A DNA stretch of 64,000 nt from Geosiphon pyriformis uo1 (lineage: Eukaryota; Fungi; Glomeromycota). Below, piece by piece: positions 1-64,000 of this stretch (positions are counted from its first letter, which is position 1; each line of letters opens with the position of its first letter). A model generated the notes under the pieces. That model made no database searches. It saw only the letters and a list, made by a program, of their open reading frames with translations, and was not told where the DNA came from. The stretch spans positions 558,001 to 622,000 of the forward strand of contig JAAOMT010000352.1 of assembly GCA_016748015.1 (NCBI GenBank). Direction: 5' to 3'. The translations under genes were made by a program, and so were the position numbers.

Positions 1-1013
1 CCAATTAAGAATAACTACTTTGAGGCCAAAAGATTGGCTTAATCCAATTCAGCAAACTTTACCACAGCCTTTTGCCACATTCCAATCAATTGAATTCTGA
101 TCAACTTAATTTTTCCAAATTTGGATACTGTGGTGATAATCATATCTTTAGGCATATTTATGGGAATTTTCTTAATTACCACAGTTCGATCTGACTTAAT
201 TCTTTGTTTCTTAAGATTGCTGTTTATATTAATCCCTTTTTTTTTGGCCAATAATGCAGTCATTTCCATGCTTTTTTCTGAAGTGAAGGTAGATCTGATG
301 ATCCTCTCAAATTTTGAAGAGATAGTGGCCTCCACAAAACCATTAACTAATGAAAAAATTTTTCTAACCAACTGAGTTTTGCTGTTGCCAATTTTTTTTT
401 CACAGCTGAGAGATTAATATTCAAAGCAAACAATTTTTTGATTGATACTTTTACTGGAGTTTTAATGATTTTAGGATCAATCCACTTTTTGTTAAAAAAG
501 ATGAGCAAGCAAGGAGAAAGAACAACTTTATTATCATCTATATTGAAATTGGGAAAACAGAGCAGAGAGCCAAAAACAGTACCAATATTGACTTGTTTTG
601 TCTTGGGTGTGGTAGCAGCTGAGCCCAGAAGAGACTCACTATTTGCTCTAAACATGTTAACATTTTTATTATTACCAGAAAAACTTTCCACATCAGAATA
701 TATATTATCACTAGGCCCAGATTTACTTAAGGAAATATCTTTTTTATCACTAAAGTGTTTAACATTTTCAAGGACAACTTTTTTCTTCTGCGAAAAGGAA
801 CTACTAGTAGGGCCATGAAAAGCATTCTTAGGTGCCTTTTTTTAGACATGGTGCTAATTGTAAAAGTCTCCAGATCTACAAAAAATGGGTTATTATTAGG
901 CAAAGAAATAATAATATAAACTAACAAAAAAAAATAAAAAAAAACTTCTTTTTTAGAAAATGCATTTTTTGAGAATTTTTGGAAGTAAGAGAGAAAAAAG
1001 ATTTTTTTTTAAA
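1..1013 (-). mobile_element. 5' part of a degenerate LINE (5' UTR + ORF1 N-terminus), continuing off the left edge
   Basis: ORFs 39-927 (VKVSIKKLFALNINLSAV, SKFERIIRSTFTSEKSM, IRIQLIGMWQKAVVKF) are homologous to ORF1 at 11133-11939. The 5' UTR at ~940-1010 resembles 11993-12060. Confidence 0.85.
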
Positions 1014-3000
1014 TAGTTATATAAGTAATAAATTTTTTAGCTGTAAAAAAACATAAAATTGAAAAATAAAGTTAAAATTAAAATAATAAAATAATATTTT
1101 TATATTTAATATTTTTTTATTACTTATTTTTTTATTATTTTTTAGTATTTAAACATCTGTAAATAAAAAATTATTTGTTAATATTTATATATTTTATTTT
1201 ATTTTTTTGATTTGTATTATTAAAATTAACTTAAAAAACAATTATTTGTTTTTGTAATTTATTAAATAAAAAAATAATTGAAAAACACAACAATATTTGT
1301 TATTAATTCTAAAAATTACTAAGTAAAACATAAAATAATAACAATAATATTATCTTATTAACAATTATAAACTATTTTTTATTTTTAGATTTCTTAGCAA
1401 AAATTAAACAACTATAATTTTAAAACTAATTACATATATTAAATTCATACAAATTTAATTTGTTTTTTTAATTAAATTTTATTATTATTATTATTTTATT
1501 TTCATATAATTTTGTTCTTAATTTATAATAATATTAATAAATATATTTATTTTAATTTTTTTAAGTTTATAAAGTAAAAATATTTAAGTAAAATTTAAAA
1601 TAAATTGTAATACTTAATATTTTTGTATTTTTTGACTTAACTTATATAATTAATAATCGTATTTAATAAAATTTTAATAGTATTATTTAATATATTATAA
1701 ATTAAAATTAAAATATGTTTGTAACTTTTAATTAATATATATAGATTAATAATAATTATTAAACTTAATTACATATTATTGATTTTGTTTTAAATATTTG
1801 TGGTTAATTTTTAAAATTATTATTAAATTATATTAAATATTAAAAATTAATTAAAACTTAGTTTTTATTATTATTAGTTTTACAAATTCCGTTTTTTTGT
1901 ATTTTTAATAATAACTTATATACATATTTTTACAAAAGCTTTGTTTTCAAAAATTAATACAATAAAGTATTTTTGGTTTTTAAAAATACAAAAATTGCTA
2001 TTTTAAAGCTAATGGTTTTTGTATATTAATTAATTATATATTATTAAAACAAAATTTTAATTGTATAAATTCAAATATAAAATTACTATAAAAAAAATGG
2101 TTTAATTAAAAATAATAAATTATTATTTTATATATTATATAACTTATTAAACAAAATTTTTAATAATATATTATATATATTTAATATTATTAAAACATTT
2201 ACAATAAATTTTAGTTTATATAATTATTGTTTTTTTTCAAATTTAATTAATAATATTATAATATATATATATATATAATTTTAATTAATTTAAATAACTA
2301 ATTATATATAATAATTATATAAATTATATTTAATTAAAAATACTTAATTTGTTTTTATATATTAAATAATAATTTGGTTTTATTTATTAAAATAATTAAA
2401 AAAACAATTATTAATAATAAAAAAAATAAATTCACAATTATTTTATTATTATTATTAAATATATTAAAATTTGGTTTTTTAAAAAAATTACTTTTATATT
2501 TTAATAGAATTTGTTTTAAGTATTATAATTATTAAATTATTTTAATAAACTTATTTTATTTATTATAGTTTTGACTGTTTAATTTTTATTTGTATTATTA
2601 AATTTATTCTTAAATCTTATTTATTTTTTTTAAAAAACCATTAAAATTATTAAAAAATATATATATATTTTTAATATTAATTTTTTGTTTAAAATTTATT
2701 ATATTACAGTTAATATTAAAACCAAAATTTTTTTAGCTTTTTTTATTATATTTTTAGCAAAACTATTCAAAACAATTAATTTCTAAATGAAAAAAATTTT
2801 TAACTTATAATATAAAAATAAAAATAAATAAATAAAAAATTTTTTTTAAAAAACATTTTTTTTTATTTTTAAAATAAACAAATAAAAAGTTTAAAAAACA
2901 CATTATTATTATTATTAGTATTATTTTTGCAATTTATAATTTAAAAATTATAAAATAAAATAAAAAAACAAAAAAAATTTTTGTTTTCTTAATTTTATGA
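1014..3000. repeat. Extremely AT-rich low-complexity tract, possibly end-stage mutated TE
   Basis: Almost only A/T, no ORFs in the track, no recognisable motifs. TE origin is inference. Confidence 0.6.
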
Positions 3001-5225
3001 CTATAATCAAAGCAAAGAATAAAAAACTGTAACTATTACTTTTTCTATAGTAACTAATAAAATTTTAATGTAAAAAAATCTCTCTGTTATTAAAACAACT
3101 AAACATAATGTTTTGGTTATATTTTGCTTAAATATTAATAATAAAAAACTGCTTTTAATAGTTACTAAAATATCTTCTTTATTTTTGGCTGGTTTTTTAT
3201 CAATTAAAATTCGTTTAAAAAAACATATTTGGATTAGTCACAATGTTGTTTTTATTTCTTCTAAGAGCCCAAAAGTTTTTAATAACAGATCTGTTAACAA
3301 GCTGGTATTTTTTATCATAGCTTTTATACTTAATACTACTAGCACTACTTTTTTAAACAAAATGGTCAAAAAAACCAAAGTTTCAAAAAAGTGAAAGCAG
3401 TTGTTTGCTTCTGCTATTGTTACACCAAATCTTTTGTGATTCCAACTGAAATCTTAAGTAAGATTTCTGTTACATTATCTGGCATATTATTTAAGATAAG
3501 CCAAAATTAACTACTGGCTGTATTGTTAAATGTGATATCTTTTAACAGATTTTTGTTAGTTTTAAAAGCAAAACAATTATTTTTTATTGGATTATCTGTT
3601 CTTGGAAACTGGGCTGATTAAATAGAAACTGAATCATCTTTTCTGGTTTCTAGTGCCGCTATTAGTAGTGCTTGAAAAATTATTATTAATTATTAAAGAT
3701 TTACTGAGTAGATAGTCTCTACTTTAGTATCTAATAATACTTTTAAAATCAAATTGGCTTATATTAGGGCTGTTTTTTGGTTTGTACATGGTTTTTTGGA
3801 TGTAAAGTCAGTATTAAAAAACAATGTAAAGCTTTTTTGTATAGAGTTTGCTTTCCAAAGTTCTCTGAATACTGCATTTTTGGTTGAACTTACAAGTTTT
3901 GATTGTCTTGTCACTCTTAAAATTGCCAAGTTTTAGTGGTTTCTGAGTCTAGTTCTTTTCTTGCTGCTATTGTGCTGTGTGATGTATCTTTGGATGTATT
4001 TGTTATCAATATTAAGTTAGCTCTTAGTGTTTTTGGTAAAGTTTTTTGTGTTGTGTTGAAGTCTGCTAGTGTTTAATAATATGTAGTTATTTACTTTAAA
4101 GAATTAAATGCTGCTGTATCTGTTTTTAATTACTAATTAATGTTGGTGGGCAAAGATAGTGTTTGAATTCTTTCTTTTGTAAATCAAAAAGAGACCATTC
4201 TGTTTTATAATAAGTTTAAGACCAAGTTGGTCAACTTTTCTTCTGGCTGTACTGCTTTTAAGATTAGTGATATAATTTTTCAAGTTGGTAATTAGACTTG
4301 TTTCATTTTTTATTTACCTAATTCTGGTCATTATTCTCAATTTGCTTTGGTTATATTTGGCTCTCAAGTTAATTTGAATTCTGCAATTGTTAAAACTGGT
4401 ACACTAAAAAAGTGCCATATTTGGTGAAAAATTTCTGGTTGTTAGTATTGCTTTAGATGTTAAGAAATAAACCATCTGGTTGTAAACTGTACAGTTTTTT
4501 TATCTTTTTCTTTTATGGCTTCCAAGATGTTTAAATTGTATTTTGTGAATAATGTTTTTTATGTTAAGGCTTCTGCTTATTCAGATCTTTTTGAGTTTTT
4601 TTCTTTAACAGCTTCTGCTTTTTTTTCTGTGGTTGTTGGTAATTTTCTGTTTTTCTCTTGGCTGGTGTCTTTAGAATTTGATTTGGTTAAGTTATTGGCT
4701 TTGATTAAATTAATTATTAAATCTATTAGTATATTGGTTACTGTATTTGAATATTTCATTAAGAGTGATTTTATTTTAAGCAGTATTCTTAGTTTAAGAA
4801 TCAATAAGCTTATGGTTTATTTGGGTTTTTTAGCAAATTTGTTTGTAAGTTGGAAAAAAAAGTGGTTTCTTTGAAAAAAAAGTGCTGTATAGATAATATT
4901 GATATGTTTGATAATTTGGAGTATTCAATTGGTGTAAATAATGATATGTTTTCTAACTTAATGTCTCTTTGGGCACATAAGTCTGTTAGTATTAAGACTA
5001 ATTTTTTAAAGACAGCCAAATAGCTGGTTAGATTAGTTTTTTATAGTGTTATTTTATTTAATATTATTTAAAAGATATTATCTTTGGATAAGTTTTCTTT
5101 TATTATATTAACTTACCATAATTTAAACTGGTTCAAGTAGCTAGTTATATGTAAAAAACATGTAAACTATATTTAGTATTAGAATACTTAGTTTGTTCCT
5201 AATTTTTAAATAGTAGTTGGGTCTT
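3000..5225 (+). mobile_element. Degenerate ORF1-only non-LTR retroelement (HAL1-like); its last ~30 nt are displaced to 12064-12097
   Basis: Broken gag-like ORF with RRM-like segments (LFCIEFAFQSSLN) and a CCHC knuckle CFRCxEINHLVVNC (~4450-4490). It runs directly into a LINE-like 3' tail (5125-5223) with no EN/RT. The 5' boundary is approximate. Confidence 0.65.
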
Positions 5226-5364
5226 TTTTTTTATTTTTTATTAGCATTTAATAAGTGAAGCCCAACTACTATTTAGTACATAGAGCCAAACTAAGTGGCT
5301 CAAACTAAATGCGATTCACGCAATGACTACATGCAACTAGCCACTCAGGCCAGACTAGGCAACA

Positions 5365-8300
5365 CTACACATCTATATAAACACAGGGGCAACCATCCAG
5401 ACCTGAAAAAAAAAGGCAAGGTCTGTGACAGCCAAAACTGACAGCAAAAGACTCAGCAATGCCAAGCATCCTCACCACACTATCTGAAAGCACAGAACAC
5501 ACCCTATTTGACAAACCTAAAACCAAACAATTATTACCAACCAAGCCAGCCTTCTCCATGTTTGCTCTGAATTTAGATCTAACTAACTAGATCCTAGATC
5601 AATGCAGCTCAACCAAGAACCTCACAAACTCAACCACCACTCCAGAGGCTTTTCCAGCATCCTCAAAAACACCCACTGCCTTAACAACTCAATATCTTAT
5701 CACAAAACCCTTACACAAAACCAAATACCTGCCAACATCCAAGTGACAAGAATCAAGAACTTTAAGAACAGAAGAGGAAAACGGATCACAATTGCCAACC
5801 AAAGATGCCCAGCATGCAGAAGCCTCCAGCAAAATTTCTGTCCGGGTGTGAACATCCTGCAAACAAGTAAAAACATGGTTCAGCAATTCCACCCCTCCAC
5901 ACAACAAACACTGAACACCTGGATAACATTTATTATATAACCTTTTTTTGACAGCCACTGGCAACTTTTTGTGTACAGCCTTCATTAAATATGTTCGAAG
6001 ATCAGCCAATTTCTGGTTAGTAAATCCAACAAGCATATATAAGTCAAGATGCCAGACCTTTGCCGAAGCAACCCAATTAAAATCCTCCAGCATGTCAACT
6101 GAGACCACATCCCAGCCTGAACCAGCCTCCCAATAAGCACGACAAACAGATCTAAACACATCTCTAACAAAGTGGCGGGCATTGTCCGAAATCACAGTAT
6201 TCTTAGCCATTAAACAACGCTCCCATACCCTTATTGGCAAAATGTAGAAAGAGCCAGCAGCTTCACCTGTAGACTTATCGGCTCTCATGTTGCCAAGAAC
6301 ACCAGCATAACCTTTGACTTTGACCCAACTCACACTGAGATTCTTATCCCTAATCAAGTTAAAAATATGCCTCTTTTTAATCCAGCAGCAATTACAAAAG
6401 TTCGGAACAAGAAACAATAATTCAGAGACACAAGCATCAATTGCAGCTTGGCTGTCGAGATGCAAAACCACAGAACAAGACAATAGAACACACTCTAAAG
6501 CCAGAGCAACAGCTTGCAACTCAGCCATAATAGAAGATAAAAGGCCAAAAATCCTGATACCAACACTCAAATCCAAAGCCGGGAAGTATGCAGCAGCACC
6601 ACTCGACACATCAGCAGATCTAGCACCCTTTAAGAACCCATCTGTATACACCTCAAAACAGCCAGACCAAATTTTATGTAAACCATCCTGTACAAAAGAA
6701 AACACATCAAAGTTCATAATACTCAAACCACCAGAATAGATAGTACCAGTAAAGCCCGGGGAGGAAAAACCCTGATCCAGAAAAAACTTAGAAGCAATCA
6801 CAAACCAATGGGACACAGGACCCTGCAGATCCAAACATTTCTAGTAACAAAAAGTCTTTCAATCTAACAACTCTCCCTTCTTATCAAAAAGCTGATCACC
6901 AAAAGCAACACCAAAGCATTTAAGAAACCAAACAGAACTAAAGTAAAGAGACTCTCCAAGAATTAAAAACATCAGAAAATGGTCAGGATAATGAAAAGCA
7001 CTAGAAATGTTGTTTACCAAAAAGAGATTATTGTCCAAAAAAATCTTCACAACATCTGCCAAAAAATTGTTCACCAGACTAATACACAACTTAACAGGAA
7101 ATTGAAAAGGATCCAAAGGAGCCCAACTCAGAACCTGCAAGTCCAGAAATCTATGCTCAAACAAGCGGCCAAGAATATCAGAGGCATTAGCAAAAGAGAT
7201 CAAAGAAGCCATCTTTTCCTCAGACTGCACCTGCTCAAAAGACTTCAGACCATACAGTAAAGGATGATGCAAAGCAGAATCAGAAAAATCACGAAACAGA
7301 CGTGCTTTGGATTTGAGGCCCTTTCTGACCAAAACGTTCTGCTTGTAGCACACACCAGATGAAACAAAACTAAACTGCGTTCGATAACTAACAATGGGCT
7401 GTAAGACAGCTGAGACCAAATAGGAAAACTGCTTATCCATAATCACTTTTTTGAGCACTACATTGATGAAAAACCAAACATCTGAGTGAGCCTTGGCCAG
7501 ACTGGGTTTGGACAACTCTTTAGTTGACAAAAAAATCCCCAAATATCTGTAAGCCTCACTCATCTTCACAATAGAAATCAGCTGACCACTTATATTTAAA
7601 GAAGCAACCTTAACACCCTGATTAATCAGTATGGCCACCGTCTTCTCATTGTTTATAGAAATATTGTTGATAAAAAAGAACTCACTAACAATGTTCAAAG
7701 CATACTGCATAGAAGCCTGGCAATCTCCAATCCAAATCGTATCATCCACAAAAGTGCCAGCTGCAAAAAAGAAAGTCATTCCACCACTATTCTCAATTCT
7801 GCCAGTTTTCGCCACAAACTTAGTATCAACGCGATATTCACACAAATGCTCATGCCTTTTAATTTCACACAAAAGTGGATCATAAAAGATCCTCCAAAGA
7901 AGAGGTGAAAAGACTTCACACTAATCAAGGCCATTATACACTCTATAGCCACCTGAAAGACCAAAATCAGTCATCACTCTATTAACCCTATCCATATGGA
8001 TACCACCAAAAAAGCTAATAAACCTTTCACACATTTTGATACAATGCAGACTAGCTCTTAAGTAATGCCAACCAACAGAATCATATGCCTTGCATATATC
8101 CTGCAAAACCAACCAAAGTTCCCTATTCTTCTCAAGAGCATCTTCGACCACCAATCTAATAGTGAACATAGGAGATTGAGTAGAAGTACCTTTTAGCACC
8201 AAAAAATTGTCACCACGAAGAACATCGAACCTGTTACATGTGAAGGAGATCCTGTCTGAGAGAATTTTGGAGAGAATTTTCCTGGCTGTTTCAATCAAAG

Positions 8301-10056
8301 CAATAAAGCAAGTATTTGTTAAAACCCCATCCCAATTATAAGGTTTTGGTATCATTGAAACCCAGGCTTTTTTCCACAAAGCAGGCACAAAACCAACAGA
8401 TAGACATGCATTCAACAACACCAAGAGACACTCCATCACCCTTTCACCATTATGTTTCCAAAGTTCATTAGGGATGCCGGATAAGCCAGCAGCTTTATCA
8501 TTAGGCAAACCACCAATGACCAAAAGCAACTCATTCAAACTAACTGCACTCATAACACCAGAAAAAGTATCATCCTTAACATGGGTCAAGGGAGCATACT
8601 GATGGGCCCAAAGGTCTGGCAGTACTGAAGGTACCACCCACCTCCTTATCCAACCCTCCATAATTTCATCAATCTTCAATTTTACTTTCTTTGGCTCCAA
8701 AACAAGCTTATCATCAACAACCAAATGATCCAGAACAACCTTCCAAAAGAGCTGATCTAAAACACACCTAATCATGCTACCTTTGTCAGAACAAAATTTT
8801 TCCATGCACTTTTTAATAGCATTCCTGACAGAAGCCTTCTGTAATAATTTCAATTCATACATTTTGGATTTCCTGTACCCTCTTTTGACAATTGATAAAA
8901 ACTTGAGAATGTCAACCCCCCTCTGACCAGACTGAACCATATTCACCAAAACAAGAGCCTTATCAGCATCTAACATAAACCATTTCTGCACAAGACGATC
9001 AAAATTAGAGGTATCAGCTGAGCCAAACTTTTTGACAATTTTGACGATTAGCAACTCCAAGCCCAGAAACTTAGAGGAATGTTTGTTTTTTGAACACCAA
9101 AACTCATTAAACTAACACCAAAAAAACATTTTATTCACAGAATCTACCAACACTTTTTCCAGCAACAACCACATAATATCCAAATTTAGCTTCGCAGCAG
9201 TGACATGAAATTCATTTATTATACCCAAAATTATGGCAGAGGAGCAGTCCCTAAAATGAGACCATCCAGCATCATCAACATTCTTGATATTAAACTTCCA
9301 ACAATCCTTGTTAGTCTGCTTGCACAAGCTATTCAAATGGACATCTAAGAGTCCACCCAAACCAATAAAAACCATAACAACATTGTGATCAGTGTTAAAA
9401 AAGTCCAAAACAGAGCCAACCCTATGGCCAGCAACAACAGAAACCAAATTCTCACTAACAAAGATAAAATCAATGGTCTTCTTGACCCCCCTAAAATTAC
9501 TCCATGTAGAAGTTCCAACCAAAAGTTGGCCAACAAATGAATTGACCAAACCCAAACCCGAGCAGAATTTGAAACTTGCACTTCTTTCTGATCCATTTTC
9601 ATTGAAGTCACCACCAAGAACAACAAAAGTGTTGGAGTTAATGGCCTTAGCAATAAGAGAATTCACCTCAAAAGCTTGACCAAAACAAACACCAGAAGAG
9701 GCACCAGCATACAAACCAATAACAGAAACCAAAAGTTTATTCCTGAACAAAAGCTGCACAACAATAACCCAGCCAGGAACCTCCTCAACCTTAGAAACAT
9801 GACGAGCCAAAAAATTGTTCATGATAATGGCAACACCAGCACTGAGAAAACCAATGTCCAAACCTAAAGTAAAAATTTGAACACCATCAAATTTATCCTT
9901 GATCCAAGGACCAATAGAAGACCTTAATTTCGTCTCAGTAATAAAAAACACCATCAAACCAGATTCTATGTGCCAATGGAAAACATCCACCTGTTTTGCA
10001 GGAACATTGATACCTTGGACATTACACATTGCAATATTCCATATCAAAGCACTCAT
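5365..10056 (-). pseudogene. LINE-a ORF2: APE endonuclease - RT - RNase H - CCHC zinc finger
   Basis: WNIAMCNVQG, TETKL, GGDFNE, TIDFIF, TDH (APE); DICKAYDSV, FVDDT, YRYLG (RT); YTDG, AELQA, LDSQAA, KVKG..GNMRAD (RNase H); CLLC..NHVFTC. Several premature stops. Confidence 0.92.
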
Positions 10057-11939
10057 TGAGCAGAAAAAGATAAGAGAAAACCCAAACCAGAACACAAAAG
10101 ATCTAATCTAACCAAAACAGAAATGACAAAAGCCTCCAAAGCTGACATTTTAGACTCCAAACTACCCATCTTGGTAGTTAGAACCTTTGAACTACTTGAA
10201 CTGAAGCCAGCACCCAAATCAGCACTTGGAAAATAGGGAGTGGACAATGCCAACTTACCATCTAGAGCCATATCAAAATCTAAAACAGAGACCAAAGGCA
10301 CAGAGCCAACCAAAAGAGAAGCACCAGCAGATGAAACCATGGGCACCAACTCAATAAAACTCAATTTCTTCACAATACTAGAAACTTGTTCAGCCAACAG
10401 CTTAAAAGAACATTCCAAAGATGCCAAACAAGCATTTAAAAAAGAATCATTAATTATAGAAGAGGGAAAATTGCCACCTAAACCTGAAGTCACAAGGGGA
10501 GAGAGACCAACACTAAGATCAGAACCAGAAAGAGAGCCACCAGAAGAGGAAGCAAAAGAAACTACCTGAGCCTATAATTTGCCACCAAAGGCAGCAGAGC
10601 GAGAGATAGGAACATTTTTCTTTGCATATAATTTGGCCAACTGAAAACAATCCATATTAGGAGCATGTTTTTTATTAAATGAACTCAAGAGATTAGAAGG
10701 CGACATATCTGATACATTACACTCTAGAGCTGAATGACCAAGATGTCCACACTTTCTACATCAAACCAAATCCAACCTAGCCCATGAGAGATAAACACCA
10801 CCAAAAACAGGCTCAGTGAGAAAAGCAAAATTCAGATCATTTTTAGATTTGAATCCAACCACAGCACAACAAACTCTATTGCCAGTGTCCAATGAACAAT
10901 TAATAATACAGGTTTTGCCACCAGTATTATCCAAAAGATTACTAAGATCATGCACAGTTGTTCCTGCTGGCAAAGTAAACAAAAGTGCCCTAAAACAATT
11001 CCTAAAGGCCCAAATATCATGATCTCCTATGGCTTTTGCCACATGCACAGAATCTTTCCAGATTAGGAATGACTATTTCGAAGCCAACATATTAGCCTGA
11101 CTTGATTCAGCGAACTCCATCACAGTTTTCTGTCATAACCCAATTAGTTGCATTCTGATCGACTTAATTTCACCAAATTTGGTGACTGCAGTGACGATCA
11201 TATCCTTTGGCATGTCCATGAGAATTTCTTTAATCACCATAGCCCAATCTGAGTGAATTCTTTGTTTCTTAAGATCGCTGTTTACTATGATGTTATTTTC
11301 TTTGACCAATGACATGGCCTTTTCCATGCTTTCTGATGAAGTAAATGTTGATCTGATAATCCCTTCAAATTTTGAGGGGGTAGTGGCCCTCCCAAAACCA
11401 TTGATTTTTGAAAACAATTTTCTGATGACTTGAGTTTTGGCCATAGCCGATTTGCCTTCTACAGCTGAGAGATTAATGTCCAGAGCAAAAGATTTTTTCA
11501 CAGACACCTCAACCTGAGTTTTAACAACTTTAGGATCAATCCATTTTTTTTCTAGAGAGATGGATACATGAAGAGGAAACACAATTTCATCATCATCTAT
11601 AGTAAAGTCAGGAGAGCCAAGTGAAGAACCAAACATTATGCCAGTATTAACACATTTTGCCTTGGAAGTGGTTGCAGCCAAATCCAGAAGAGACCCTCCA
11701 TATACACCTGTCATGCCAACATCCTTATCATCACCAAACAGACTATCCACATCAAAGTACACACTATCACCAGGTTCAGATTTACTTAAAGAGATATCTC
11801 TCTTATCACCAAAGTGTTTAACATTGCCAAGAACCATCCTTTTTTTTTGAACAAAAAAACCACCAGCAGAACCATGGAAATCATCTTTGGATGCCTTTTT
11901 TTTTGACATATCACCACCCAAAGCAGTCTTCAAATCCAT
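10053..11939 (-). pseudogene. LINE-a ORF1 (RRM-like + CCHC knuckle + coiled coil)
   Basis: ORFs 11133-11939, 10761-11048, 10053-10493; CRKCGHLGHSALEC at ~10720-10760; stop overlaps the ORF2 ATG (ATGA). Confidence 0.85.
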
Positions 11940-12063
11940 GACAAAGGGGTTATTGTTTAAGGAAATGTTGAAAGAAAACTAACAAAAAATAAAAAAACTT
12001 CTTTTTCAGAAAATACGCTTTTTGAGGATTTTTGGAGATAAGAGAAAAAGAAGTTTTTAAATT

Positions 12064-12097
12064 GTTGGGTCTTGTTTGTTAAATCTAATAAAAAAAT
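12064..12097 (+). mobile_element. Displaced 3' end and poly(A) of the ORF1-only element
   Basis: gttgggtcttgtttgttaaatctaataaaaaaa continues the tail at 5216 and resembles the LINE-a tail gttgggcttcacttattaaatgctaataaaaa. Confidence 0.75.
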
Positions 12098-12397
12098 AAT
12101 AATAATAAAAACAAGTTTATTATAACAAATTAATATTAATATATATTTTAATACTTAGTTTTTAATTTTTATTTACTAATAAAAAATATTTTATAATCTA
12201 TATGTTTAAATTTATAATAATTTTATATGTTATAAATTTTTAAATAATAAATTAAAAAACAAAAAAAATTAAATTAAAATATTTAATATTATTAATATTA
12301 ATAAATTATATAAATAGTTATAATAATTTAAAATATAATATATTTAAATATAATAATATTATAATTACTAAAAAAAGTTTTTAAGTATTTAAAAAAA

Positions 12398-15300
12398 ATT
12401 TTTTTTTTTATTGTAAGTTTAGCGAGCACAGCCCAATCACTATCTAAATACATAAAATCAAACAAGATTCTAAATTAAATGTGGCTTATGCTTTTTCTAC
12501 ATGTAACTGGATACTTCACCCAGTTAAGACAGCACTACGCACATACAGAATCCATTAAAAGAATACCATTTAAGAAATTAAAGCCCAGACTAGCAAGACA
12601 AGAACACAAACCAAAACACAAATGAATATCCAATCTGATACCAAAGCTGCAGATGACATCAGTAATCCACAAGCTTAACAAACCATTAACTAATGGCACA
12701 ACAGATTCATCACACAGCAAAAGATTATGCTTCTCATAAAAGACTCTCAATTTAGCAGTAGGCAACCAAATATCAGATTGTGATTCTTAGCAAGACTATA
12801 GATTAACTTGACAATTAAGCTGCCACCAGAAGCTGAACCAAGGCACAAAATAACATTAAACATCCAGCTTTTCAATACAAATCCCTTGGTTAACAACATG
12901 TATAGACTACCAGAAGACTCAATTTTACTTAAGAATTGTACTACTCTACTTCTCACAACAGAGTCGCCAGCCATTTTACACTACTCCATACTAATATTTG
13001 ACAATATATTCAGTCTGGTAATGTCATCATGTATACACAAAAACAAGTGATCAGAGTTCTCAACCATTTTACACCTAATGCACACTATGTTAGGATATTT
13101 AGGATTATACAATCTCTTTCTTATAACAACCAGCAGATGATAATACAAAGACTTTATAAGGTAAGACCATAGAAAAGCAGAAAATGAACTGGTATAATCA
13201 GAATAAATTTCACCATCAAAGTGCCAAACATTAAAGGACTTAGATGAATCAACATTGCCAGCAAAACTAATATCAATGATGTCAGCACCAAATCTGGACT
13301 TTCAACTAACAAAATTGATGACTTCAAACAATTTCCTAACAAAATAATGCACATTCTCAGAAACAGGTCTGTTTTTAATATTAAGGAAGTGACATGGCAT
13401 ACTCAGAGACAACACAGACTTAAACAAAGTTACCATATTTGCAAAAAAATCTGCTTGCTCATTCTCAACAATGTCTGAATGTTTTTTGACTTTTTTTCAC
13501 ATGACTAACAAATTTTTTTTTGAAATAGCTTAATGAATATGCTTTTTTTTGATCTAGCATTTGCATCAAAAATCAGGACCAAAACCATCTACATCAAACT
13601 TGCATATATTCAGTGATGTCTAACTGTTTGTAAACAAGGTAATTATACTAGAATTAGGAACACATTTCAATGCTAAAGCAATAGCTTACAGCTCTACCAA
13701 CATAGAGAACAGTAATCCAAGAACTTTTACACCAATACTTGCATTGGCTTTTGGAAAATAAGCTATAGCACTACTATAGGCACCAATAGACCCTAAACTC
13801 TTAACAGAACCATCTGTGTAAACATTAATAGATCCATGCTCAGTGGCAAGCAACTGCTCAGAAACAAAACCAGTATTACAAACAAAATCAGCAGGAGCAG
13901 AACTGGATGCCATAGCCATGTCATTGCTCAAACCACCATTCTTGATAAAGTTGGCAATAAAAACAAACCAGGTAGGAATTGGACCTCTAGAGTCAAGTTT
14001 TTTCTATCTGCAAAAAGTGTTCAAAGTAAAACACATGTCATGATGATTCAACAGTTGGTTGGCAAAAACAAGGCCATATTTTCTGAGAGAATTCCTCACA
14101 CTCAAATAACCATTCATGTTTAGCACATTCAGGATTGGTACACCAGTCTCAGCCTTAAAAATGTTAAGAAGCATACCACTTAAGAAAGTGTTGCACAAAG
14201 TGAAAGCATGCATAGCACCAGCTAAAAAACAATTTAGAGGACAAATAAGTAACGTGACTGAAAAACAGAGAGGGTATTGGGACATCCAGCTGGCTGCCTG
14301 TAAGTCTATCACCCTGTAGTCAAAAAACCTGCCAAGAGTCCTACCAGTATTGCTAAAATTAACCAGGTTGGCCATCAAATTTTCAGTAAGCATCTGCTTA
14401 AAAGACTTCAGGCCATACAACTCAGAATGATGCAGTGCTACACTAGGAAAGTCTTTAGGTAAATTTGCCTTGAACTTAAGTCTTTTTCTCAATAACTTGT
14501 TTCATTTTTCACAAACACTCTTAAAAGCAAAGCTAAATTGAAGCCTGTAGCAAACAATAGGCTGCAAAACAGCAAAAACTAGATACAAAAATTGTTTCTT
14601 AGTAATAGTTTTCCTCAAAACCACATTTGAAAAAAATTTGGCATTGGCATGGGCTTTAGTTAAACTTGGCTTGGACAAGCTCTCAGTAGACAAAAAAATT
14701 CCCAAATAATGATAAGATTCACTCTTTTTAGCCACAGAAATCCTTGACCCACTAATAGATAGTTCTGCCTTCTAGACATTTTGGTTAATAGGAATGGCAA
14801 CAGTCTTATCAGTATTAATTGAAATATCATTAATAGAAAAAAACTTACTAGCTATGTTTAAAATGTTTTGTGTTGTTATTAAGCAGTTCCTAACTCAAAT
14901 TGTGTCATTAACAAAAACACCTGCAGTGAAGAATAAAGTATTGTCACTACTCAGATCAGACTTATTAAACTTAGTATAGAACTTCGAACACATTCTGTAG
15001 TTATATAAATGTTCATGTTTTTTGACTTTACAGAGCAATAGGTTATAAAAAATTTGCCACAGCAGTGGTGAAAACACCTCTCCTTGATCTAGACTATCAT
15101 GCACAATATAGCCATCAGACAGACCAAAATTTGTCATAACTTGATTAAATCTATCATTGTGTATATCACCAAAGAAGCTTATAAAGCAAAAGCACATTTT
15201 GATCCTGACTAAACTGTTATATAAATGGGTCCAACTGATAGAATCATATGTTTTGTACATGTTTTGAAGAACTAACCATAACTTTTTATTCTTCTCCAAA

Positions 15301-16366
15301 GTGTCTTCAACAATTGAGCCAATGGCAAAAATGGAGGATTGCATAGAAATGTTCTTTAACACTAAAAAGTTGTTACTATGCAAAACATTATACCTGCTGC
15401 AAGCCAAAGAGATTTCGTCTAAAAAAATCTTAGACAAAATCTTTTGTGCAGTCTTAACCAGTGCTATCAGCCTAGTGTTGGTAAAAGTACTTTTTCAATT
15501 ATATGGTTTAGGAATTATGGAAACTCAAGATTTCTTTTACTGTATAAGAATCCCACCAGATTTTAAACACCCATTGAAAATGCTCAAAAGACTATTGAGA
15601 ACTAAAAAATCATTATGCTTCCAGAGTTTGTTGGAAATTCCAAAAAGCTCAGCAGCTTTATCATCAGGCAAGTTCTTGACAATCTTCAAAAGTTCATCCA
15701 AACTAATACTACATATAACCCCTAAGAATATATCATCATCAACATAATCTAAGGGAGCATATAAAATAAGCCACCAATTTGAGAGAACACCAGAGACCAA
15801 GCATTTTCTCGTCTAATCTTCTATTATAATATTAACCAAAGATTTGACAGCCTAAGATTCTAAGATAAGCTTATCATCAATAATCAAATAATTAAAAACC
15901 ACTTTCCTGAAGGGCCTATTCAGAATGCTTTTTATCATCCTCCCCTTATCTGAGCAGAAATTTTTCATATGCTTTGCCACAGTCACTCTAATGGACTTAT
16001 CTCTAACAATTCTAAATTCATAATATTTGGACCTGCAGTAGTCTTTTTTGACAACTGAAATGTGATGTACAATATCTTCAATTCTAGTGCCTTCATCAAT
16101 CATAATTCAAATCTTGGATGCCCTTTCATTATCTATGCTTACCCAAGTACCAACAAAATAGTTAGTCTCCAAACTCAGACCAGTCTTCATACTATTAACA
16201 ATCTTGGACATTAGCAACTCTAACTCATAAAGTTTTGAAGAAGTCTTGTTCCCCACACTATTGAATTCATTAAACCAGAGTCTAGAGAAGATTTCATCAG
16301 CAAAATTATTTATTACTTCTTTAAGAATGTTCCACATAGCATCCAAATTACCATTATGTTTTGCAT
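12398..16366 (-). mobile_element. LINE-b, 3' segment (poly(A), 3' UTR, ORF2 RT-RNase H-zinc finger)
   Basis: QGEVFSPLLW, FVNDT, YHYLG, YTDGS motifs; poly(T) on + strand at 12398-12409; ends at the LTR insertion at 16367. Confidence 0.9.
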
Positions 16367-17335
16367 TGTTACCAATAGAATTTAGCTATTAATTAGCATA
16401 AAATTACCCTCATAATTCTTATTATTAATTAGCATACATTATTATTTATTTCGATTATCACTTATTATTTAATTAAATTATCAAATATTATTATTTAATC
16501 AATAATCCAATTTGTATTCTAGAAATTAAGATGATCAAATTACACAATACCCTGAACTATTTAACATAGTCAAAATTCGCCAAAATTAATGGAAAATGGC
16601 CGAAATAATCAATAGTTCAGTAAAATAACTTGTAGTTTACCAAAATGTATCTTTAGTTCACCCAAATTGTAGCAAAAAGAAAAGTGCAAGTTTAAAGACT
16701 AGTACTACAGCAAGTTGTATAAAAGAAAAGCTTCTCTCTTCAAGAAAATATATCTTTTCATAGTATTTTATTATAGTACTTTACTTTAGATATCTTAATT
16801 AGAACAAATTATCTTTTACACATTCAAATAAAAATTAAATATTCGAAAACCAAATCCTTTAAATTATTACACTTGAAATTTTCTCAACACAACTAACATT
16901 TCGAAATTGATTAGCTACCAATTTCAGTAATCTGTTAGTGACTCTAGGCCTGGATAGAAAACGCTTCCCTTGTTAAAATTCTATTTCTTTTATATTTCTT
17001 TTATTTTTATTTTTTTTCTTATCATAATTATTAGGGTAGCCTACAAACAAAATTCCTGTAGAAGAGTTGACTTTCATAGCAAATAACTACACATTTTAGT
17101 GAGCTTCCAGATAAGCAATCCCTGAGAAAGAGTTGATGTTTACTACAATGTAACTACACAAAGTAACTGACATGAAATTGGCCATTTTACTTATAAGTTC
17201 AGCAGTTCAAATTATAGGAGATAATTTGAAAATAAATTCAGTTACTGGAGGTCCAACTACTTCCTAAAAACGTGAATTCACAACAAATCAACATTAACAA
17301 TATTTAAGAAAAGAGACCAAAAACCTCTGGTAATA
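16367..17335 (+). repeat. Element A 5' LTR
   Basis: Direct repeat of 25289-26081 + 46061-46220; followed by PBS-like ttTGGTGCT. Confidence 0.92.
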
Positions 17336-17349
17336 TTTGGTGCTTTTTC

Positions 17350-20300
17350 ACAGAAATAACACAGTAATAATAACTTCAAAGTGGCAACCACATCAGACAC
17401 AACAACTCTAAAGTATTATTAGTTAATTTACACTTATTGCAAGCAGAGATTCAACATTTCAGACGGAATTGAAATTGTTAAGAAGACACTTTACCAGTAT
17501 ATTGAAAACTGCATCAACAATTATTTTCTTGAAAATTACAACATTTTAGAAGTTAGAAGCAACCTTTACAATAATTTAGTACACTATTTACAGTTGAGAA
17601 TTGAAGACCTTAACAGTGAAACACTTGCTACTTACTTTCAAGAACTTAATTTTAACATTATTAAGTATTGTGAAAAAACATATTCAGTACAGTTTAAATA
17701 TTTTATTGACTTTAAATCAGAGACAAAAACAAGCAACAAAGGCAAACAAAAACTAAAACAACACTTAAGTATCTTAAATACTCCAAAGACACCAAAAACA
17801 ACTGCCAAACACTTACAAACATCTGAACAAAGAACCAGTGTCAAATTACCACTTTCTATTACACCATTTTCAATTTTACTTGCTCAACCACAAACACCAA
17901 ATTTACTATTTAACTATTTCTCCAGACCAGAAGATTATTAGTCACCTAGAAATCCTACTCAACAACAAGAACCCATATTAACAAGCACCAATATTATTGA
18001 TTACTTATAGGAAAATGAAAGTAATCATTCAGAAAACTTGAAAAGTAAAGAAACTGAATTAGAACAAGAAAAAACTACAGAAAACAAAGAAAAAATAGCA
18101 ACTGCTTATATTGCAAAAATTCCAGAATTTACTGGTGAAAATAATGATATCAGCCCTCAAGAATAGCTTGACAAAGTTCAGAAAGCAGGAGATGCAAATG
18201 GTTGGAATGCAGCAAGAATGCTTAAAGCAATTCCATACTTTCTTTAAGAAACTGCAGAAGAATGGTTTGAAAACTTAGAAGAACCATTTGGAAACTGGCA
18301 AGCATTCAAAAATGCTTTCTTATAAAAGTTTACTAACAACAACATCTCTATTACTCTCCACAATTGCTTTTGCAATATCAAACAAGAAACATCTGAAACT
18401 GTCATAATCTATCTTGAGAGATTCAACAAACTTTTTTGACGAATTCAACAATTAAAAACCAATGAATACTATTCCAATGCCCAGATTTTAGATCAGTTTA
18501 TAGTAGGATTAAAAGACAAATTAATCAAGAAAGTTCACTCACATGTCCCAAAAAACTTGGCAATAGTCATTAGACATGTAAAGAGCTATAAAATAACAAT
18601 AAAAGAAGCAAACCACACCAAACTTGTTAATCTAGCTATTGAAGAAACCAGCTCAACAGCTGAAAAGAAAATAGATCAACTCACAAAGAAAGTTGAAAAC
18701 TATTTTACAAACCAACAACAACAGCAGCAACCACAAAGATACCAACCATCACAACAACACAACCAAAACAATTTTGAATTACCATCCAACAACCAATCTC
18801 AAAATTGTCATTATTGTGGAATCTCAGGACACTGGAAATGAGATTGCAAGAAATTGCAAAGAGATCAACAAAACAGAAGTAATCAATATTACTCTTCATT
18901 ACAACAAACTTATTACCAATCTCCACCACCAACTTATTACCCACCAAGACCACAAAATCAAAACAATTACTATCAACCAGCTCCACAACCAATGCAGTAA
19001 CAATATTAGCAACTTTTGCCAATTCAGCAAAATCAAACACCATCCACTCAACAATATCAAGTACCAGCCAGAAGATTGGTCCAACAAAACCAATTTACAC
19101 TACAAAACTGTTTCTTAACAAACCACAACAAATTTAACCCCAATAATCAACTAGTTTCTCGAAATTTTGTTTAACAAAGACCCACTCAGTTTTACACTCA
19201 ACCCAGTTATTTAAAAATGCAAGAAGAATTAGATTTTTAACAAACTGCACTTTCTGAAAGTGAAGTTGTAGCACCAAGATTAAACCCTTTCAACAATATT
19301 ATCCCACCAGCCCAAATTGCACAAAATGCCAATCTTTCAGATATATTCTCATTCAAATTTGAAGCAAATGAATCACCATTCTTGCTTAGCAATGCAGCAG
19401 TCAATGAGCAAAAAGCTATCACTGCCATGTACACTGAAGCTACAGTAGAAAGAAAACCTATTTGATTAATTCTAGACAGTGGATCCGCTGGAAGTATTAT
19501 TACTTACCAATTAATACAACAACTCAATCAAAATGTTGACAGACCAGCCCAAGCAGTAATTGTTATAGCAGATGGTATGAAAAAGACACCAGTAGGAGAA
19601 ATTGACAACTTCCTATTCACTATTGATAGAATCACTATTTCAGTTAAAGTTCTAGTCATGGATGCACCCCAATACCAAGCTTTTATGGAAAATGATTGGT
19701 TTCTTAAAGCCAATGCAAACTTAAACTGGGAAACTCAGAAACTAAAAATCTTATACCAAGGACAATACACCATAGTATCTGTTATTTATGATACTTTTAA
19801 CAAACAATCAAAAAAGCCCCAGTATTCAAATTCGAAGAAAAGAAAAAAATGCCATTCACTGAAACCTATATGGCCTTTGGATCAACATCCAATTGGGCTG
19901 AGGAAACAGAACAAGAAATTTTTGAAAAAACAAAAGGATGGAAGAAAATTTAGTATTCTATACCAGAACCATGAAAAGAACCATCATACATCTCACTAAA
20001 ATGCAAAGATTGCAAAAAAAAGCTTTTATCTATAAAAGCCTGTATTTTCTCAAAAGAGGAATATGAAACTCACATCTGCTACTTCTATAAAGCATGTTAT
20101 AGAGAATGATTTGGATCCCCAAAAAAAAGTGAAAAATAGGACAACACATCTTATCTTACATGTGGAGATATGTTACCTAAAGAATGCAACTGGATTGATG
20201 TTGCAATAAAAGGAGGAGTATGTGATCAAACCTGTCAATATGCTCTATCAATTTCAGAAAAAGTCAAAAAAGAAACACTATTTGATGCAGCATACAACAG

Positions 20301-22998
20301 TGCTCTCAATAAACTCTACCACTACTCTCATGATGCTAAAATGATTTTTAACTTAGCAATGGCATTAATTAATAGAGCCACCCAAGAAGATGTCTGCCAA
20401 ATAAAAGAAGCTGAATACATTGAGTATATTATAGAATTAGCTGGATTTGATTATGAAGATAAAGCAGAAACCTACCACCAAATTGCAAGTCATATATATC
20501 CAACCAAAGAAGCTTAAATTCAACAATTAAAGCAAATAAACATTCAATTATGGAAAGAATGCATTATGCCTTGTAATAACCAATGGTGTTTAGAATACTA
20601 TGCTTTTAACATTCCCCTACCAAATGAGAATGATGAAAATGAAATCGAATTTAGAGTATCTGAACTGGTAGAAAAACTATCAACCACTCCTATCTACTTT
20701 TTTAAAAATCAACCACCCCTACAACTTAAATATTTTGACAACCATAGTCAAGAGATCAGACCAAAAAAAGCACACAAAATTGATGTTAGATATGATTTAA
20801 AATACTCAGGAAAAGATACTTTGGTTGGAGAACCAAAGTCCTTAACAAAAATTAATCTAAAAATCACTCTTGAAATTTTACCTAGAGCAATAATTCAAAT
20901 TGCATCCAAATTATCATTGGCAAACAAAGAAATTAATTTTAAAAGAAGAGTCATAAATGCAGAATATACTGGAAACATTACCATTATGTTGCAGAATGAA
21001 ACAGACAAATCATTCAGAATTGAACATGCTGAAAAAATTGCCCAAGCAATTTACCTACCCTTAATCAACATTTCGGGTTTACAATCAGTTAACAACAGAG
21101 AACAATTGGGAAAAAGTGAAAGAAAAATGCAAGGTTTTGGTTCAATTGAACAATTTACAGTACCAGTAAACATAGCTCTCAATGCACAGAATGAATTCCA
21201 CCAGATTTTTCAACTTCTTCAACCAATTATCATTTCATTTTTTAAAGAACATCAAGAAATTTACACTTGCTCAAAACCCACCACTACCCAATAAATCTTT
21301 GAATCCAATAAACAAATCTGTTTGAAGCATGAAATCTCAATCCCAAATGTTTATATTCCCAAAAGAATAAAAAAATTTTGAGTTACATTCTACAACCCCA
21401 ACAATTACCTTATTGTCTTATTAAACAAATTAGAAATTAGAATCATACACAGCAATATCTTCTAAGATAAAAACCCTTAAATTGTCTCTAATTTCATCGA
21501 AATTATAAGACATACACTACTTCTAAATCCAAATATCATTCCTACTACTGAAAACTACTATCTTTTGGAAGAAAAACTTTCTCGAATAAATATGGGTCCC
21601 TTAGAATCCCAACAACAAAGACAATTAAAACAGCTAATAGCTGAATTTGCAAATATATTTGCAAAAAACAACAATGACCTTAGAAAAACTGACATTGTTC
21701 AACACCAGATCCACACAGGAGATGCTCCACCAAAACAACAACAAACTTATCAAGTTCCACCTGCTAGCTACCAATTTATCAGAGAAGAGGTTCAAAGAAT
21801 GCTCAATAACGAATTGATTCAATCATTAAAAAGTTCTTGGGCCTCACCAATAGTTCTTGTTAAAAAGAAAAACAGAAAAATCAAATTCTGTGTAAATTAT
21901 TATCAGCTCAACAGCATCACAATTGGAGATGCTTACCCTTTTTCAAGAATTGATGATATGTTAGATGTTTTAGGAAAAGCCAAGTTCTTTTCAACTTTAG
22001 ACTTGAAAAGTGGATACTAACAAGTCAAAATAGATCCAAAAGATCGACTTAAAACAGCATTTACCACTCAAGGAGAAAACTATGAGTTCAATATTATGCT
22101 TTTTGAACTCTGCAATACACAAACAACATTCCAATGACTCATGGATGTTGTATATGAAGAACTCTTGTGGCAATTAGTAATTGTCTATCTTAATAACACT
22201 AATGTGTATTTACCAAGCTTTGAAGTTCATCTCATTCACTTATGAAAAGTTTTTCAATGATTACAGAAAGCAGGATTAAAGTTGAACATTGAAAAATGTT
22301 ATTTTGGAAAAACAAGTTTAATTTTTCTTGAACACATTGTTAGTAAAGATAGAGTCAAACCAAATTCTGGAACAATCAGTACTGTTAAAAACTTTTAAAC
22401 ACTCAAAAATACCACAGAGCTATAAAAATTTGTAGAATTAGCCTCATATTATCAGAAATTTATCAAAGAATTCTCAGAAATTGCCAAACTACTCAATTAT
22501 TTTACCAACAAAAATGTGCTATACAAATGGACTGAAGAACAACAGAAAACTTCTGAAATCCTCAAAACAAAATTAACAACAGCCCCAGTTTTTGCTTATC
22601 CAGACTTCAACAAATAATTTCAACTAGTTACTGATGCTTTACACATAGCATTTGGTGCCATCTTATCACAATTAGATGAAAATGGCCAAGAACAAGTCAT
22701 TATCTATGCCAATAGAACACTCAAGCCATCAGAACTCAAATATGGTTCAACTGAATTAGAAGCAGCCACAGTCATTTGGACTATTAAACATTTTCAACAA
22801 TACCTAAAAAATGGAAAAGAATTTGACATTATAACTAACAATATTGGCCTCAAATGGCTCAATAAAAAGAAAATAGAGCAAAGTGCCAAACAGTCTCAAT
22901 GGAATGATTTCCTAGCAGACTACAAATATATTATATACCACAAACCAGGAAAACTACACACCAATGTTAATAGTCTCTTAAAAATAAGACAAAATTAA
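17350..22998 (+). pseudogene. Element A polyprotein: Gag - protease - Cys-rich region - dUTPase - RT - RNase H
   Basis: Gag CA (IAKIPEFTGE), CHYCGISGHWKxDC, LILDSGS, dUTPase ~20750-21150, WASPIVLVKKK, LDLKSGY, YLNN (from YLDD), RNase H ending in TAA 22996-22998. Start approximate. Confidence 0.88.
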
Positions 22999-23053
22999 CA
23001 CCACTAACAATTCTACTACAACTTACCACTACCAACAAAACAACAAAACAACA

Positions 23054-24439
23054 ATGGATCCCAGAAATTACAACAATCTTAAAAACTATTTGGAGACTTT
23101 TACCATGTTAAAAAGTTGGTTTTCAAGTGAAAAACATCGATTACAATACCAATTCAAACAATATTTTATACATCACAACAAAATTTATTACAAAAATTGT
23201 AAAAACCCAAACCAATCACTTAGATTAGTACAGAAAAATAAAAAAAAAACAATCCTATACAACATGTACACAGATCTATCTTTAGCACACTTGGGAAGAG
23301 ATGAAACAATCCAAAGAACCCTTGAACATTATTTTTGGCTCTACATGCAAAAAAACATTTGACAATATGTAGAATCTTGTGATAGTTGTTAAAGAAGAGA
23401 AGAAACTTGCCCCACAGAACCTTTAAATCCAATCAAAGTTGGACAACCTTTTAACAAAGTTGGAATTAATTTAGTCGAACCATTACTTATCACAACCCAA
23501 GGAAATTGTTATATTGCAGTTGCAGTAGATTATCTTACCAAATGGCCTGAAGCTAGAGTCATCCAAAGAGCAGATGCAAAATCAGTAGCAAATTTTATCT
23601 ATAAAGACATTATTTGTAGACATGAATGCTCAATTGAACTCTTATCAGATCAAGAAACACATTTTGTGAACAACTTAATACAAGAAATTTGTGAACAATT
23701 CAATGTCAAAAGATTTTTATCATTATCTTATTATCTTCAAACAAATGGACTTGTAGAATGTTTCAACAGAACATTGTGTGAATCTTTAGCCAAAGTCTCA
23801 ACAGATTTTGAGCAGGAATGAGATATCTTTATTCCATCAGTGTTACTAGCATACAGAACTCTAAAACAAGATACTATGAAGCACACACTATTTGATCTTA
23901 CTTATGGAAGAACAGCAACATTACCAATTAATTTTACAGTGGAAACATACCCAGTGCAACCAATCAATAAAAAAAACTTTCAAGAAATACTCCAAAGAAA
24001 AGCTTACATACTCCTTAGTACATTGAAAGAAAAAAGACACATAGCAGCCTCTCATATTGAACACTCTCAAGCCTTACAAAAAGAAAAACATGACAACAAA
24101 TTGCCACCAGTTACCAACAAATTTAAAGTTGAAAATAAAGTTCTCCTACACAGAACTAAAACTGAAAAACAATGGAGTGGAAAATTTGAACATAAATGGG
24201 ATGGACCATTTTATATTCACAAAATTCTAGATAATAGATTATACAAGTTAAGACTTAATGACAAAGTACTAGTAAAAGTTGCACATGGAGATAGATTAAA
24301 ACACTATTATTCCAGAAACAATTTTGAACTATTAATTTCACAAATTAGTACACATTTCTCTTTAGTTAATCCTGAAGATATTTTCCGAAATCTAGAACCA
24401 ATAATTATAATAAAACAACAATCAAACTTGAATACTTAA
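23054..24439 (+). pseudogene. Element A integrase, separate ATG-initiated ORF
   Basis: MDPRNY start, zinc-binding H..C-x2-C region, DYLTKWPEA, QTNGLVE, WDGPF (GPY/F) domain; no chromodomain seen. Confidence 0.88.
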
Positions 24440-24600
24440 TTTAACATTTTTATAATAATCTCTTCTAAAATATACAAACATAAAAACAAAAATAGTAAAT
24501 AACTACAAGAAATACTTAAACCCAAAAACAAATAAAAACCCTATACCCAAAAATAATATTCTTTATTTTTTCCTTCTTTATTAATTAGTCAATTTTTATT

Positions 24601-25314
24601 ATAATTATTCCCCAAAATATCTAACAAATATTCCAAAAATTAATGTTAGCTTTGAAAACACTTCCTGACTTATCTATAACGATTAATAGAAGTCAAATTA
24701 ATTACATTCAGAAAGAAATCACAGTTCCAGTAGTAAATAATTCTCAGAACTATTACTTCTATAGAAGAAAAACAAAAGGTCACTCTGAAAATAGGTTACC
24801 AGAACTTTTGAAGCAAGCATTGAAAGAAAATCTTTTAATTGCCCTTATTGACATTCCACCAAGTGCCACAATGCAACAAAAACTTTTACTATTTCTTAAT
24901 AAACAGAACAATGAACATACTCTTATATATAGATATTTTCATATTGGAAAAACACTTTATGAATGAAAACTAGAACTTGAAACAACCAACATTACTCTTG
25001 AGGCTATACAAAAACAAATTCACAATGAATTCAAGACAGCAGCTAGACCAACAAACACTCGTTACAAACTTAGAGCAGTATTTAGACTCTATGATTTATT
25101 CAACACTTGTGAAAATGTCCTACAAAACCTAATACTCTATCCAATGAAGATTCAATACATTGGGAAGCTCACAGAACTGAAATTTCAACAATTTTCAGAC
25201 CAGATCACTTCAATTATTTTGGACCACTATTTTAATATTACAGATAGTGCTTGGACTTTGATGGAGCTCAGTCTTAAGGAAAAGATTATGTTACCAGTAG
25301 AATTTAGCTATTAA
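24601..25314 (+). pseudogene. Element A ORF3, unknown ~237-aa protein overlapping PPT and 3' LTR
   Basis: One frame from ~24601 to TAA 25314 with only two internal stops (TAA ~24622, TGA 24964), both explicable by C>T; homologous to ORF3 of B and C. Confidence 0.75.
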
Positions 25315-26081
25315 TTAGCATAAAATTATCCTCATAATTTCTATTATTAATTAGCATACATTATTATTTATTTTGATTATCAAATATTATTACTCAATCA
25401 ATAATCCGATTTGTACTCTAGAAATTAAGATAATCAAATTACACAATACTCTGAACCATTTAACATAGTCAAAATTTGCCGAAATTAATAGAAAATGGCC
25501 GAAATAATTAATAGTTCAGTAAAATAACTTGTAATTCACTAAAATGTATCTTTAGTTTACCCAAATTGTAGCAAAAAAAAAAGTGCAAGTTCAAAGACTA
25601 GTATTACAGCAAGTTGTATAAAAAAAGAGCTTCTCTTTTCAAGAAAATGTATCTTCTCATAGTACTTTACTATAGTATCTTACTTTAGATATCTTAATTG
25701 AAACAAATTATCTTTTTACAAAATTAAATAAAAATTAAATATTTGAAAACCAAATCTTTTAAATTATTACACTTGAAATTCCCTCAACACAACTAACATT
25801 TTTGAAATTAATTAGCTACCAATTTCAGTAATCTGTTAGTGACTCCAGGCCTGAACAGAAAACGTTTTCTTTGACAGAATTCTATTTCTTTTACATTTCT
25901 TTTATTTTTCTTTCTTTTCTTATCATAATTATTAGGGATAGCCTACAGATGAGATTCTTGTAAAAAAGTTGACTTTCATAGCAAAGTAACTACACATTTT
26001 TTTAGTGAGCTTTTAGACAAGCAATTCTTGGGAAAAAGTTGACATTTACTACAACATAACTACACAAAGTAACTGGCATGG
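25289..26081 (+). repeat. Element A 3' LTR, left part (interrupted by B)
   Basis: Matches the 5' LTR; preceded by PPT aaggaaaaga. Confidence 0.9.
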
Positions 26082-26871
26082 TGTTATTCATAAAAAAAAA
26101 CATATATAGAAAAATAGGAGACCAATAAGTGAATAGTATTTAGCATGTGAGCACATTGCTCAGCAATGTAGAGCAATGTTAGAAATCATGGCACATTGCT
26201 TAAAAAAATCATAGCACATCACTCAAAAATGTGAGCAATCTCATAAAACATCAATTATGTATATATAGCAGTAGTGTCAGAAATAAAAAAAGCAGAATCC
26301 TTCTATTAAAGACCTCCCAGTTTAGATTTCATCTAAACAACCTTCCAATTCACAAATATTAACAAATAATTATTCACTATCTCAATTCACTCTTTACTAT
26401 CAACATGAAGTGTTGATAGTAATTGATACTTAACCATGCTAAAACAATAGCTCTTGATCATAGCTATTGATGGGATACTAACTTGCAATTGCTTTTACTT
26501 GTTCTTTTATTTTCTTTTATTTTTTTTTGTTATTTTCTTTGGTTTTACTAAATTGATTAAGGATTAAGCACTGAGATACAGACATCATAAGAACTGGTAA
26601 AAGATCTGTGAAACAAGAGTAGAACACTTATAGATTTAAGGATAGCTTACTAGGAAAATTACCAGCCACCATGCTGAGAAAAAAATTTGACAGAATTGCA
26701 ATTCTGAGAGGCTACTGAAAACAACTATTAAATCTCTGTTTATTATACAAAAAACTCTGCAACAAATCTTCAGATCAACAAAACCTTCAAATATCAACAC
26801 TAGAATACCAATTAAGTACCAAGTTACAAATTTGTTATTTGATTTGAGATCCCAAATAATCATCTGTAACA
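26082..26871 (+). repeat. Element B 5' LTR
   Basis: TGTTA...GTAACA; direct repeat of 45256-46056. Confidence 0.92.
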
Positions 26872-26873
26872 TT

Positions 26874-26890
26874 TAGTGCTCCCTGTGAGG
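26874..26890 (+). promoter_or_regulatory. Primer-binding site (consensus TGGTGCTCCCTGTGAGG), possibly tRNA-Ile(UAU)
   Basis: 2 nt after the LTR end; related motifs at 39306-39322 (-), ~58378 and ~63820. tRNA identity is from recalled similarity only. Confidence 0.65.
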
Positions 26891-29800
26891 TATAATTCTA
26901 TAGAGAACAGCACCAACAACAATTATTCAAAGGTAGCAAAATCAGAGATCATAGAAACAAACCACTTAAGATTCGCCAAATTTTTGTTCCAACAGTACAG
27001 CCAACAATTAGGATTAAACAATAACTATTTTTCAGCAGAATCAGCTTTCAACTTTTACATCAATAATAAAATCACAGACTGCTTAGGAGGAACAGTTAAC
27101 ATTGAATCCACAAGAGAAAATTTCTATACAGAATTATTTTAACATACCAGTTTACCAAGAAATTACAGTTTCACACCAATCATTAGGGAAATCAATCAAA
27201 CCATTAAAAGATATACACAACAACAATTCTCAATTACCTAGACAGACAAAAGAAAGGAAAGACTACAAACACCAGCAGTAACACCAAAACAAATACAACT
27301 ACCTACTTAGAAGAAAACCAGAGTTGAATCACCAACAAATTTATCATACCATTACACCCCAAGAAGTGCCATCAACATTTCATTAACAGGCGCATCCACA
27401 TCACACACAACATCAATATTTAGCCAACTTCCATTTCAAAGTAAACAAAAAAAAGCAGAGTTACTAAAAACTTATGGCGACTACTTTGAGGGATTTAAAT
27501 TATGATTTCCAATGCCATCAGGATTCCGATTACCACCACTCCAACCAGATTTCAAAAACACAAGTTTCTGGAAGATAATAAAATCAAAAGAAGAAGAAGA
27601 AAAAGAAGCCAAAGATTAAAAATTTACTTACCAGAACTCAATCCTAGAAAATTCAAAAGTTAAAACTCCAAACATTAAAACCCAGCAAACTCAAAACAAT
27701 CCAAATCCTGAAGCAATTAATCAGCAAAATTTATCTTCAGTAATCATCATTGACCAGTCACCAATTAGACCAATACTTGAACCAATCTCACAACCCCTCT
27801 TTTAGCAACCTATTCAACCACCACTTCAACAATCCCAATAGCCACTTCAACAGCTACAACAACAACTGCAACCACCACCACAACAACAACAACTGAACTT
27901 AGATCCAATGACCTATACTCCAATAGCAAAACTAGAAAAGTTCACAGACGAAAAAGACAATGCCCAAATATGGCTTAATGATGTTGAAAAGACCATCACG
28001 GCCAATAGATGGAATAACATGAAAGCACTCTAGACCATCCTCTACTTCTTATAAAATACTACCAACTTGTGGTATTAAAGTTTAATCGCCAAACTGCAAA
28101 CATTCCAGGAATTTAAAGTTGCATTCCTGGGATATTTCAGTAATAATAACAGTATTAATTATCTAGCCAACACCTTCACCACAATCAAACAAGAAAAAAC
28201 CAAAGCAGTTACTACTTACTTGGGATGTTTCCACAGGAATTTGTGCCAAATACAAGCAATCCAAGCTGACTATTTTACAGCACCTCAGATTTTAAACTAG
28301 TTCATTCATGAACTGCACAGTAACATTCTCCAATGTGTATGCCCAATACATTCAGTAGACTTTCAAGCTGCAGTTACCAATGCCAGAGATTTTGAAACAG
28401 CTAAACATGAAGCTAACCATGCCCAAGCCATAAATCTAGTAATAAATGGATCATCTGAATTGGATTCCAAATTAAAACAATTCAGTGATTCCATTAACTA
28501 AAAGTTTGAAGGGTACTTAACTGACAATTGCGCAATTTATTAACCACTCCAATGATGCAATAATATAGGAATTACAAATCACCCACAAAATCAGTCATAT
28601 TTCTCATTATTATCCAATCAGCCATGACAGCAAGAGACATGTATCTGTCACTACTGTGGTAAACAAGGATATTTGAAAATCAATTGTTAGTTAAGAATAG
28701 AAAACCAACGATTGGGAAATCAATATTAAAATCCCGATCACAGGTTTTCAACCCCAAGTTATCAATTAAACACAGAAATATATCAACCAAATTATATACT
28801 TATGATGCAGCCACAAATTTATTAACTACCAATTTATTAGCCAACAACACCTGTCATTTATCGCCCACAGCCCCAACCCATTTATTAGCCACAGCCTTAG
28901 GTAATTTATCAGCCTCAACAAATTCAAACACCACCACAGAACTTACCTTAAAACAGAACACAAAGGCCAAGACTGACACAACAAAGCTGGAAATTGTCAA
29001 TAGTGGTCCATCAACCAATTTCCAGTTCCATGGCACAACTATCAGAATTTCAACAACAGAATTTGGGCACTGGAAACTTCCAAAACCCAAATGCTCAATA
29101 CTATTTAAGTCTCTTGATTACTCCAGAAAATGCCTTACCCAACAACTGGGAACTCAACCAACACAAACCACTTATCAGCAATATACCTTCAACCACTGTA
29201 ACCAATGATAAATTGCTAACTGTAATTTTCCCATTTGAATTAGAGGAAACCACACCAGTTCTATTATTCGGAGCCACTTTTAACACCAAACCAATCACTA
29301 CCATGTATACTGACACGAAAGTTGATGGTCATGTCATTAAACTGATATTAGACAGCAGATTAGCTGGCAGCATCATTACATGACAACTCATGGACCAATT
29401 AGATTGCCGAGTTGATTGTGCTACTAGTGCTTGTATAATTACTGCTAATGGGACAACCAAAACACCTATTGGTGAAATTGATGACTTCCCTTTTGAAGTC
29501 AATAGTATTATTATTCTCATCAAAGTCTTAGTAATAGAAGCAATTCAATATCAGGCATTAGTAAGAAATGACTAAAACCAATGCCATACTGGACTGGACA
29601 ATACAGAAGCTCCAACTGAGCCAAAACAGTCAACACACATGTGTACCAACCACATGTGGCTATTTCAAGCCAGCCAATATGCCAGCACCACTCATCGAGT
29701 TTGAAAAAGAAAAAGAAAAACCTACCTGAGAAGCTTATCAAGTGTCCTGAGCTAACAAAGATTCCAATAAACTACTGCCTATACTCTCCTGAGACAACAA

Positions 29801-30204
29801 CGGCAAAGAAAAACAGAAAGAAACCAAACTTATCTGGAATGCTGACCTAGCCTGGAAAAATAACCATAAACAGGATGAGCTACCAACTTGAGAATGGGAA
29901 AAAACCGACAAAGGGAAAGGAAAAAGGAAGAAAGAAGACTTACTTGAAGAAACCACCACCACAAAAGAAATAACTAGTAGTTGGGAAAGAGAGTATTCAA
30001 GGGAACCAATAAAAAAACTATCATACATACCCCTCAAATACAAAGACTGTGAAAAGAAACTTTCTTTCATAAGAGCTTGGGTGGTGCAAACAAAGACTAC
30101 TGGACATAAACACATTATTACTATAAGCTGTGCCATAGAAAATGATATGGGTACCCAAAATGTCAAGGAAAATGGGACAATGAACCATGTCTCACTTGTG
30201 GTGA
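26876..30204 (+). pseudogene. Element B Gag - protease - start of Cys-rich region
   Basis: PIAKLEKFTDEKD (Gag CA), CHYCGKQG knuckle, LILDS protease; cut at CLTCG by element C. Confidence 0.85.
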
Positions 30205-30973
30205 TGTTACAGATAATTACTTAGGGTCTCAAGACAAATAACAAACCCATAACTTGGTGCTCAATTGATATAATGCTGTTAGTAAAATCTGAAGGTGTGT
30301 TTTTCTGAAGATTTTGGTTGAGTCCTTTGTATAATGGACAGAGATTCAGTGGTAATAGCTTTTATCCATAGCTTCCCAAAACCACAGTTTTGTCAATTTT
30401 TTTCTCAGCTTGATGGCTGGTATTCCTCCTGGTAAGATATTCTCAATTGAGTATCCTACCCTTATTTCTGGGTCTTTTATCAGTGCTATATTCTGATGTC
30501 AGTACCCCACGCATTAATCCTCAATAGAGTTAGTAATAACAACAATTAAGACAAAAAAATAAAAGAAATGACATAAAGTAATGAGCCAAGGCAATGCACA
30601 AATTAGTATTTGTCAATAGCTGTGATCAAGAGCTATTGTTCCAGTGTAATTAAGTATTAATTGCTATCAACATGGAATGTTGATAATGAAAAGTGGATTT
30701 GGATGGTAAATAATTTATTTATTCAATATTTGTAAAATAGGAGATTTCTAACTAAAGGATTTTTTTTTTCTACTTTTAATGCTACTGCTATATATACATA
30801 ATTGATATTCTATGAGATTGCTCACATTTCCAAGCAATGTGTTATGATTTCTTGAACAATATGCCATAATTTCTGATATTGTTTCATATTGCTGAACAAT
30901 GTGCTCATGTGCTAAATACTATTTTCTTATTGGTCTGCTATTTTTTCTATCTGTTTTCTTTTTATGAGTAATA
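30205..30973 (-). repeat. Element C 3' LTR (769 bp)
   Basis: Direct repeat of 39325-40194, with fewer U3 tandem units. Confidence 0.92.
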
Positions 30974-31599
30974 TTATCTTCTCCTTTTAATATTGAGCTC
31001 TGTCAAAATCTTCATCTTGAATTAATTCTAATACTTCTTTTTCAAGTATTGTTTGTTCGATTCTGTTTTTTATGTCTTCTACTTGTGTATTGTTTATTCT
31101 TCCTCATTGGTTAATAGATATGGTTTCCATGTCAGAGTGTAACAGTATTTCTGGATAGTTCTGAAATATGTTGTCTAGTTAATAAATTGTTCTTACATGT
31201 AGTGTCAAGTTTATCTTTTTCCCAATAAATTTTTCAATTTGCTGTATTATGTTTTGGTTAAATACTTTCTTGGATTTGTCAATATACAACTCCTGAATAT
31301 TCAACTTTCGACCTAATTGGTAGTAACAGTATAATATTAGAAGTTGCTCTGTCCATTGCTTCCAATTCTCTTTTGTAAGTTCTTCTATTGGTGCCATAAT
31401 ATGTATTTTTCTAAAAATGTTCTTTACTTTTTCAATTATAATATCTGACCAGTTTTTATTATTCTTTGGTAAACACTGATATGGTGTATTCTTTGTCTTT
31501 TTTTTGGTTGTTAACAATAGTTTCCAGGTCTAAAGGTTGTTGACTTAAGGCCTGGAATAATTGTTAAGTTATGGTGTGAATATGATTTGGTATTTCCAT
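30925..31599 (-). pseudogene. Element C ORF3 (unknown)
   Basis: ATG at 31599 (MEIPNHIHT); near-identical to B ORF3 apart from a short deletion. End approximate. Confidence 0.75.
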
Positions 31600-31660
31600 T
31601 TTTCTTGGTTGCTTTTGTCGTGTATACTGTGTCTTTTATATACTCTTTTATTGTTTAATT

Positions 31661-33036
31661 TTATGTGTTTGGTCCAATGATTATGATTGGTTCCAGATCT
31701 CGTAAAATCTCATTTGGTTGAACTAGTATTCATTGTACTCCTAATTGTGGAATATTATTGGTGGATGATGATGCTATTTGGTAATATGGTTTCAGTCAAT
31801 TACCATGTGCTGCTTGGTTAAAATTTTGTTGTTCCATCTTAGTTTATAAGCTTCATTTCCAATAATTTCTTCAATGTGGAATGGTTCATCTTATTTGAGG
31901 TCAAATTTTCTATTCCATTGTTTTTCCGCTTTAGTATAATGTAAAAGTACTTTGTCTCCAATCTTGAATTCAACTGGTTTGTCTGGTAGTTGGTTATCAT
32001 GTCTCTCTTTTTGTTTCTCTTGTGACTTTTAGATGTTATCAGCTGCTTTTCATTACTTGTTTTCTAGAGTTTCTATCAAGTCATATGTTCTTCTTAGCAA
32101 TGTTTCTTGAAAATTGTCTTTAGTTATTGGTTTTGTTGGATAAGTGTTGACTTCTATCTTGACTAGTAATGTTGCTGTTCTATTGTATACTAATTCAAAT
32201 AGTGTTGCTTGTGTAGTGTCATGCTTTATTGTCTAATAAGCAAATAGTACTGATGGTATAAACAAATCCCATTCATTTTGATTCTTTTGACTGATTTTGG
32301 CAATTGCTTCACACAATGTTCTGTTAAACCTTTTGACTAGTCCATTTGTTTGTGGATGATATGGTGATGATAGTAGTCTTTTTATCCCAAATCTCTGACT
32401 TAATTCTGTTAATGTTCTATTTACAAAATGAGTTTTTTGATCTAATAGTAGTTTTTTTGGACATCCATGTTGACATATTAAATCTTGATGGACAAATTCA
32501 GCAACAGATTCTGCATCTGCTCTTTGAATAGCTTTTGCTTCTGGTCATTTAGTGAGATAATCCATAGTTACTGCAATATATCTGTTGCTCTTACTGGTGA
32601 TTATTAATGGTCTGACTAAGTCAATTCTAATGTGATCAAATGGTTGTCCCACTTTGATTGGTCTTAATGGTTCACTTGGTCTTGTTCCTCCTCTTCTTTG
32701 ACAAATATCACAATTTTGAACATATTAGATGATGTCTAAATACATTGATGGCCAATAATATCTTTTTCTGGTTCTTTTTATGGTCTCTTCTTTATGAAAA
32801 TGTTCTGCTGTTAGATCTGAGTGCATGTTGAATAATACTGTTTCTTTCTCTGGTTCTGTGATTACTCTAATTGGTTGATCTGGATTTCTTCTGTTCTTCT
32901 AGTAAAGTATATTTTGATGATTGATAAAATATTTTGATTGTTGTTTTATGTTGTTTTGTTTCTTTTGAGATAATTTCTCCTTGAACAATTGATTATTTAT
33001 ATAATACTAGAGTTGTTGGTATTTTTGTGTGTTCAT
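31661..33036 (-). pseudogene. Element C integrase, separate ORF
   Basis: ATG at 33036 (MNTQKY), downstream of the RNase H stop at 33067-33069; colinear with the B integrase. Confidence 0.87.
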
Positions 33037-33066
33037 CTTTTGTTATATTTTTGTGTTGAAATGTTT

Positions 33067-36000
33067 TTAGATTTGTTTCATTCATGACAGTTCATCGGCA
33101 TTTCCATTGTCTTTTCCCTTTTTATAATGTATTGTATAATTAAATGATGAAGGTTCTATTTTCCATCTGGCATGGCAATTGTCTGCAAATTCTTGTTTCT
33201 GGATTGAAGTCAATCCTTTGTGATCAGTGTACACTTCAAACTTTTGACTCAAGTATTCCTTTCATTTAATAACAGTCCAATAGATAGCTAAGTGTTCTAG
33301 TGCTAGAGTTTTATAGTTCTTCTCAGCTGGACTTAAGCTTCTATTGGCATAAGCTACTGGATGTTTTCTCTCATTTGATCCTTTCTGTGATAGTACTGCT
33401 CCCAATGCTTCACCTGATGCATCAGTGGTAATTATGAATGATTTGCTGTGATCTGGATACATCAATACTGGAGCTTGGATAAGCTTTTTTCTTAATGTGT
33501 CAAATGCTTCTTGTTGAGCTTTGGTCCATTTATACTTCACATTCTTGGTCTGTAGATGGTAAAGTGGCTGAGCCAGTTTTGAAAAGTCTTTGATAAAATG
33601 GCAATAATATCCTGTGAATCTCAAGAATGCTCTTAATTCTGTGAGATTGTTTGGTACTGGAAAGTTCTTGACAACTTCAATCTTGTCTGGATTCATTTTG
33701 ATTCTATCATTGCTTACTACATGTCCCAAAAACTTGAGTTCAGTTTTTTCAAAGAAACATTTGGTTGTGTTTAGTTTCAATTCTGTTCTTCTCAATCTTT
33801 CAAACACTTGTTGGAGATGATGCAAATGATCATCAAATGTTTTTGAGAACACATTGGTGTCATCTAAGTATACAACTACTGATTTCTATAGTAACCCAGT
33901 ATAGATGATTTTCATGAGTCATTAGAATGTTGCTAGAGCATTCATCAAGCCAAATGGCATAACTTCAAACTCAAAATTTCCTTCTTTTGTGGTGAATGCT
34001 GTTTTTTCTTTGTTGGCTGGGTACATGGCTACTTGCCAGTAACCATTATCCAAATCTAGTGTTGAGAATCATTTATTTCCTCCAAAAGCATCGAATAGTT
34101 CTTGGATCTTTGGAGTTGGATAGCTATCACTTTTTGTTACTCCATTCAGTTTTTGGTAGTCTACACAAAAATGGATTTTTCCATTTTTCTTACAGACCAG
34201 TACTACTGGTGATAACCATAGACTCATTGATGGCTAAATTAGCCTATTGTCAAGCATTCAGTTAATTTCTTGACAAATAATCTCATGGCTAGCTGGTGGT
34301 ACTCTGAATGCTCTTTGTTTTATTGGCATTGCATCTCCAGTTTTGATTTGATGCTGGATGATATTGGTTTGGCCAAATTCATTTTCGCTGGTAAAGATGT
34401 CATTGAAGTTGTTGAGTAATATTTTGAGTTGTATCTGTTGAAGTGAATCCAGATTCTCCATGTTCATTTGTTCTAATTGTTCTGGTTGGAGCAAATAACA
34501 TTCACTTCTTCTATAGATGGTTTGTGATGTAATATCCACATATCCGCAAAGCTGTGGAAAATCTGGAATGTGGTTTGGTGGTTGATTTTCAACTTTGGTG
34601 GTTAAATACCCAATGATGGTTTCCTTTGGTATTTTGATAACATTTTTGGTTGTGTTGTAAATGGGGATTTTGATATTTTTGGGGCTTTTGGCTGATATGT
34701 AGAGATTAGTGAGTCCAATTTCTCTGAATTCGCAAATAGTGGCTTCTGCTTTAAACAACTGAGCCTGATTTTTTACTTTTCTTTTTATGGCTAATCTATA
34801 CTGGCCATATGATGGAATAAAAATTGTTTGACAGATTGAGATAATTTCTTCTTTGCCAACAATTTCTTCCTCTGCCATATTAACTGGTATATTTATTCTA
34901 TCTGTTGATCCAAATCTCTGTATTCCTTTAGCTGTAATCCCTAATTCTTCCCTGTTTCTCACTGATACTAACTGAGCTATTTTGACCAGAGACAGGAATA
35001 TTGTCTGCACTATCTTTTCATTTGGCTCTATTACATAGGCCTTTTCTGAATTGTTTTGTAGCATAGCAATAATATTTTCCACATATTCTGCATCAATTAT
35101 TTCTCCTTTGATGTTAATTCCTCTTTTTGCTAGACTACTCCTAGATGCTAGTTGAACCATTATGGTTGCTGGAATTTCCAGTGCTATCTTCAGATCAATG
35201 CAAATGCGTGAATGTAGTTCCAATTTGATGGCATTTTTTTCAGGAAATCTCAAATCAAACCCTACATCAGTATTATGTGCATGCTCTGGCATGATATTTT
35301 TGCCATTATCACTAAACTATTTAAGTTCCTGTTCCTTAGTGAAGTTAGGAAGTGCGATGAATGTTTCAGGATTTGAATCGGAGTTTAAATCATCATAAAT
35401 TTTGTTACTATTCAGAGTGGAGCTAAAACTGTTGTTTTCATTATTGTTATTGTCAGAGTTTGAATTGGAATTGAAAGTTAATTCCGATTCTGATGTGCAG
35501 TTGCTTATTGGTTTATCTTCTTCTGGGATTGTGTAGATCATGTGTGGTAGTGGATTGTAAATGAGGTCACACTCATTACAATATTAAAAGTCACAGGAGA
35601 TTAAGCAATGTTGACATAATCGAGTGTTTAACTGCTCTAAATGCTGCTCCTGTTCTTCCCTAGTAGGTGCCAAATACTGGTAATGTTCATGAAATTCTTT
35701 TGGATTGTTTTCAATGTTGCCAAAAATGTCAAAAGTTTGGACGTATTCGGGTTTAAGAAGAGATAAAGAGTTGTTTTTGATCTCTAGTATTTTGCTGGTT
35801 GTCACACCTTTTGCTTTTACATATGCCATTCTCCATAGTTCATTTTTGTCATGAGGATATCCTTCCAATTGTCACAATACTCATTTTCAGGTGTTGTTGA
35901 TTGGTGTTTCTTTGCTTACCTAATTGTTTATTAGTATGATGTATTGGCATGTCTCATCGCATGTTTTTCCATGCCCAGGGATGTCATTCCACATTCCTTT

Positions 36001-39000
36001 GTCAGATAGGATAGTTCTACATATGAGACATGGTTGGTTATTCCACTTTTCTTGTCGTTTTGGTTATCCAAAATGCTCTATAACACATGGGCGGCAGTAA
36101 AATCTTGTGGCCATGAAGTATTCCTTGTTGTCGCCACAGCATGCGCCTATTGACGACAATTTCTTGCCACAATCAATGCATTCCAATTTTGGTTGACAAT
36201 AATTGGATGGTGGTGATGAAGTATAAGCATATGAACTATAAATACTGCTGGGGAGAGTAGTTCTTTCTTCTTTTTTTTTTTTTCTCTTATCAATTTCTTT
36301 CCACTTCTAGTTTGCTGGTTTGTTTTGGTTGTTATCAGTTTCTCAGTTTTGGTTAGTATTCCAGATAAGTTCTTTGTTTTCCTTCCTTTTTCCCTTGTTA
36401 TTCCAAGAAAATATTGGTGGTAGCTTATTGTGGTCTTTGTTGGCTCAAGAGACTTGGTACACTTCCCAAGTAGATTTCTCTTTTTCTTCTTTGAATTTGA
36501 TGAAGAGAGCTGATGGTGTGATGATGGGTTTGAAATAACCACACATGGCTGGTACACATGTGTGTCATCCGTTCTGACTAAGCTGGAGCTCTTGGGTGTT
36601 CCAATCAAGTATTGCATTGATTTTGAACAGCCAGTCATTACTTACCAGTGTTTAGTATTAAGTAGCTTCTATGACTAATACCTTGATTGGTATAGTGATG
36701 CCATTGATTTTTATGGACAAGTTATCTATTTTACCAATTGGAGTTTTGGTGGCTCCATTAGTGGTAATTATCCTTGTACTGACAGCTCAATCAACTTGGC
36801 AACCTAATTGGTTCATAAGCTGTCTTGTAATAATACTATCAACTGATCCACTATCTAGGATCAGTTTGATAAACTGATCATCAATTTTGCCATCCATGTA
36901 CATCACCATGATAGATTTTTCCTCAAGTGCAGCTCCACTAAACAAAGGAGTTTCTGTCAGTTCCTCGATTTCGAAAGGAAATATAACTGCTAGAGACTTG
37001 TCTTCCATGACAGTGGCTGGCAGAATATTGGTAAGTGATTGCTTTCATTTGGATTTCCGAGTGTTGGTTGAGGCGTTTTCTGAGATAGCCAGAAGACTTA
37101 AATAGTTCTGAGAACTCGGGTTTTGAGTATACCTGGTTTCTGTACTTCTTTGTCATAATCTTGACAGCTGGTTGAATGAATTGGGGATTGGTTAGTGAAC
37201 AACTATCACTGATCTCCAGTTTTGGGTAACTCTCAATCTAGAGTTTTCTGATGTCATTTGAGCTGGGTTTGATGGCAGTGTTTGAACTGTGGGTGTTTGA
37301 TAAATTATTTGTGGCTGTGGTGGTTGATATATTATTAGTGGCTGCAGTTAATAAACTAGAGGTTGATATATGGGTGGTTGATATATTGGCTTTTGCATTA
37401 TTGGCAGGTAAGTTGGTTGATATGGGGCTGGATTGGATTGATAACTCAGAGTTGGGAACTGGCAATCGGAGTTTTGATATTGATTTCCTGATTGTTGGTT
37501 ACTATAAGCATGGCAATTGGCTCTAAGGTAACCTTGTTTACCACAGTTGTGGCAAATTTGCATTTCTTAATGCCACAGCTAATTTGTTAATGATAATAGA
37601 CATAACTGATTTTGGAAACAATTTGTGTTTCCCTGATTATTACATCATTGAGAAGGCTAATAAATTGGGTGATTGTCAGCTAAGTATCCCTCCAATTTCT
37701 GATTAATTGAATCACTGAATTGTTTCAGTTTGGAATCTAATTCAGATGACCCATTCATTACTAGATTAATGGCTTGGACGTGATTGGCCTCTGACTCAGC
37801 TGATTCGAAATCTCTGGTGCATGTGACTGTATCTTGAAGGGTGCCTGGATGCAACAGATGTACATGTTGCAAGATACTGCTGCACAGACCACAGATAAAC
37901 TGGTTGAGGATCTGTGGTGCTGTGAAATATTTGGCATCAATTGCTTGAATTTGGCATAAGTTTCTATGGAAGTGTTCTAAGTAAGTGGTAACTGCTTCAG
38001 TTTCTCCTTGTTTGATTGTGGTGAAGGTGTTGGTTAAGTAATTAATGCTGTTATTATTACTGAAATATCCCAAAAATGCAGTTTTGAATTCCTGGAATGT
38101 TTGAGGTTTAACGTCTAAACTCTGATACCACAAGTCAGCAGTATCTTGTAGAAAATAGAGAATCACTTGAAGGGCTCTGTCATTGTTCCATCCATTGGCT
38201 GTGATGGCTTTTTCCATATTGTTAAGCCATACTTGGGCATCGTCCTCTTCACTGGTAAATTTCTTAATTTTGGCGATTGGAGCATAAGCCATTGGTTGTT
38301 GTTGTAGTTGCTGCTGGTTTTGTTAAGGTAGCTGTTGTGGCTGTTGTTGTTGTTTAGTGTTTGGTGGAGCTGGTGGTGGATTAATCACAATTACTGGAGG
38401 TAAGTGTTGTTAATTATTAATGTCAGGGTTTTGATCATTCTAATTGTGCTGTGTTTGAAAATTCAGAGTTTCAATTTCCAGTTTTTCTAGATTTAGATGT
38501 TTCAGAGTTTGAACATTTGGGGTTTTAAATTTCAGGTTTTCTGGGATCGGATTTTGGTAAGTAAATTCCTGGTTCTCAAATTTTTTTTTCTTTTCTTCTT
38601 GTTCTCTTTCCAATTCTGTGACTTCCCAAGGACTCATGGTTCCGAAATCTGGTTGAGATGGCAGTAATCAAAATTCTGATGGTGTTGGCAATCATGATTT
38701 AAATTCTTCAAAATATGTGCCATATAGTCCTAATAAGTCTTTTTTCATTTGTTTACTTTGAAATGGAAATTGTCCAAATGTTGATGTCACGTTTGATATA
38801 GACATGCCTGCTACTGCGATATTGATGGCACCTCCAAGAGTATAATGATATGATGGATTTGTAGGTGATTCAATTCTGTGTTTCTTCCAAGTGGATGGTT
38901 GGATACATTAGAGTGTTACTGCTGGTGTTTGTAGTTTTCCTTTGTCTTTACTTGTGTAGGTGATTGGGTATCTCTGTTGTGTGTAATGTTTAATTTCTTT

Positions 39001-39290
39001 ATTAATCTCAGTGATGATGGATGCAAAATTATAGTTTGTTGGTAAGCTGCTGTTTTGGATTAATTTGTTGTAAAAAGTTTCCCTTGCTGATTCGGTATTT
39101 GTTGCTGTTCCTAATAAGTAGGCAATTCTCTCATTGATGTAAAAGTTGAAGGCTGATTCTACTGATATGTGATTCAGGATTAATTCCAAGTGTTAACAGT
39201 AGTATTGAAATAAGAATTTCGCAAATCCTAAATAGTTTGCTCCTATATTTTCTGATTCTGCCACTGTTGATTTATTTGTTGGTGCTGGTT
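33067..39290 (-). pseudogene. Element C polyprotein Gag-PR-Cys-rich-dUTPase-RT-RNase H
   Basis: MAYAPIAKIKKF (Gag), CHNCGKQG, LILDSGS, dUTPase 34900-35292 (GFDL, RSS, IDAEY, IVQ, FGST), YLDD, TDAS. Confidence 0.9.
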
Positions 39291-39324
39291 CTCTGTAAGA
39301 TTATATCTCACAAGAAGCACCAAA

Positions 39325-40194
39325 TATTACAGATAATTACTTGGGGTCTCAAGGCAAATAACAAACCCGTAATTTGGTGCTCAATTAATATAATGCTGTT
39401 AGTAAGATCTGAAGATGTGTTTTTCTGAAGGTTTTGGTTGAGTTTTTTGTATAATGAACAGAGATTCAGTGATAATAGCTTTTATTTATAGCTTCTCGAA
39501 ACTGCAATTTCATCAATTTCTTTCTTAGCTTGATGGCCGGTATTCCTTCTGGTAAGATATTCTCAATTGAGTGTCCTACTTTTATTTCTGGGTCTTTTAC
39601 CAGTGCTATATTCTGACATCAGTACCCCGTGCATTAATCCTCAATAGAGTTAGTAATAACAACAATTAAGACAAGAAAATAAAAGAAATGACATAAAGTA
39701 ATGAGCCAAGACAATACACAAGTTAGTATTCATCAATAGCTGTGATCAAGAGCTATTGTTCCAGTGTGATTAAGTATCAATTGCTATCAACATGGAATGT
39801 TGATAGTGAAAAATGGATTTGGATGGTAAATAATTTATTTATTCAATATTTGTAAAATGGGAGATTTCTAACTAAAAAATTTTTCTTTTTCTACTTTTAA
39901 TGCTACTGCTATATATACATAATTGATGTTTTATGAAATCGCTCACATTTCCAAGTGATGTGCTATGATTTTTTGAGGAATACTCACATTGCTGAGCGAT
40001 GTGCTCTAATTTTCTAACATTGCTTCACATTGCTAAGCAATGTGCTATGTTTTCTGACATTGTTCCACCTTACTGAGCAATATGCCATAATTTCTGACAT
40101 TGCTCCATATTGCTGAGCAATGTGCTCACATGCTAAATACTATTTTTTTATTAGTCTGCTATTTTCTCTATCTGTTTTCTTTTTATGAGTAATA
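39325..40194 (-). repeat. Element C 5' LTR (870 bp) with ~40-bp tandem palindromic units
   Basis: Units start at 39985, 40026, 40066, 40106 with core CACATTGCTGAGCAATGTG. Confidence 0.92.
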
Positions 40195-43139
40195 GCAAAC
40201 AGTTGCTTGATAAAAGAATGTGGAATGACATTCCTGGGCAAAAAGAAATGTACAATGCTTTATGCCAATAGATGATCCTTATCAGCAACTGAGTGAGTTG
40301 TAAAATGCCTATTACTGCAGCCTGGCACCAAGTAATTAATCACTTGAACAGATATCCACATGATGAGGATGAGATCTGGCATATAGCCAATACCAAAATC
40401 GAAGGAGCCATGCCCAGCAAAATCTTAGAAATCAAAAACAATCCACCAAAACCAGTTGACATTATCTTTATCCCAAATTTGGATGCATTTCTTGACATAG
40501 AGACAGGCCCAGAGGAATTTCATGAGCACTACCAGAATTTGGCACTCACTAGAGAAGAGTAAAAACAATGCTTGGAAGAAATAAACACCCAATTATGTGA
40601 CTACTATTTAATTCTATATGACTTCCAGTATTGTAATGAGTGTGATTTTATTTACAATTCACCATCATGCATAATCTACATGATTCCAGAAAAAAAACCA
40701 ATCAACAGCTGTACATCAGAATCGGAATCAAGTTTCAATCCCAATTTAAACTCCGACAACAATGATGAAGAAAATAACAGTTCTAGCTTCACTCAAATTG
40801 GCAACAAAAATATCAACAATTCAGACTCTGATTCAAACCCCGAAATATACATTGCACTTTCTGATCTTTCCAAGAAGCAGGAACTTAAATGGTATAGTGA
40901 CAATAATGAAAATATTATGCCAAAATGTGCACATGATACCAATACAGAGTTTGATCTAAGATATCCAAGAAAAAAAGTCATCAAATTGGAACCAAATTTG
41001 TGCACATATGTTGATTTCAAAATAGCTCTGGAGATTCCAGCAACAACCATGATTTAATTAGCATCTAGAAGTAGTTTAGCAAAAAAAAGAATCAACATTA
41101 GAAGAGGAATAATTAATGCGGAATATGTAGAAAATATTATTATTATGCTACAAAATGACTCAGAAAAAGCCTATATTATAGAGGCAAATGAAAAGATAGC
41201 ACAGGCAATATTCTTATCTCTGGTGAAAATAGCTCAGTTAGTTTTAGTAGAAAAAAGGAAAAAACTAGGTATTACAGTAAGAAGAAAACAGGAATTTGAA
41301 TCAATAAGTAGAATAGATATACCAGTTAATATAACAGAGGAAGAAATTATTGACAGAAAAATTATCTCAACCCATCAATCAATTTCCATTCCACCATATG
41401 ACCAGTATATATTAGCCATAAAAAGAGAAGTAAAAGATCAAGCTCAGTTGTTTGAAGCAGAAGCCACTATTTGTGAATCAGGAGAGATTGGACTCACTAA
41501 TCTCTACATATTAGCCAAAAGCCCAAAAAACATCAAAATTCTCATCTACAATACAATGAGAAGAGTCATTAAAATACCAAAAAGAACCATCATTGGATAT
41601 TTAACCACAGAAGTTGAGGATCAACAGCCAAACCACATTCTAGATTTTCCACAGCTGTGTGAATATGTGGACATCACATCACAAATCATTTACAGACAAA
41701 GCAAATCTTATCTGCTCTAATCAGAACAATTGGAACAAATGAACCTGGAAAATCTAGACCCACTTTAACAGATGCAACTAAAAATGTTACTTAACAATTT
41801 TAATGACATCTTTGCTAGCAAAAACAAATTTGGCAGAACCAACATTATCCAGCATCAGATCAAGACTGGAGATGTAATGCCAATCAAACAGAGAGCATAC
41901 AGGATACCACCAGCTAGCCATGAAATTATTTGTCAAGAAATCAATCAGATGCTTGACAACAGGTTAATTCAGCCATCAATAAGTCTATGGTCATTACCAG
42001 TGGTACTAATCCAGAAGAAGAATGAAAAGATCTGCTTTTGTATAGACTACTGAAAACTGAATGGAGTAACCAAAGGAGATAGCTACCCAACTCCAAAGAT
42101 TCAAAAATTGTTTGACGCTTTTGGCAGAATGAAATGGTTTTCAACTTTGGACTTAGACAGTGGTTACTGGCAAGTAGCCATGAAGTCGGAAGATAAAGAG
42201 AAAATGGCTTTCACAACACAAGAAGGGAATTTTGAATCCGAAGTAATGTCATTTGGCTTAATGAATGCTCCAGCCACATTTCAATGACTTATGGAAATTG
42301 TCTATACTGAACTGCTATGAAAATCAGTAGTCATATACTTGGATAATACCAATGTGTTCTCAAAAACATTCGATGATTATCTACATCATCTCCAACAAGT
42401 CTTTGAAAGACTTAGAAGAGCAGGATTGAAACTAAATACAACTAAGTGTTTCTTTGGAAAAACTGAACTCAAGTTTTTGGAACATGTTGTAAGCAAAGAT
42501 GGTATCAAAATGGATCCAAATAAGATTGCAATAGTAAAGAACTTTCTAGTACCAACCAATCTGACAGAACTAAGAGCATTTTTGGAATTCACAGACTACT
42601 ATTGTCGTTTTATCAAGAACTTTTCTAAACTGGCTCAGCCACTTTATCATTTACAAACTAAGAATGTTAAGTATGAATAGACAGAAGCTCAACAAAAAGC
42701 ATTCAACATACTGAGACAAAAGCTTATTTAAGCTTTAGTATTAATGTATTCAAATCACAGCAAACCATTTATCATCACCACCAATGCATTAGGCCAAGCA
42801 TTAGGAGCCGTACTATTACAAAAAGGACCAGATAAAAGAAAACATCTAGTAGCTTATACCAGTAGAAGCTTAAGCCCAGCTGAAAAGAACTATAAAACTT
42901 TAGCACTAAGACACTTAGCAATCTATTGGGCTGTCACCAAATAAAAAGAATACTTGAGCCAAAAGTTTGATGTGTATACTAACCACAAAGGATTGATTTC
43001 AATTCAGAAGCAAAAATTTGGAGATAATTGTCATGCAAGATAGAAAATAGCACTATTACCATATACATTTACAGTATATTATAAAAAGAGAAAAGACAAT
43101 AGAAATGCCAACAGTTTGTTGTGAATGAGACAAATCTAA
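40195..43139 (+). pseudogene. Element B Cys-rich region - dUTPase - RT - RNase H
   Basis: Continues CLTCGEQLLD across C; dUTPase ~40918-41310; LDLDSGYWQ, YLDN; stop TAA 43137-39. Confidence 0.88.
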
Positions 43140-43169
43140 AAACATTTCAACCCAAAAATATAACAAAAG

Positions 43170-44546
43170 ATGAACACACAAAATTACAAACAACTCTAAT
43201 ATTATATAAATACCCAATTGTTCAAGGAGAAATTATCTTAAAAAGAACAAAACAACATAAAACAGCAATCAAAATATTTTATCAATCATCAAAATATACT
43301 TTACTGAAAAAACAGAAGAAATCCAAATCAACCAACCAAAGTAATTACAGAATCAAAAAAAGAGACAATATTGTTTAACATGCACTCAGATCCAACAGCA
43401 AAACATTTTCATAAAGAAACAACAATAGAAAAAACCAAAAAAAGATATTATTGGCCATTAATATATCCAGACATTATCTAATATGTTCAAAATTGTGATG
43501 CTTGTTAAAGAAAAAGAGGAATAAGACCAAGTGAATCATTGAGACCAATTAAAGTAAGACAACTATTTAATCAAATTGAAATTGACTTAGTTGAACTATT
43601 AACAATCACTAGCAGAGACAACAGATATATTACAATAGCCATGGATTATTTTACTAAATGGCCAGAAGCAAAAGCCATTCAAAGAGCAGATGCAGAATCC
43701 ATTGCCAAATTCATCCATTAAGACTTGATTTGTCAACATGGATGTCCAAAAAAACTACTATCTGATCAAGAAACTCATTTTGTGAATAGAACATTGACAG
43801 AATTAAGTTAAAGATTTGGAATAAAAAGACCATTATCATCACCATATCATCCACAAACCAATGGACTAGTTGAAAAATTCAATAAAACATTGTGTGAAGC
43901 AATTGCCAAAATCAGTCAAGAAAACCAAGACAAATGAAATTTGTTTATATCATCAGTATTATTTGCTTATCGGACAATGAAACAAGATACTACACAAGCA
44001 ACACTATTTGAATTAGTATATAGTAGAACAGCAACATTACCAATTGAGATAGAGGTCAATACATATCCAACTAAACCAATAACAGAAGCTAATTTCCAAA
44101 AAACATTGTTGAGAAGAACATATGACTTAATGGAAACACTAGAAAACAGATGACAAAAAGCAGCTGATAATATCCAAAAGTCTTAAGAAAAGCAAAAAAA
44201 AAGACACAATAACCAGTTATCAGATAAACCAGTTGAATTCAAGATTGGAGACAAAGTACTTCTACATTGTACCAAAGTGGAAAAACAATGGAATAAAAAA
44301 TTCGACCCCAAATGAAACAAACCATTTCACATAGAAGAAATTCTTAAAAATAGAGCTTATAAATTAAGATGGGACAACAAAATTTTAGCCAAAGCAGCAC
44401 ATGATAATTGTCTAAAACCATATTACCAAATAGCATCATCATCTACCAATAACATTTCACAATTAGGAGTACAATGAATACTAGTTTAACCAGATAAGAT
44501 TTCACAAGATCTGGAACCAATCATAATCATTGGACCAAACATGTAA
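43170..44546 (+). pseudogene. Element B integrase, separate ORF
   Basis: MNTQNY start; MDYFTKWPEA, YHPQTNGLVE; ends LEPIIIIGPNM*. Confidence 0.87.
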
Positions 44547-44606
44547 AATTAAACAATAAAAGAGTATATAAAGACACAGTATACATAACAAAAGTAACCA
44601 AAAAAA

Positions 44607-45302
44607 ATGGAAATACCAGATCATATTCACACCATAACTCAACAATTATTCCAGATCTTAAGTCAACAATTTTTAGACATAGAAATTATTGTTAACAACC
44701 AAATAATTTGTTATCAAAACACCAAAAGAAAGACAAAAAATACACCATATTAGTGGTTACCAAAGAATGATAAAAACTGGTCAAATAACATAATAGAAAA
44801 AGTGAAGAACACTTTTGGAAAAATACCTATTATGGCACCAACAGAAGAACTTACAAAAAAGAATTGGAAGCAATGAACAAAACAACTTCCAATATCTTAC
44901 TGCTATTACCAATTAGGTCAAAAGTTGAATATTCAAGAGTTGTATATCAACAAATCCAAGAGAATATTTAACCAAAACATAATACAGCAAATTGAAGAAT
45001 TTATTGGAAAGAAGACAAACTCAACACTACATGTTAGAACAATTTACCGACTGCACAACATATTTCAGAACTATCCAGAAATATTGTTACACTTCAACAT
45101 GGAAACCATAACCATTAACCAATAGAGAAGAATAAACAATAGACAAGTAGAAGACGTAAAAAATAGAGTCGAACAAACAATACTAGAAAAAGAAGTATTA
45201 GAGCTAATTCAAAATAAGATTTTGATAGAGCTCAATATTAAAAAGGAGAAGATAATGTTACTTATAAAAAGAAACAGATATAGGAAAATAGGAGACCAAT
45301 AA
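44607..45302 (+). pseudogene. Element B ORF3, unknown ~231-aa protein overlapping PPT and 3' LTR
   Basis: ATG 44607, one frame to TAA 45302, three internal stops explicable by transitions. Confidence 0.78.
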
Positions 45303-46056
45303 GTGAATAGTATTTAGCATGTGAACACATTGCTCAGCAATGTGGAGCAATGTCAAAAATCATGGCACATTGCTCAAAGAAATTATAGCACATTACTTGA
45401 GAATGTAAGCAATCTCGTAAAACATCAATTATGTATATATAGTGGTAGCATTAGAAGTAGAAAAAGCAGAATTCTTCCATTAAAGACCTCCCAGTTTAGA
45501 TTTCATCTAAACAACCTTCTAATTTACAAATATCAATAAATAATTATTCACTATCTCAATTCACTCTCCACTATCAACACTTCATGTTGATAGTAATTGA
45601 TACTTAATCATGCTAGAACAATAGCTCTTGATTACAGCTATTGACAGAATACTAACTTGTAATTGCTTTTACTTGTTCCTTTATTTTCTTTTATTTTCTT
45701 TTATTTTTTTTTGTTATTTTTCTTTGGTTTTACTAAATTGATTAAGGATTAAGCACTGAGATACAGACATCATAGGGACTGGTAAAAGACCCATGAAACA
45801 AGAGTAAAACACTTATAGATTTGAGAATAGCTTACTAGGAGGATTACTGGTCACCACATTAAGAAAAAAATTTGACAGAATTGTGATTCCGGGAGGCTAC
45901 TGAAAACAACTATTAAATCTCTGTTCATTATACAAAGAACTCTGCAACAAACCTTCAGATCAACAAAACCTTCAGATATTAACACCAGAATACCAATTAA
46001 GCACCAAGTTACAGGTTTGTTATTTGATTTGAGACCCCAAATAATTATCTGTAATA
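45256..46056 (+). repeat. Element B 3' LTR
   Basis: Preceded by PPT aaaaaggagaag; matches 26082-26871. Confidence 0.92.
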
Positions 46057-46220
46057 ACGGAATTGGTTATTTTACTCATAAGCCCAGCAGTTCAAATTAT
46101 AAAAAATAATTTAAAGATAAATTCAGTTATTGAAGGTCCAACTACTTCTTGAGAACATGAATTCACAGCAAATCAACATTAACAATATTTAAGAAAAGAG
46201 ACCAAAAACCTCTAATAACA
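46057..46220 (+). repeat. Element A 3' LTR, right remnant
   Basis: Matches ~17172-17335 and ends ...taataaca. Confidence 0.9.
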
Positions 46221-48026
46221 ACATTATAAAACACAACTGATTTCTTCAAAAACTTGTTTGAAAAACACTCCATAAAATGTCCCCAGCCCATCAGCATCCA
46301 CATTTTTTAACTTGAATTTCCAGCAATCTTTATTAGCATGTCTACATATGTTATCCAAATATACATCCAAAAGACCACTCAAGCCCACTGAGACCAAAAC
46401 AGCTTTGTAATTAGTGTCAAAAAACTCAGACACAGATTTCACTCTGTGGCCAGCTACAGCCAAGATCAGGCATTTACTAACAAAGATGTGATCAATGACT
46501 TTCTCAATGCCTTTTGAGTTGCTCCATATAGAAGCTCTAGCCAAAAAATGTCCACCAAAAGAATTGATCAAACCAAGACCTAAACAGAATTCAAAACTTG
46601 CACTCTTCATAGACTTGTTCTTATTGAAATTACTGCCCAAAACAATAAAATTACTGGAATTGACCACCTGACCTATGAAAAAATTAATACCAGGTATCTG
46701 TTTAAACTGATCACCAAAAGAGGCACAAGTATATAAACCAATAATTAAGACCGAAACCTTGCTTTTGAAAAGGAGATGCACTAAAATAACATGACCAGAA
46801 ATCTCTTCTACCTTAGAAACATGTTAAGCCAGAGAATTTTTCATAACTATTGCTATTCCAGCCCCAAAAAATCTATTATTTAGGCCAGATGTGAAAATAT
46901 GCACTCCATCAAATTTTCTCATAATTTATGGTCTAACATTAGATCTTAATTTTGTTTTTGTAACAATAGAAACCATATTTTCAGACTCTTTGTGCCAATA
47001 AACAATATTTTTCTGCTTAACAGGAACATTAAGACTTCAAATATTACACATAGCAAACTTCTATGCTAGCTTTATCATTGAGAAAAAAAAGCAATAAGAA
47101 CCAAACCAGCATTGTCCATTTTGGCCAAAAGACTTATAACCATAATTGCAAGATTGTTTAAAGTGTCTTCCATTTTCTCAATAACAGAAGAATTGAAAAT
47201 TACTGCCTCTGCAACAGTCTTACCACCAGTGACCACACTTGAACTCTCACTCATCACTATATTCACTTCTTGATTCTGTGATAAAGAGTTTACCAATGGC
47301 TGACATTTAGAGCTAAGCTGGAAAACCATTGGTTCAGATGCTTCCAATCTCTTAGCCAGCATATTAACATGCTCTGCAAGGCTGGTAAAACTGCACTCAA
47401 GAGTGGCAAACCTATCATTGATTTCTATTGCAACCAGTAGGGATGGCTTTATTCCTGAAGAAGAGCCAATATTTAGTGAAACAATCTGGCCAGAGAGAAA
47501 GGAAAAAGAAAACTTACTAGTTATCTTAGTTCAAGAAAGACTACCAAAAGAAACAGGATAAGCAACTGAAGCAGATTGTTTGGCATATATTGCAGCCAGT
47601 CTGTTTTTATCTGTATCTGAAAGCATTTTATGCAATAAGCTACCAGAAGAAACTTTCTTATCTCCAGTATAACTTAATAATATATGATCTGACTTCTCAC
47701 ATTTGGCACATCTGGCAGATATAAGATTAGACCAATGTAAATTAGTGCCTCTGAGCACTGGTGTGGTTTCCATGGTAGTATTTAATAACTCAGCAGAATT
47801 AAAACAAACAACAGCACACTTGACCCAAGCATATATAACTAGATGATGATTAATGATGCATGTTTTCTCATTCACAGATCTAATAAAGTCCCAGATATCA
47901 TAAGCATTAGTTCCTATTGGCAGTATATAGAGCAGTGTTCTATGATGATCTCTTGTATCTCATAATTCTTTGTCTGAATCAGCCCTAACAACACACATGG
48001 CATTCTTCTTAATTAAGATAGACTAC
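46221..48026 (-). mobile_element. LINE-b middle segment (ORF2 APE endonuclease + ORF1 C-terminal half)
   Basis: APE motifs (LGSNFN, VIDHIF); ORF2 ATG at 47078 overlaps ORF1 TGA; CAKCEKSDH knuckle. Confidence 0.88.
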
Positions 48027-48931
48027 TGTTACTTATAAAATATAAGAAGTATATTAACATATAAATTAGCCAATTGGAAGTAGCCATAGTAAATGTGGAA
48101 TTCCAGGATTCCTTTCAAGAGGAATTGCAGGATTCTAAGAATTTCAGGATTCTCATATAAAAAATCACAGAATTCCAGAATTTCAGGATTTTTTTCAAAG
48201 GGAATTGCAGGATTCCAGGAATTCTAGGATTTCTGGTGTGAAAAATTGAGGAATTCAAGAAATCTTGTACAATGAAATTTATGTATATATAGCAGTAGTA
48301 TCAAATGCTAGGAAATTAGTCAGGAAGATTAAGAGTTAGTAGGACTTTCAGAGTTAATTAAACTTGCAAGTTATAATTATTAGAATTTCTTAGTTAGAGA
48401 CCTCTTAGTTTAGATTTAATCTAAGCAACCTTCCATATCACAATAAATAATTATTCAATATCTCAAAATCTTTTTTCCACTATTAACACTTTATGTTGAT
48501 AGTAATTGATATTTGACCACACTAGAACAATAGCTCTTGATCACAGCTATTGACAGGATACTAACATTTATTGCCTTGGCTTATTTCTTTATTTCTTTTG
48601 TTGTGTTTACTAATTGATTAAAAATTAAGCACTGAATTACTAACATCAAGAATTGCCTGGTAAAAGACTCCTGCAAGTAAGTAGAACATGTAAAAGAAAT
48701 TATGGATTACTTACCAGAGGATTGCCAGCTATCATGCTGAGAAAAAAATTAACAGAATTGCAATTCTGGGAAGCTACAAATAACAATTGTTGAATCTCTG
48801 TTTATTATACAAAAAACTCTACCAAAACCTTCAGAGTCATAACACTTTCAGCAACCAATATCAATCAAGTCATTGAGCACTAGATTATGGGTTTGTATTT
48901 GATTTGAGACCCCAAATAATCACTTGTAATA
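48027..48931 (+). mobile_element. Solo LTR D (related to B/C/E) inserted in LINE-b ORF1
   Basis: TGTTA...GTAATA termini; TSD ctac/ccac; removal restores AKWSILIK; U3 has GGAATT(C/G)CAGGATT repeats. Confidence 0.9.
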
Positions 48932-49940
48932 CCACTTAGCTGCAACCAAATTAGCATGATCCAATTGCTCAAATTTTACTACTGCTTTCTGCTACAGCCC
49001 TACTAATTGCATCTTAATTGACTTAATCATTCCAAACTTGGATAGTGCAGCATGCACAGCCTTAGCCAATGTTTCAACAGGAATTTCTTTTACTATCACA
49101 GCCCAATCTGAACAACTAGACAATCTCTTGAGATTAGTGTTTACCAAAATATTTGCTGCTCTTGTCTTTTCTGTAGTCTGTGCCAAACTGGATTTGAAAA
49201 TAAAAGAAGCACAGATGATCTTTGAGAATTTTGAGGGAGTAAAGGCCCTCTTAAAACCATTAACTTTCAAAAATAATTTTTTGACCATTACCAACTTTTC
49301 CTGAGAAGATTTTCCAACCATTTTATCCAGCTCAATATTCATAACAAAAAATTTCCAAACAGAAACATTGACCAAATTTTTCAAAAAAAGAGGAAGAACT
49401 ACAGAAGTATTTGAAAGAATGTTATCATTATCAACATTATCCAAGAAGTTGATTCTTTCCAATGGCTTATCCAGAGCTTTTTTGGTTATCAATCTCAGAC
49501 CCTTTGGTGTTTGATTAGAATTATCTTCCATAAACAAACTCCTTTCACCATAATTCACACTGGTTTTCTTTATCAAACACTTCTCTTCCATATCAACACT
49601 ATTGGATTCAGTAGTATTACCAGCTTCAGACTTCCAAAAACCACCAACAGTCTTTTCAGACAAGACAAGTTTACTAATAGCACCATTCTTCAAAACACCA
49701 TCTTTTCTCTTTTTTCTAGAAGCAATATCTTTTTTAATATTTTCTTTACTATTAACAGGACAAAAGCTTTTAACAGACTTTTTTATTACAGCAATACTAC
49801 AACCAACAGTGGTTTCATAATTAAGCAAAAAAGATTTGGATTTATTGTACTAAATTGTAAAAAACTTTTTTTAGAAAAAAACTTTTGACTTTTTTTTTGG
49901 GAATTTTGGACAAAGAAAAGAAAAAAGTTTTTTTTTTTTA
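48932..49940 (-). mobile_element. LINE-b 5' segment (ORF1 N-terminus + 5' UTR)
   Basis: ORF 48992-49828 is homologous to LINE-a ORF1 (TPSKF..II, IKSIKMQLVGL); UTR motif at ~49860-49930. Confidence 0.85.
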
Positions 49941-49949
49941 AAAAAAAAT

Positions 49950-51880
49950 ATTATGTATTTTATAATTAATAAATTAATTAATAAATTTGACATCATAATA
50001 TTAAATACAAAATTGAAATATATTTTAAAAATTCGAATAAAAATTTATGTATTTTTCTTAATAATATTGTTTTTTTACAAGAATTAAGCTTAAAGTTGTA
50101 ATTTTAATATTGTTAAATATGTTTATTAATTCAAATTATATTATAAATATAAAAACATAAATTATTTTAATCATATTTACAAATATAATTATAATAAAAA
50201 AACCAGAATTAAAATATTTATATAATATTGTAATTATAAAAAATAAATTAATATAAAATAAATTTGTATAATAATATCTTTAATAATATTTTTTAAAATA
50301 AAAATTTGGTATTTAGAAAATAATATAAAAAATTTATTACTTAAAAAAACAGATAAAACAATTAAAGAATGTAAAAAAAATTGAATTAATAAAGATAAAA
50401 GAATGAATATATATCACATTATTATTAATTATTATAAAACTATTTTTTCTTTCTTAGTAAAGTATACAATCAAACATTCTATAATAATATTATCTTATAT
50501 TATAATAATATGCTATTCATAATACATAATTATAAATACATGTACTATAAATATATGGCATAATATGATCAAACTTGTATAATAAATATGATTAAACTTA
50601 TAATCAAAATTATTATAAAAATATATTAGTCTAAATATCTCAACTTATTGTATTTTCTTATTTATATAAAAATAATTATGAATTTGTGTTTTTTATCTTC
50701 TAATCTAATGTGTTTTTTATCTTCTAATTTAACATGTCTTTTATTTTCTAATCTAGTGCATCTTTTATTCACATTTTTTATTTTTTTATTTATTATATCT
50801 TTAATATTGTATTTTTGATTTTATTGCTAAACTCTCTTAATATGCAAGTTTTCCTAACTACACTATAATACATTAAGTTTTATATTTATAAAACTCCCAC
50901 AAATTAACACTAGAGATTTTGCAATAGTTATATAATAAATACAAAAAATCCAGTATATTAAAAGTTTAATTTATGTATCATAAATTAAACTGTATTTCTA
51001 TATTCTAATTGGCTAATAAATTATGTACTATTTAAAATTGTAAGATTTTAACATTTTTATATTCTAATTGACTAATAAAAATCCAAAATTACATGCTATA
51101 TAAAATCATGTAAGACATAAAATTTTGAATTTCTTTTCTCCCTCTCTTTTATAATAACATAATATATAATCATTTTTTAACTTAATTTACAATAAAATAA
51201 TACTTGTAAACTTGCTATTTGCTAAAATTTGTCTTAATTTAGAAAATATAAAAAGTATTAAAATTAAAAAATATTATAAACAATTGTATAATATAAATTT
51301 AAATAAGATTTTGTAATAGATTTAATTAACTTAATAATTAATTATGTATAAAAACAAAATATTTTTTTTATGACAATTTTTTAAATACCTATTTTTTTTA
51401 AATATATAAATATAGTTGGTTTTAAAAATATCTACTTATAAAAAGACTATTATAATAATAATTAAAATAATTTTATGTTTTTAATTTTAAAGTTTTTTTA
51501 ATAATATTTAATATAATTTAATTGTGTTTTTTAAAAAATTATATATATATTGAACAATAAATAATGGTTTATTATGTATAAAAAGTACATAAACTATATT
51601 TAATATAGAACATATAATTGTTAAATATATTTAAATACTGGCTGAATAAATATTTTGTTTTTAATTAGGTTTTTAATAAATAATTAAATTTTTTGTTTAC
51701 TTTTTATAATTTTTTATTTTGTAAAATCAATCAAAAAAACATAAATAATTTTTTCAATGTTTAATCTTTATATAAAAAAATTTTTGAATTTTTAAGTTAA
51801 TTATGAAAACTTTTAAAATTTCAATTCTTGAATCTTCTAATAACATTAAATATAAATTGCGAAAATGTGATTTTTGATAA
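49950..51880. repeat. AT-rich decayed spacer with a ~24-bp tandem repeat at ~50685-50770
   Basis: tgtgttttttatcttctaatctaa repeated 3-4 times; no ORFs. Confidence 0.5.
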
Positions 51881-52147
51881 GTTTCGTAAATTAACTGGTG
51901 ATTGCCAGTATGAGAAACTTCAAGGAAACTTGGTGCATATATTTAATGTCCATTAGCTTCCTATTTCCCGGTAAAGGGCAGCGTAAAAATAATCAGACTT
52001 CAAAATTGGGACCAAAAATCTGAGAAATTCGATTTTCATCTAGCCGCTGAGCAGTCTAATTAAAAATCTAAACCCTTCTAATTCTATTCAAATAAAGTTA
52101 ATGGGAATTTTTGTAGGCATGAAAATGCCTCGTTTCTTTGTTATTGG

Positions 52148-54582
52148 TCAGATTTTTCTATTCGAACGTTTCTTCCCAACCTGTCTCCTCTTTTTTCCTG
52201 ACTCAAAACCGGCTGCTTGTTCCAAGGTACGCCCAATATTGTCTAAATCTTTGACCTTATAAATTCTGACAATCCAATTTTCGGTTGTATATGCTTCCTC
52301 CAAAGTATGTAACTTAATCTTTCCATGGGATAATTTCACACCACGAACACGATCTGTACCTTGACCGCCAAAAAGCTCATTGTAATTGTAATAGCTCATT
52401 TTATACATGATGCTATTACGCATTGTTGGTGTTGCCTCATCACCAACACGATATTCGCCGCGTTCATTAAAAAAGTCCTTTTCCCTAACTTGGTCAGGAT
52501 AGACGCCTTCTGCAATACGTATCATCCATAGAAATTTATTGATATCATCTCCAGAATATCCAAGCAATCCGCCGAAAATTATAAGCACATAATTGACATC
52601 ATGTCGGCGCAATATTTCATAAGCAGAATTTTCATCAGATGCTAGAGCACGACCGACAGTGGCGATGTGAGTGTTGTTCCATGTGTTATTGTCGACTAAA
52701 ACTGTGCGATCTGCCATCCCAGCAATCTGATAGCCATAATCCCACCAAGATAAAATTTTTGCCGAATAATCAGTATTTTTTCGTAGCCAGTAATATGCTT
52801 CTCTAAAATCATCAATAATGTAATTTGAACCATCAGCAGCTCGCGAAGCGAGGACAATAGAAGGAGAAGAATAAGCGGTGGTTGTCACCCATGTGCAATG
52901 CCATGTGAATATCCACAAGAAGAACAAGAAGTTCATGGTAACAATCAAGCGAGTATCAATTCCCAGAATTCCATAGTATTTGGTTTCTTTTTTCTTTTTC
53001 TTATCCACTAGCTTATTCGTGGTTGCAGCACCACCTTTTTTTGAGGAGGTTGGCTTGTCTGTATTTTTGAGCTTTTTTGTGCTCTTCTCATTAGCTTTAT
53101 CTGTAGCAGAGTCAGTAGACGTCTCATCCTCATCAGACAGATCGAGTGTCGACAGATCGAGATAAGTATCCAGTAGCCAAGAGAGAGCGACCGCAGATGT
53201 GACACAAACAATCGGAGTCAAGGCCAATATAAGCCGAACCATTACCCCCGCAAAATATGAGGCAGTAATTCCATATAAAATTACAAAAACGTGCTCATCA
53301 CGCAACTCTCTAAAACATAAATAAGTACCAGCTGGAAACAGAAATATCAGCATTTCAAGGTCGAAGAAAAATGATGGCCAGGCAGTTGGTTGATGCTCAG
53401 AAACTGAGGCTATAATCGGAATGTATTTCTTGGCATATCCTGTATCCCACAACGAATAGAAACGTCCAGTCCATGGAGCGATGTACCCTCCAACGGTTAA
53501 AAGAACCAACGCACTGAACATCAAGATAAATACAAGAACTACAAATCCTCTTAAGAGAATTTTAAACTGGTTCGAAGATAAATGATCTCTCACAAGCTCC
53601 ACAAATGCAATTATTTGCAATAGCCCAAATATTCCTAATTTCGGCCAAAATAGATCTAACTTTTAATAATGATCAAAAAACTAAAAGAATAAAGTTAAAT
53701 AAGACTTGCCTAAAGCAGCCATATGTTCACTCGTACGGGTAGGCATAAATCCAACAAAAGGAACTTGCATCGACATCAGGGTGCCAAGTACATAAAATGA
53801 TGAGTAGGAAACGTAAAGGCGGCTGGAAAATCGTCCCATCAAAATTAGCGCAAAAGCATGAAGAGGAATCAAATTGATGATAAAAACGTATCCACCTAAA
53901 AAATTGTTAAGGCTTTGGTTAACTCTCATATTAAAGTGACATTATAAAATTTCCTCCTTAACTTACCCCAAGCAGCGACCATATAAAAATAAAATAATGC
54001 AGCCCAAGCACCCCAAAAAGCGGATCCAAGTTTTAATGCTTTTATCCACAAATAAAAAGTGAAGACTAATAAGAAAATTGCAATTCCTTCATTATCGTAT
54101 GACCCAGCAACAGATCGAGAAATGTAGCCAGGCGCAACGCCAATAAAAGCGGCAGCCAGTAGTCCTGCGGAAGAATCCTTTATTTCCACAGTGAGCAAAT
54201 ATGCAGCTATAGCGGTAAATGCCGAAAATAAAGGTGCTAATAGTACGCACACATTCCGGATATCGACAGGAAAGTTTATTGCGTGTAGAAATTTATGAAT
54301 GACAGCTGAGGTCACCATAATTCCAGGATAAACTGTTCCACCTACCACTCGACCCAACGGGTACCACGACCTCTCGTCGAACCAGTTCCAGAAATCATAG
54401 AACCCGTTGGCGACCAAATACCGAGTGGTACGATAGTTAAACCATGGGTCAAACTCATGAATAACACTTTCGTAGCGTACTATACTGAACAGACGACTGC
54501 CGATGGCCACTGCGGCGATGAGACCGATAATAACAACTTTTAATAGAGCCGCTTGGTTTTGTGCGTCTAAACCGAGCACCAT
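52148..54582 (-). CDS. STT3: Oligosaccharyltransferase catalytic subunit STT3; exons 54582-53967, 53895-53710, 53634-52148 (762 aa)
   Basis: [43 protein letters not shown]. Spliced length 2289 nt is in frame. An alternative upstream ATG exists at 54618. Confidence 0.97.
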
Positions 54583-55211
54583 CTTAAATTTGTGCGTACG
54601 AGGTTGAAAATTCAACATACGAAACGCACAATAAAATCTAAAGAAACTAAGCTCGAATCAAAAGACTAACCCAGTAAAGAATCTGCAATAAATGCAGTTT
54701 TATGTGTTTCTCGAAACTTTCCCGTTCATTTTTGAAATCACAAAATTTCTCAAGTTTCAGCCAATTAATGACTAACACATCTTTGATGCAAATCTAGTAA
54801 CACAACAATCATATGTCTTTAATTCATTTTATAATATGCTTTTATTGAGTGTAGCCCACATATAAACAGACTAAAGTCTCTTAACAAATATGGCTCACGC
54901 GTTTTAGTTATATATATGTATTCTTATTTTTCGATTTAAATAATATAATCTTTTATTAATTACTTAGATTTTAATAAATAGTTTATATTGTTAACAAAAA
55001 ACTTGTAAAAAATTAAATATTTAAATATTTTTAAAATTGGCTAGTTTTTTTATTAGAACATTTTGTTATGATTTTTTGATTTTTTAATGTTTATTAAAAA
55101 AAATCAAAAATTAATTTTAGAATAAAATAATACTTATTTTGCAATATAGCAAAAAAATCAAATTTTTTTTATCTTGTAAAAAAAGCATAATTGTAAATTT
55201 ATAAATATTAT

Positions 55212-58060
55212 TGTTATGGATTGGAGTAACAAGCTAATGAATAGCAAAAAAAAACAGAATTATAGGGTAATGGAAATAATTAAAGAGAGAATTACAATAA
55301 GAGAGTGAATTAAATGAGTAAGAATTCAATGTGTGTAATTAGTTTCATAAAAATTACAGGTACAACTTTTTTCTAAGAATCTAAAAGTAGAGAAATAGTC
55401 TGTGATTGTCAACAAGATAATATTGTTGTTATTATTCTATGCTTTACTTGGTAATTCTTAGAATTAATAATAGATATTATTGTGCTTTTTAATTGTTTTT
55501 TTATTTAATAAATTACAAGAACAAGCAATCGCTTTTTAGACTAATTCTAACAAATACAAATTAAAAAGAGAAAAAGATAAGATATGTAAATATTAACAAG
55601 TAATCTTTTATTTCAAGATGTTTAGATACTTAAAAGTAGAAAAAAAGGAATAAGTAATATAAGAAGAAGTAATTAATAGTGAGTTTTATTTTATTACTTT
55701 AATAATTAATACTGTTATAACTAAAAAACTTATTGTTTATATAACTATTAAATATGGTTAATGACTAAATTAATAATTAGATTAATAATTAGGTCAATGA
55801 TCAGATCAACAGTTAGGTCATTAATTAAGTAAATAATTACTATCTAAAAATATAATAACAAATTATATAATATTAGTGACTAATACATATAATAACTAAT
55901 AAAAACTATGGTTTTTAATTATAATATCATTTTTTTCAAAAAAATTGAGCTTTGATGAAGTTTTTTGTATATAAAGTATATAATATTTAAGGTAAAATAA
56001 GCTTTGTATTTAAGAAATTAAATCTTTGTATAAGAGTTTTGGTTCTTTTTACAATGATCAAAATTCTTAGAACATCCAATTATATAATGCCCAGAATTTT
56101 CACTTGTATTTCTAAAGCTGTTTTTTTATAAGCTTTATATCTTTTATGATTTTATTAAAACAACCATAAAGTTCTAGTTGTCTTTTATATGACAAATTTT
56201 TGTTATTGGACAAAATTTTTTTAATTGTTTTTTCAAGTATATTGAAAGATAATAGTATGCTTGTTATTATGTTTTAGGCACATATTTATTTATTTTGCTA
56301 CCAATTTTTTTTCTTCTAATAGTGGTTTTCTTTGGTTTAATAACAGTATATATTTTATTGTTATTGGTTATAATAGTCTGTTTTCTAATAATCAGAATAG
56401 CATTTGGATAATTTTTGATCAAATACTTATAGAAAGTATAAAAAGCATTTTGAATGTTTTGATCTAAGAAATAATTGTTCATGTCAATTAAAAATATCTC
56501 TGTTTTGAGAATAATATATTTATTTATATCTAATTTTTGCTAATCATTTGGATTAGTATTATCACAACAAATAATTAATCAGATTATTTGTGATATTTTT
56601 TGAATTTTATGTTATAAACAGAGTAATTATTAAAGATTGTTTCATATTGATTTTGTAAGATATAAAAATTATTTTTTAAAACTTTATTGACTATAAAAAA
56701 TTTTTTTTATTGACTAAAAAATTTATTACCATAAATATTATTTGTTTAAGTGGTATTTAAAAACTATGTTACCAACACTTAAAAAAAATGTTTTATAAGT
56801 TTTTTTTGAAACTGCTTTATTTTTTTAAAGGCAATTATCTGTGCTTTTATTAATAAGTTAAAAATAATATTAAGTTTTTTTTGCAAAATATTTTTATAAT
56901 TTCTTATTAAAAAGTATTGTCTTAATATTAATTTTTATTAGTAGTATTGCTATTTATTTATAGAACAGATAAAAAAATTCATAACTTATTATGTCATAAT
57001 TTACAGTTTTATAAGCAAACAAAATTAAAAGCAGTATTTTGTTTTATAAATTTGTTTCTTTACTGGTTTTGGCTAAGATTTTATATAGTGTTTTATTAAA
57101 ACATTCCACTAGGTTATTTGTTTAAAGGTAATAAAAAAAAAGTTTATAACATATTCCTATTTTTCTACAAAATTTTTTAACTAGTGTATTAAAAAAAGCT
57201 CTTTTTTTATCAAATAAAAATTTTTTGGAGCAACTATGGTAACAAATAATATCTTTATAAATAAAGTTGACAATAAAAACTGTTGTTTAATCTGGAGTGA
57301 CTTTTGTTTCTATTCATTTTATAAGATAGTCAGTAGCTATAATAATATATCTATTGTCATCAAAAGTTATAATTAAAGATCCAACAACATCTATACCAAT
57401 TCTGTTAAATAGTTAACCAATAAAAATTGGATAAATGTTTTCTTTGTTATTGGATTTTTTTTTCTTTGACAAGTATCATAAGTTTTAATGTATTCAACAA
57501 TGTTTTTTTTTAAAATAAGCCAATAATAGTAAACAAGTGTTTTTTGAATTGTTTTAGTCTTTTCAAAGTGCCCAACTAATGGATTAGTATATATGTTATA
57601 AATCACAATTTTTTTTTTCAAATTTGATATAACTTTCTAAAAATAATCAGGATTTTTTTATTTTTTTTGTATAGTTGGTTTTGGCAGATTAAATAAAAAT
57701 TTGATTGTTTTTGCAAATGTTTTCTTTGCTATTAAGTATAGTTTAGTGAAGGTTGTTTTTTATTCAAAAATTTTATTAAAGCAAAATAGTTGTTCAAATT
57801 TATTATTGTGTTTGTTTTAAGAAGAAGTTACTAATAATTAGATTGATTTAATTTGAAAAAATTGTGTACTATAATTGAATAGTAAGTTTAGAGAGAGTAT
57901 TAGCATTTTGATAATAAGCTTTTTTGCAATGTTGTATATTATAGTCAAATTTATTTAGATAGAGTATCTAGTAAGTTATTTTTTTGTGTTTTAGTTTTTT
58001 TTCTTATGTAGCCAAACCAAAGCTTAATGATTTATTATTACCAGAAATTTAACATCAAAA
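55212..58060 (-). mobile_element. Decayed LTR element G: 3' LTR (~55212-55926), 3' ORF, integrase, end of RNase H
   Basis: Integrase zinc-binding region (LVGHFEKTKT...YYW...DTCQRK); NANTLSKL then a stop at ~57869; PPT-like tract and gagct motif at ~55927-55952. Confidence 0.65.
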
Positions 58061-58064
58061 AAAT

Positions 58065-60649
58065 ATTTATAATTAATTAAAGAATTAAGCACTAAAATAT
58101 TGATGTTAAAGATAGCCTAATAAAAGACCCATAAAACAAAAGTGAAAACTTAAGAATAGCTTATCAAAAGAGTATAATTGTTAAATTAAACTGGTCTTTA
58201 TACTAAAAAAAATTCAGAAAAATTACAATTAAGTAAATTTCTGTTTATTATACAAAAAACTTAACCAAATTTTTCAGATCCAAAAATCTTCAGAAATTAA
58301 CATTAAAAATAGCCATTGAGTATTAAATTACAGATTTGTTATTTATTTTAATATTCTAAATAATCATTTGTAATATTTAATGCTCTTTGTAAAATATAAT
58401 TTAATAAAGAATAAGCATTAGTATTAACTATTTAGAAAAGTAACAGACTTAAAAATTATAAAAACAAATTACATAAAATTCACAAATTTCTTATTCCAAC
58501 AATATTAACAACAATTAGAATTAACCAAAAATTATTTTCCAGCTGAATTAGTCTTTAATTTCTATATTAATAAAAAGATTATATATTTTTTAAGGAGACA
58601 AGCAGATTCCAATTATTACTAAAATAAATTGTGAAATTAAAAAGTATACTTAGCAAAAGTTTTTAATTATATTTGTAGACAAAAGCAAAAACAAGATATA
58701 AATATTAGCAAGTATATTTAAACCAATACAACTATTTAACTAGAAAAAACCCAGACTCGTTTTTTTATTACATCTATTATACTATTATATACCAAAAAGT
58801 ATCATCAACATATTATCAAAATTTGTATTATCATTAACAGCAAAACCAATTATTACAAAAATTTTATTTTAAAGCAATTAGAAGAAATCCAAACTGCTAA
58901 AAACCTATGACAATTACTTTAAAGAATTTAAGTCATAACCAACAATGTTATCAGAACTTTGATTACTGTTATCTTAACTTAATTTCGAATCTACCAATAA
59001 TTGGGCAAATACCAAATCAGAAAAAAAAAAGTAGTAATCAAAAAAATAATAATCAAAGTCCAATTCCAAATAATTCTAAAAATAAAACTCTGATTATTCA
59101 GATCCAAAGAAATCAAACAATTCAAATTTTACCTTTATTATTCAGCAAACTCTATCTTTAATTATTCAAATTAATTTTTTAGTTGTATTAATAGCTATTT
59201 TTTAACAATTACAATCATAATTACTTATATTAATAACATATACACTAATTGTCAAATTAAAAAAATTTATTGGTAAAGAAAACAATGCCCAAGCATGACT
59301 GAATAATATAGCTAAAGCTATTACAGCCAATAAATGAGATAATGTTAAAGTTTTTTAAGCAATTTCATACTTTTTACAGAATACTACCAACTTATAGTAT
59401 TAAAGTTTCATAAACAAATCTAATAACTTTAATGTATTTAAAACTGCATTTCTATAGTATTTTAGTAATTATAACAGCATTAATTATTTATTAACTGGTT
59501 TTACTATTATTAAACAAGACAATACTAAAATAGTTACAACTTATTTAGAATGCTTTTACAGAAATCTGCACCAAATTCAAGCAATTAACACTAACTATTT
59601 TATAGTATTTTAGATCTTAAATCAATTTATTTACAGATTATATAGCAGTTTTTTATAATAAATACACATATTATACCTAAACACTTTACAAGATACAATC
59701 ATTTATGCCAAAAATTTTAAATTAGCCAAATTCAAAGCCAATCATACCCAAGCTATAAATCTAGTAATAAATAGATTATTTAAATTAAATTCCAAAACTA
59801 AAACAGTTTAATAAAACAATTAACCAGAAAATAAAAAGATATTTAGTTAATAATTAAGCAATCTATTAATTTTTTCAATGCTGTAACAATTAAGGAAATT
59901 CAAATCAGCTTTAATCTCAGTTATATTCCTTGTTATTATTAGCAAATTAACAATAACAGCAAGAGATACATATCTGCTACTATTGTTATAAACAAAAACA
60001 TATTTAATCAAACTGTTATTTAAGAATAAATAGCTTACAATTTGGAAATCAATATAAAAATTCCAATTACTGATTTCAAATTCTGAATTACATCAGTAAT
60101 TTATTAGAGCTACAACAATACTAACTTTATTATATATTAATAACATATTAGATATTATATGTATTTTTAATATATTAGATATTAACACTCATAATTTATC
60201 AAATTCTATTATCACAAGTAGTCTATTAACCTCCACAAATTTAAATATTATTATCAAATTTAGCTCAACTGCTAGCCAGAAACCAAAAATCAAAAATCAT
60301 TTAACAAAATTGAAGATTAGCAATAATTATATATTAACTAATTTACAGTAAATTAAACCAATACTTGGAATTATACCAAAAAAATTCAGAAAGTAAGTAC
60401 ACCCAAAATCTGAATTTACAGAGCTACTTAAGTTTTTTGACTATCTTAAAAAACAACTTATCTAATAACTTAAAAATTTAGTAACTACTTATTAACAATA
60501 TTCCATCAGCTATAATAACAAAAGACAAGTTATTTATTATTATTTTTTTTCTTTAAATTTGAAGATTCAGTAAAAATTTTATTATATAGTAAAGTTATTT
60601 TTAATGTCAAACCAATTACTGTTATGTATACTGATATTAAAATTAATGG
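58065..60649 (+). mobile_element. Decayed element F (B/C-like): partial 5' LTR to 58375, PBS, gag, start of protease
   Basis: Colinear with B 26550-29330; interrupted at PITVMYTDIKING by the LTR of E. Confidence 0.75.
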
Positions 60650-62800
60650 TATTATAAATAATTATTTGGAATGTTAAAACAAATAACAAATCTGTAACTT
60701 GGTGCTTAATAACTGATAATATTGGTAATTTCTGAAAATTTTGGAATCTAAAGGTTTTGGTTAAGTTTTTTGTATAATAGACAAAGATTTAATTAATAAT
60801 TTCTTCTGTTAATTTCTTTTTTCAATATAGTGGCTGATTTATTTTGGCAGTTGTGCCCTTCTGATAAGTTATTCTTAAATTTCTACTCTTGTTCTTAGAT
60901 TTTTTACCAGACTATTTTTGATATTAATTACTTAGTATTTAATTTTTTTAATTAATTAGTAAACAACAAAAAAATAAAATAAAAAAAAATAAAAATAAGA
61001 AAAAAAATAAAAATTTAGTATTTTATCAATAGCTATAATCAAAAGCTATTGGTCTAATATAATTAAATATTAGATTTTATTAATATAAAATATTAATAAT
61101 AGAAAAAAAATTAATATTTTTAATCAAACAACAATAACATAGATTGGATAATAATTAGATATTTTATTAATATTGATGGATTTCCACTTTAAGTTATAGA
61201 AAACTATTTTTTAAAGGAAGGAATATTGTGATTCTAAACTCTATTAAATTCTGAATATTTTTCTGCTTTTAATACTCTTACTATATATACATAATTTGTG
61301 TTATACAAGATTTCTGAGAATTCTGCAATTTTCCAAAAGAATTTTGGAATTCTAAAATTCTGCAATTTTCTAAAAAAATTCTGCAATTCTGTAATTTTGC
61401 AATTTTCTAAAAAAATTCTGAAATTTCTTATTTTACTATGTTTATTTCTAATTGGTTATTTTATTTATTATTATAATTCTTAATTTCTATGAATAAAATT
61501 ATTCATTTCTTTTAATATTGAGCTCTATCAAAATTTCTTAAATCTTTTATATCTCTTTTTTGGATTAGTTTTATTACTTTTTTCTTGAAAATTACTTGGA
61601 CAATATTGGTTTGTAATTTTTCAAATTAAATATTGGTAATTTTTCTCAATTGGTTGATGGTTACTATGTTTATTATTAAATATAGCAGTATTTTTGAACA
61701 GTTTTGAAACTCTGTTTATAACCAGTATATTGTTTATACCTGTGTAAATAAATTGTTTTTTTCCATAAATTGTTCTAGTTGTTGTAATATTGTTGTATTA
61801 AATATTCATTTTATTTTATTTATATATAAGTTCTAAATATTGAGTTTTTGTCTCAAATTATAATAGCAAAGTTTTTTAAAAATTGTTGTCTTTACTATTT
61901 TTAATTTTCTTTTATTAATTTCTTGTATAGTACTATTGTCTTTGGTGTTTCTATAGATATTTTTACTTTTGCTATTATATTCTCTACTATATTTTTATAT
62001 TTTCTGTATATCTTATATTGTACTTCATATTAAAATTTCTGTTTTTTTTCTGTATATTAAATAATTTGTTAATTAATTGTAATTTTTATGTTCAGTTTTT
62101 GATGTTTAATCAGTTGAAATAGTTGTTAGACTAGTAAGTAAATATTGTCAATAATTTCTATTTTTCTCTTTGTTTTTGATATATATATTGGTTTTTTTTA
62201 TATATTGTTCTTGTAAGTTAATTTGATGTGTTTGTGTTAATAATTATGATTGGTTCTAAATCTTATAAAATCTTATTTGGTTGGACTAATATTTGTTGTA
62301 TTTCTAATTGTGAAATATTATTAATAAATAATAATACTATGTTGTTATATAATTTTAATCAATTTCTATGTACTGTTTTAACTAAGATTTTGTTGTCCTA
62401 TTTTAATTTATAAGCTCTATTTTCTATAATTTCTTTAATATAAAAGAGTTTGTCCTATTTGGGGTCAAATTTTTTATTTTATTGTTATTCTACTTTAATA
62501 TAATATAAAAATACTTTGTCTTCAATCTTGAATTTAACTAGTTTATCTGGTAATTGGTTATTATGTTATTCTTTTTGTTTTTTTTGTGACTTTTGAATGT
62601 TATTAGCTGCTTTTTGCCTTTTGTATTTTAATGTTTTTATTAAGTTATATTTTCTTTTTAGTAATGTTTTTTGGAAGTTGACTTCTGTTATTGGTTTTAT
62701 TAGATATGTATTGATATTTATTTCAACTGGTAATGTTGCTGTTCTATCATAAACAAACTCAAATAATATTGCTTATATAGTATCTTGCTTTATTGTCCAA
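60650..62800 (-). mobile_element. Decayed element E: 3' LTR (60650-61498), ORF3 and integrase C-terminus
   Basis: Colinear with C 30205-32240; U3 repeats resemble solo LTR D. Confidence 0.78.
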
Positions 62801-64000
62801 TATTATCCAAGTAGAAAAACCAATCTAAAGTTATAGAAAAAATGTGACCAAAAATATAACAACATAAAATAATACAAGATAACATAAAAGAATACAGAAT
62901 AATATGTAATAACTTAGGATAACATAATACAAAAACTTGATAATGTTTTATAGCACAAAATAATTAGTTAAAACATAAGATAACTAATAATAACATAGAA
63001 AAATAAAATGATAACAAAAATAGTAAAGCAATAACTAGCAAGAACAAAACAATAAAAAAACAATTCTATAAAACCAAAAAAAATGTATAAAAACAAGTAA
63101 TTGTAAAAGTTAAAAAAAAGCCAAACAAGAATCAATTTTCATCTTCCTTATAATTATATTACAAAAATAAAAGACTTATTTGAAAAACACAAAATTTTCA
63201 ATACATAATTATTAATTATTTCATGTTTGAATTGAACTAATTCTTGTTTTATACTTTTGTTTTAGAACAGATGTTCTTAGCATAAACATTTTGAATCCTT
63301 AATAATCTGGACCAATTGCTTTTGATTATAATAATTGATAATACTAATTTATTTATTTTTATTTTTTATTTATTTTTTATTTATTTTTTTTTATTTTTTA
63401 TTTATTTTATTTTTTCTTGTAAAACAACAACATAGAAAAATCAACTGTCTAAAAATAAACTTTGTGATAGTCTGATAAAAAAAAAAGCTCACCCTAAGTT
63501 TAAATATTAATATTATTTTGATAGCTTATTAAAAAGACAAAAAAACACTATTAGATCCTAATAATTGTACTTATTAGCTTAAAAAAGATAGCTCACATTC
63601 ACATACAAGAAGTTACAACACTACAAAACAGATTTCTGTGTCTTATAACCAAAGAACTCCATGAATAAATTCATAACAATTCAACAGATCTTCAAAGATT
63701 AATAATATTAATACAATAAACAAGTTTACTAAAAGAAAACCATCAAAAGCTCCCTAAAAACCCAAAATCTTGAGCACTAAACATTACTACCATATACTAC
63801 TAAGTTTATTCATAACATTTTGTGCTCTCTATGAAGTTATAAAATTCATAAAGACAAAGCACCCCAAAAATTCACAAAAATAGCAACTATTAGAACAATA
63901 GAAAAAGATTATTTATCATATAAAAAAGTACTATTTCAATACTTTAAGAAAGATTTGGGAATATCATTTAAAGCCATCATCATTGAAAAAATTTTTTATT
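62801..64000 (+). mobile_element. Element H: 5' LTR (62801-63817), PBS and start of gag, inserted in E
   Basis: Abrupt junction in the E integrase; LTR end cataaca followed by ttttgtgctctctatgaag; downstream sequence resembles the B gag leader. Confidence 0.65.

Follow-up and report, generated by a model that had tools for sequence, protein, structure and literature searches.

Nested, decayed LTR retrotransposons of a Ty3/gypsy-derived lineage in Geosiphon pyriformis with a separate integrase gene, probably expressed from its own short mRNA, and a soluble third ORF

LTR elements usually cut their integrase (IN) from one long protein, and its release from Pol normally ensures that IN enters the particle jointly with reverse transcriptase (RT). 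A 64,000-nucleotide stretch of Geosiphon pyriformis contig JAAOMT010000352.1 (the window) raises the question of what happens when IN lies outside Pol. A first-pass annotation had suggested here a distinct, possibly undescribed virus-like retroelement lineage that combines a captured dUTPase, a Cys-rich insert, a detached IN and a soluble 3' accessory gene.

Positions 16367–46220 of the window form a single decayed LTR element (A), with these positions as its outer ends; a second element (B) sits in the 3' LTR of A, and a third (C) sits in B. Element A lies on the plus strand. Its 5' LTR (16367–17335, flank GCAT) runs from TG to TA, a decayed CA, and 2 nt further on there is a primer-binding-site-like sequence starting with TGG (17338–17355), of the same type as in B and C. 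A single frame with 13 stops encodes Gag (N-terminal extension, capsid and CCHC) and protease (PR) at 17381–19800; Gag begins at GTG, with no ATG near the start. Past a frame change on an A-run follow the Cys-rich insert with CxxC pairs (19801–20700), the dUTPase domain (20761–21144; PF00692, E=7e-13) and RT with RNase H (RH), which ends in TAA (21595–22998). An A/C-rich spacer of 55 nt without ATG (22999–23053) separates this stop from a stand-alone IN ORF of 461 codons with three internal stops (23054–24439; H2C2, rve and GPF/SH3, without a chromodomain). ORF3, of ~220 codons with one internal stop (24643–25314), runs past the polypurine tract and ends within the 3' LTR, the first part of which (25289–26081) is interrupted by B and the last part of which (46057–46220) ends in CA and is followed by ACAT.

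Element B, also on the plus strand, consists of the 5' LTR (26082–26871, flank ATGG), a first internal part with primer-binding site, Gag, PR and the start of the Cys insert (26872–30204), a second part with the remaining Cys insert, dUTPase, RT and RH ending in TAA (40195–43139), the stand-alone IN ORF behind a 30-nt spacer (43170–44546), ORF3 (44607–45255) and the 3' LTR, followed by ACGG (45256–46056). On the minus strand, C comprises its 5' LTR (39325–40194), Gag-PR-Cys-dUTPase-RT-RH in a single frame of 2068 codons with 38 stops counting the last (33067–39270), a 30-nt spacer containing a second in-frame TAA (33037–33066), the stand-alone IN ORF with one frameshift near its end (31661–33036), ORF3, in which a small deletion near the start shifts the frame (30975–31599), and the 3' LTR (30205–30973).

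The order Gag-PR-Cys-dUTPase-RT-RH, stop, spacer, Met-initiated IN and ORF3 is thus common to A, B and C, as the first-pass annotation had proposed, and is borne out by LTR pairs (89.9, 89.6 and 91.2% identical in A, B and C, respectively), domain searches and aligned boundaries. Pfam recognised PR, dUTPase, RH and IN (H2C2, rve, SH3) in A, Gag, dUTPase, RT and RH in C and dUTPase in B, and BLAST located the remaining domains in every copy. The TAA after RH occupies the identical aligned column in all three, followed by 55 nt with a frame change in A and by 30 nt with a second in-frame TAA in B and C, and the IN ATG stands at the equivalent position downstream of the spacer. We consider it probable that the three dead, nested elements belong to an LTR lineage derived from Ty3/gypsy, with a separate IN gene and a soluble ORF3, whose IN was likely translated from a short mRNA of its own. 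A fourth, more decayed family is represented on the minus strand (56578–57950) by an RH end with a stop near 57870, a spacer of ~65 nt and IN in another frame. The annotation had also listed two partial sharers of the layout. If its element E is the B/C-related solo LTR at 48027–48931 (plus strand, flanks CTAC and CCAC), it has no ORFs with which to share it; if its element G is the B/C-like 3' fragment on the minus strand (60647–62802), the IN tail, ORF3 and LTR are indeed present, and nothing else of the layout.

All copies are dead, with numerous stops, and have decayed by transitions. CGA codons turned into stops are common to A, B and C inside RT and IN, so that proof of the split comes from relatives and not from the window by itself. 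That both the split and ORF3 are decay artefacts of dead copies is a reading to which these shared C-to-T stops lend some substance, but it is refuted by relatives with open ORFs that have the same split and a conserved ORF3, and its probability is negligible. Between B and C, all ORFs have been under purifying selection, with dN/dS values of 0.13 (RT), 0.20 (Cys insert), 0.22 (IN), 0.28 (RH), 0.33 (dUTPase) and 0.34 (ORF3); the LTR control read as codons gave 0.55, itself below 1.

Of the related metagenome loci containing both the end of RH and the start of IN, 43 of 43 have IN as an ORF of its own, a count obtained with a profile of stand-alone INs and therefore biased toward split elements. 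A continuous Pol-IN ORF, which the annotation had named as contrary evidence, was accordingly found in none of these loci, and a single fused relative, P0276 (one ORF), nests inside the clade, where a split-only grouping has an AU p value of 0.010. In the RT tree, support for the clade is weak (0.77–0.87), and the fused P0276, P0291 and P0281 stand among or beside split rows; all trees cover proteins returned by the searches only, and the IN trees are quick trees. The nearest fused relatives are Gypsy-type Pols. In five long NCBI models from Rhizophagus and Cetraspora, RT-RH is linked with IN and the end of RH or the start of IN is missing; these resemble spliced predictions and were set aside. 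A sixth RT-RH-IN gene model, P0279, includes Gag, as judged from protein models. An IMG/VR search returned three weak matches, unrelated in appearance. A homologous soluble ORF3 lies downstream of IN in 21 of 34 loci. These data support a detached IN with ORF3 as the mark of a broad soil-fungal clade, so that the proposed distinct lineage is upheld over a wider range than had been claimed; its host group is likely the Glomeromycotina fungi.

Since Pol-derived IN normally enters the particle with RT, a clade without fused IN needs another route of expression and packaging. LTR transcription, tRNA priming, reverse transcription in a Gag particle and integration with a 4-bp duplication would follow established Ty3/gypsy biology; Pol would stop after RH, and IN would be encoded by a separate gene that has an ATG of its own, with soluble ORF3 downstream. 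In 66 of 68 loci, the Met of IN coincides with profile position 1, and 118 of the best 120 IN homologues, 327–453 aa long, start with Met. A purine is found at −3 of the IN ATG in 60 of 66 loci. Upstream ATGs number 2.8 per 100 nt at −300 to −200 and 0.84 per 100 nt over the final 100 nt, a depletion that is weakened by dinucleotide shuffling (12 vs 26.1) and equalled by that of GTA. At the RH-IN junction, all three frame offsets (10, 17 and 16 loci) and all three stop codons are used, and the gaps range from −20 to >500 nt. This variety, together with the fixed Met, largely refutes a programmed frameshift or stop readthrough that would make IN part of a Pol polyprotein. IN is in frame with Pol in B and C, but behind two in-frame stops, and the readthrough-type TGA-CTA of one subclade lies between PR and RT; we regard this route as highly improbable.

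Within one subclade, the RH-IN gap ranges from an overlap of 14–20 nt to ~450 nt, and two spacers of ~200 nt carry 2 and 6 ATGs, which indicates that the IN start is independent of the position of the Pol stop. From the sequences, we give roughly even chances to a model in which IN and ORF3 would be translated from a subgenomic RNA with its 5' end no further than ~100–200 nt from the IN ATG, arising by an internal start or at a splice acceptor. The 30 nt next to the IN ATG show no enrichment of YAG acceptors (40 of 66 loci, 37.8 expected), and two raw poly(A) RNA runs compared with locus L023 yielded 32 and 39 short partial reads, none of them 95% alike and none containing joints. Translation of IN from full-length RNA by termination-reinitiation past the Pol stop, for which LINE-1 ORF2 and some fungal RNA viruses offer precedent, is possible but less probable. 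It would account for the stop-start overlaps or gaps of at most 2 nt in 6 of 43 loci and for the lack of ATGs in 24 of the 29 spacers of 20–210 nt, and translation in cis would ease packaging; however, close kin of overlapping loci have spacers of 190–450 nt, some with several ATGs, and one subclade has a stable hairpin 0–32 nt upstream of the ATG.

This covarying hairpin, which 28 of 80 loci carry immediately upstream of IN (95% of alignment cells paired, 9 of 14 pairs varying on both sides), had no Rfam match in the 20 loci searched. A further alternative is that ribosomes enter internally at the hairpin, or at an A-rich spacer in other families, or that these bind a regulator encoded by the element. 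The hairpin is, however, missing from the window copies and from 52 of the 80 loci, some of which end short of that site, and we consider this explanation improbable. With a subgenomic RNA, IN would join the particle in trans via binding to RNA, Gag or ORF3, and ORF3 may, tentatively, be an accessory either for this entry or for production of the short RNA.

The ORF3 family comprises 546 representatives and has a confident, all-helical AlphaFold prediction (pLDDT 93). The window ORF3s are longer, and are weakly tied to this family by their sequences: against the main ORF3 profile, A scored E=2.4e-4, B 0.28 and C 0.47, and HHalign gave probabilities of 6.7% and 0.2%. The maximum 19-residue hydropathy is 0.75–1.07 in the window ORF3s and exceeds 1.6 in 1 of 150 family members, which rules out an env or membrane glycoprotein of the Errantivirus type. 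The suggested soluble 3' gene is therefore supported, and nothing speaks for "virus-like" beyond what applies to LTR elements in general. Among 131 members, no Pfam or PHROG family was common to more than 2, and a likeness to DUF1016_N was rejected (best E=0.11, 2 of 131 members). A PDB sequence search matched designed helical proteins only. Foldseek found nothing at E≤0.001 in PDB or BFVD, nor VIA at Z≥5, a result that does not by itself establish a new fold; ESM Atlas leads were a closterovirus coat protein, a T4 translation repressor and DUF6192 (133–152 shared features).

With Ty3/gypsy elements (Metaviridae), the lineage shares TG...CA LTRs (some ends decayed to TA), primer-binding site, polypurine tract, Gag capsid with CCHC, the order Gag-PR-RT-RH-IN, a GPY/F motif (GPF in the IN of A) and a duplication within the 4–6 bp range, and Ty3 is the best PDB match of the relatives' RT (E=4e-90) and IN (E=5e-48). 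It differs in having IN as a separate Met-initiated ORF outside Pol and a third, non-env ORF after it. Assignment to the chromoviruses was rejected, as no chromodomain was found in the IN tail of A by Pfam or in the best 120 stand-alone INs. The CG...CG termini and 3-bp duplication of Troyka (PMC12440569) are excluded by the TG...CA ends and 4-bp duplication found here. Bdelloid LTR elements likewise combine a dUTPase in Pol with a non-env accessory ORF3, but this is an esterase, exonuclease, coiled-coil or membrane protein, and their IN is described as lying within Pol (PMC5408684). No description of a stand-alone-IN LTR lineage was found in the open-access literature, Repbase, GyDB and REXdb being outside the comparison.

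Ginger1 transposases share a free-standing Gypsy-like IN that starts shortly before a YPYY-type N-terminal motif. They have TIRs, C-terminal protease domains and no RT (PMC2836005), whereas A, B and C have LTRs and RT. Their 4-bp duplications are centred on CG (CCGG, ACGG; PMC2836005), and ACGG is also the right flank of B. The 4-bp length that had been claimed for the duplications stands in four of four insertions, but none is perfect: A has GCAT/ACAT, B ATGG/ACGG, C GTGA/GCAA and the solo LTR CTAC/CCAC, with 3, 3, 2 and 3 of 4 bases matching. At these four target sites, the duplications are compatible with a central CpG, and the integrase would prefer CpG-centred targets.

In one IN tree, two Ginger1-like proteins, the split-IN clade and plant Tat rows fall together (SH-aLRT 99); a possible sister relation to Ginger1 has an AU p value of 0.33, and a smaller tree puts Ginger1 elsewhere. 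The Tat rows are two proteins from Tanacetum that carry an additional RNase H and were treated as Tat-like; long-branch warnings make their placement unsure. Athila/Tat elements differ in having IN inside Pol and an added RNase H, and no second RNase H was seen in the window by Pfam. A paper cited in PMC13468544 reportedly traces a major plant retrotransposon to fungi. The broadest reading is of an old, large LTR branch of mycorrhizal fungi with its own three-gene programme: a free IN gene, a dedicated hairpin at the IN start in one subclade, a new-fold ORF3 that brings IN into the particle, and a CpG-seeking IN more closely related to Ginger1 transposases than that of any other living LTR element. 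We hold it to be rather unlikely as a whole; if true, the branch would illustrate IN leaving Pol and turning into a DNA transposase. The clade with detached IN also bears on how Ginger1 transposases and Gypsy integrases are related.

The four features of the annotation do not form one package. The detached IN and ORF3 are clade-wide, whereas the dUTPase and the Cys insert are local additions: in the set of proteins searched, 101 of 101 homologues are gene models of Geosiphon pyriformis, and none of the 19 relatives that span PR to RT has them. Nor does dUTPase capture mark novelty, as Gypsy elements with dUTPase are described from Postia (PosPlaTy3-5, also with the domain between PR and RT), Phanerochaete and Tuber (Tmt1) (PMC2864245). 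Those elements, by contrast, are grouped with the chromodomain type and have one or two ORFs, with no separate IN in the section that describes them. The Cys insert was poorly modelled by AlphaFold (pLDDT 61, pTM 0.29), and Foldseek gave sub-threshold LIM and other zinc-finger rows only. The dUTPase motif residues are the commonest residues across the 101 gene models, and the enzyme would have been active, keeping uracil out of the cDNA. Many "hypothetical" Geosiphon dUTPase genes are probably pieces of such elements and not host genes, as are, probably, many stand-alone "integrase core" genes of Rhizophagus.

Self-comparison and edge inspection delimited three nested LTR retrotransposons: A (16367-46220, plus strand), B inside the 3' LTR of A (26082-46056, plus) and C inside B (40194-30205, minus). 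BLAST searches with pieces of the window gave identical domains in identical order across all three. Among 30 window fragments searched against Pfam, A contained protease (PR), dUTPase, RNase H (RH) and integrase (IN) domains, C contained Gag, dUTPase, reverse transcriptase (RT) and RH, and B contained dUTPase. Judged by IN identity, A is a distant family (52% versus C), and B and C are close to each other (80%). LTR pair identities are 89.9% (A), 89.6% (B) and 91.2% (C), with transitions making up 91/95, 77/82 and 66/68 of the differences, and the Gag-to-RH frame of C carries 38 stops in 2068 codons; all copies are dead. The 4-bp length of the target site duplications reported in the first-pass annotation was borne out. 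All four pairs are imperfect: GCAT/ACAT for A (16363-16366/46221-46224), ATGG/ACGG for B (26078-26081/46057-46060), GTGA/GCAA for C (30201-30204/40195-40198) and, on either side of the solo LTR 48027-48931, CTAC/CCAC (48023-48026/48932-48935). The centre of each is CG or its deamination product, and mismatches in three of the four are those expected from CpG decay. The Gag frame starts with GTG in A (17381) and C (39264, minus), in each case preceded by A at -3 and followed by G at +4, and with GTA in B (~26933) and a 58 kb fragment (~58440); no in-frame ATG follows for more than 150 codons, and Gag is possibly translated from a non-AUG start. After PR, A changes frame at ~19810, where an A-rich run lies in the register of a slippery site and C is unshifted; with one copy for judgement, this could be either a programmed shift or decay.

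RH of A, B and C ends in TAA at one common aligned column. The IN ATG lies 55 nt past this stop in A, in a different frame, and 30 nt past it in B and C, where the frame is kept and a second TAA intervenes; a fourth, more decayed family at ~57.9-56.6 kb has a matching pattern of RH stop, spacer and IN. Because CGA codons have decayed to stops inside RT and IN too, in all three copies alike, the window alone is no proof of a split. The relatives settle that IN is separate. The best 120 IN homologues are 327-453 aa long, 118 start with Met, and those with a species name are from Rhizophagus. When metagenomes were scanned with 38 aligned INs, 80 loci were retrieved. Of these, 68 had a match to the N-terminus of IN, with Met at profile position 1 in 66, and IN was a separate ORF in all 43 loci that also contained the RH end, upholding the detached IN proposed from A, B and C. 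Frame offsets between RH and IN in these 43 loci are mixed (10/17/16), as are the RH stop codons (26 TAA, 12 TAG and 5 TGA), and a fixed frameshift or readthrough into IN is therefore ruled out. Since the IN profile favours split elements, longer IN forms were searched for separately. The top rows were Rhizophagus and Cetraspora NCBI gene models lacking the RH end or IN start, which we read as spliced predictions. One further top row, the metagenome ORF P0276, is truly fused; a continuous Pol-IN ORF in the family consensus had been named in the first-pass annotation as evidence against its proposal. The three-gene layout is well supported.

Spacers between RH and IN in the 43 loci comprise 6 that overlap or are at most 2 nt, 29 of 20-210 nt and 8 that are longer, some of the last arising from stops inside the Pol tail. 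A purine occupies -3 of the IN ATG in 60 of 66 loci. ATGs are rare in the last 100 nt upstream. ATG depletion amounts to 12, versus 38.2 after base shuffling or 26.1 after dinucleotide shuffling, GTA is depleted too, and YAG acceptors show no enrichment close to the IN ATG. Because of this spacer and ATG evidence, including spacers in close relatives that range between an overlap of 14-20 nt and a gap of 450 nt, translation of IN from a separate short mRNA is favoured, at about even odds. Set against the same evidence, reinitiation after the Pol stop would be a lesser though appreciable possibility, and internal ribosome entry seems improbable.

Trees were built from tool-returned proteins only. 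A 162-row IN tree (the 3 window copies together with 40 of the best 120 stand-alone INs and 119 of 120 long proteins) placed all stand-alone INs, the gene models and P0276 in one clade (0.94), and quick IQ-TREE trees of 51 and 28 rows gave this clade an SH-aLRT of 94. As a clade without P0276 was rejected (AU p = 0.010), P0276 would most simply be a re-fusion. Ginger1-like and Tat-like rows fell within the broad IN group in the 51-row tree (99) and outside it in the 28-row tree; Ginger1 as a possible sister of the IN clade was not rejected (p = 0.33), with a placement that differs between these trees. Passages on Ginger1 describe CCGG/ACGG targets and a YPYY group (PMC2836005). In the 136-row RT-RH tree, support for the split group was only 0.77-0.87, and three fused rows lay within or next to it. 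The best solved-structure match for the relatives' RT and for their IN was Ty3. The window elements work like Ty3/gypsy yet lack IN within Pol, and are therefore filed as a variant allied to Metaviridae. No LTR element in which a separate gene encodes IN was found described in the open-access literature searched; such elements may already be present in repeat libraries deposited with the papers cited here, in Repbase or in a paper that traces a plant retrotransposon to fungi. In the relevant passages, LTR elements in general have Gag-Pol, or Gag and Pol (PMC12440569), fungal dUTPase elements have one or two ORFs (PMC2864245), and the G. pyriformis genome is 41.2% LTR sequence, those passages making no mention of 'integrase' (PMC11952901). 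The literature covered also included 10.1101/2021.03.30.436303, PMC13468544, PMC10508981 and PMC5408684.

Of 34 metagenome loci with at least 700 nt past IN, 28 have a downstream ORF of at least 95 aa, homologous in 21, and the profile of this third gene, ORF3, matched 546 representatives at E ≤ 0.001. Hydropathy exceeds 1.6 in 1 of 150 family members, indicating no membrane segment and agreeing with the soluble product first proposed. The predicted fold has eight helices (pLDDT 93), and the family had no match in Pfam, PHROGs, PDB or BFVD. Window ORF3s are longer than the main family. The 230-aa ORF3 of a metagenome relative (L003/P0252) was matched by A (E = 3e-12; 32% over 131 aa) and B (E = 3e-10) among 150 proteins; matches to the main profile were weak (A, 2.4e-4; L003, 0.008; B, 0.28; C, 0.47), as were HHalign comparisons. 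Because position and motif spacing agree, homology to the main family is likely, though not certain. Between B and C, dN/dS is 0.34 for ORF3, 0.13-0.34 for other ORFs and 0.55 for the LTR read as codons. As other ORFs before or after IN, some relatives carry a NUDIX hydrolase (E = 1e-10; L031:1945-2886), an HTH protein (L017:6546-6941) or an extra 174-codon ORF between RH and IN (L079:9471-9992).

All 101 proteins matching the dUTPase/Cys region (lengths of 640-2039 aa searched) are Geosiphon pyriformis gene models, suggesting this species, or one closely related to it, as the host. In the five dUTPase motifs, the motif residues are the most frequent ones across these models; the Cys insert has CxxC pairs and 15 Cys columns kept in at least half of them, and the ten stops of C in this region fall mostly at W, Q or R columns. 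The insert gave a poor structure model, and structure comparison returned zinc-finger rows only, all sub-threshold. Neither part was matched in the 80 metagenome loci, and the PR-to-RT stretch is 228-483 aa in the 19 loci spanning it versus ~800-890 in the window; on these grounds, dUTPase and Cys insert are a family-level add-on. Of the four features from which a distinct lineage had been suggested, detached IN and ORF3 recur in relatives, and the captured dUTPase and Cys insert are not common to the lineage. A second stretch past dUTPase in C (34500-34880, minus), and the corresponding place in B, looks by eye like a candidate decayed dUTPase-type repeat.

A covariance model placed a hairpin at the IN start in one subclade (28 of 80 loci, 24 of the 28 being in the training set) and none in the window. 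It lies immediately upstream of the IN ATG (L020:1218-1254, L037:1130-1166 and 26 further loci), measures ~37-45 nt, has a purine-rich bulge of 11 nt on its 5' side and a CANNGUGA top, and ends 0-32 nt upstream of the IN start. Covariation is strong (95% of cells paired; two-sided changes in 9 of 14 pairs), and Rfam gave no match for 20 loci. Pol extends 220-345 aa past RH in L024, L027, L039, L044, L054, L056, L070, L074 and L077, a subclade in which most members have the hairpin; Pfam gave no match for the three tails scanned. Between Gag-PR and RT, an in-frame TGA followed by CTA, which we take to be a likely readthrough signal, occurs in 9 of 11 loci checked (L011:2498, L012:2882, L015:870, L033, L042, L058:3290, L062:902, L079:7930 and L080:780); L073 has TGA-CCA and L055 neither.

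Apart from the surroundings of a host STT3 oligosaccharyltransferase gene (52151-54657, minus), the window is rich in AT and poor in CpG; the gene lies in the only stretch keeping CpG (observed/expected ~0.9-1.1 versus mostly <0.3 elsewhere). Non-LTR retrotransposons, also decayed, lie at 5692-11978 (minus), 14007-16058 and 46227-47959; they contain endonuclease, RT and RNase H domains and an RRM-like ORF1, and A adjoins such fragments.

Follow-up and report, generated by a model that had tools for sequence, protein, structure and literature searches.

A separate integrase reading frame behind a stop codon at the RNase H end in a lineage of Ty3/gypsy retroelements from Geosiphon pyriformis

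The window (the whole 64,000-nucleotide stretch of DNA that was analysed) is AT-rich and packed with decayed repeats, and its sole intact gene is STT3 (Table 1). To judge from sequence, the host, Geosiphon pyriformis, is an archaeosporalean glomeromycotan fungus. The LTR retroelements present are three dUTPase-bearing Ty3/gypsy elements, A, B and C, which are nested (C inside B, and B inside the 3' LTR of A), plus a decayed element, G. Pfam searches of the ORF pieces in the window detected capsid, protease, dUTPase, RT, RNase H, H2C2, rve and SH3 domains in the gypsy order. The LTR pairs of A, B and C are about 87–91% identical and have TG...CA ends, with a TGGTGC-type site after the 5' LTR (PBS-like) and a purine run before the 3' LTR (PPT-like). 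Nearly all differences between paired LTRs are transitions (89/4, 75/4 and 62/1, transitions/transversions), the TSD mismatches of all three elements are C-to-T/G-to-A changes, and the observed/expected CpG ratio is 0.06–0.17 in the elements versus 0.98 in STT3. Since the LTR pairs differ almost only by transitions, C-to-T decay stops occur everywhere in the elements, and the window copies themselves are dead.

Table 1. Coordinates of the host gene, the retroelements and their RNase H-integrase junctions, counted from the first nucleotide of the window.
Feature	Position	Strand	Remarks
Host STT3 gene	52148..54657	-	protein 100% identical to Geosiphon pyriformis, 85% to Ambispora
Element A, whole	16367..46220	+	5' LTR 16367-17331; 3' LTR 25289-26081 plus 46061-46220, split by B
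Element A, TSD			4 bp, GCAT/ACAT
Element A, Pol stop	22996..22998	+	TAA (KIRQN*)
Element A, spacer	22999..23053	+	55 nt; zero G, hence no AG and no AUG
Element A, stand-alone integrase ORF	23054..24328	+	ATG 23054, +1 frame; 3 stops
Element B, whole	26082..46056	+	5' LTR 26082-26871; 3' LTR 45256-46056
Element B, PBS-like site and PPT	from 26873; 45240-45255	+
Element B, gag/PR; pol and IN	26.9-30.2 kb; 40.2-45.2 kb		C interrupts between
Element B, TSD			4 bp, ATGG/ACGG
Element B, last RNase H motif	43104-43124	+	NADxLSR type
Element B, Pol stop	43137..43139	+	TAA (MRQI*); ends Gag-PR-dUTPase-RT-RH, four codons past the RH motif
Element B, spacer	43140..43169	+	30 nt; A/C-rich, AUG-free, unstructured (fold energy 0.0)
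Element B, second in-frame TAA	43161-43163	+	within the spacer
Element B, stand-alone integrase ORF	43170..44441	+	ATG 43170 (MNTQ); decayed, 11 stops in 420 codons
Element C, whole	30205..40194	-	nested in B; a single frame for Gag-PR-dUTPase-RT-RH, followed by IN
Element C, TSD			4 bp, GTGA/GCAA
Element C, Pol stop	33067..33069	-	TAA (MKQI*)
Element C, spacer	33037..33066	-	30 nt; one base unlike B; second in-frame TAA as in B
Element C, stand-alone integrase ORF	31807..33036	-	ATG 33036; decayed, 10 stops
Element G, junction	57803..57871	-	heavily decayed; stop TAG 57871-57869; spacer 65 nt

The original prediction described an integrase detached from Pol by a stop codon at a fixed distance behind the last RNase H motif, and all of its junction coordinates hold. 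With the N of the NADxLSR-type motif as codon 1, the stop falls on codon 12 in all three of A, B and C and one codon later (codon 13) in G. Also as described there, B and C have a second in-frame TAA in common within their short spacers, and the integrase ATG of A follows a longer spacer in another frame. A profile built from 40 intact stand-alone integrases places its position 1 exactly on the ATGs at 23054, 33036 and 43170, and the integrase of B spans profile positions 1–423, with an N-terminal extension, H2C2, a DDE core and an SH3-type C-terminus. In G, the integrase start has decayed to ATA (57803, +2 frame), and profile positions 2–51 match at 57800–57651 (E 4.8e-7). The structure model of the integrase (pLDDT 79) predicts a complete Ty3/foamy-like enzyme, and the spacers of the window copies are unstructured by folding. 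In the solved structure of Ty3 RT (4ol8), the chain stops 3 residues beyond the same RH motif, at Ty3's protease site. The junction stop matches this end of mature Ty3 RT, the usual boundary between RT and IN.

One reading of the junction stops is that they are decay, with CGA or CAA turned into TAA in dead copies, and the low CpG of the elements agrees with it. The original prediction had argued that stops common to different copies speak against random decay, an argument that fails for B and C. These two are 84% identical over 3,034 nt and have 11 stops in common within 1,010 aligned codons, where 0.43 would be expected if they were independent, and nine of the 11 are decay stops within RT, RH or IN, one being a TAA/TAA pair inside IN (43479). 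Shared stops mark mutable sites, those of B and C were ruled out as proof of the split, and other evidence is needed.

Such evidence comes from other copies in the same organism. Among three same-organism DNA runs the element is present in X1 only, with next to nothing in X2 and X3; X1 may be the source of the assembly itself, and its contigs drop rare variants, showing presence and not absence. In region 42600–43700 (best 40 of 392 rows), the contigs carry C at the decay-stop positions 43239, 43479 and 43506, with shares of 85%, 65% and 74% of depth, respectively. Across 43112–43206 (1,280 contigs), variants of at least 3% occur at 43148, 43169 and 43175 only, and none at the Pol stop (43137-39), the second TAA (43161-63) or the integrase ATG (43170-72), leaving the junction invariant where decay stops vary. 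Two decay-type stops near the ends of this stretch (43122 and 43197) also have no variant of at least 3%, and loose ends there read the sense codon. A sense codon at 43137, the alternative posed by the original prediction, is not read at 3% or more of contig depth.

Further evidence comes from relatives. The integrase of A (stops as X) retrieved 660 proteins of 301–961 aa; among the best 120 of these, 119 start with Met, most are about 420 aa, they align from the ATG of the window copies, and those with names are from Rhizophagus. This length range is blind to fusions, and longer proteins were searched separately. Among the best 120 of these, six stand out, with 44–53% identity over most of the query. 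Three (P0122, P0123 and P0125) are NCBI gene models without the last RNase H motif, which is seen to be skipped in P0123 and P0125 by introns put across the RH-IN junction. P0129 is without RT, P0126, a gene model from R. irregularis, retains the RH motif, reads on into IN and may be another fusion, and P0124 is a true in-frame RH-IN fusion. The others of the best 120 longer proteins are gypsy polyproteins of the usual kind and are less closely related.

From metagenome contigs, 80 of 573 loci were retained, and 49 of them, some being near-duplicates, reach RT-RH. A stop lies between RH and IN in all 49 loci with both domains (46 scored together, plus three more). In the 46 scored loci, the integrase is in frame with Pol in 12, in the +1 frame in 18 and in the +2 frame in 16, the junction stop is TAA (26), TAG (13) or TGA (7), and 37 have zero stops in the matched RT-RH or IN. 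The closest relative (L003) has a stop-free matched RT-RH part and the same type of junction, with a 24-nt, G-free spacer. Pfam searches of three relatives (L027, L039 and L017) found gag (capsid) and the order PR-RT-RH-IN, and viral contigs gave just three weak integrase fragments. Undamaged relatives that are split, in differing frames, refute decay as the cause of the junction stops, and we give that reading next to no credence. A, B, C and G almost certainly represent a Ty3/gypsy lineage that encodes its integrase in a separate ORF, which has an ATG of its own and lies behind an inherited stop at the RH end. The central claim of the original prediction, a genuinely separate ORF that is not a product of decay, is upheld by the same-organism contigs together with the intact relatives.

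Could a low level of Pol-IN fusion persist through readthrough or frameshifting? B, C and the 12 in-frame relatives would allow it, as would a fused relative inside the clade. However, all three frames and all three stop codons are found, B and C carry two in-frame stops, and integrase residue 1 is ATG in 64/64 loci whose match begins there, in a strong Kozak context (purine at -3 in 55/60, G at +4 in 58/60). We regard such a fusion as very improbable.

Trees were calculated from 36 split elements, a set gathered via IN similarity that consists of A, B and C and of 33 loci whose RT-RH covers 250 aa or more; 25 of the 120 longer proteins were included as well. The distances for RT and for IN are correlated (Mantel r 0.76, 0/2000 permutations). 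Of 22 well-supported splits in the RT tree, 21 are found again in the IN tree, with the lone conflict being basal, among fused relatives. RT and IN have been co-inherited. The incongruence between them that the original prediction had envisaged does not appear, nor does any sign of an integrase swapped in from elsewhere. In the tree of the joined RT+IN alignment, which left out P0170 (different domain order), all 36 split elements fall in one clade (100/98), along with P0122, P0123 and the fused P0124. A, B and C group with L003 (100/100), and P0124 nests within the split clade (97/97). Strict monophyly of the split elements was not recovered, as P0124 lies inside and all bootstrap trees have two changes. 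In the RT-only tree the split elements lie on one side, with support of 51. With the other fused elements as outgroup, an assumed root, the pattern reads as one probable origin of the split and one re-fusion.

That the integrase is translated separately can be safely inferred. A separate integrase ORF would also need a non-standard way into the particle, and its separate packaging is something we infer only. The spacers of the 46 scored loci range from -20 to 943 nt. In 10 of them, stop and start overlap or are at most 2 nt apart (TAATG and ATGxxTAA types), such overlaps occurring in at least two clades, while 22 have spacers of 24–97 nt and 14 of more than 100 nt. The 22 spacers of 20–100 nt contain three AUGs where 21.1 are expected (0/2000 shuffles as low). 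The close junctions and this depletion argue for termination-reinitiation on the same full-length RNA, and AUG-poor short spacers before an ATG in strong Kozak context favour stop-restart with short scanning. Judged from sequence features of this kind, we hold reinitiation to be the route with slightly better than even confidence. Ribosomes would finish Pol at the RH-end stop, scan the short AUG-free spacer and restart at the integrase ATG. If integrase is synthesised on the RNA that is to be packaged, it would attach in cis to this RNA or to RT and might thereby enter the particle without fusion to Gag; foamy virus Pol is an example of packaging without such a fusion. The caliciviral UGGGA (TURBS) signal is found in three of 48 loci, not above the background of 0.12 per 120 nt, and conservation at synonymous sites ahead of the stop has no clear excess or peak.

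Other observations run against reinitiation. Among the 14 spacers longer than 100 nt, several have many AUGs, and some contain small ORFs or resemble broken Pol tails. In L017, gag and pol are in separate frames, and few ribosomes would reach the stop in such an element. A subgenomic mRNA would account just as well for the AUG depletion and the Kozak context, which also suit a 5' UTR. Here the split would be just as real, with an internal promoter in RT-RH or the spacer yielding an integrase message. The long AUG-rich spacers are more easily accounted for in this way, and the integrase would be independent of low ribosome flux through Pol, but a subgenomic message gives no reason to keep stop/start overlaps, and we consider it unlikely.

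The RNA before the integrase AUG has a further feature in relatives. An element of about 40 nt, forming a hairpin, is present in 26 of the 80 loci, 0–15 nt before the next ATG in 25 of them and 32 nt before it in one. In 23 aligned rows it has a 12-pair stem, a 12-nt purine-rich 5' bulge and a bulged A; 94.6% of cells are paired and nine pairs have changes on both sides (0/500 shuffles), although one and the same alignment of related rows served to derive the structure and to score it, so that the shuffle count is not a probability. RNAalifold gives a nearly identical fold. Rfam has no match at the gathering score (14 loci) and none at E<=10 (L039), and the exact pattern has zero matches in viral contigs and one in GTDB genomes, without stem or integrase and judged to be chance. 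This covarying hairpin is unclassified. A stable hairpin so close to the AUG would hinder plain scanning in those 25 relatives, and it speaks for internal initiation or structural control, where a pre-AUG element would recruit ribosomes or serve as a protein-bound switch, and the window copies would use their A/C-rich spacers as entry sites free of structure. The hairpin is, however, absent from the window copies and from most clades, and its covariation comes from its own, related rows. Control of this sort seems more unlikely still than a subgenomic message.

Splicing of a 5' leader to an acceptor near the integrase AUG would follow the precedent of foamy virus Pol (available part of PMC3705302). 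An AG lies directly before the ATG in B and C, and the NCBI models P0123 and P0125 have introns across the junction. Against this, the spacer of A is without any G, no AG stands within 30 nt of the ATG in 14 of 36 hairpin-less loci, B's AG has A in place of its G in 23% of depth, and the introns of the gene models, which remove the last RNase H motif, look like predictor artefacts. These acceptor objections cover the spacer and the region near the ATG, and an acceptor further upstream could still be used. Overall we view splicing as improbable, and reinitiation continues to be the route we prefer.

A real and inherited split, widespread in a large Ty3/gypsy lineage, is near certain, and its translation route is not. 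No description of a separate integrase ORF was found in the literature outside subscription journals, supplements, Repbase and GyDB, including the available parts of PMC3248453, PMC2864245, PMC11952901, PMC12440569, PMC9040795, PMC2836005 and bioRxiv 2021.03.30.436303; the split may already be annotated in Repbase, in entries such as Gypsy-1-I_RO. In textbook LTR retroelements the integrase reaches the particle as part of Pol, and a large, successful lineage that does without this coupling indicates that it is dispensable. The split raises the question of how the integrase meets its cDNA, and in this lineage reinitiation behind a very long ORF can be studied in fungi on natural examples. There are also consequences for annotation, as public gene models invent introns across the junction, and pipelines that assume a single Pol ORF would class intact elements as defective in LTR-rich genomes. 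LTR elements are given as 41.2% of the G. pyriformis genome (in the accessible portion of PMC11952901). A more speculative scenario, which we rate as doubtful, is that an old fungal clade swapped the RT/IN protease cut for a translational stop, that the freed gene came under RNA controls of its own (overlapping stops and starts, spacers without AUG and, directly before the AUG, the unclassified bulged hairpin, which sets integrase translation and is a particle handle), and that a free, CG-targeting Gypsy integrase was the step needed toward Ginger1.

Ginger1 is described as encoding a stand-alone Gypsy-type integrase of about 400 aa with YPYY, H2C2, DDE and GPY/F motifs, and as having 4-bp, CG-centred TSDs such as ACGG (PMC2836005, available sections). 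The integrases described here resemble it in H2C2, DDE and GPY/F; a candidate YPYY-like N-terminal motif was judged by eye, and 4/4 TSDs would fit a decayed NCGN. Where Ginger1 has terminal inverted repeats and no RT, the elements carry gag and RT-RH with direct LTRs, and their IN travels with RT. The OTU/Ulp1 protease domain, a Ginger1 feature, has no corresponding Pfam family in the best 120 of 660 IN homologues, of about 420 aa. Given the direct LTRs, gag and RT, and no OTU/Ulp1, the elements were rejected as Ginger1 DNA transposons; the likeness seen is one of features.

Stop-restart translation has been reviewed for SART1, LINE-1 (63-nt spacer) and a fungal hypovirus (PMC5972666, in the part available). 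As in these systems and in caliciviruses, according to the same part of that review, a second ORF begins at an AUG of its own that coincides with the stop of a long ORF or follows it closely, but those systems part structural from catalytic proteins, whereas here the cut is within Pol and no UGGGA-type signal above background was found in 48 loci. Foamy virus Pol is likewise an enzyme without Gag fusion that must still be packaged (PMC3705302, accessible text); it is, however, a whole PR-RT-RH-IN made from a spliced mRNA, while here IN alone is separate and no conserved acceptor is seen. The closest overall likeness is to Ty3/gypsy elements, with direct TG...CA LTRs, PBS- and PPT-like sites, a short TSD and the order Gag-PR-RT-RH-IN, and Ty3 is the best PDB relative of both RT-RH and IN. 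A dUTPase between PR and RT is also found in PosPlaTy3-5 (PMC2864245, as far as its available text goes). The ICTV describes Metaviridae pol as one gene with PR, RT, RH and IN (PMC7879559), and the difference here is an integrase outside the pol gene, in the three readable window copies and in 49/49 relatives. The elements are a variant of gypsy ancestry and no canonical Metaviridae member.

A covarying hairpin, unclassified and without an Rfam match, lies immediately 5' of the integrase ATG in L039 and 25 further loci of the 80 related metagenomic contig loci kept, and was not found in the window copies. In the main hairpin clade, Pol extends 220–345 aa beyond RNase H as an acidic tail. A Cys/His-rich motif is common to seven of the eight tails, and those of L027 and L039, both searched, gave no Pfam match.

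The spacers 5' of the integrase in L015, L029, L033 and L042 share a second motif, roughly 30 nt long, in which there are two complementary pairs, both short. It may be a pseudoknot, and L042 has it twice. The primary-sequence motifs TTGA-T-run-AAC and ACGGA, up to 100 nt upstream of the integrase ATG, are common to most of ten loci. Small basic or acidic ORFs occur between Pol and integrase in the long spacers of L011, L015, L029, L042 and L079, some beginning at or close to the Pol stop; that of L079 has 174 codons and no Pfam match.

Two public Rhizophagus clarus gene models (P0123 and P0125) link RT to integrase via apparent introns that remove the RNase H end, and these joins are likely annotation artefacts of the split.

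Elements A, B and C also carry a Cys-rich stretch, seen in translations, in the protease-RT interval that holds the dUTPase. An additional ORF of unassigned function lies between the integrase and the 3' LTR in A, B, C, L008, L014 and L027; four examples were searched and had no Pfam match. The nested LTR stack itself sits inside a second LINE copy, its host.

Coordinates of features in the window and in related loci
Feature	Element or loci	Position	Remarks
TSD	A	16363-16366/46221-46224	4 bp
TSD	B	26078-26081/46057-46060	4 bp
TSD	C	30201-30204/40195-40198	4 bp
Solo LTR		48027-48931	4-bp TSD
dUTPase	A	20518-21294	between protease and RT
dUTPase	C	34258-35316	between protease and RT
dUTPase	B	41058-41720	between protease and RT
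Post-integrase ORF	A	24625-25290	
Post-integrase ORF	C	31000-31700	
Post-integrase ORF	B	44500-45250	
LINE		5689-11978	minus strand; RRM-like ORF1, endonuclease, RT, RNase H
LINE fragments		14004-16058 and 46224-49849	
Hairpin	L039	4458-4506	
Acidic Pol tail	L024	2482-3330	
Acidic Pol tail	L027, L039, L044, L054, L056, L074, L077		
TTGA-T-run-AAC/ACGGA	most of L001, L002, L004, L005, L007, L009, L010, L013, L014, L017		

A decayed NCGN fits all four target-site duplications (TSDs) in the window. The targets of Ginger1 DNA transposons, which have a stand-alone Gypsy-type integrase, resemble these duplications (PMC2836005).

What the first reader, a model, noticed from the sequence alone, without database searches (positions are those of the whole stretch)
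44607..45302. ORF3: conserved non-env accessory gene reading through the PPT into the 3' LTR
A (24601-25314), B and C (31599-~30925) encode ~230-aa proteins with no evident signal peptide or TM helix. A and B are diverged but share motifs: YRYFHIGKTL/YCYYQLGQKL, RAVFRLYDLF/RTIYRLHNIF and C-terminal ELSLKEKIML/ELNIKKEKIML. Both cross the PPT and end inside U3, like lentiviral nef. Retention across families suggests selection. Hypothesis: a helical DNA-binding transactivator or anti-silencing factor.
Basis: partly seen in the sequence, partly recalled or inferred. Interest (0 to 1): 0.75.

Follow-up and report, generated by a model that had tools for sequence, protein, structure and literature searches.

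The report
Orphan third gene in fungal retrotransposons
Many Gypsy-type jumping genes of a Geosiphon-like fungus carry an extra gene of an unnamed protein family just before their right-hand terminal repeat; it likely helps the element by binding its own DNA or RNA, but this copy is broken and only reaches into the repeat through a one-base loss.

Summary
The extra gene is real; the nef-like detail is mostly wrong for this copy. Four decayed Ty3/Gypsy elements in the window (A, B, C, D) carry one 210-240 aa ORF between integrase and the PPT. Relatives are abundant in Geosiphon pyriformis proteins (205 hits for A) and occur at the same site in a soil-type metagenome element. About ten lineages at 17-37% identity keep the frame, the length and a shared core, which points to selection. 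Copy B has three stops and a 1-nt loss; intact relatives of B, and copies C and D, stop just before the PPT. Only the A lineage reads through, 6-10 codons into the LTR. The shared 'C-terminal motif' is a conserved PPT-flank DNA motif read in two frames. No TM helix, no family match. A confident model (pLDDT 80.6) gives a helical core with a conserved basic helix and no fold match at Z≥5; a weak likeness to DUF1016_N/ParB-type domains is inconclusive. Best guess: a soluble nucleic-acid-binding regulator of the element (about 40%). Integrase is also a free-standing ORF. No description found in eight literature searches.

The parts
44607..45241 (+). ORF3 of element B, broken copy (three stops, 1-nt loss near 45215); family stop at 45239-45241, just before the PPT
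45242..45302 (+).
45228..45260 (+). Conserved DNA motif GAGCTC + polypurine tract (about 45240-45255) + LTR start TGTTA, shared with A, C, D and L001
45256..46056 (+). 3' LTR of B (90% identical to the 5' LTR; 75 transitions, 4 transversions)
26082..26871 (+). 5' LTR of B, followed by a PBS-like stretch
44565..44571 (+). TATATAA 42 nt before the ORF3 start; also in C and D, not in A; possible internal promoter
43170..44478 (+). Integrase of B as a free-standing ORF with its own ATG, 30 nt after the RNase H stop; SH3-type end, broken
40917..43139 (+). dUTPase, RT and RNase H of B, broken; stop at 43137-43139
24601..25314 (+). ORF3 of element A (eroded start, two stops); reads through the PPT into the 3' LTR that starts at 25289
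30987..31599 (-). ORF3 of element C (nested in B); 23-nt gap, three stops; ends before the PPT
61512..62161 (-). ORF3 of element D, heavily decayed; ends before the PPT
30204..40194 (-). Element C, a sister of B, nested inside B
16367..26080 (+). Element A, distant family with the same gene order

Best explanation
These fungal Gypsy elements carry a third, conserved, non-envelope gene between integrase and the polypurine tract, whose soluble helical product likely binds the element's own DNA or RNA in the nucleus and likely raises or protects its expression. Shown: position, family breadth, frame conservation, no TM helix, no known family. Predicted: a small N-terminal helix-hairpin part, a flexible and usually basic linker, and a helical core whose helix at residues 146-160 carries a basic stripe after a G-K-T-N-like turn. 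Inferred: the gene is a downstream cistron with its own ATG, so it would need its own short transcript (a TATA box sits about 42 nt upstream in the B clade) or splicing; the protein would act in trans on the LTR or internal promoters, as a transactivator or shield against silencing. The window copies are dead relics. Odds: real selected accessory gene about 0.9; nucleic-acid-binding regulator about 0.4.
For: 205 hits to A, the 120 listed all named Geosiphon pyriformis; 66 cluster representatives, including unnamed environmental ones. L001 holds RT-RNase H, integrase, an open 230-aa ORF3, PPT and LTR in the same order. Transversion pN/pS in frame 0.29 (B/C, p 0.033) and 0.48 (B/D, p 0.002); off-frame 0.62-1.74; LTR control 1.13-1.67. 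Model pLDDT 80.6, pTM 0.66. Basic residues at positions 147, 149, 151, 155 in 6, 7, 8, 10 of 11 lineage representatives; the core has more K+R than D+E in 10 of 11. The conserved columns hold no D/E/H/C catalytic or metal set. Weak, convergent hints: DUF1016_N in 7 of 28 members, best E 0.015; hhalign P 7e-4 against reversed controls 0.10 and 0.17; three ParB-family DNA-binding domains among the top 50 of 48,161 chains (Spo0J Z 4.2, rmsd 5.3, 92 aligned; KorB Z 3.6, rmsd 5.1, 96; ParB Z 3.2, rmsd 3.1, 59).
Against: Every hint at function is below threshold: no chain reached Z 5; 1 of 60 block shuffles reached the DUF1016_N score; a ParB HTH profile did not align (P 0.3-0.66); DUF1016_N matched only 1 of 34 members of the wider alignment. 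Whole-protein pI runs from 4.9 to 9.7, with several intact relatives acidic; the linker is acidic in P0190 and P0196. A stricter four-fold-site test was not significant for ORF3 (p 0.15 and 0.56) but was for integrase; the A/L001 DNA comparison is saturated (0.90, p 0.36). ORF3 is far less constrained than integrase (42% against 64% amino-acid identity, B/D). The TATA box is absent in A, and B, C, D are kin.
Confidence: 0.4

Rival explanations
1. ORF3 is a partner of the free-standing integrase: a separately made tether that brings the integration complex to chromatin or into the nucleus, in the place that a chromodomain fills in chromoviruses.
For: It follows integrase directly; the integrase ends at an SH3-type domain with no chromodomain match; integrase is itself a separate ORF in 4 of 4 elements examined; a basic helix fits DNA or nucleosome contact.
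Against: No fold or family link to known targeting domains. ORF3 diverges much faster than integrase. Binding to integrase was not tested.
Confidence: 0.2
2. ORF3 is an RNA-handling factor like Rev or CERV: it binds element RNA and governs export, splicing or translation of the several cistrons (gag-pol, integrase, ORF3).
For: The element has at least two downstream cistrons that need special expression. A precedent exists in Cer1 (PMC10309623, abstract). A basic helix and basic linker fit RNA binding.
Against: No arginine-rich motif common to all lineages; no fold match to an RNA-binding protein at Z≥5.
Confidence: 0.2
3. ORF3 is a host-directed antagonist that binds a fungal silencing or restriction protein rather than nucleic acid; its fast change reflects an arms race.
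For: Fast divergence with a kept fold; strong loss of CpG in the elements (observed/expected 0.07-0.22 against 0.97 in the host STT3 gene) shows heavy methylation-type pressure.
Against: No sign of positive selection was tested; conserved basic positions fit nucleic acid better.
Confidence: 0.12
4. ORF3 is an env-like or cell-to-cell movement protein.
For: It sits at the env position in sense orientation.
Against: No hydrophobic segment (highest 1.34); no match in Pfam or among predicted viral structures at E≤0.001.
Confidence: 0.05
5. The frame is a neutral passenger kept open by chance or by cis constraints.
For: All four window copies are broken; the four-fold test is not significant; the end motif is cis DNA.
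Against: Homologous frames with start, length and core motifs across about ten lineages at 17-37% identity; in-frame pN/pS below 1; a confident fold from the alignment.
Confidence: 0.03

Closest known systems
Sense additional ORFs between pol and the 3' LTR of Ty3/Gypsy elements (aORF-3S, 'env-like'; PMC7264820, parts 1-2 of 3 read)
   Same: Position, orientation, presence in most copies of a family, unknown origin.
   Different: No TM segment; fungal host; a protein family with no Pfam, PHROG or PDB match above threshold; found across many element families.
Grande gene23 and related antisense aORFs (PMC7264820)
   Same: Accessory gene in the 3' internal region, proposed regulator; gene23 is nuclear and has its own promoter.
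   Different: ORF3 is in sense orientation; location and promoter are untested here; sequence likeness to gene23 was not tested.
CERV of C. elegans Cer1 (PMC10309623, abstract and outline only)
   Same: Non-env accessory protein of a Gypsy element that controls its expression.
   Different: CERV comes from a spliced mRNA and exports genomic RNA; no homology shown here.
Lentiviral nef (recalled)
   Same: In the A lineage the frame crosses the PPT into U3.
   Different: The overlap is only 6-10 codons and absent in the B clade; no Gly at position 2; no fold match listed.
DUF1016_N (PF17761) and ParB/KorB-type helical DNA-binding domains
   Same: Y-x-x-I-G-x-x-L helix followed by two helices with a turn and a basic helix.
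   Different: Scores are below every threshold; the ParB profile does not align; ORF3 has an extra N-terminal part and no nuclease or CTPase domain.

Membership tests
Ty3/Gypsy LTR retrotransposon (carrier) | Paired LTRs and PPT | tested here: met
   LTR pairs 90-92% identical in A, B, C; purine tract before TGTTA
Ty3/Gypsy LTR retrotransposon (carrier) | Gag, then RT-RNase H, then integrase | tested here: met
   Retrotrans_gag, Ty3_capsid, RT_RNaseH_2, SH3_Tf2-1 (the last below its cut-off); order
Ty3/Gypsy LTR retrotransposon (carrier) | Integrase as part of the Pol polyprotein | tested here: not met
   Stop after RNase H and a new ATG 24-55 nt later in A, B, C, L001; readthrough or splicing not excluded
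Ty3/Gypsy LTR retrotransposon (carrier) | RT phylogeny inside Metaviridae | not tested
   No RT tree was built
Additional ORF (aORF-3S) class | Sense ORF between pol and the 3' LTR in most copies | tested here: met
   4 of 4 window elements whose 3' end was examined, and L001
Additional ORF (aORF-3S) class | Transcribed and translated | not testable with these tools
   No RNA holder listed
env / env-like | Signal peptide and TM helix | tested here: not met
   Highest hydropathy 0.27-1.34 in 13 proteins; no dedicated signal-peptide predictor was run
env / env-like | Fusion-protein fold or family match | tested here: inconclusive
   None listed
nef-like U3-overlapping gene | Coding region extends well into U3 in intact members | tested here: not met
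   B clade stops before the PPT; A lineage enters by 6-10 codons
nef-like U3-overlapping gene | Gly2 myristoylation site (recalled feature) | tested here: not met
   Full-length starts read MEI, MTI, MII, MSI, MEQ
DUF1016_N / ParB-type HTH | Profile match above threshold | tested here: inconclusive
   Best Pfam E 0.015; hhalign probability 27%, 1 of 60 shuffles as high; ParB profile no match
DUF1016_N / ParB-type HTH | Shared fold | tested here: inconclusive
   Z 3.2-4.2, tied with unrelated helical proteins
DUF1016_N / ParB-type HTH | DNA binding | not testable with these tools
   Needs a binding assay

The most novel reading that the evidence does not exclude
A fungal Gypsy lineage has a multi-cistron layout (gag-PR-dUTPase-RT-RH, free-standing integrase, ORF3) and encodes its own sequence-specific DNA-binding regulator, of a new fold or a remote bacterial ParB/DUF1016-type origin, that activates or unsilences its LTRs and helped these elements fill about 40% of the Geosiphon genome.
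Probability: 0.2. Interest if true: 0.8.

Novelty: new variant of a known kind. Interest (0 to 1): 0.5.

Why it matters
Accessory genes of LTR retrotransposons are mostly known from plants and animals, and few have a function. This is an old, unnamed family in early-diverging fungi, carried by many element families in a genome where LTR elements cover 41.2% (PMC11952901, passage seen). It gives a concrete candidate for how the elements sustained that expansion under strong CpG loss. It also explains a few hundred 'hypothetical proteins' of the Geosiphon annotation as transposon genes, and offers intact natural copies and a confident model for direct tests.

Tried and rejected
No whole genome is held, so genome-wide dN/dS and a search for domesticated copies were not possible. 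Pfam: nothing for A or B; only weak scattered rows for alignments. PHROGs: best E 1.4e-4 to phrog_23683, unknown function, A lineage only. PDB by sequence: best E 0.73, then none. First model pLDDT 53, uninformative. Second model: Foldseek PDB and viral no match at E≤0.001, VIA none at Z≥5; the N-terminal part was barely tested and could not be folded alone. ESM Atlas gave no result. Viral contigs: no relative. Phage records: one chance row, E 9. 301 bacterial genomes: 1 weak row, E 0.007 with a stop. DUF3102 could not be compared: 0 of 39 genomes held it. Homodimer job: no answer, score 0.02, alignment not used. No RNA holder listed. Runs X2 and X3 laid nothing. No tRNA genes. Earlier-finding look-ups by sequence and place were blank. 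Eight literature searches showed no paper on this ORF; the library lacks most subscription journals, no supplements were read, and curated repeat libraries may hold these elements.

Full report
Setting. The window is AT-rich fungal DNA with one host gene (STT3-like by my reading of the ORFs at 52148-54618; name recalled) amid nested transposons. All 125 listed hits of the two single-sequence searches are named Geosiphon pyriformis, so the window likely comes from that fungus or a close relative. No whole genome is held. Self-comparison gives element A (LTRs 16367-17174 and 25289-26080), element B (26082-26871 and 45256-46056), C nested in B on the minus strand (30204-40194) and a fragment D (62802-60650). 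Pfam finds Gag, dUTPase, RNase H and a weak SH3-type integrase end; the order is RT-RH-IN. LTR pairs are 90-92% identical, with 62-75 transitions against 1-4 transversions; CpG observed/expected is 0.07-0.22 in the element against 0.97 in the host gene. These are dead, deaminated Ty3/Gypsy copies.

The observation. The frame at 44607 starts with ATG 128 nt after the integrase stop and holds three stops. A has ATA at 24601 and two stops; C has a 23-nt gap and three stops; D has 12 stops. A family profile finds exactly these four places in the six frames of the window. In-frame stops are few: 3 against 18 and 10 off-frame in B, 2 against 15 and 26 in A. A and B are homologous beyond chance.

The PPT claim. 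Intact relatives of B end ...GAQY, with the stop at 45239-45241, right before the purine tract. B lacks one base near 45215, and contigs of run X1 break off at 45215-45216 with the extra base, though the gap table of that call lists nothing. The A lineage does read through: of 120 listed hits, 49 end in a PVEF type, 41 in a PDEIRDII type, 2 otherwise in that frame, 28 are truncated or fused. L001 reads through as well. Both groups share the DNA motif GAGCTC-purine tract-TGTTA but read it in different frames, and the tree splits the GAQY-ending group from the rest with support 100/99 (20 rows, long branches flagged). The C-terminal 'motif' is therefore cis DNA, and the overlap with U3 is short and lineage-specific.

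Breadth and selection. The search with A gave 205 proteins, with B five. A profile against 1.84 billion representatives gave 66 at E≤0.001. Of 20 that I looked up, 16 are Geosiphon and 4 are unnamed environmental records; a wider alignment added six more environmental ones. About ten lineages at 17-37% identity to P0157 keep a length of about 210-275 aa and the core motifs. Genomic context is shown only for the window copies and L001, where RT-RH, integrase (one stop), an open ORF3, PPT and LTR follow in order; it is unknown for P0152, P0190 and P0194. Transversion pN/pS in frame is 0.29 (B/C) and 0.48 (B/D), against 0.62-1.74 off-frame, 1.13-1.67 in the LTR and 0.09-0.20 in integrase. A stricter four-fold test had too few sites and was not significant for ORF3. 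Selection is thus well supported by depth of conservation, moderately by codon counts, and is weaker than on integrase.

The protein. No TM segment. With 34 rows AlphaFold2 gives P0157 pLDDT 80.6: helix plus hairpin (7-38), a disordered linker (40-51), then a helical core (82-221). Foldseek and VIA find nothing clear. Conserved columns are mostly structural (Y102, G108, L111, N145, A152, R155, F160, G181, T184), with no catalytic or metal-binding set. The helix at 146-160 has basic residues at 147, 149, 151 and 155 in 6, 7, 8 and 10 of 11 representatives. Three weak lines point at ParB-type helical DNA-binding domains: DUF1016_N in 7 of 28 A-heavy rows, three ParB-family rows at Z 3.2-4.2, and hhalign P 7e-4 to a DUF1016_N alignment built here. 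Against this, 1 of 60 block shuffles scored as high, a ParB profile did not align, and only 1 of 34 wider members hit DUF1016_N. The link is a lead only.

How it likely works. ORF3 has its own ATG behind an AT-rich spacer, so it needs a separate or spliced transcript (inferred). TATATAA lies about 42-51 nt upstream in B, C and D but not in A; the motif TATATAAW occurs 57 times in 128 kb, and the three are kin. Integrase also starts at its own ATG 24-55 nt after an RNase H stop in A, B, C and L001, so these elements must express at least two downstream cistrons. I take a soluble nucleic-acid-binding regulator of the element's own expression as most likely (0.4), ahead of an integrase tether (0.2), an RNA export or processing factor (0.2), a host-protein antagonist (0.12), env-like (0.05) and passenger (0.03).

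Known context. Sense and antisense extra ORFs between pol and the 3' LTR are known, mostly in plants; maize Grande gene23 is nuclear with its own promoter (PMC7264820, parts 1-2 of 3 read). CERV exports Cer1 RNA (PMC10309623, abstract and outline). LTR elements cover 41.2% of G. pyriformis (PMC11952901, passages). PMC11728184 and PMC9881135 were seen as passages only and add nothing specific. Eight searches showed no paper on this ORF; supplements and repeat libraries were not seen and may hold it. Two earlier notes of this scan describe orphan genes near or inside LTRs of fungal Gypsy elements in other genomes; I could not test whether they are the same family. Nef features are recalled, not from a call.

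Verdict. A real, unnamed accessory gene family of fungal Gypsy elements: a new variant of a known kind. The read-through is an artefact in this copy and minor in the A lineage. Function is open. Interest 0.5.

Noticed in passing
window 43137-43170, 22996-23054, about 33065-33036 (minus); L001 772-799: A stop ends RNase H and integrase starts at its own ATG 24-55 nt later in four of four elements from two deep lineages: integrase looks like a free-standing gene.
   Followed up: partly
window 34258-35292 (minus), 40917-41945, 20566-21294: A dUTPase domain lies before RT in elements A, B and C (Pfam E 5.7e-17 for C, 6.2e-13 for A).
   Followed up: partly
window 26871-26890 and 39324-39305 (minus): PBS-like stretch after the 5' LTRs of B and C; from recall it resembles the 3' end of a tRNA-Ile. 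Not tested.
   Followed up: no
window 39928-40130 and 45316-45420: Tandem 40-41 nt repeats in U3 of the B/C LTRs, with differing copy numbers; candidate binding sites for a regulator such as ORF3.
   Followed up: no
window 5689-12262, 14004-16058, 46061-49591 (minus): Decayed LINE-like elements with endonuclease, RT and RNase H-like frames; A and B appear inserted into one of them.
   Followed up: no
window 48136-48934, 58066-60090, 56918-57636: A solo-LTR-like copy and two further decayed Gypsy fragments (gag on plus, integrase on minus) with no ORF3 match.
   Followed up: no
window 52148-54618 (minus): Host gene resembling oligosaccharyltransferase STT3 (name recalled), with CpG intact, unlike the surrounding elements.
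   Followed up: no
L031 (G002:C472:7388-7789, minus): One bacterial frame matches both DUF1016_N and, weakly, HTH_ParB, in line with the two being related.
   Followed up: partly
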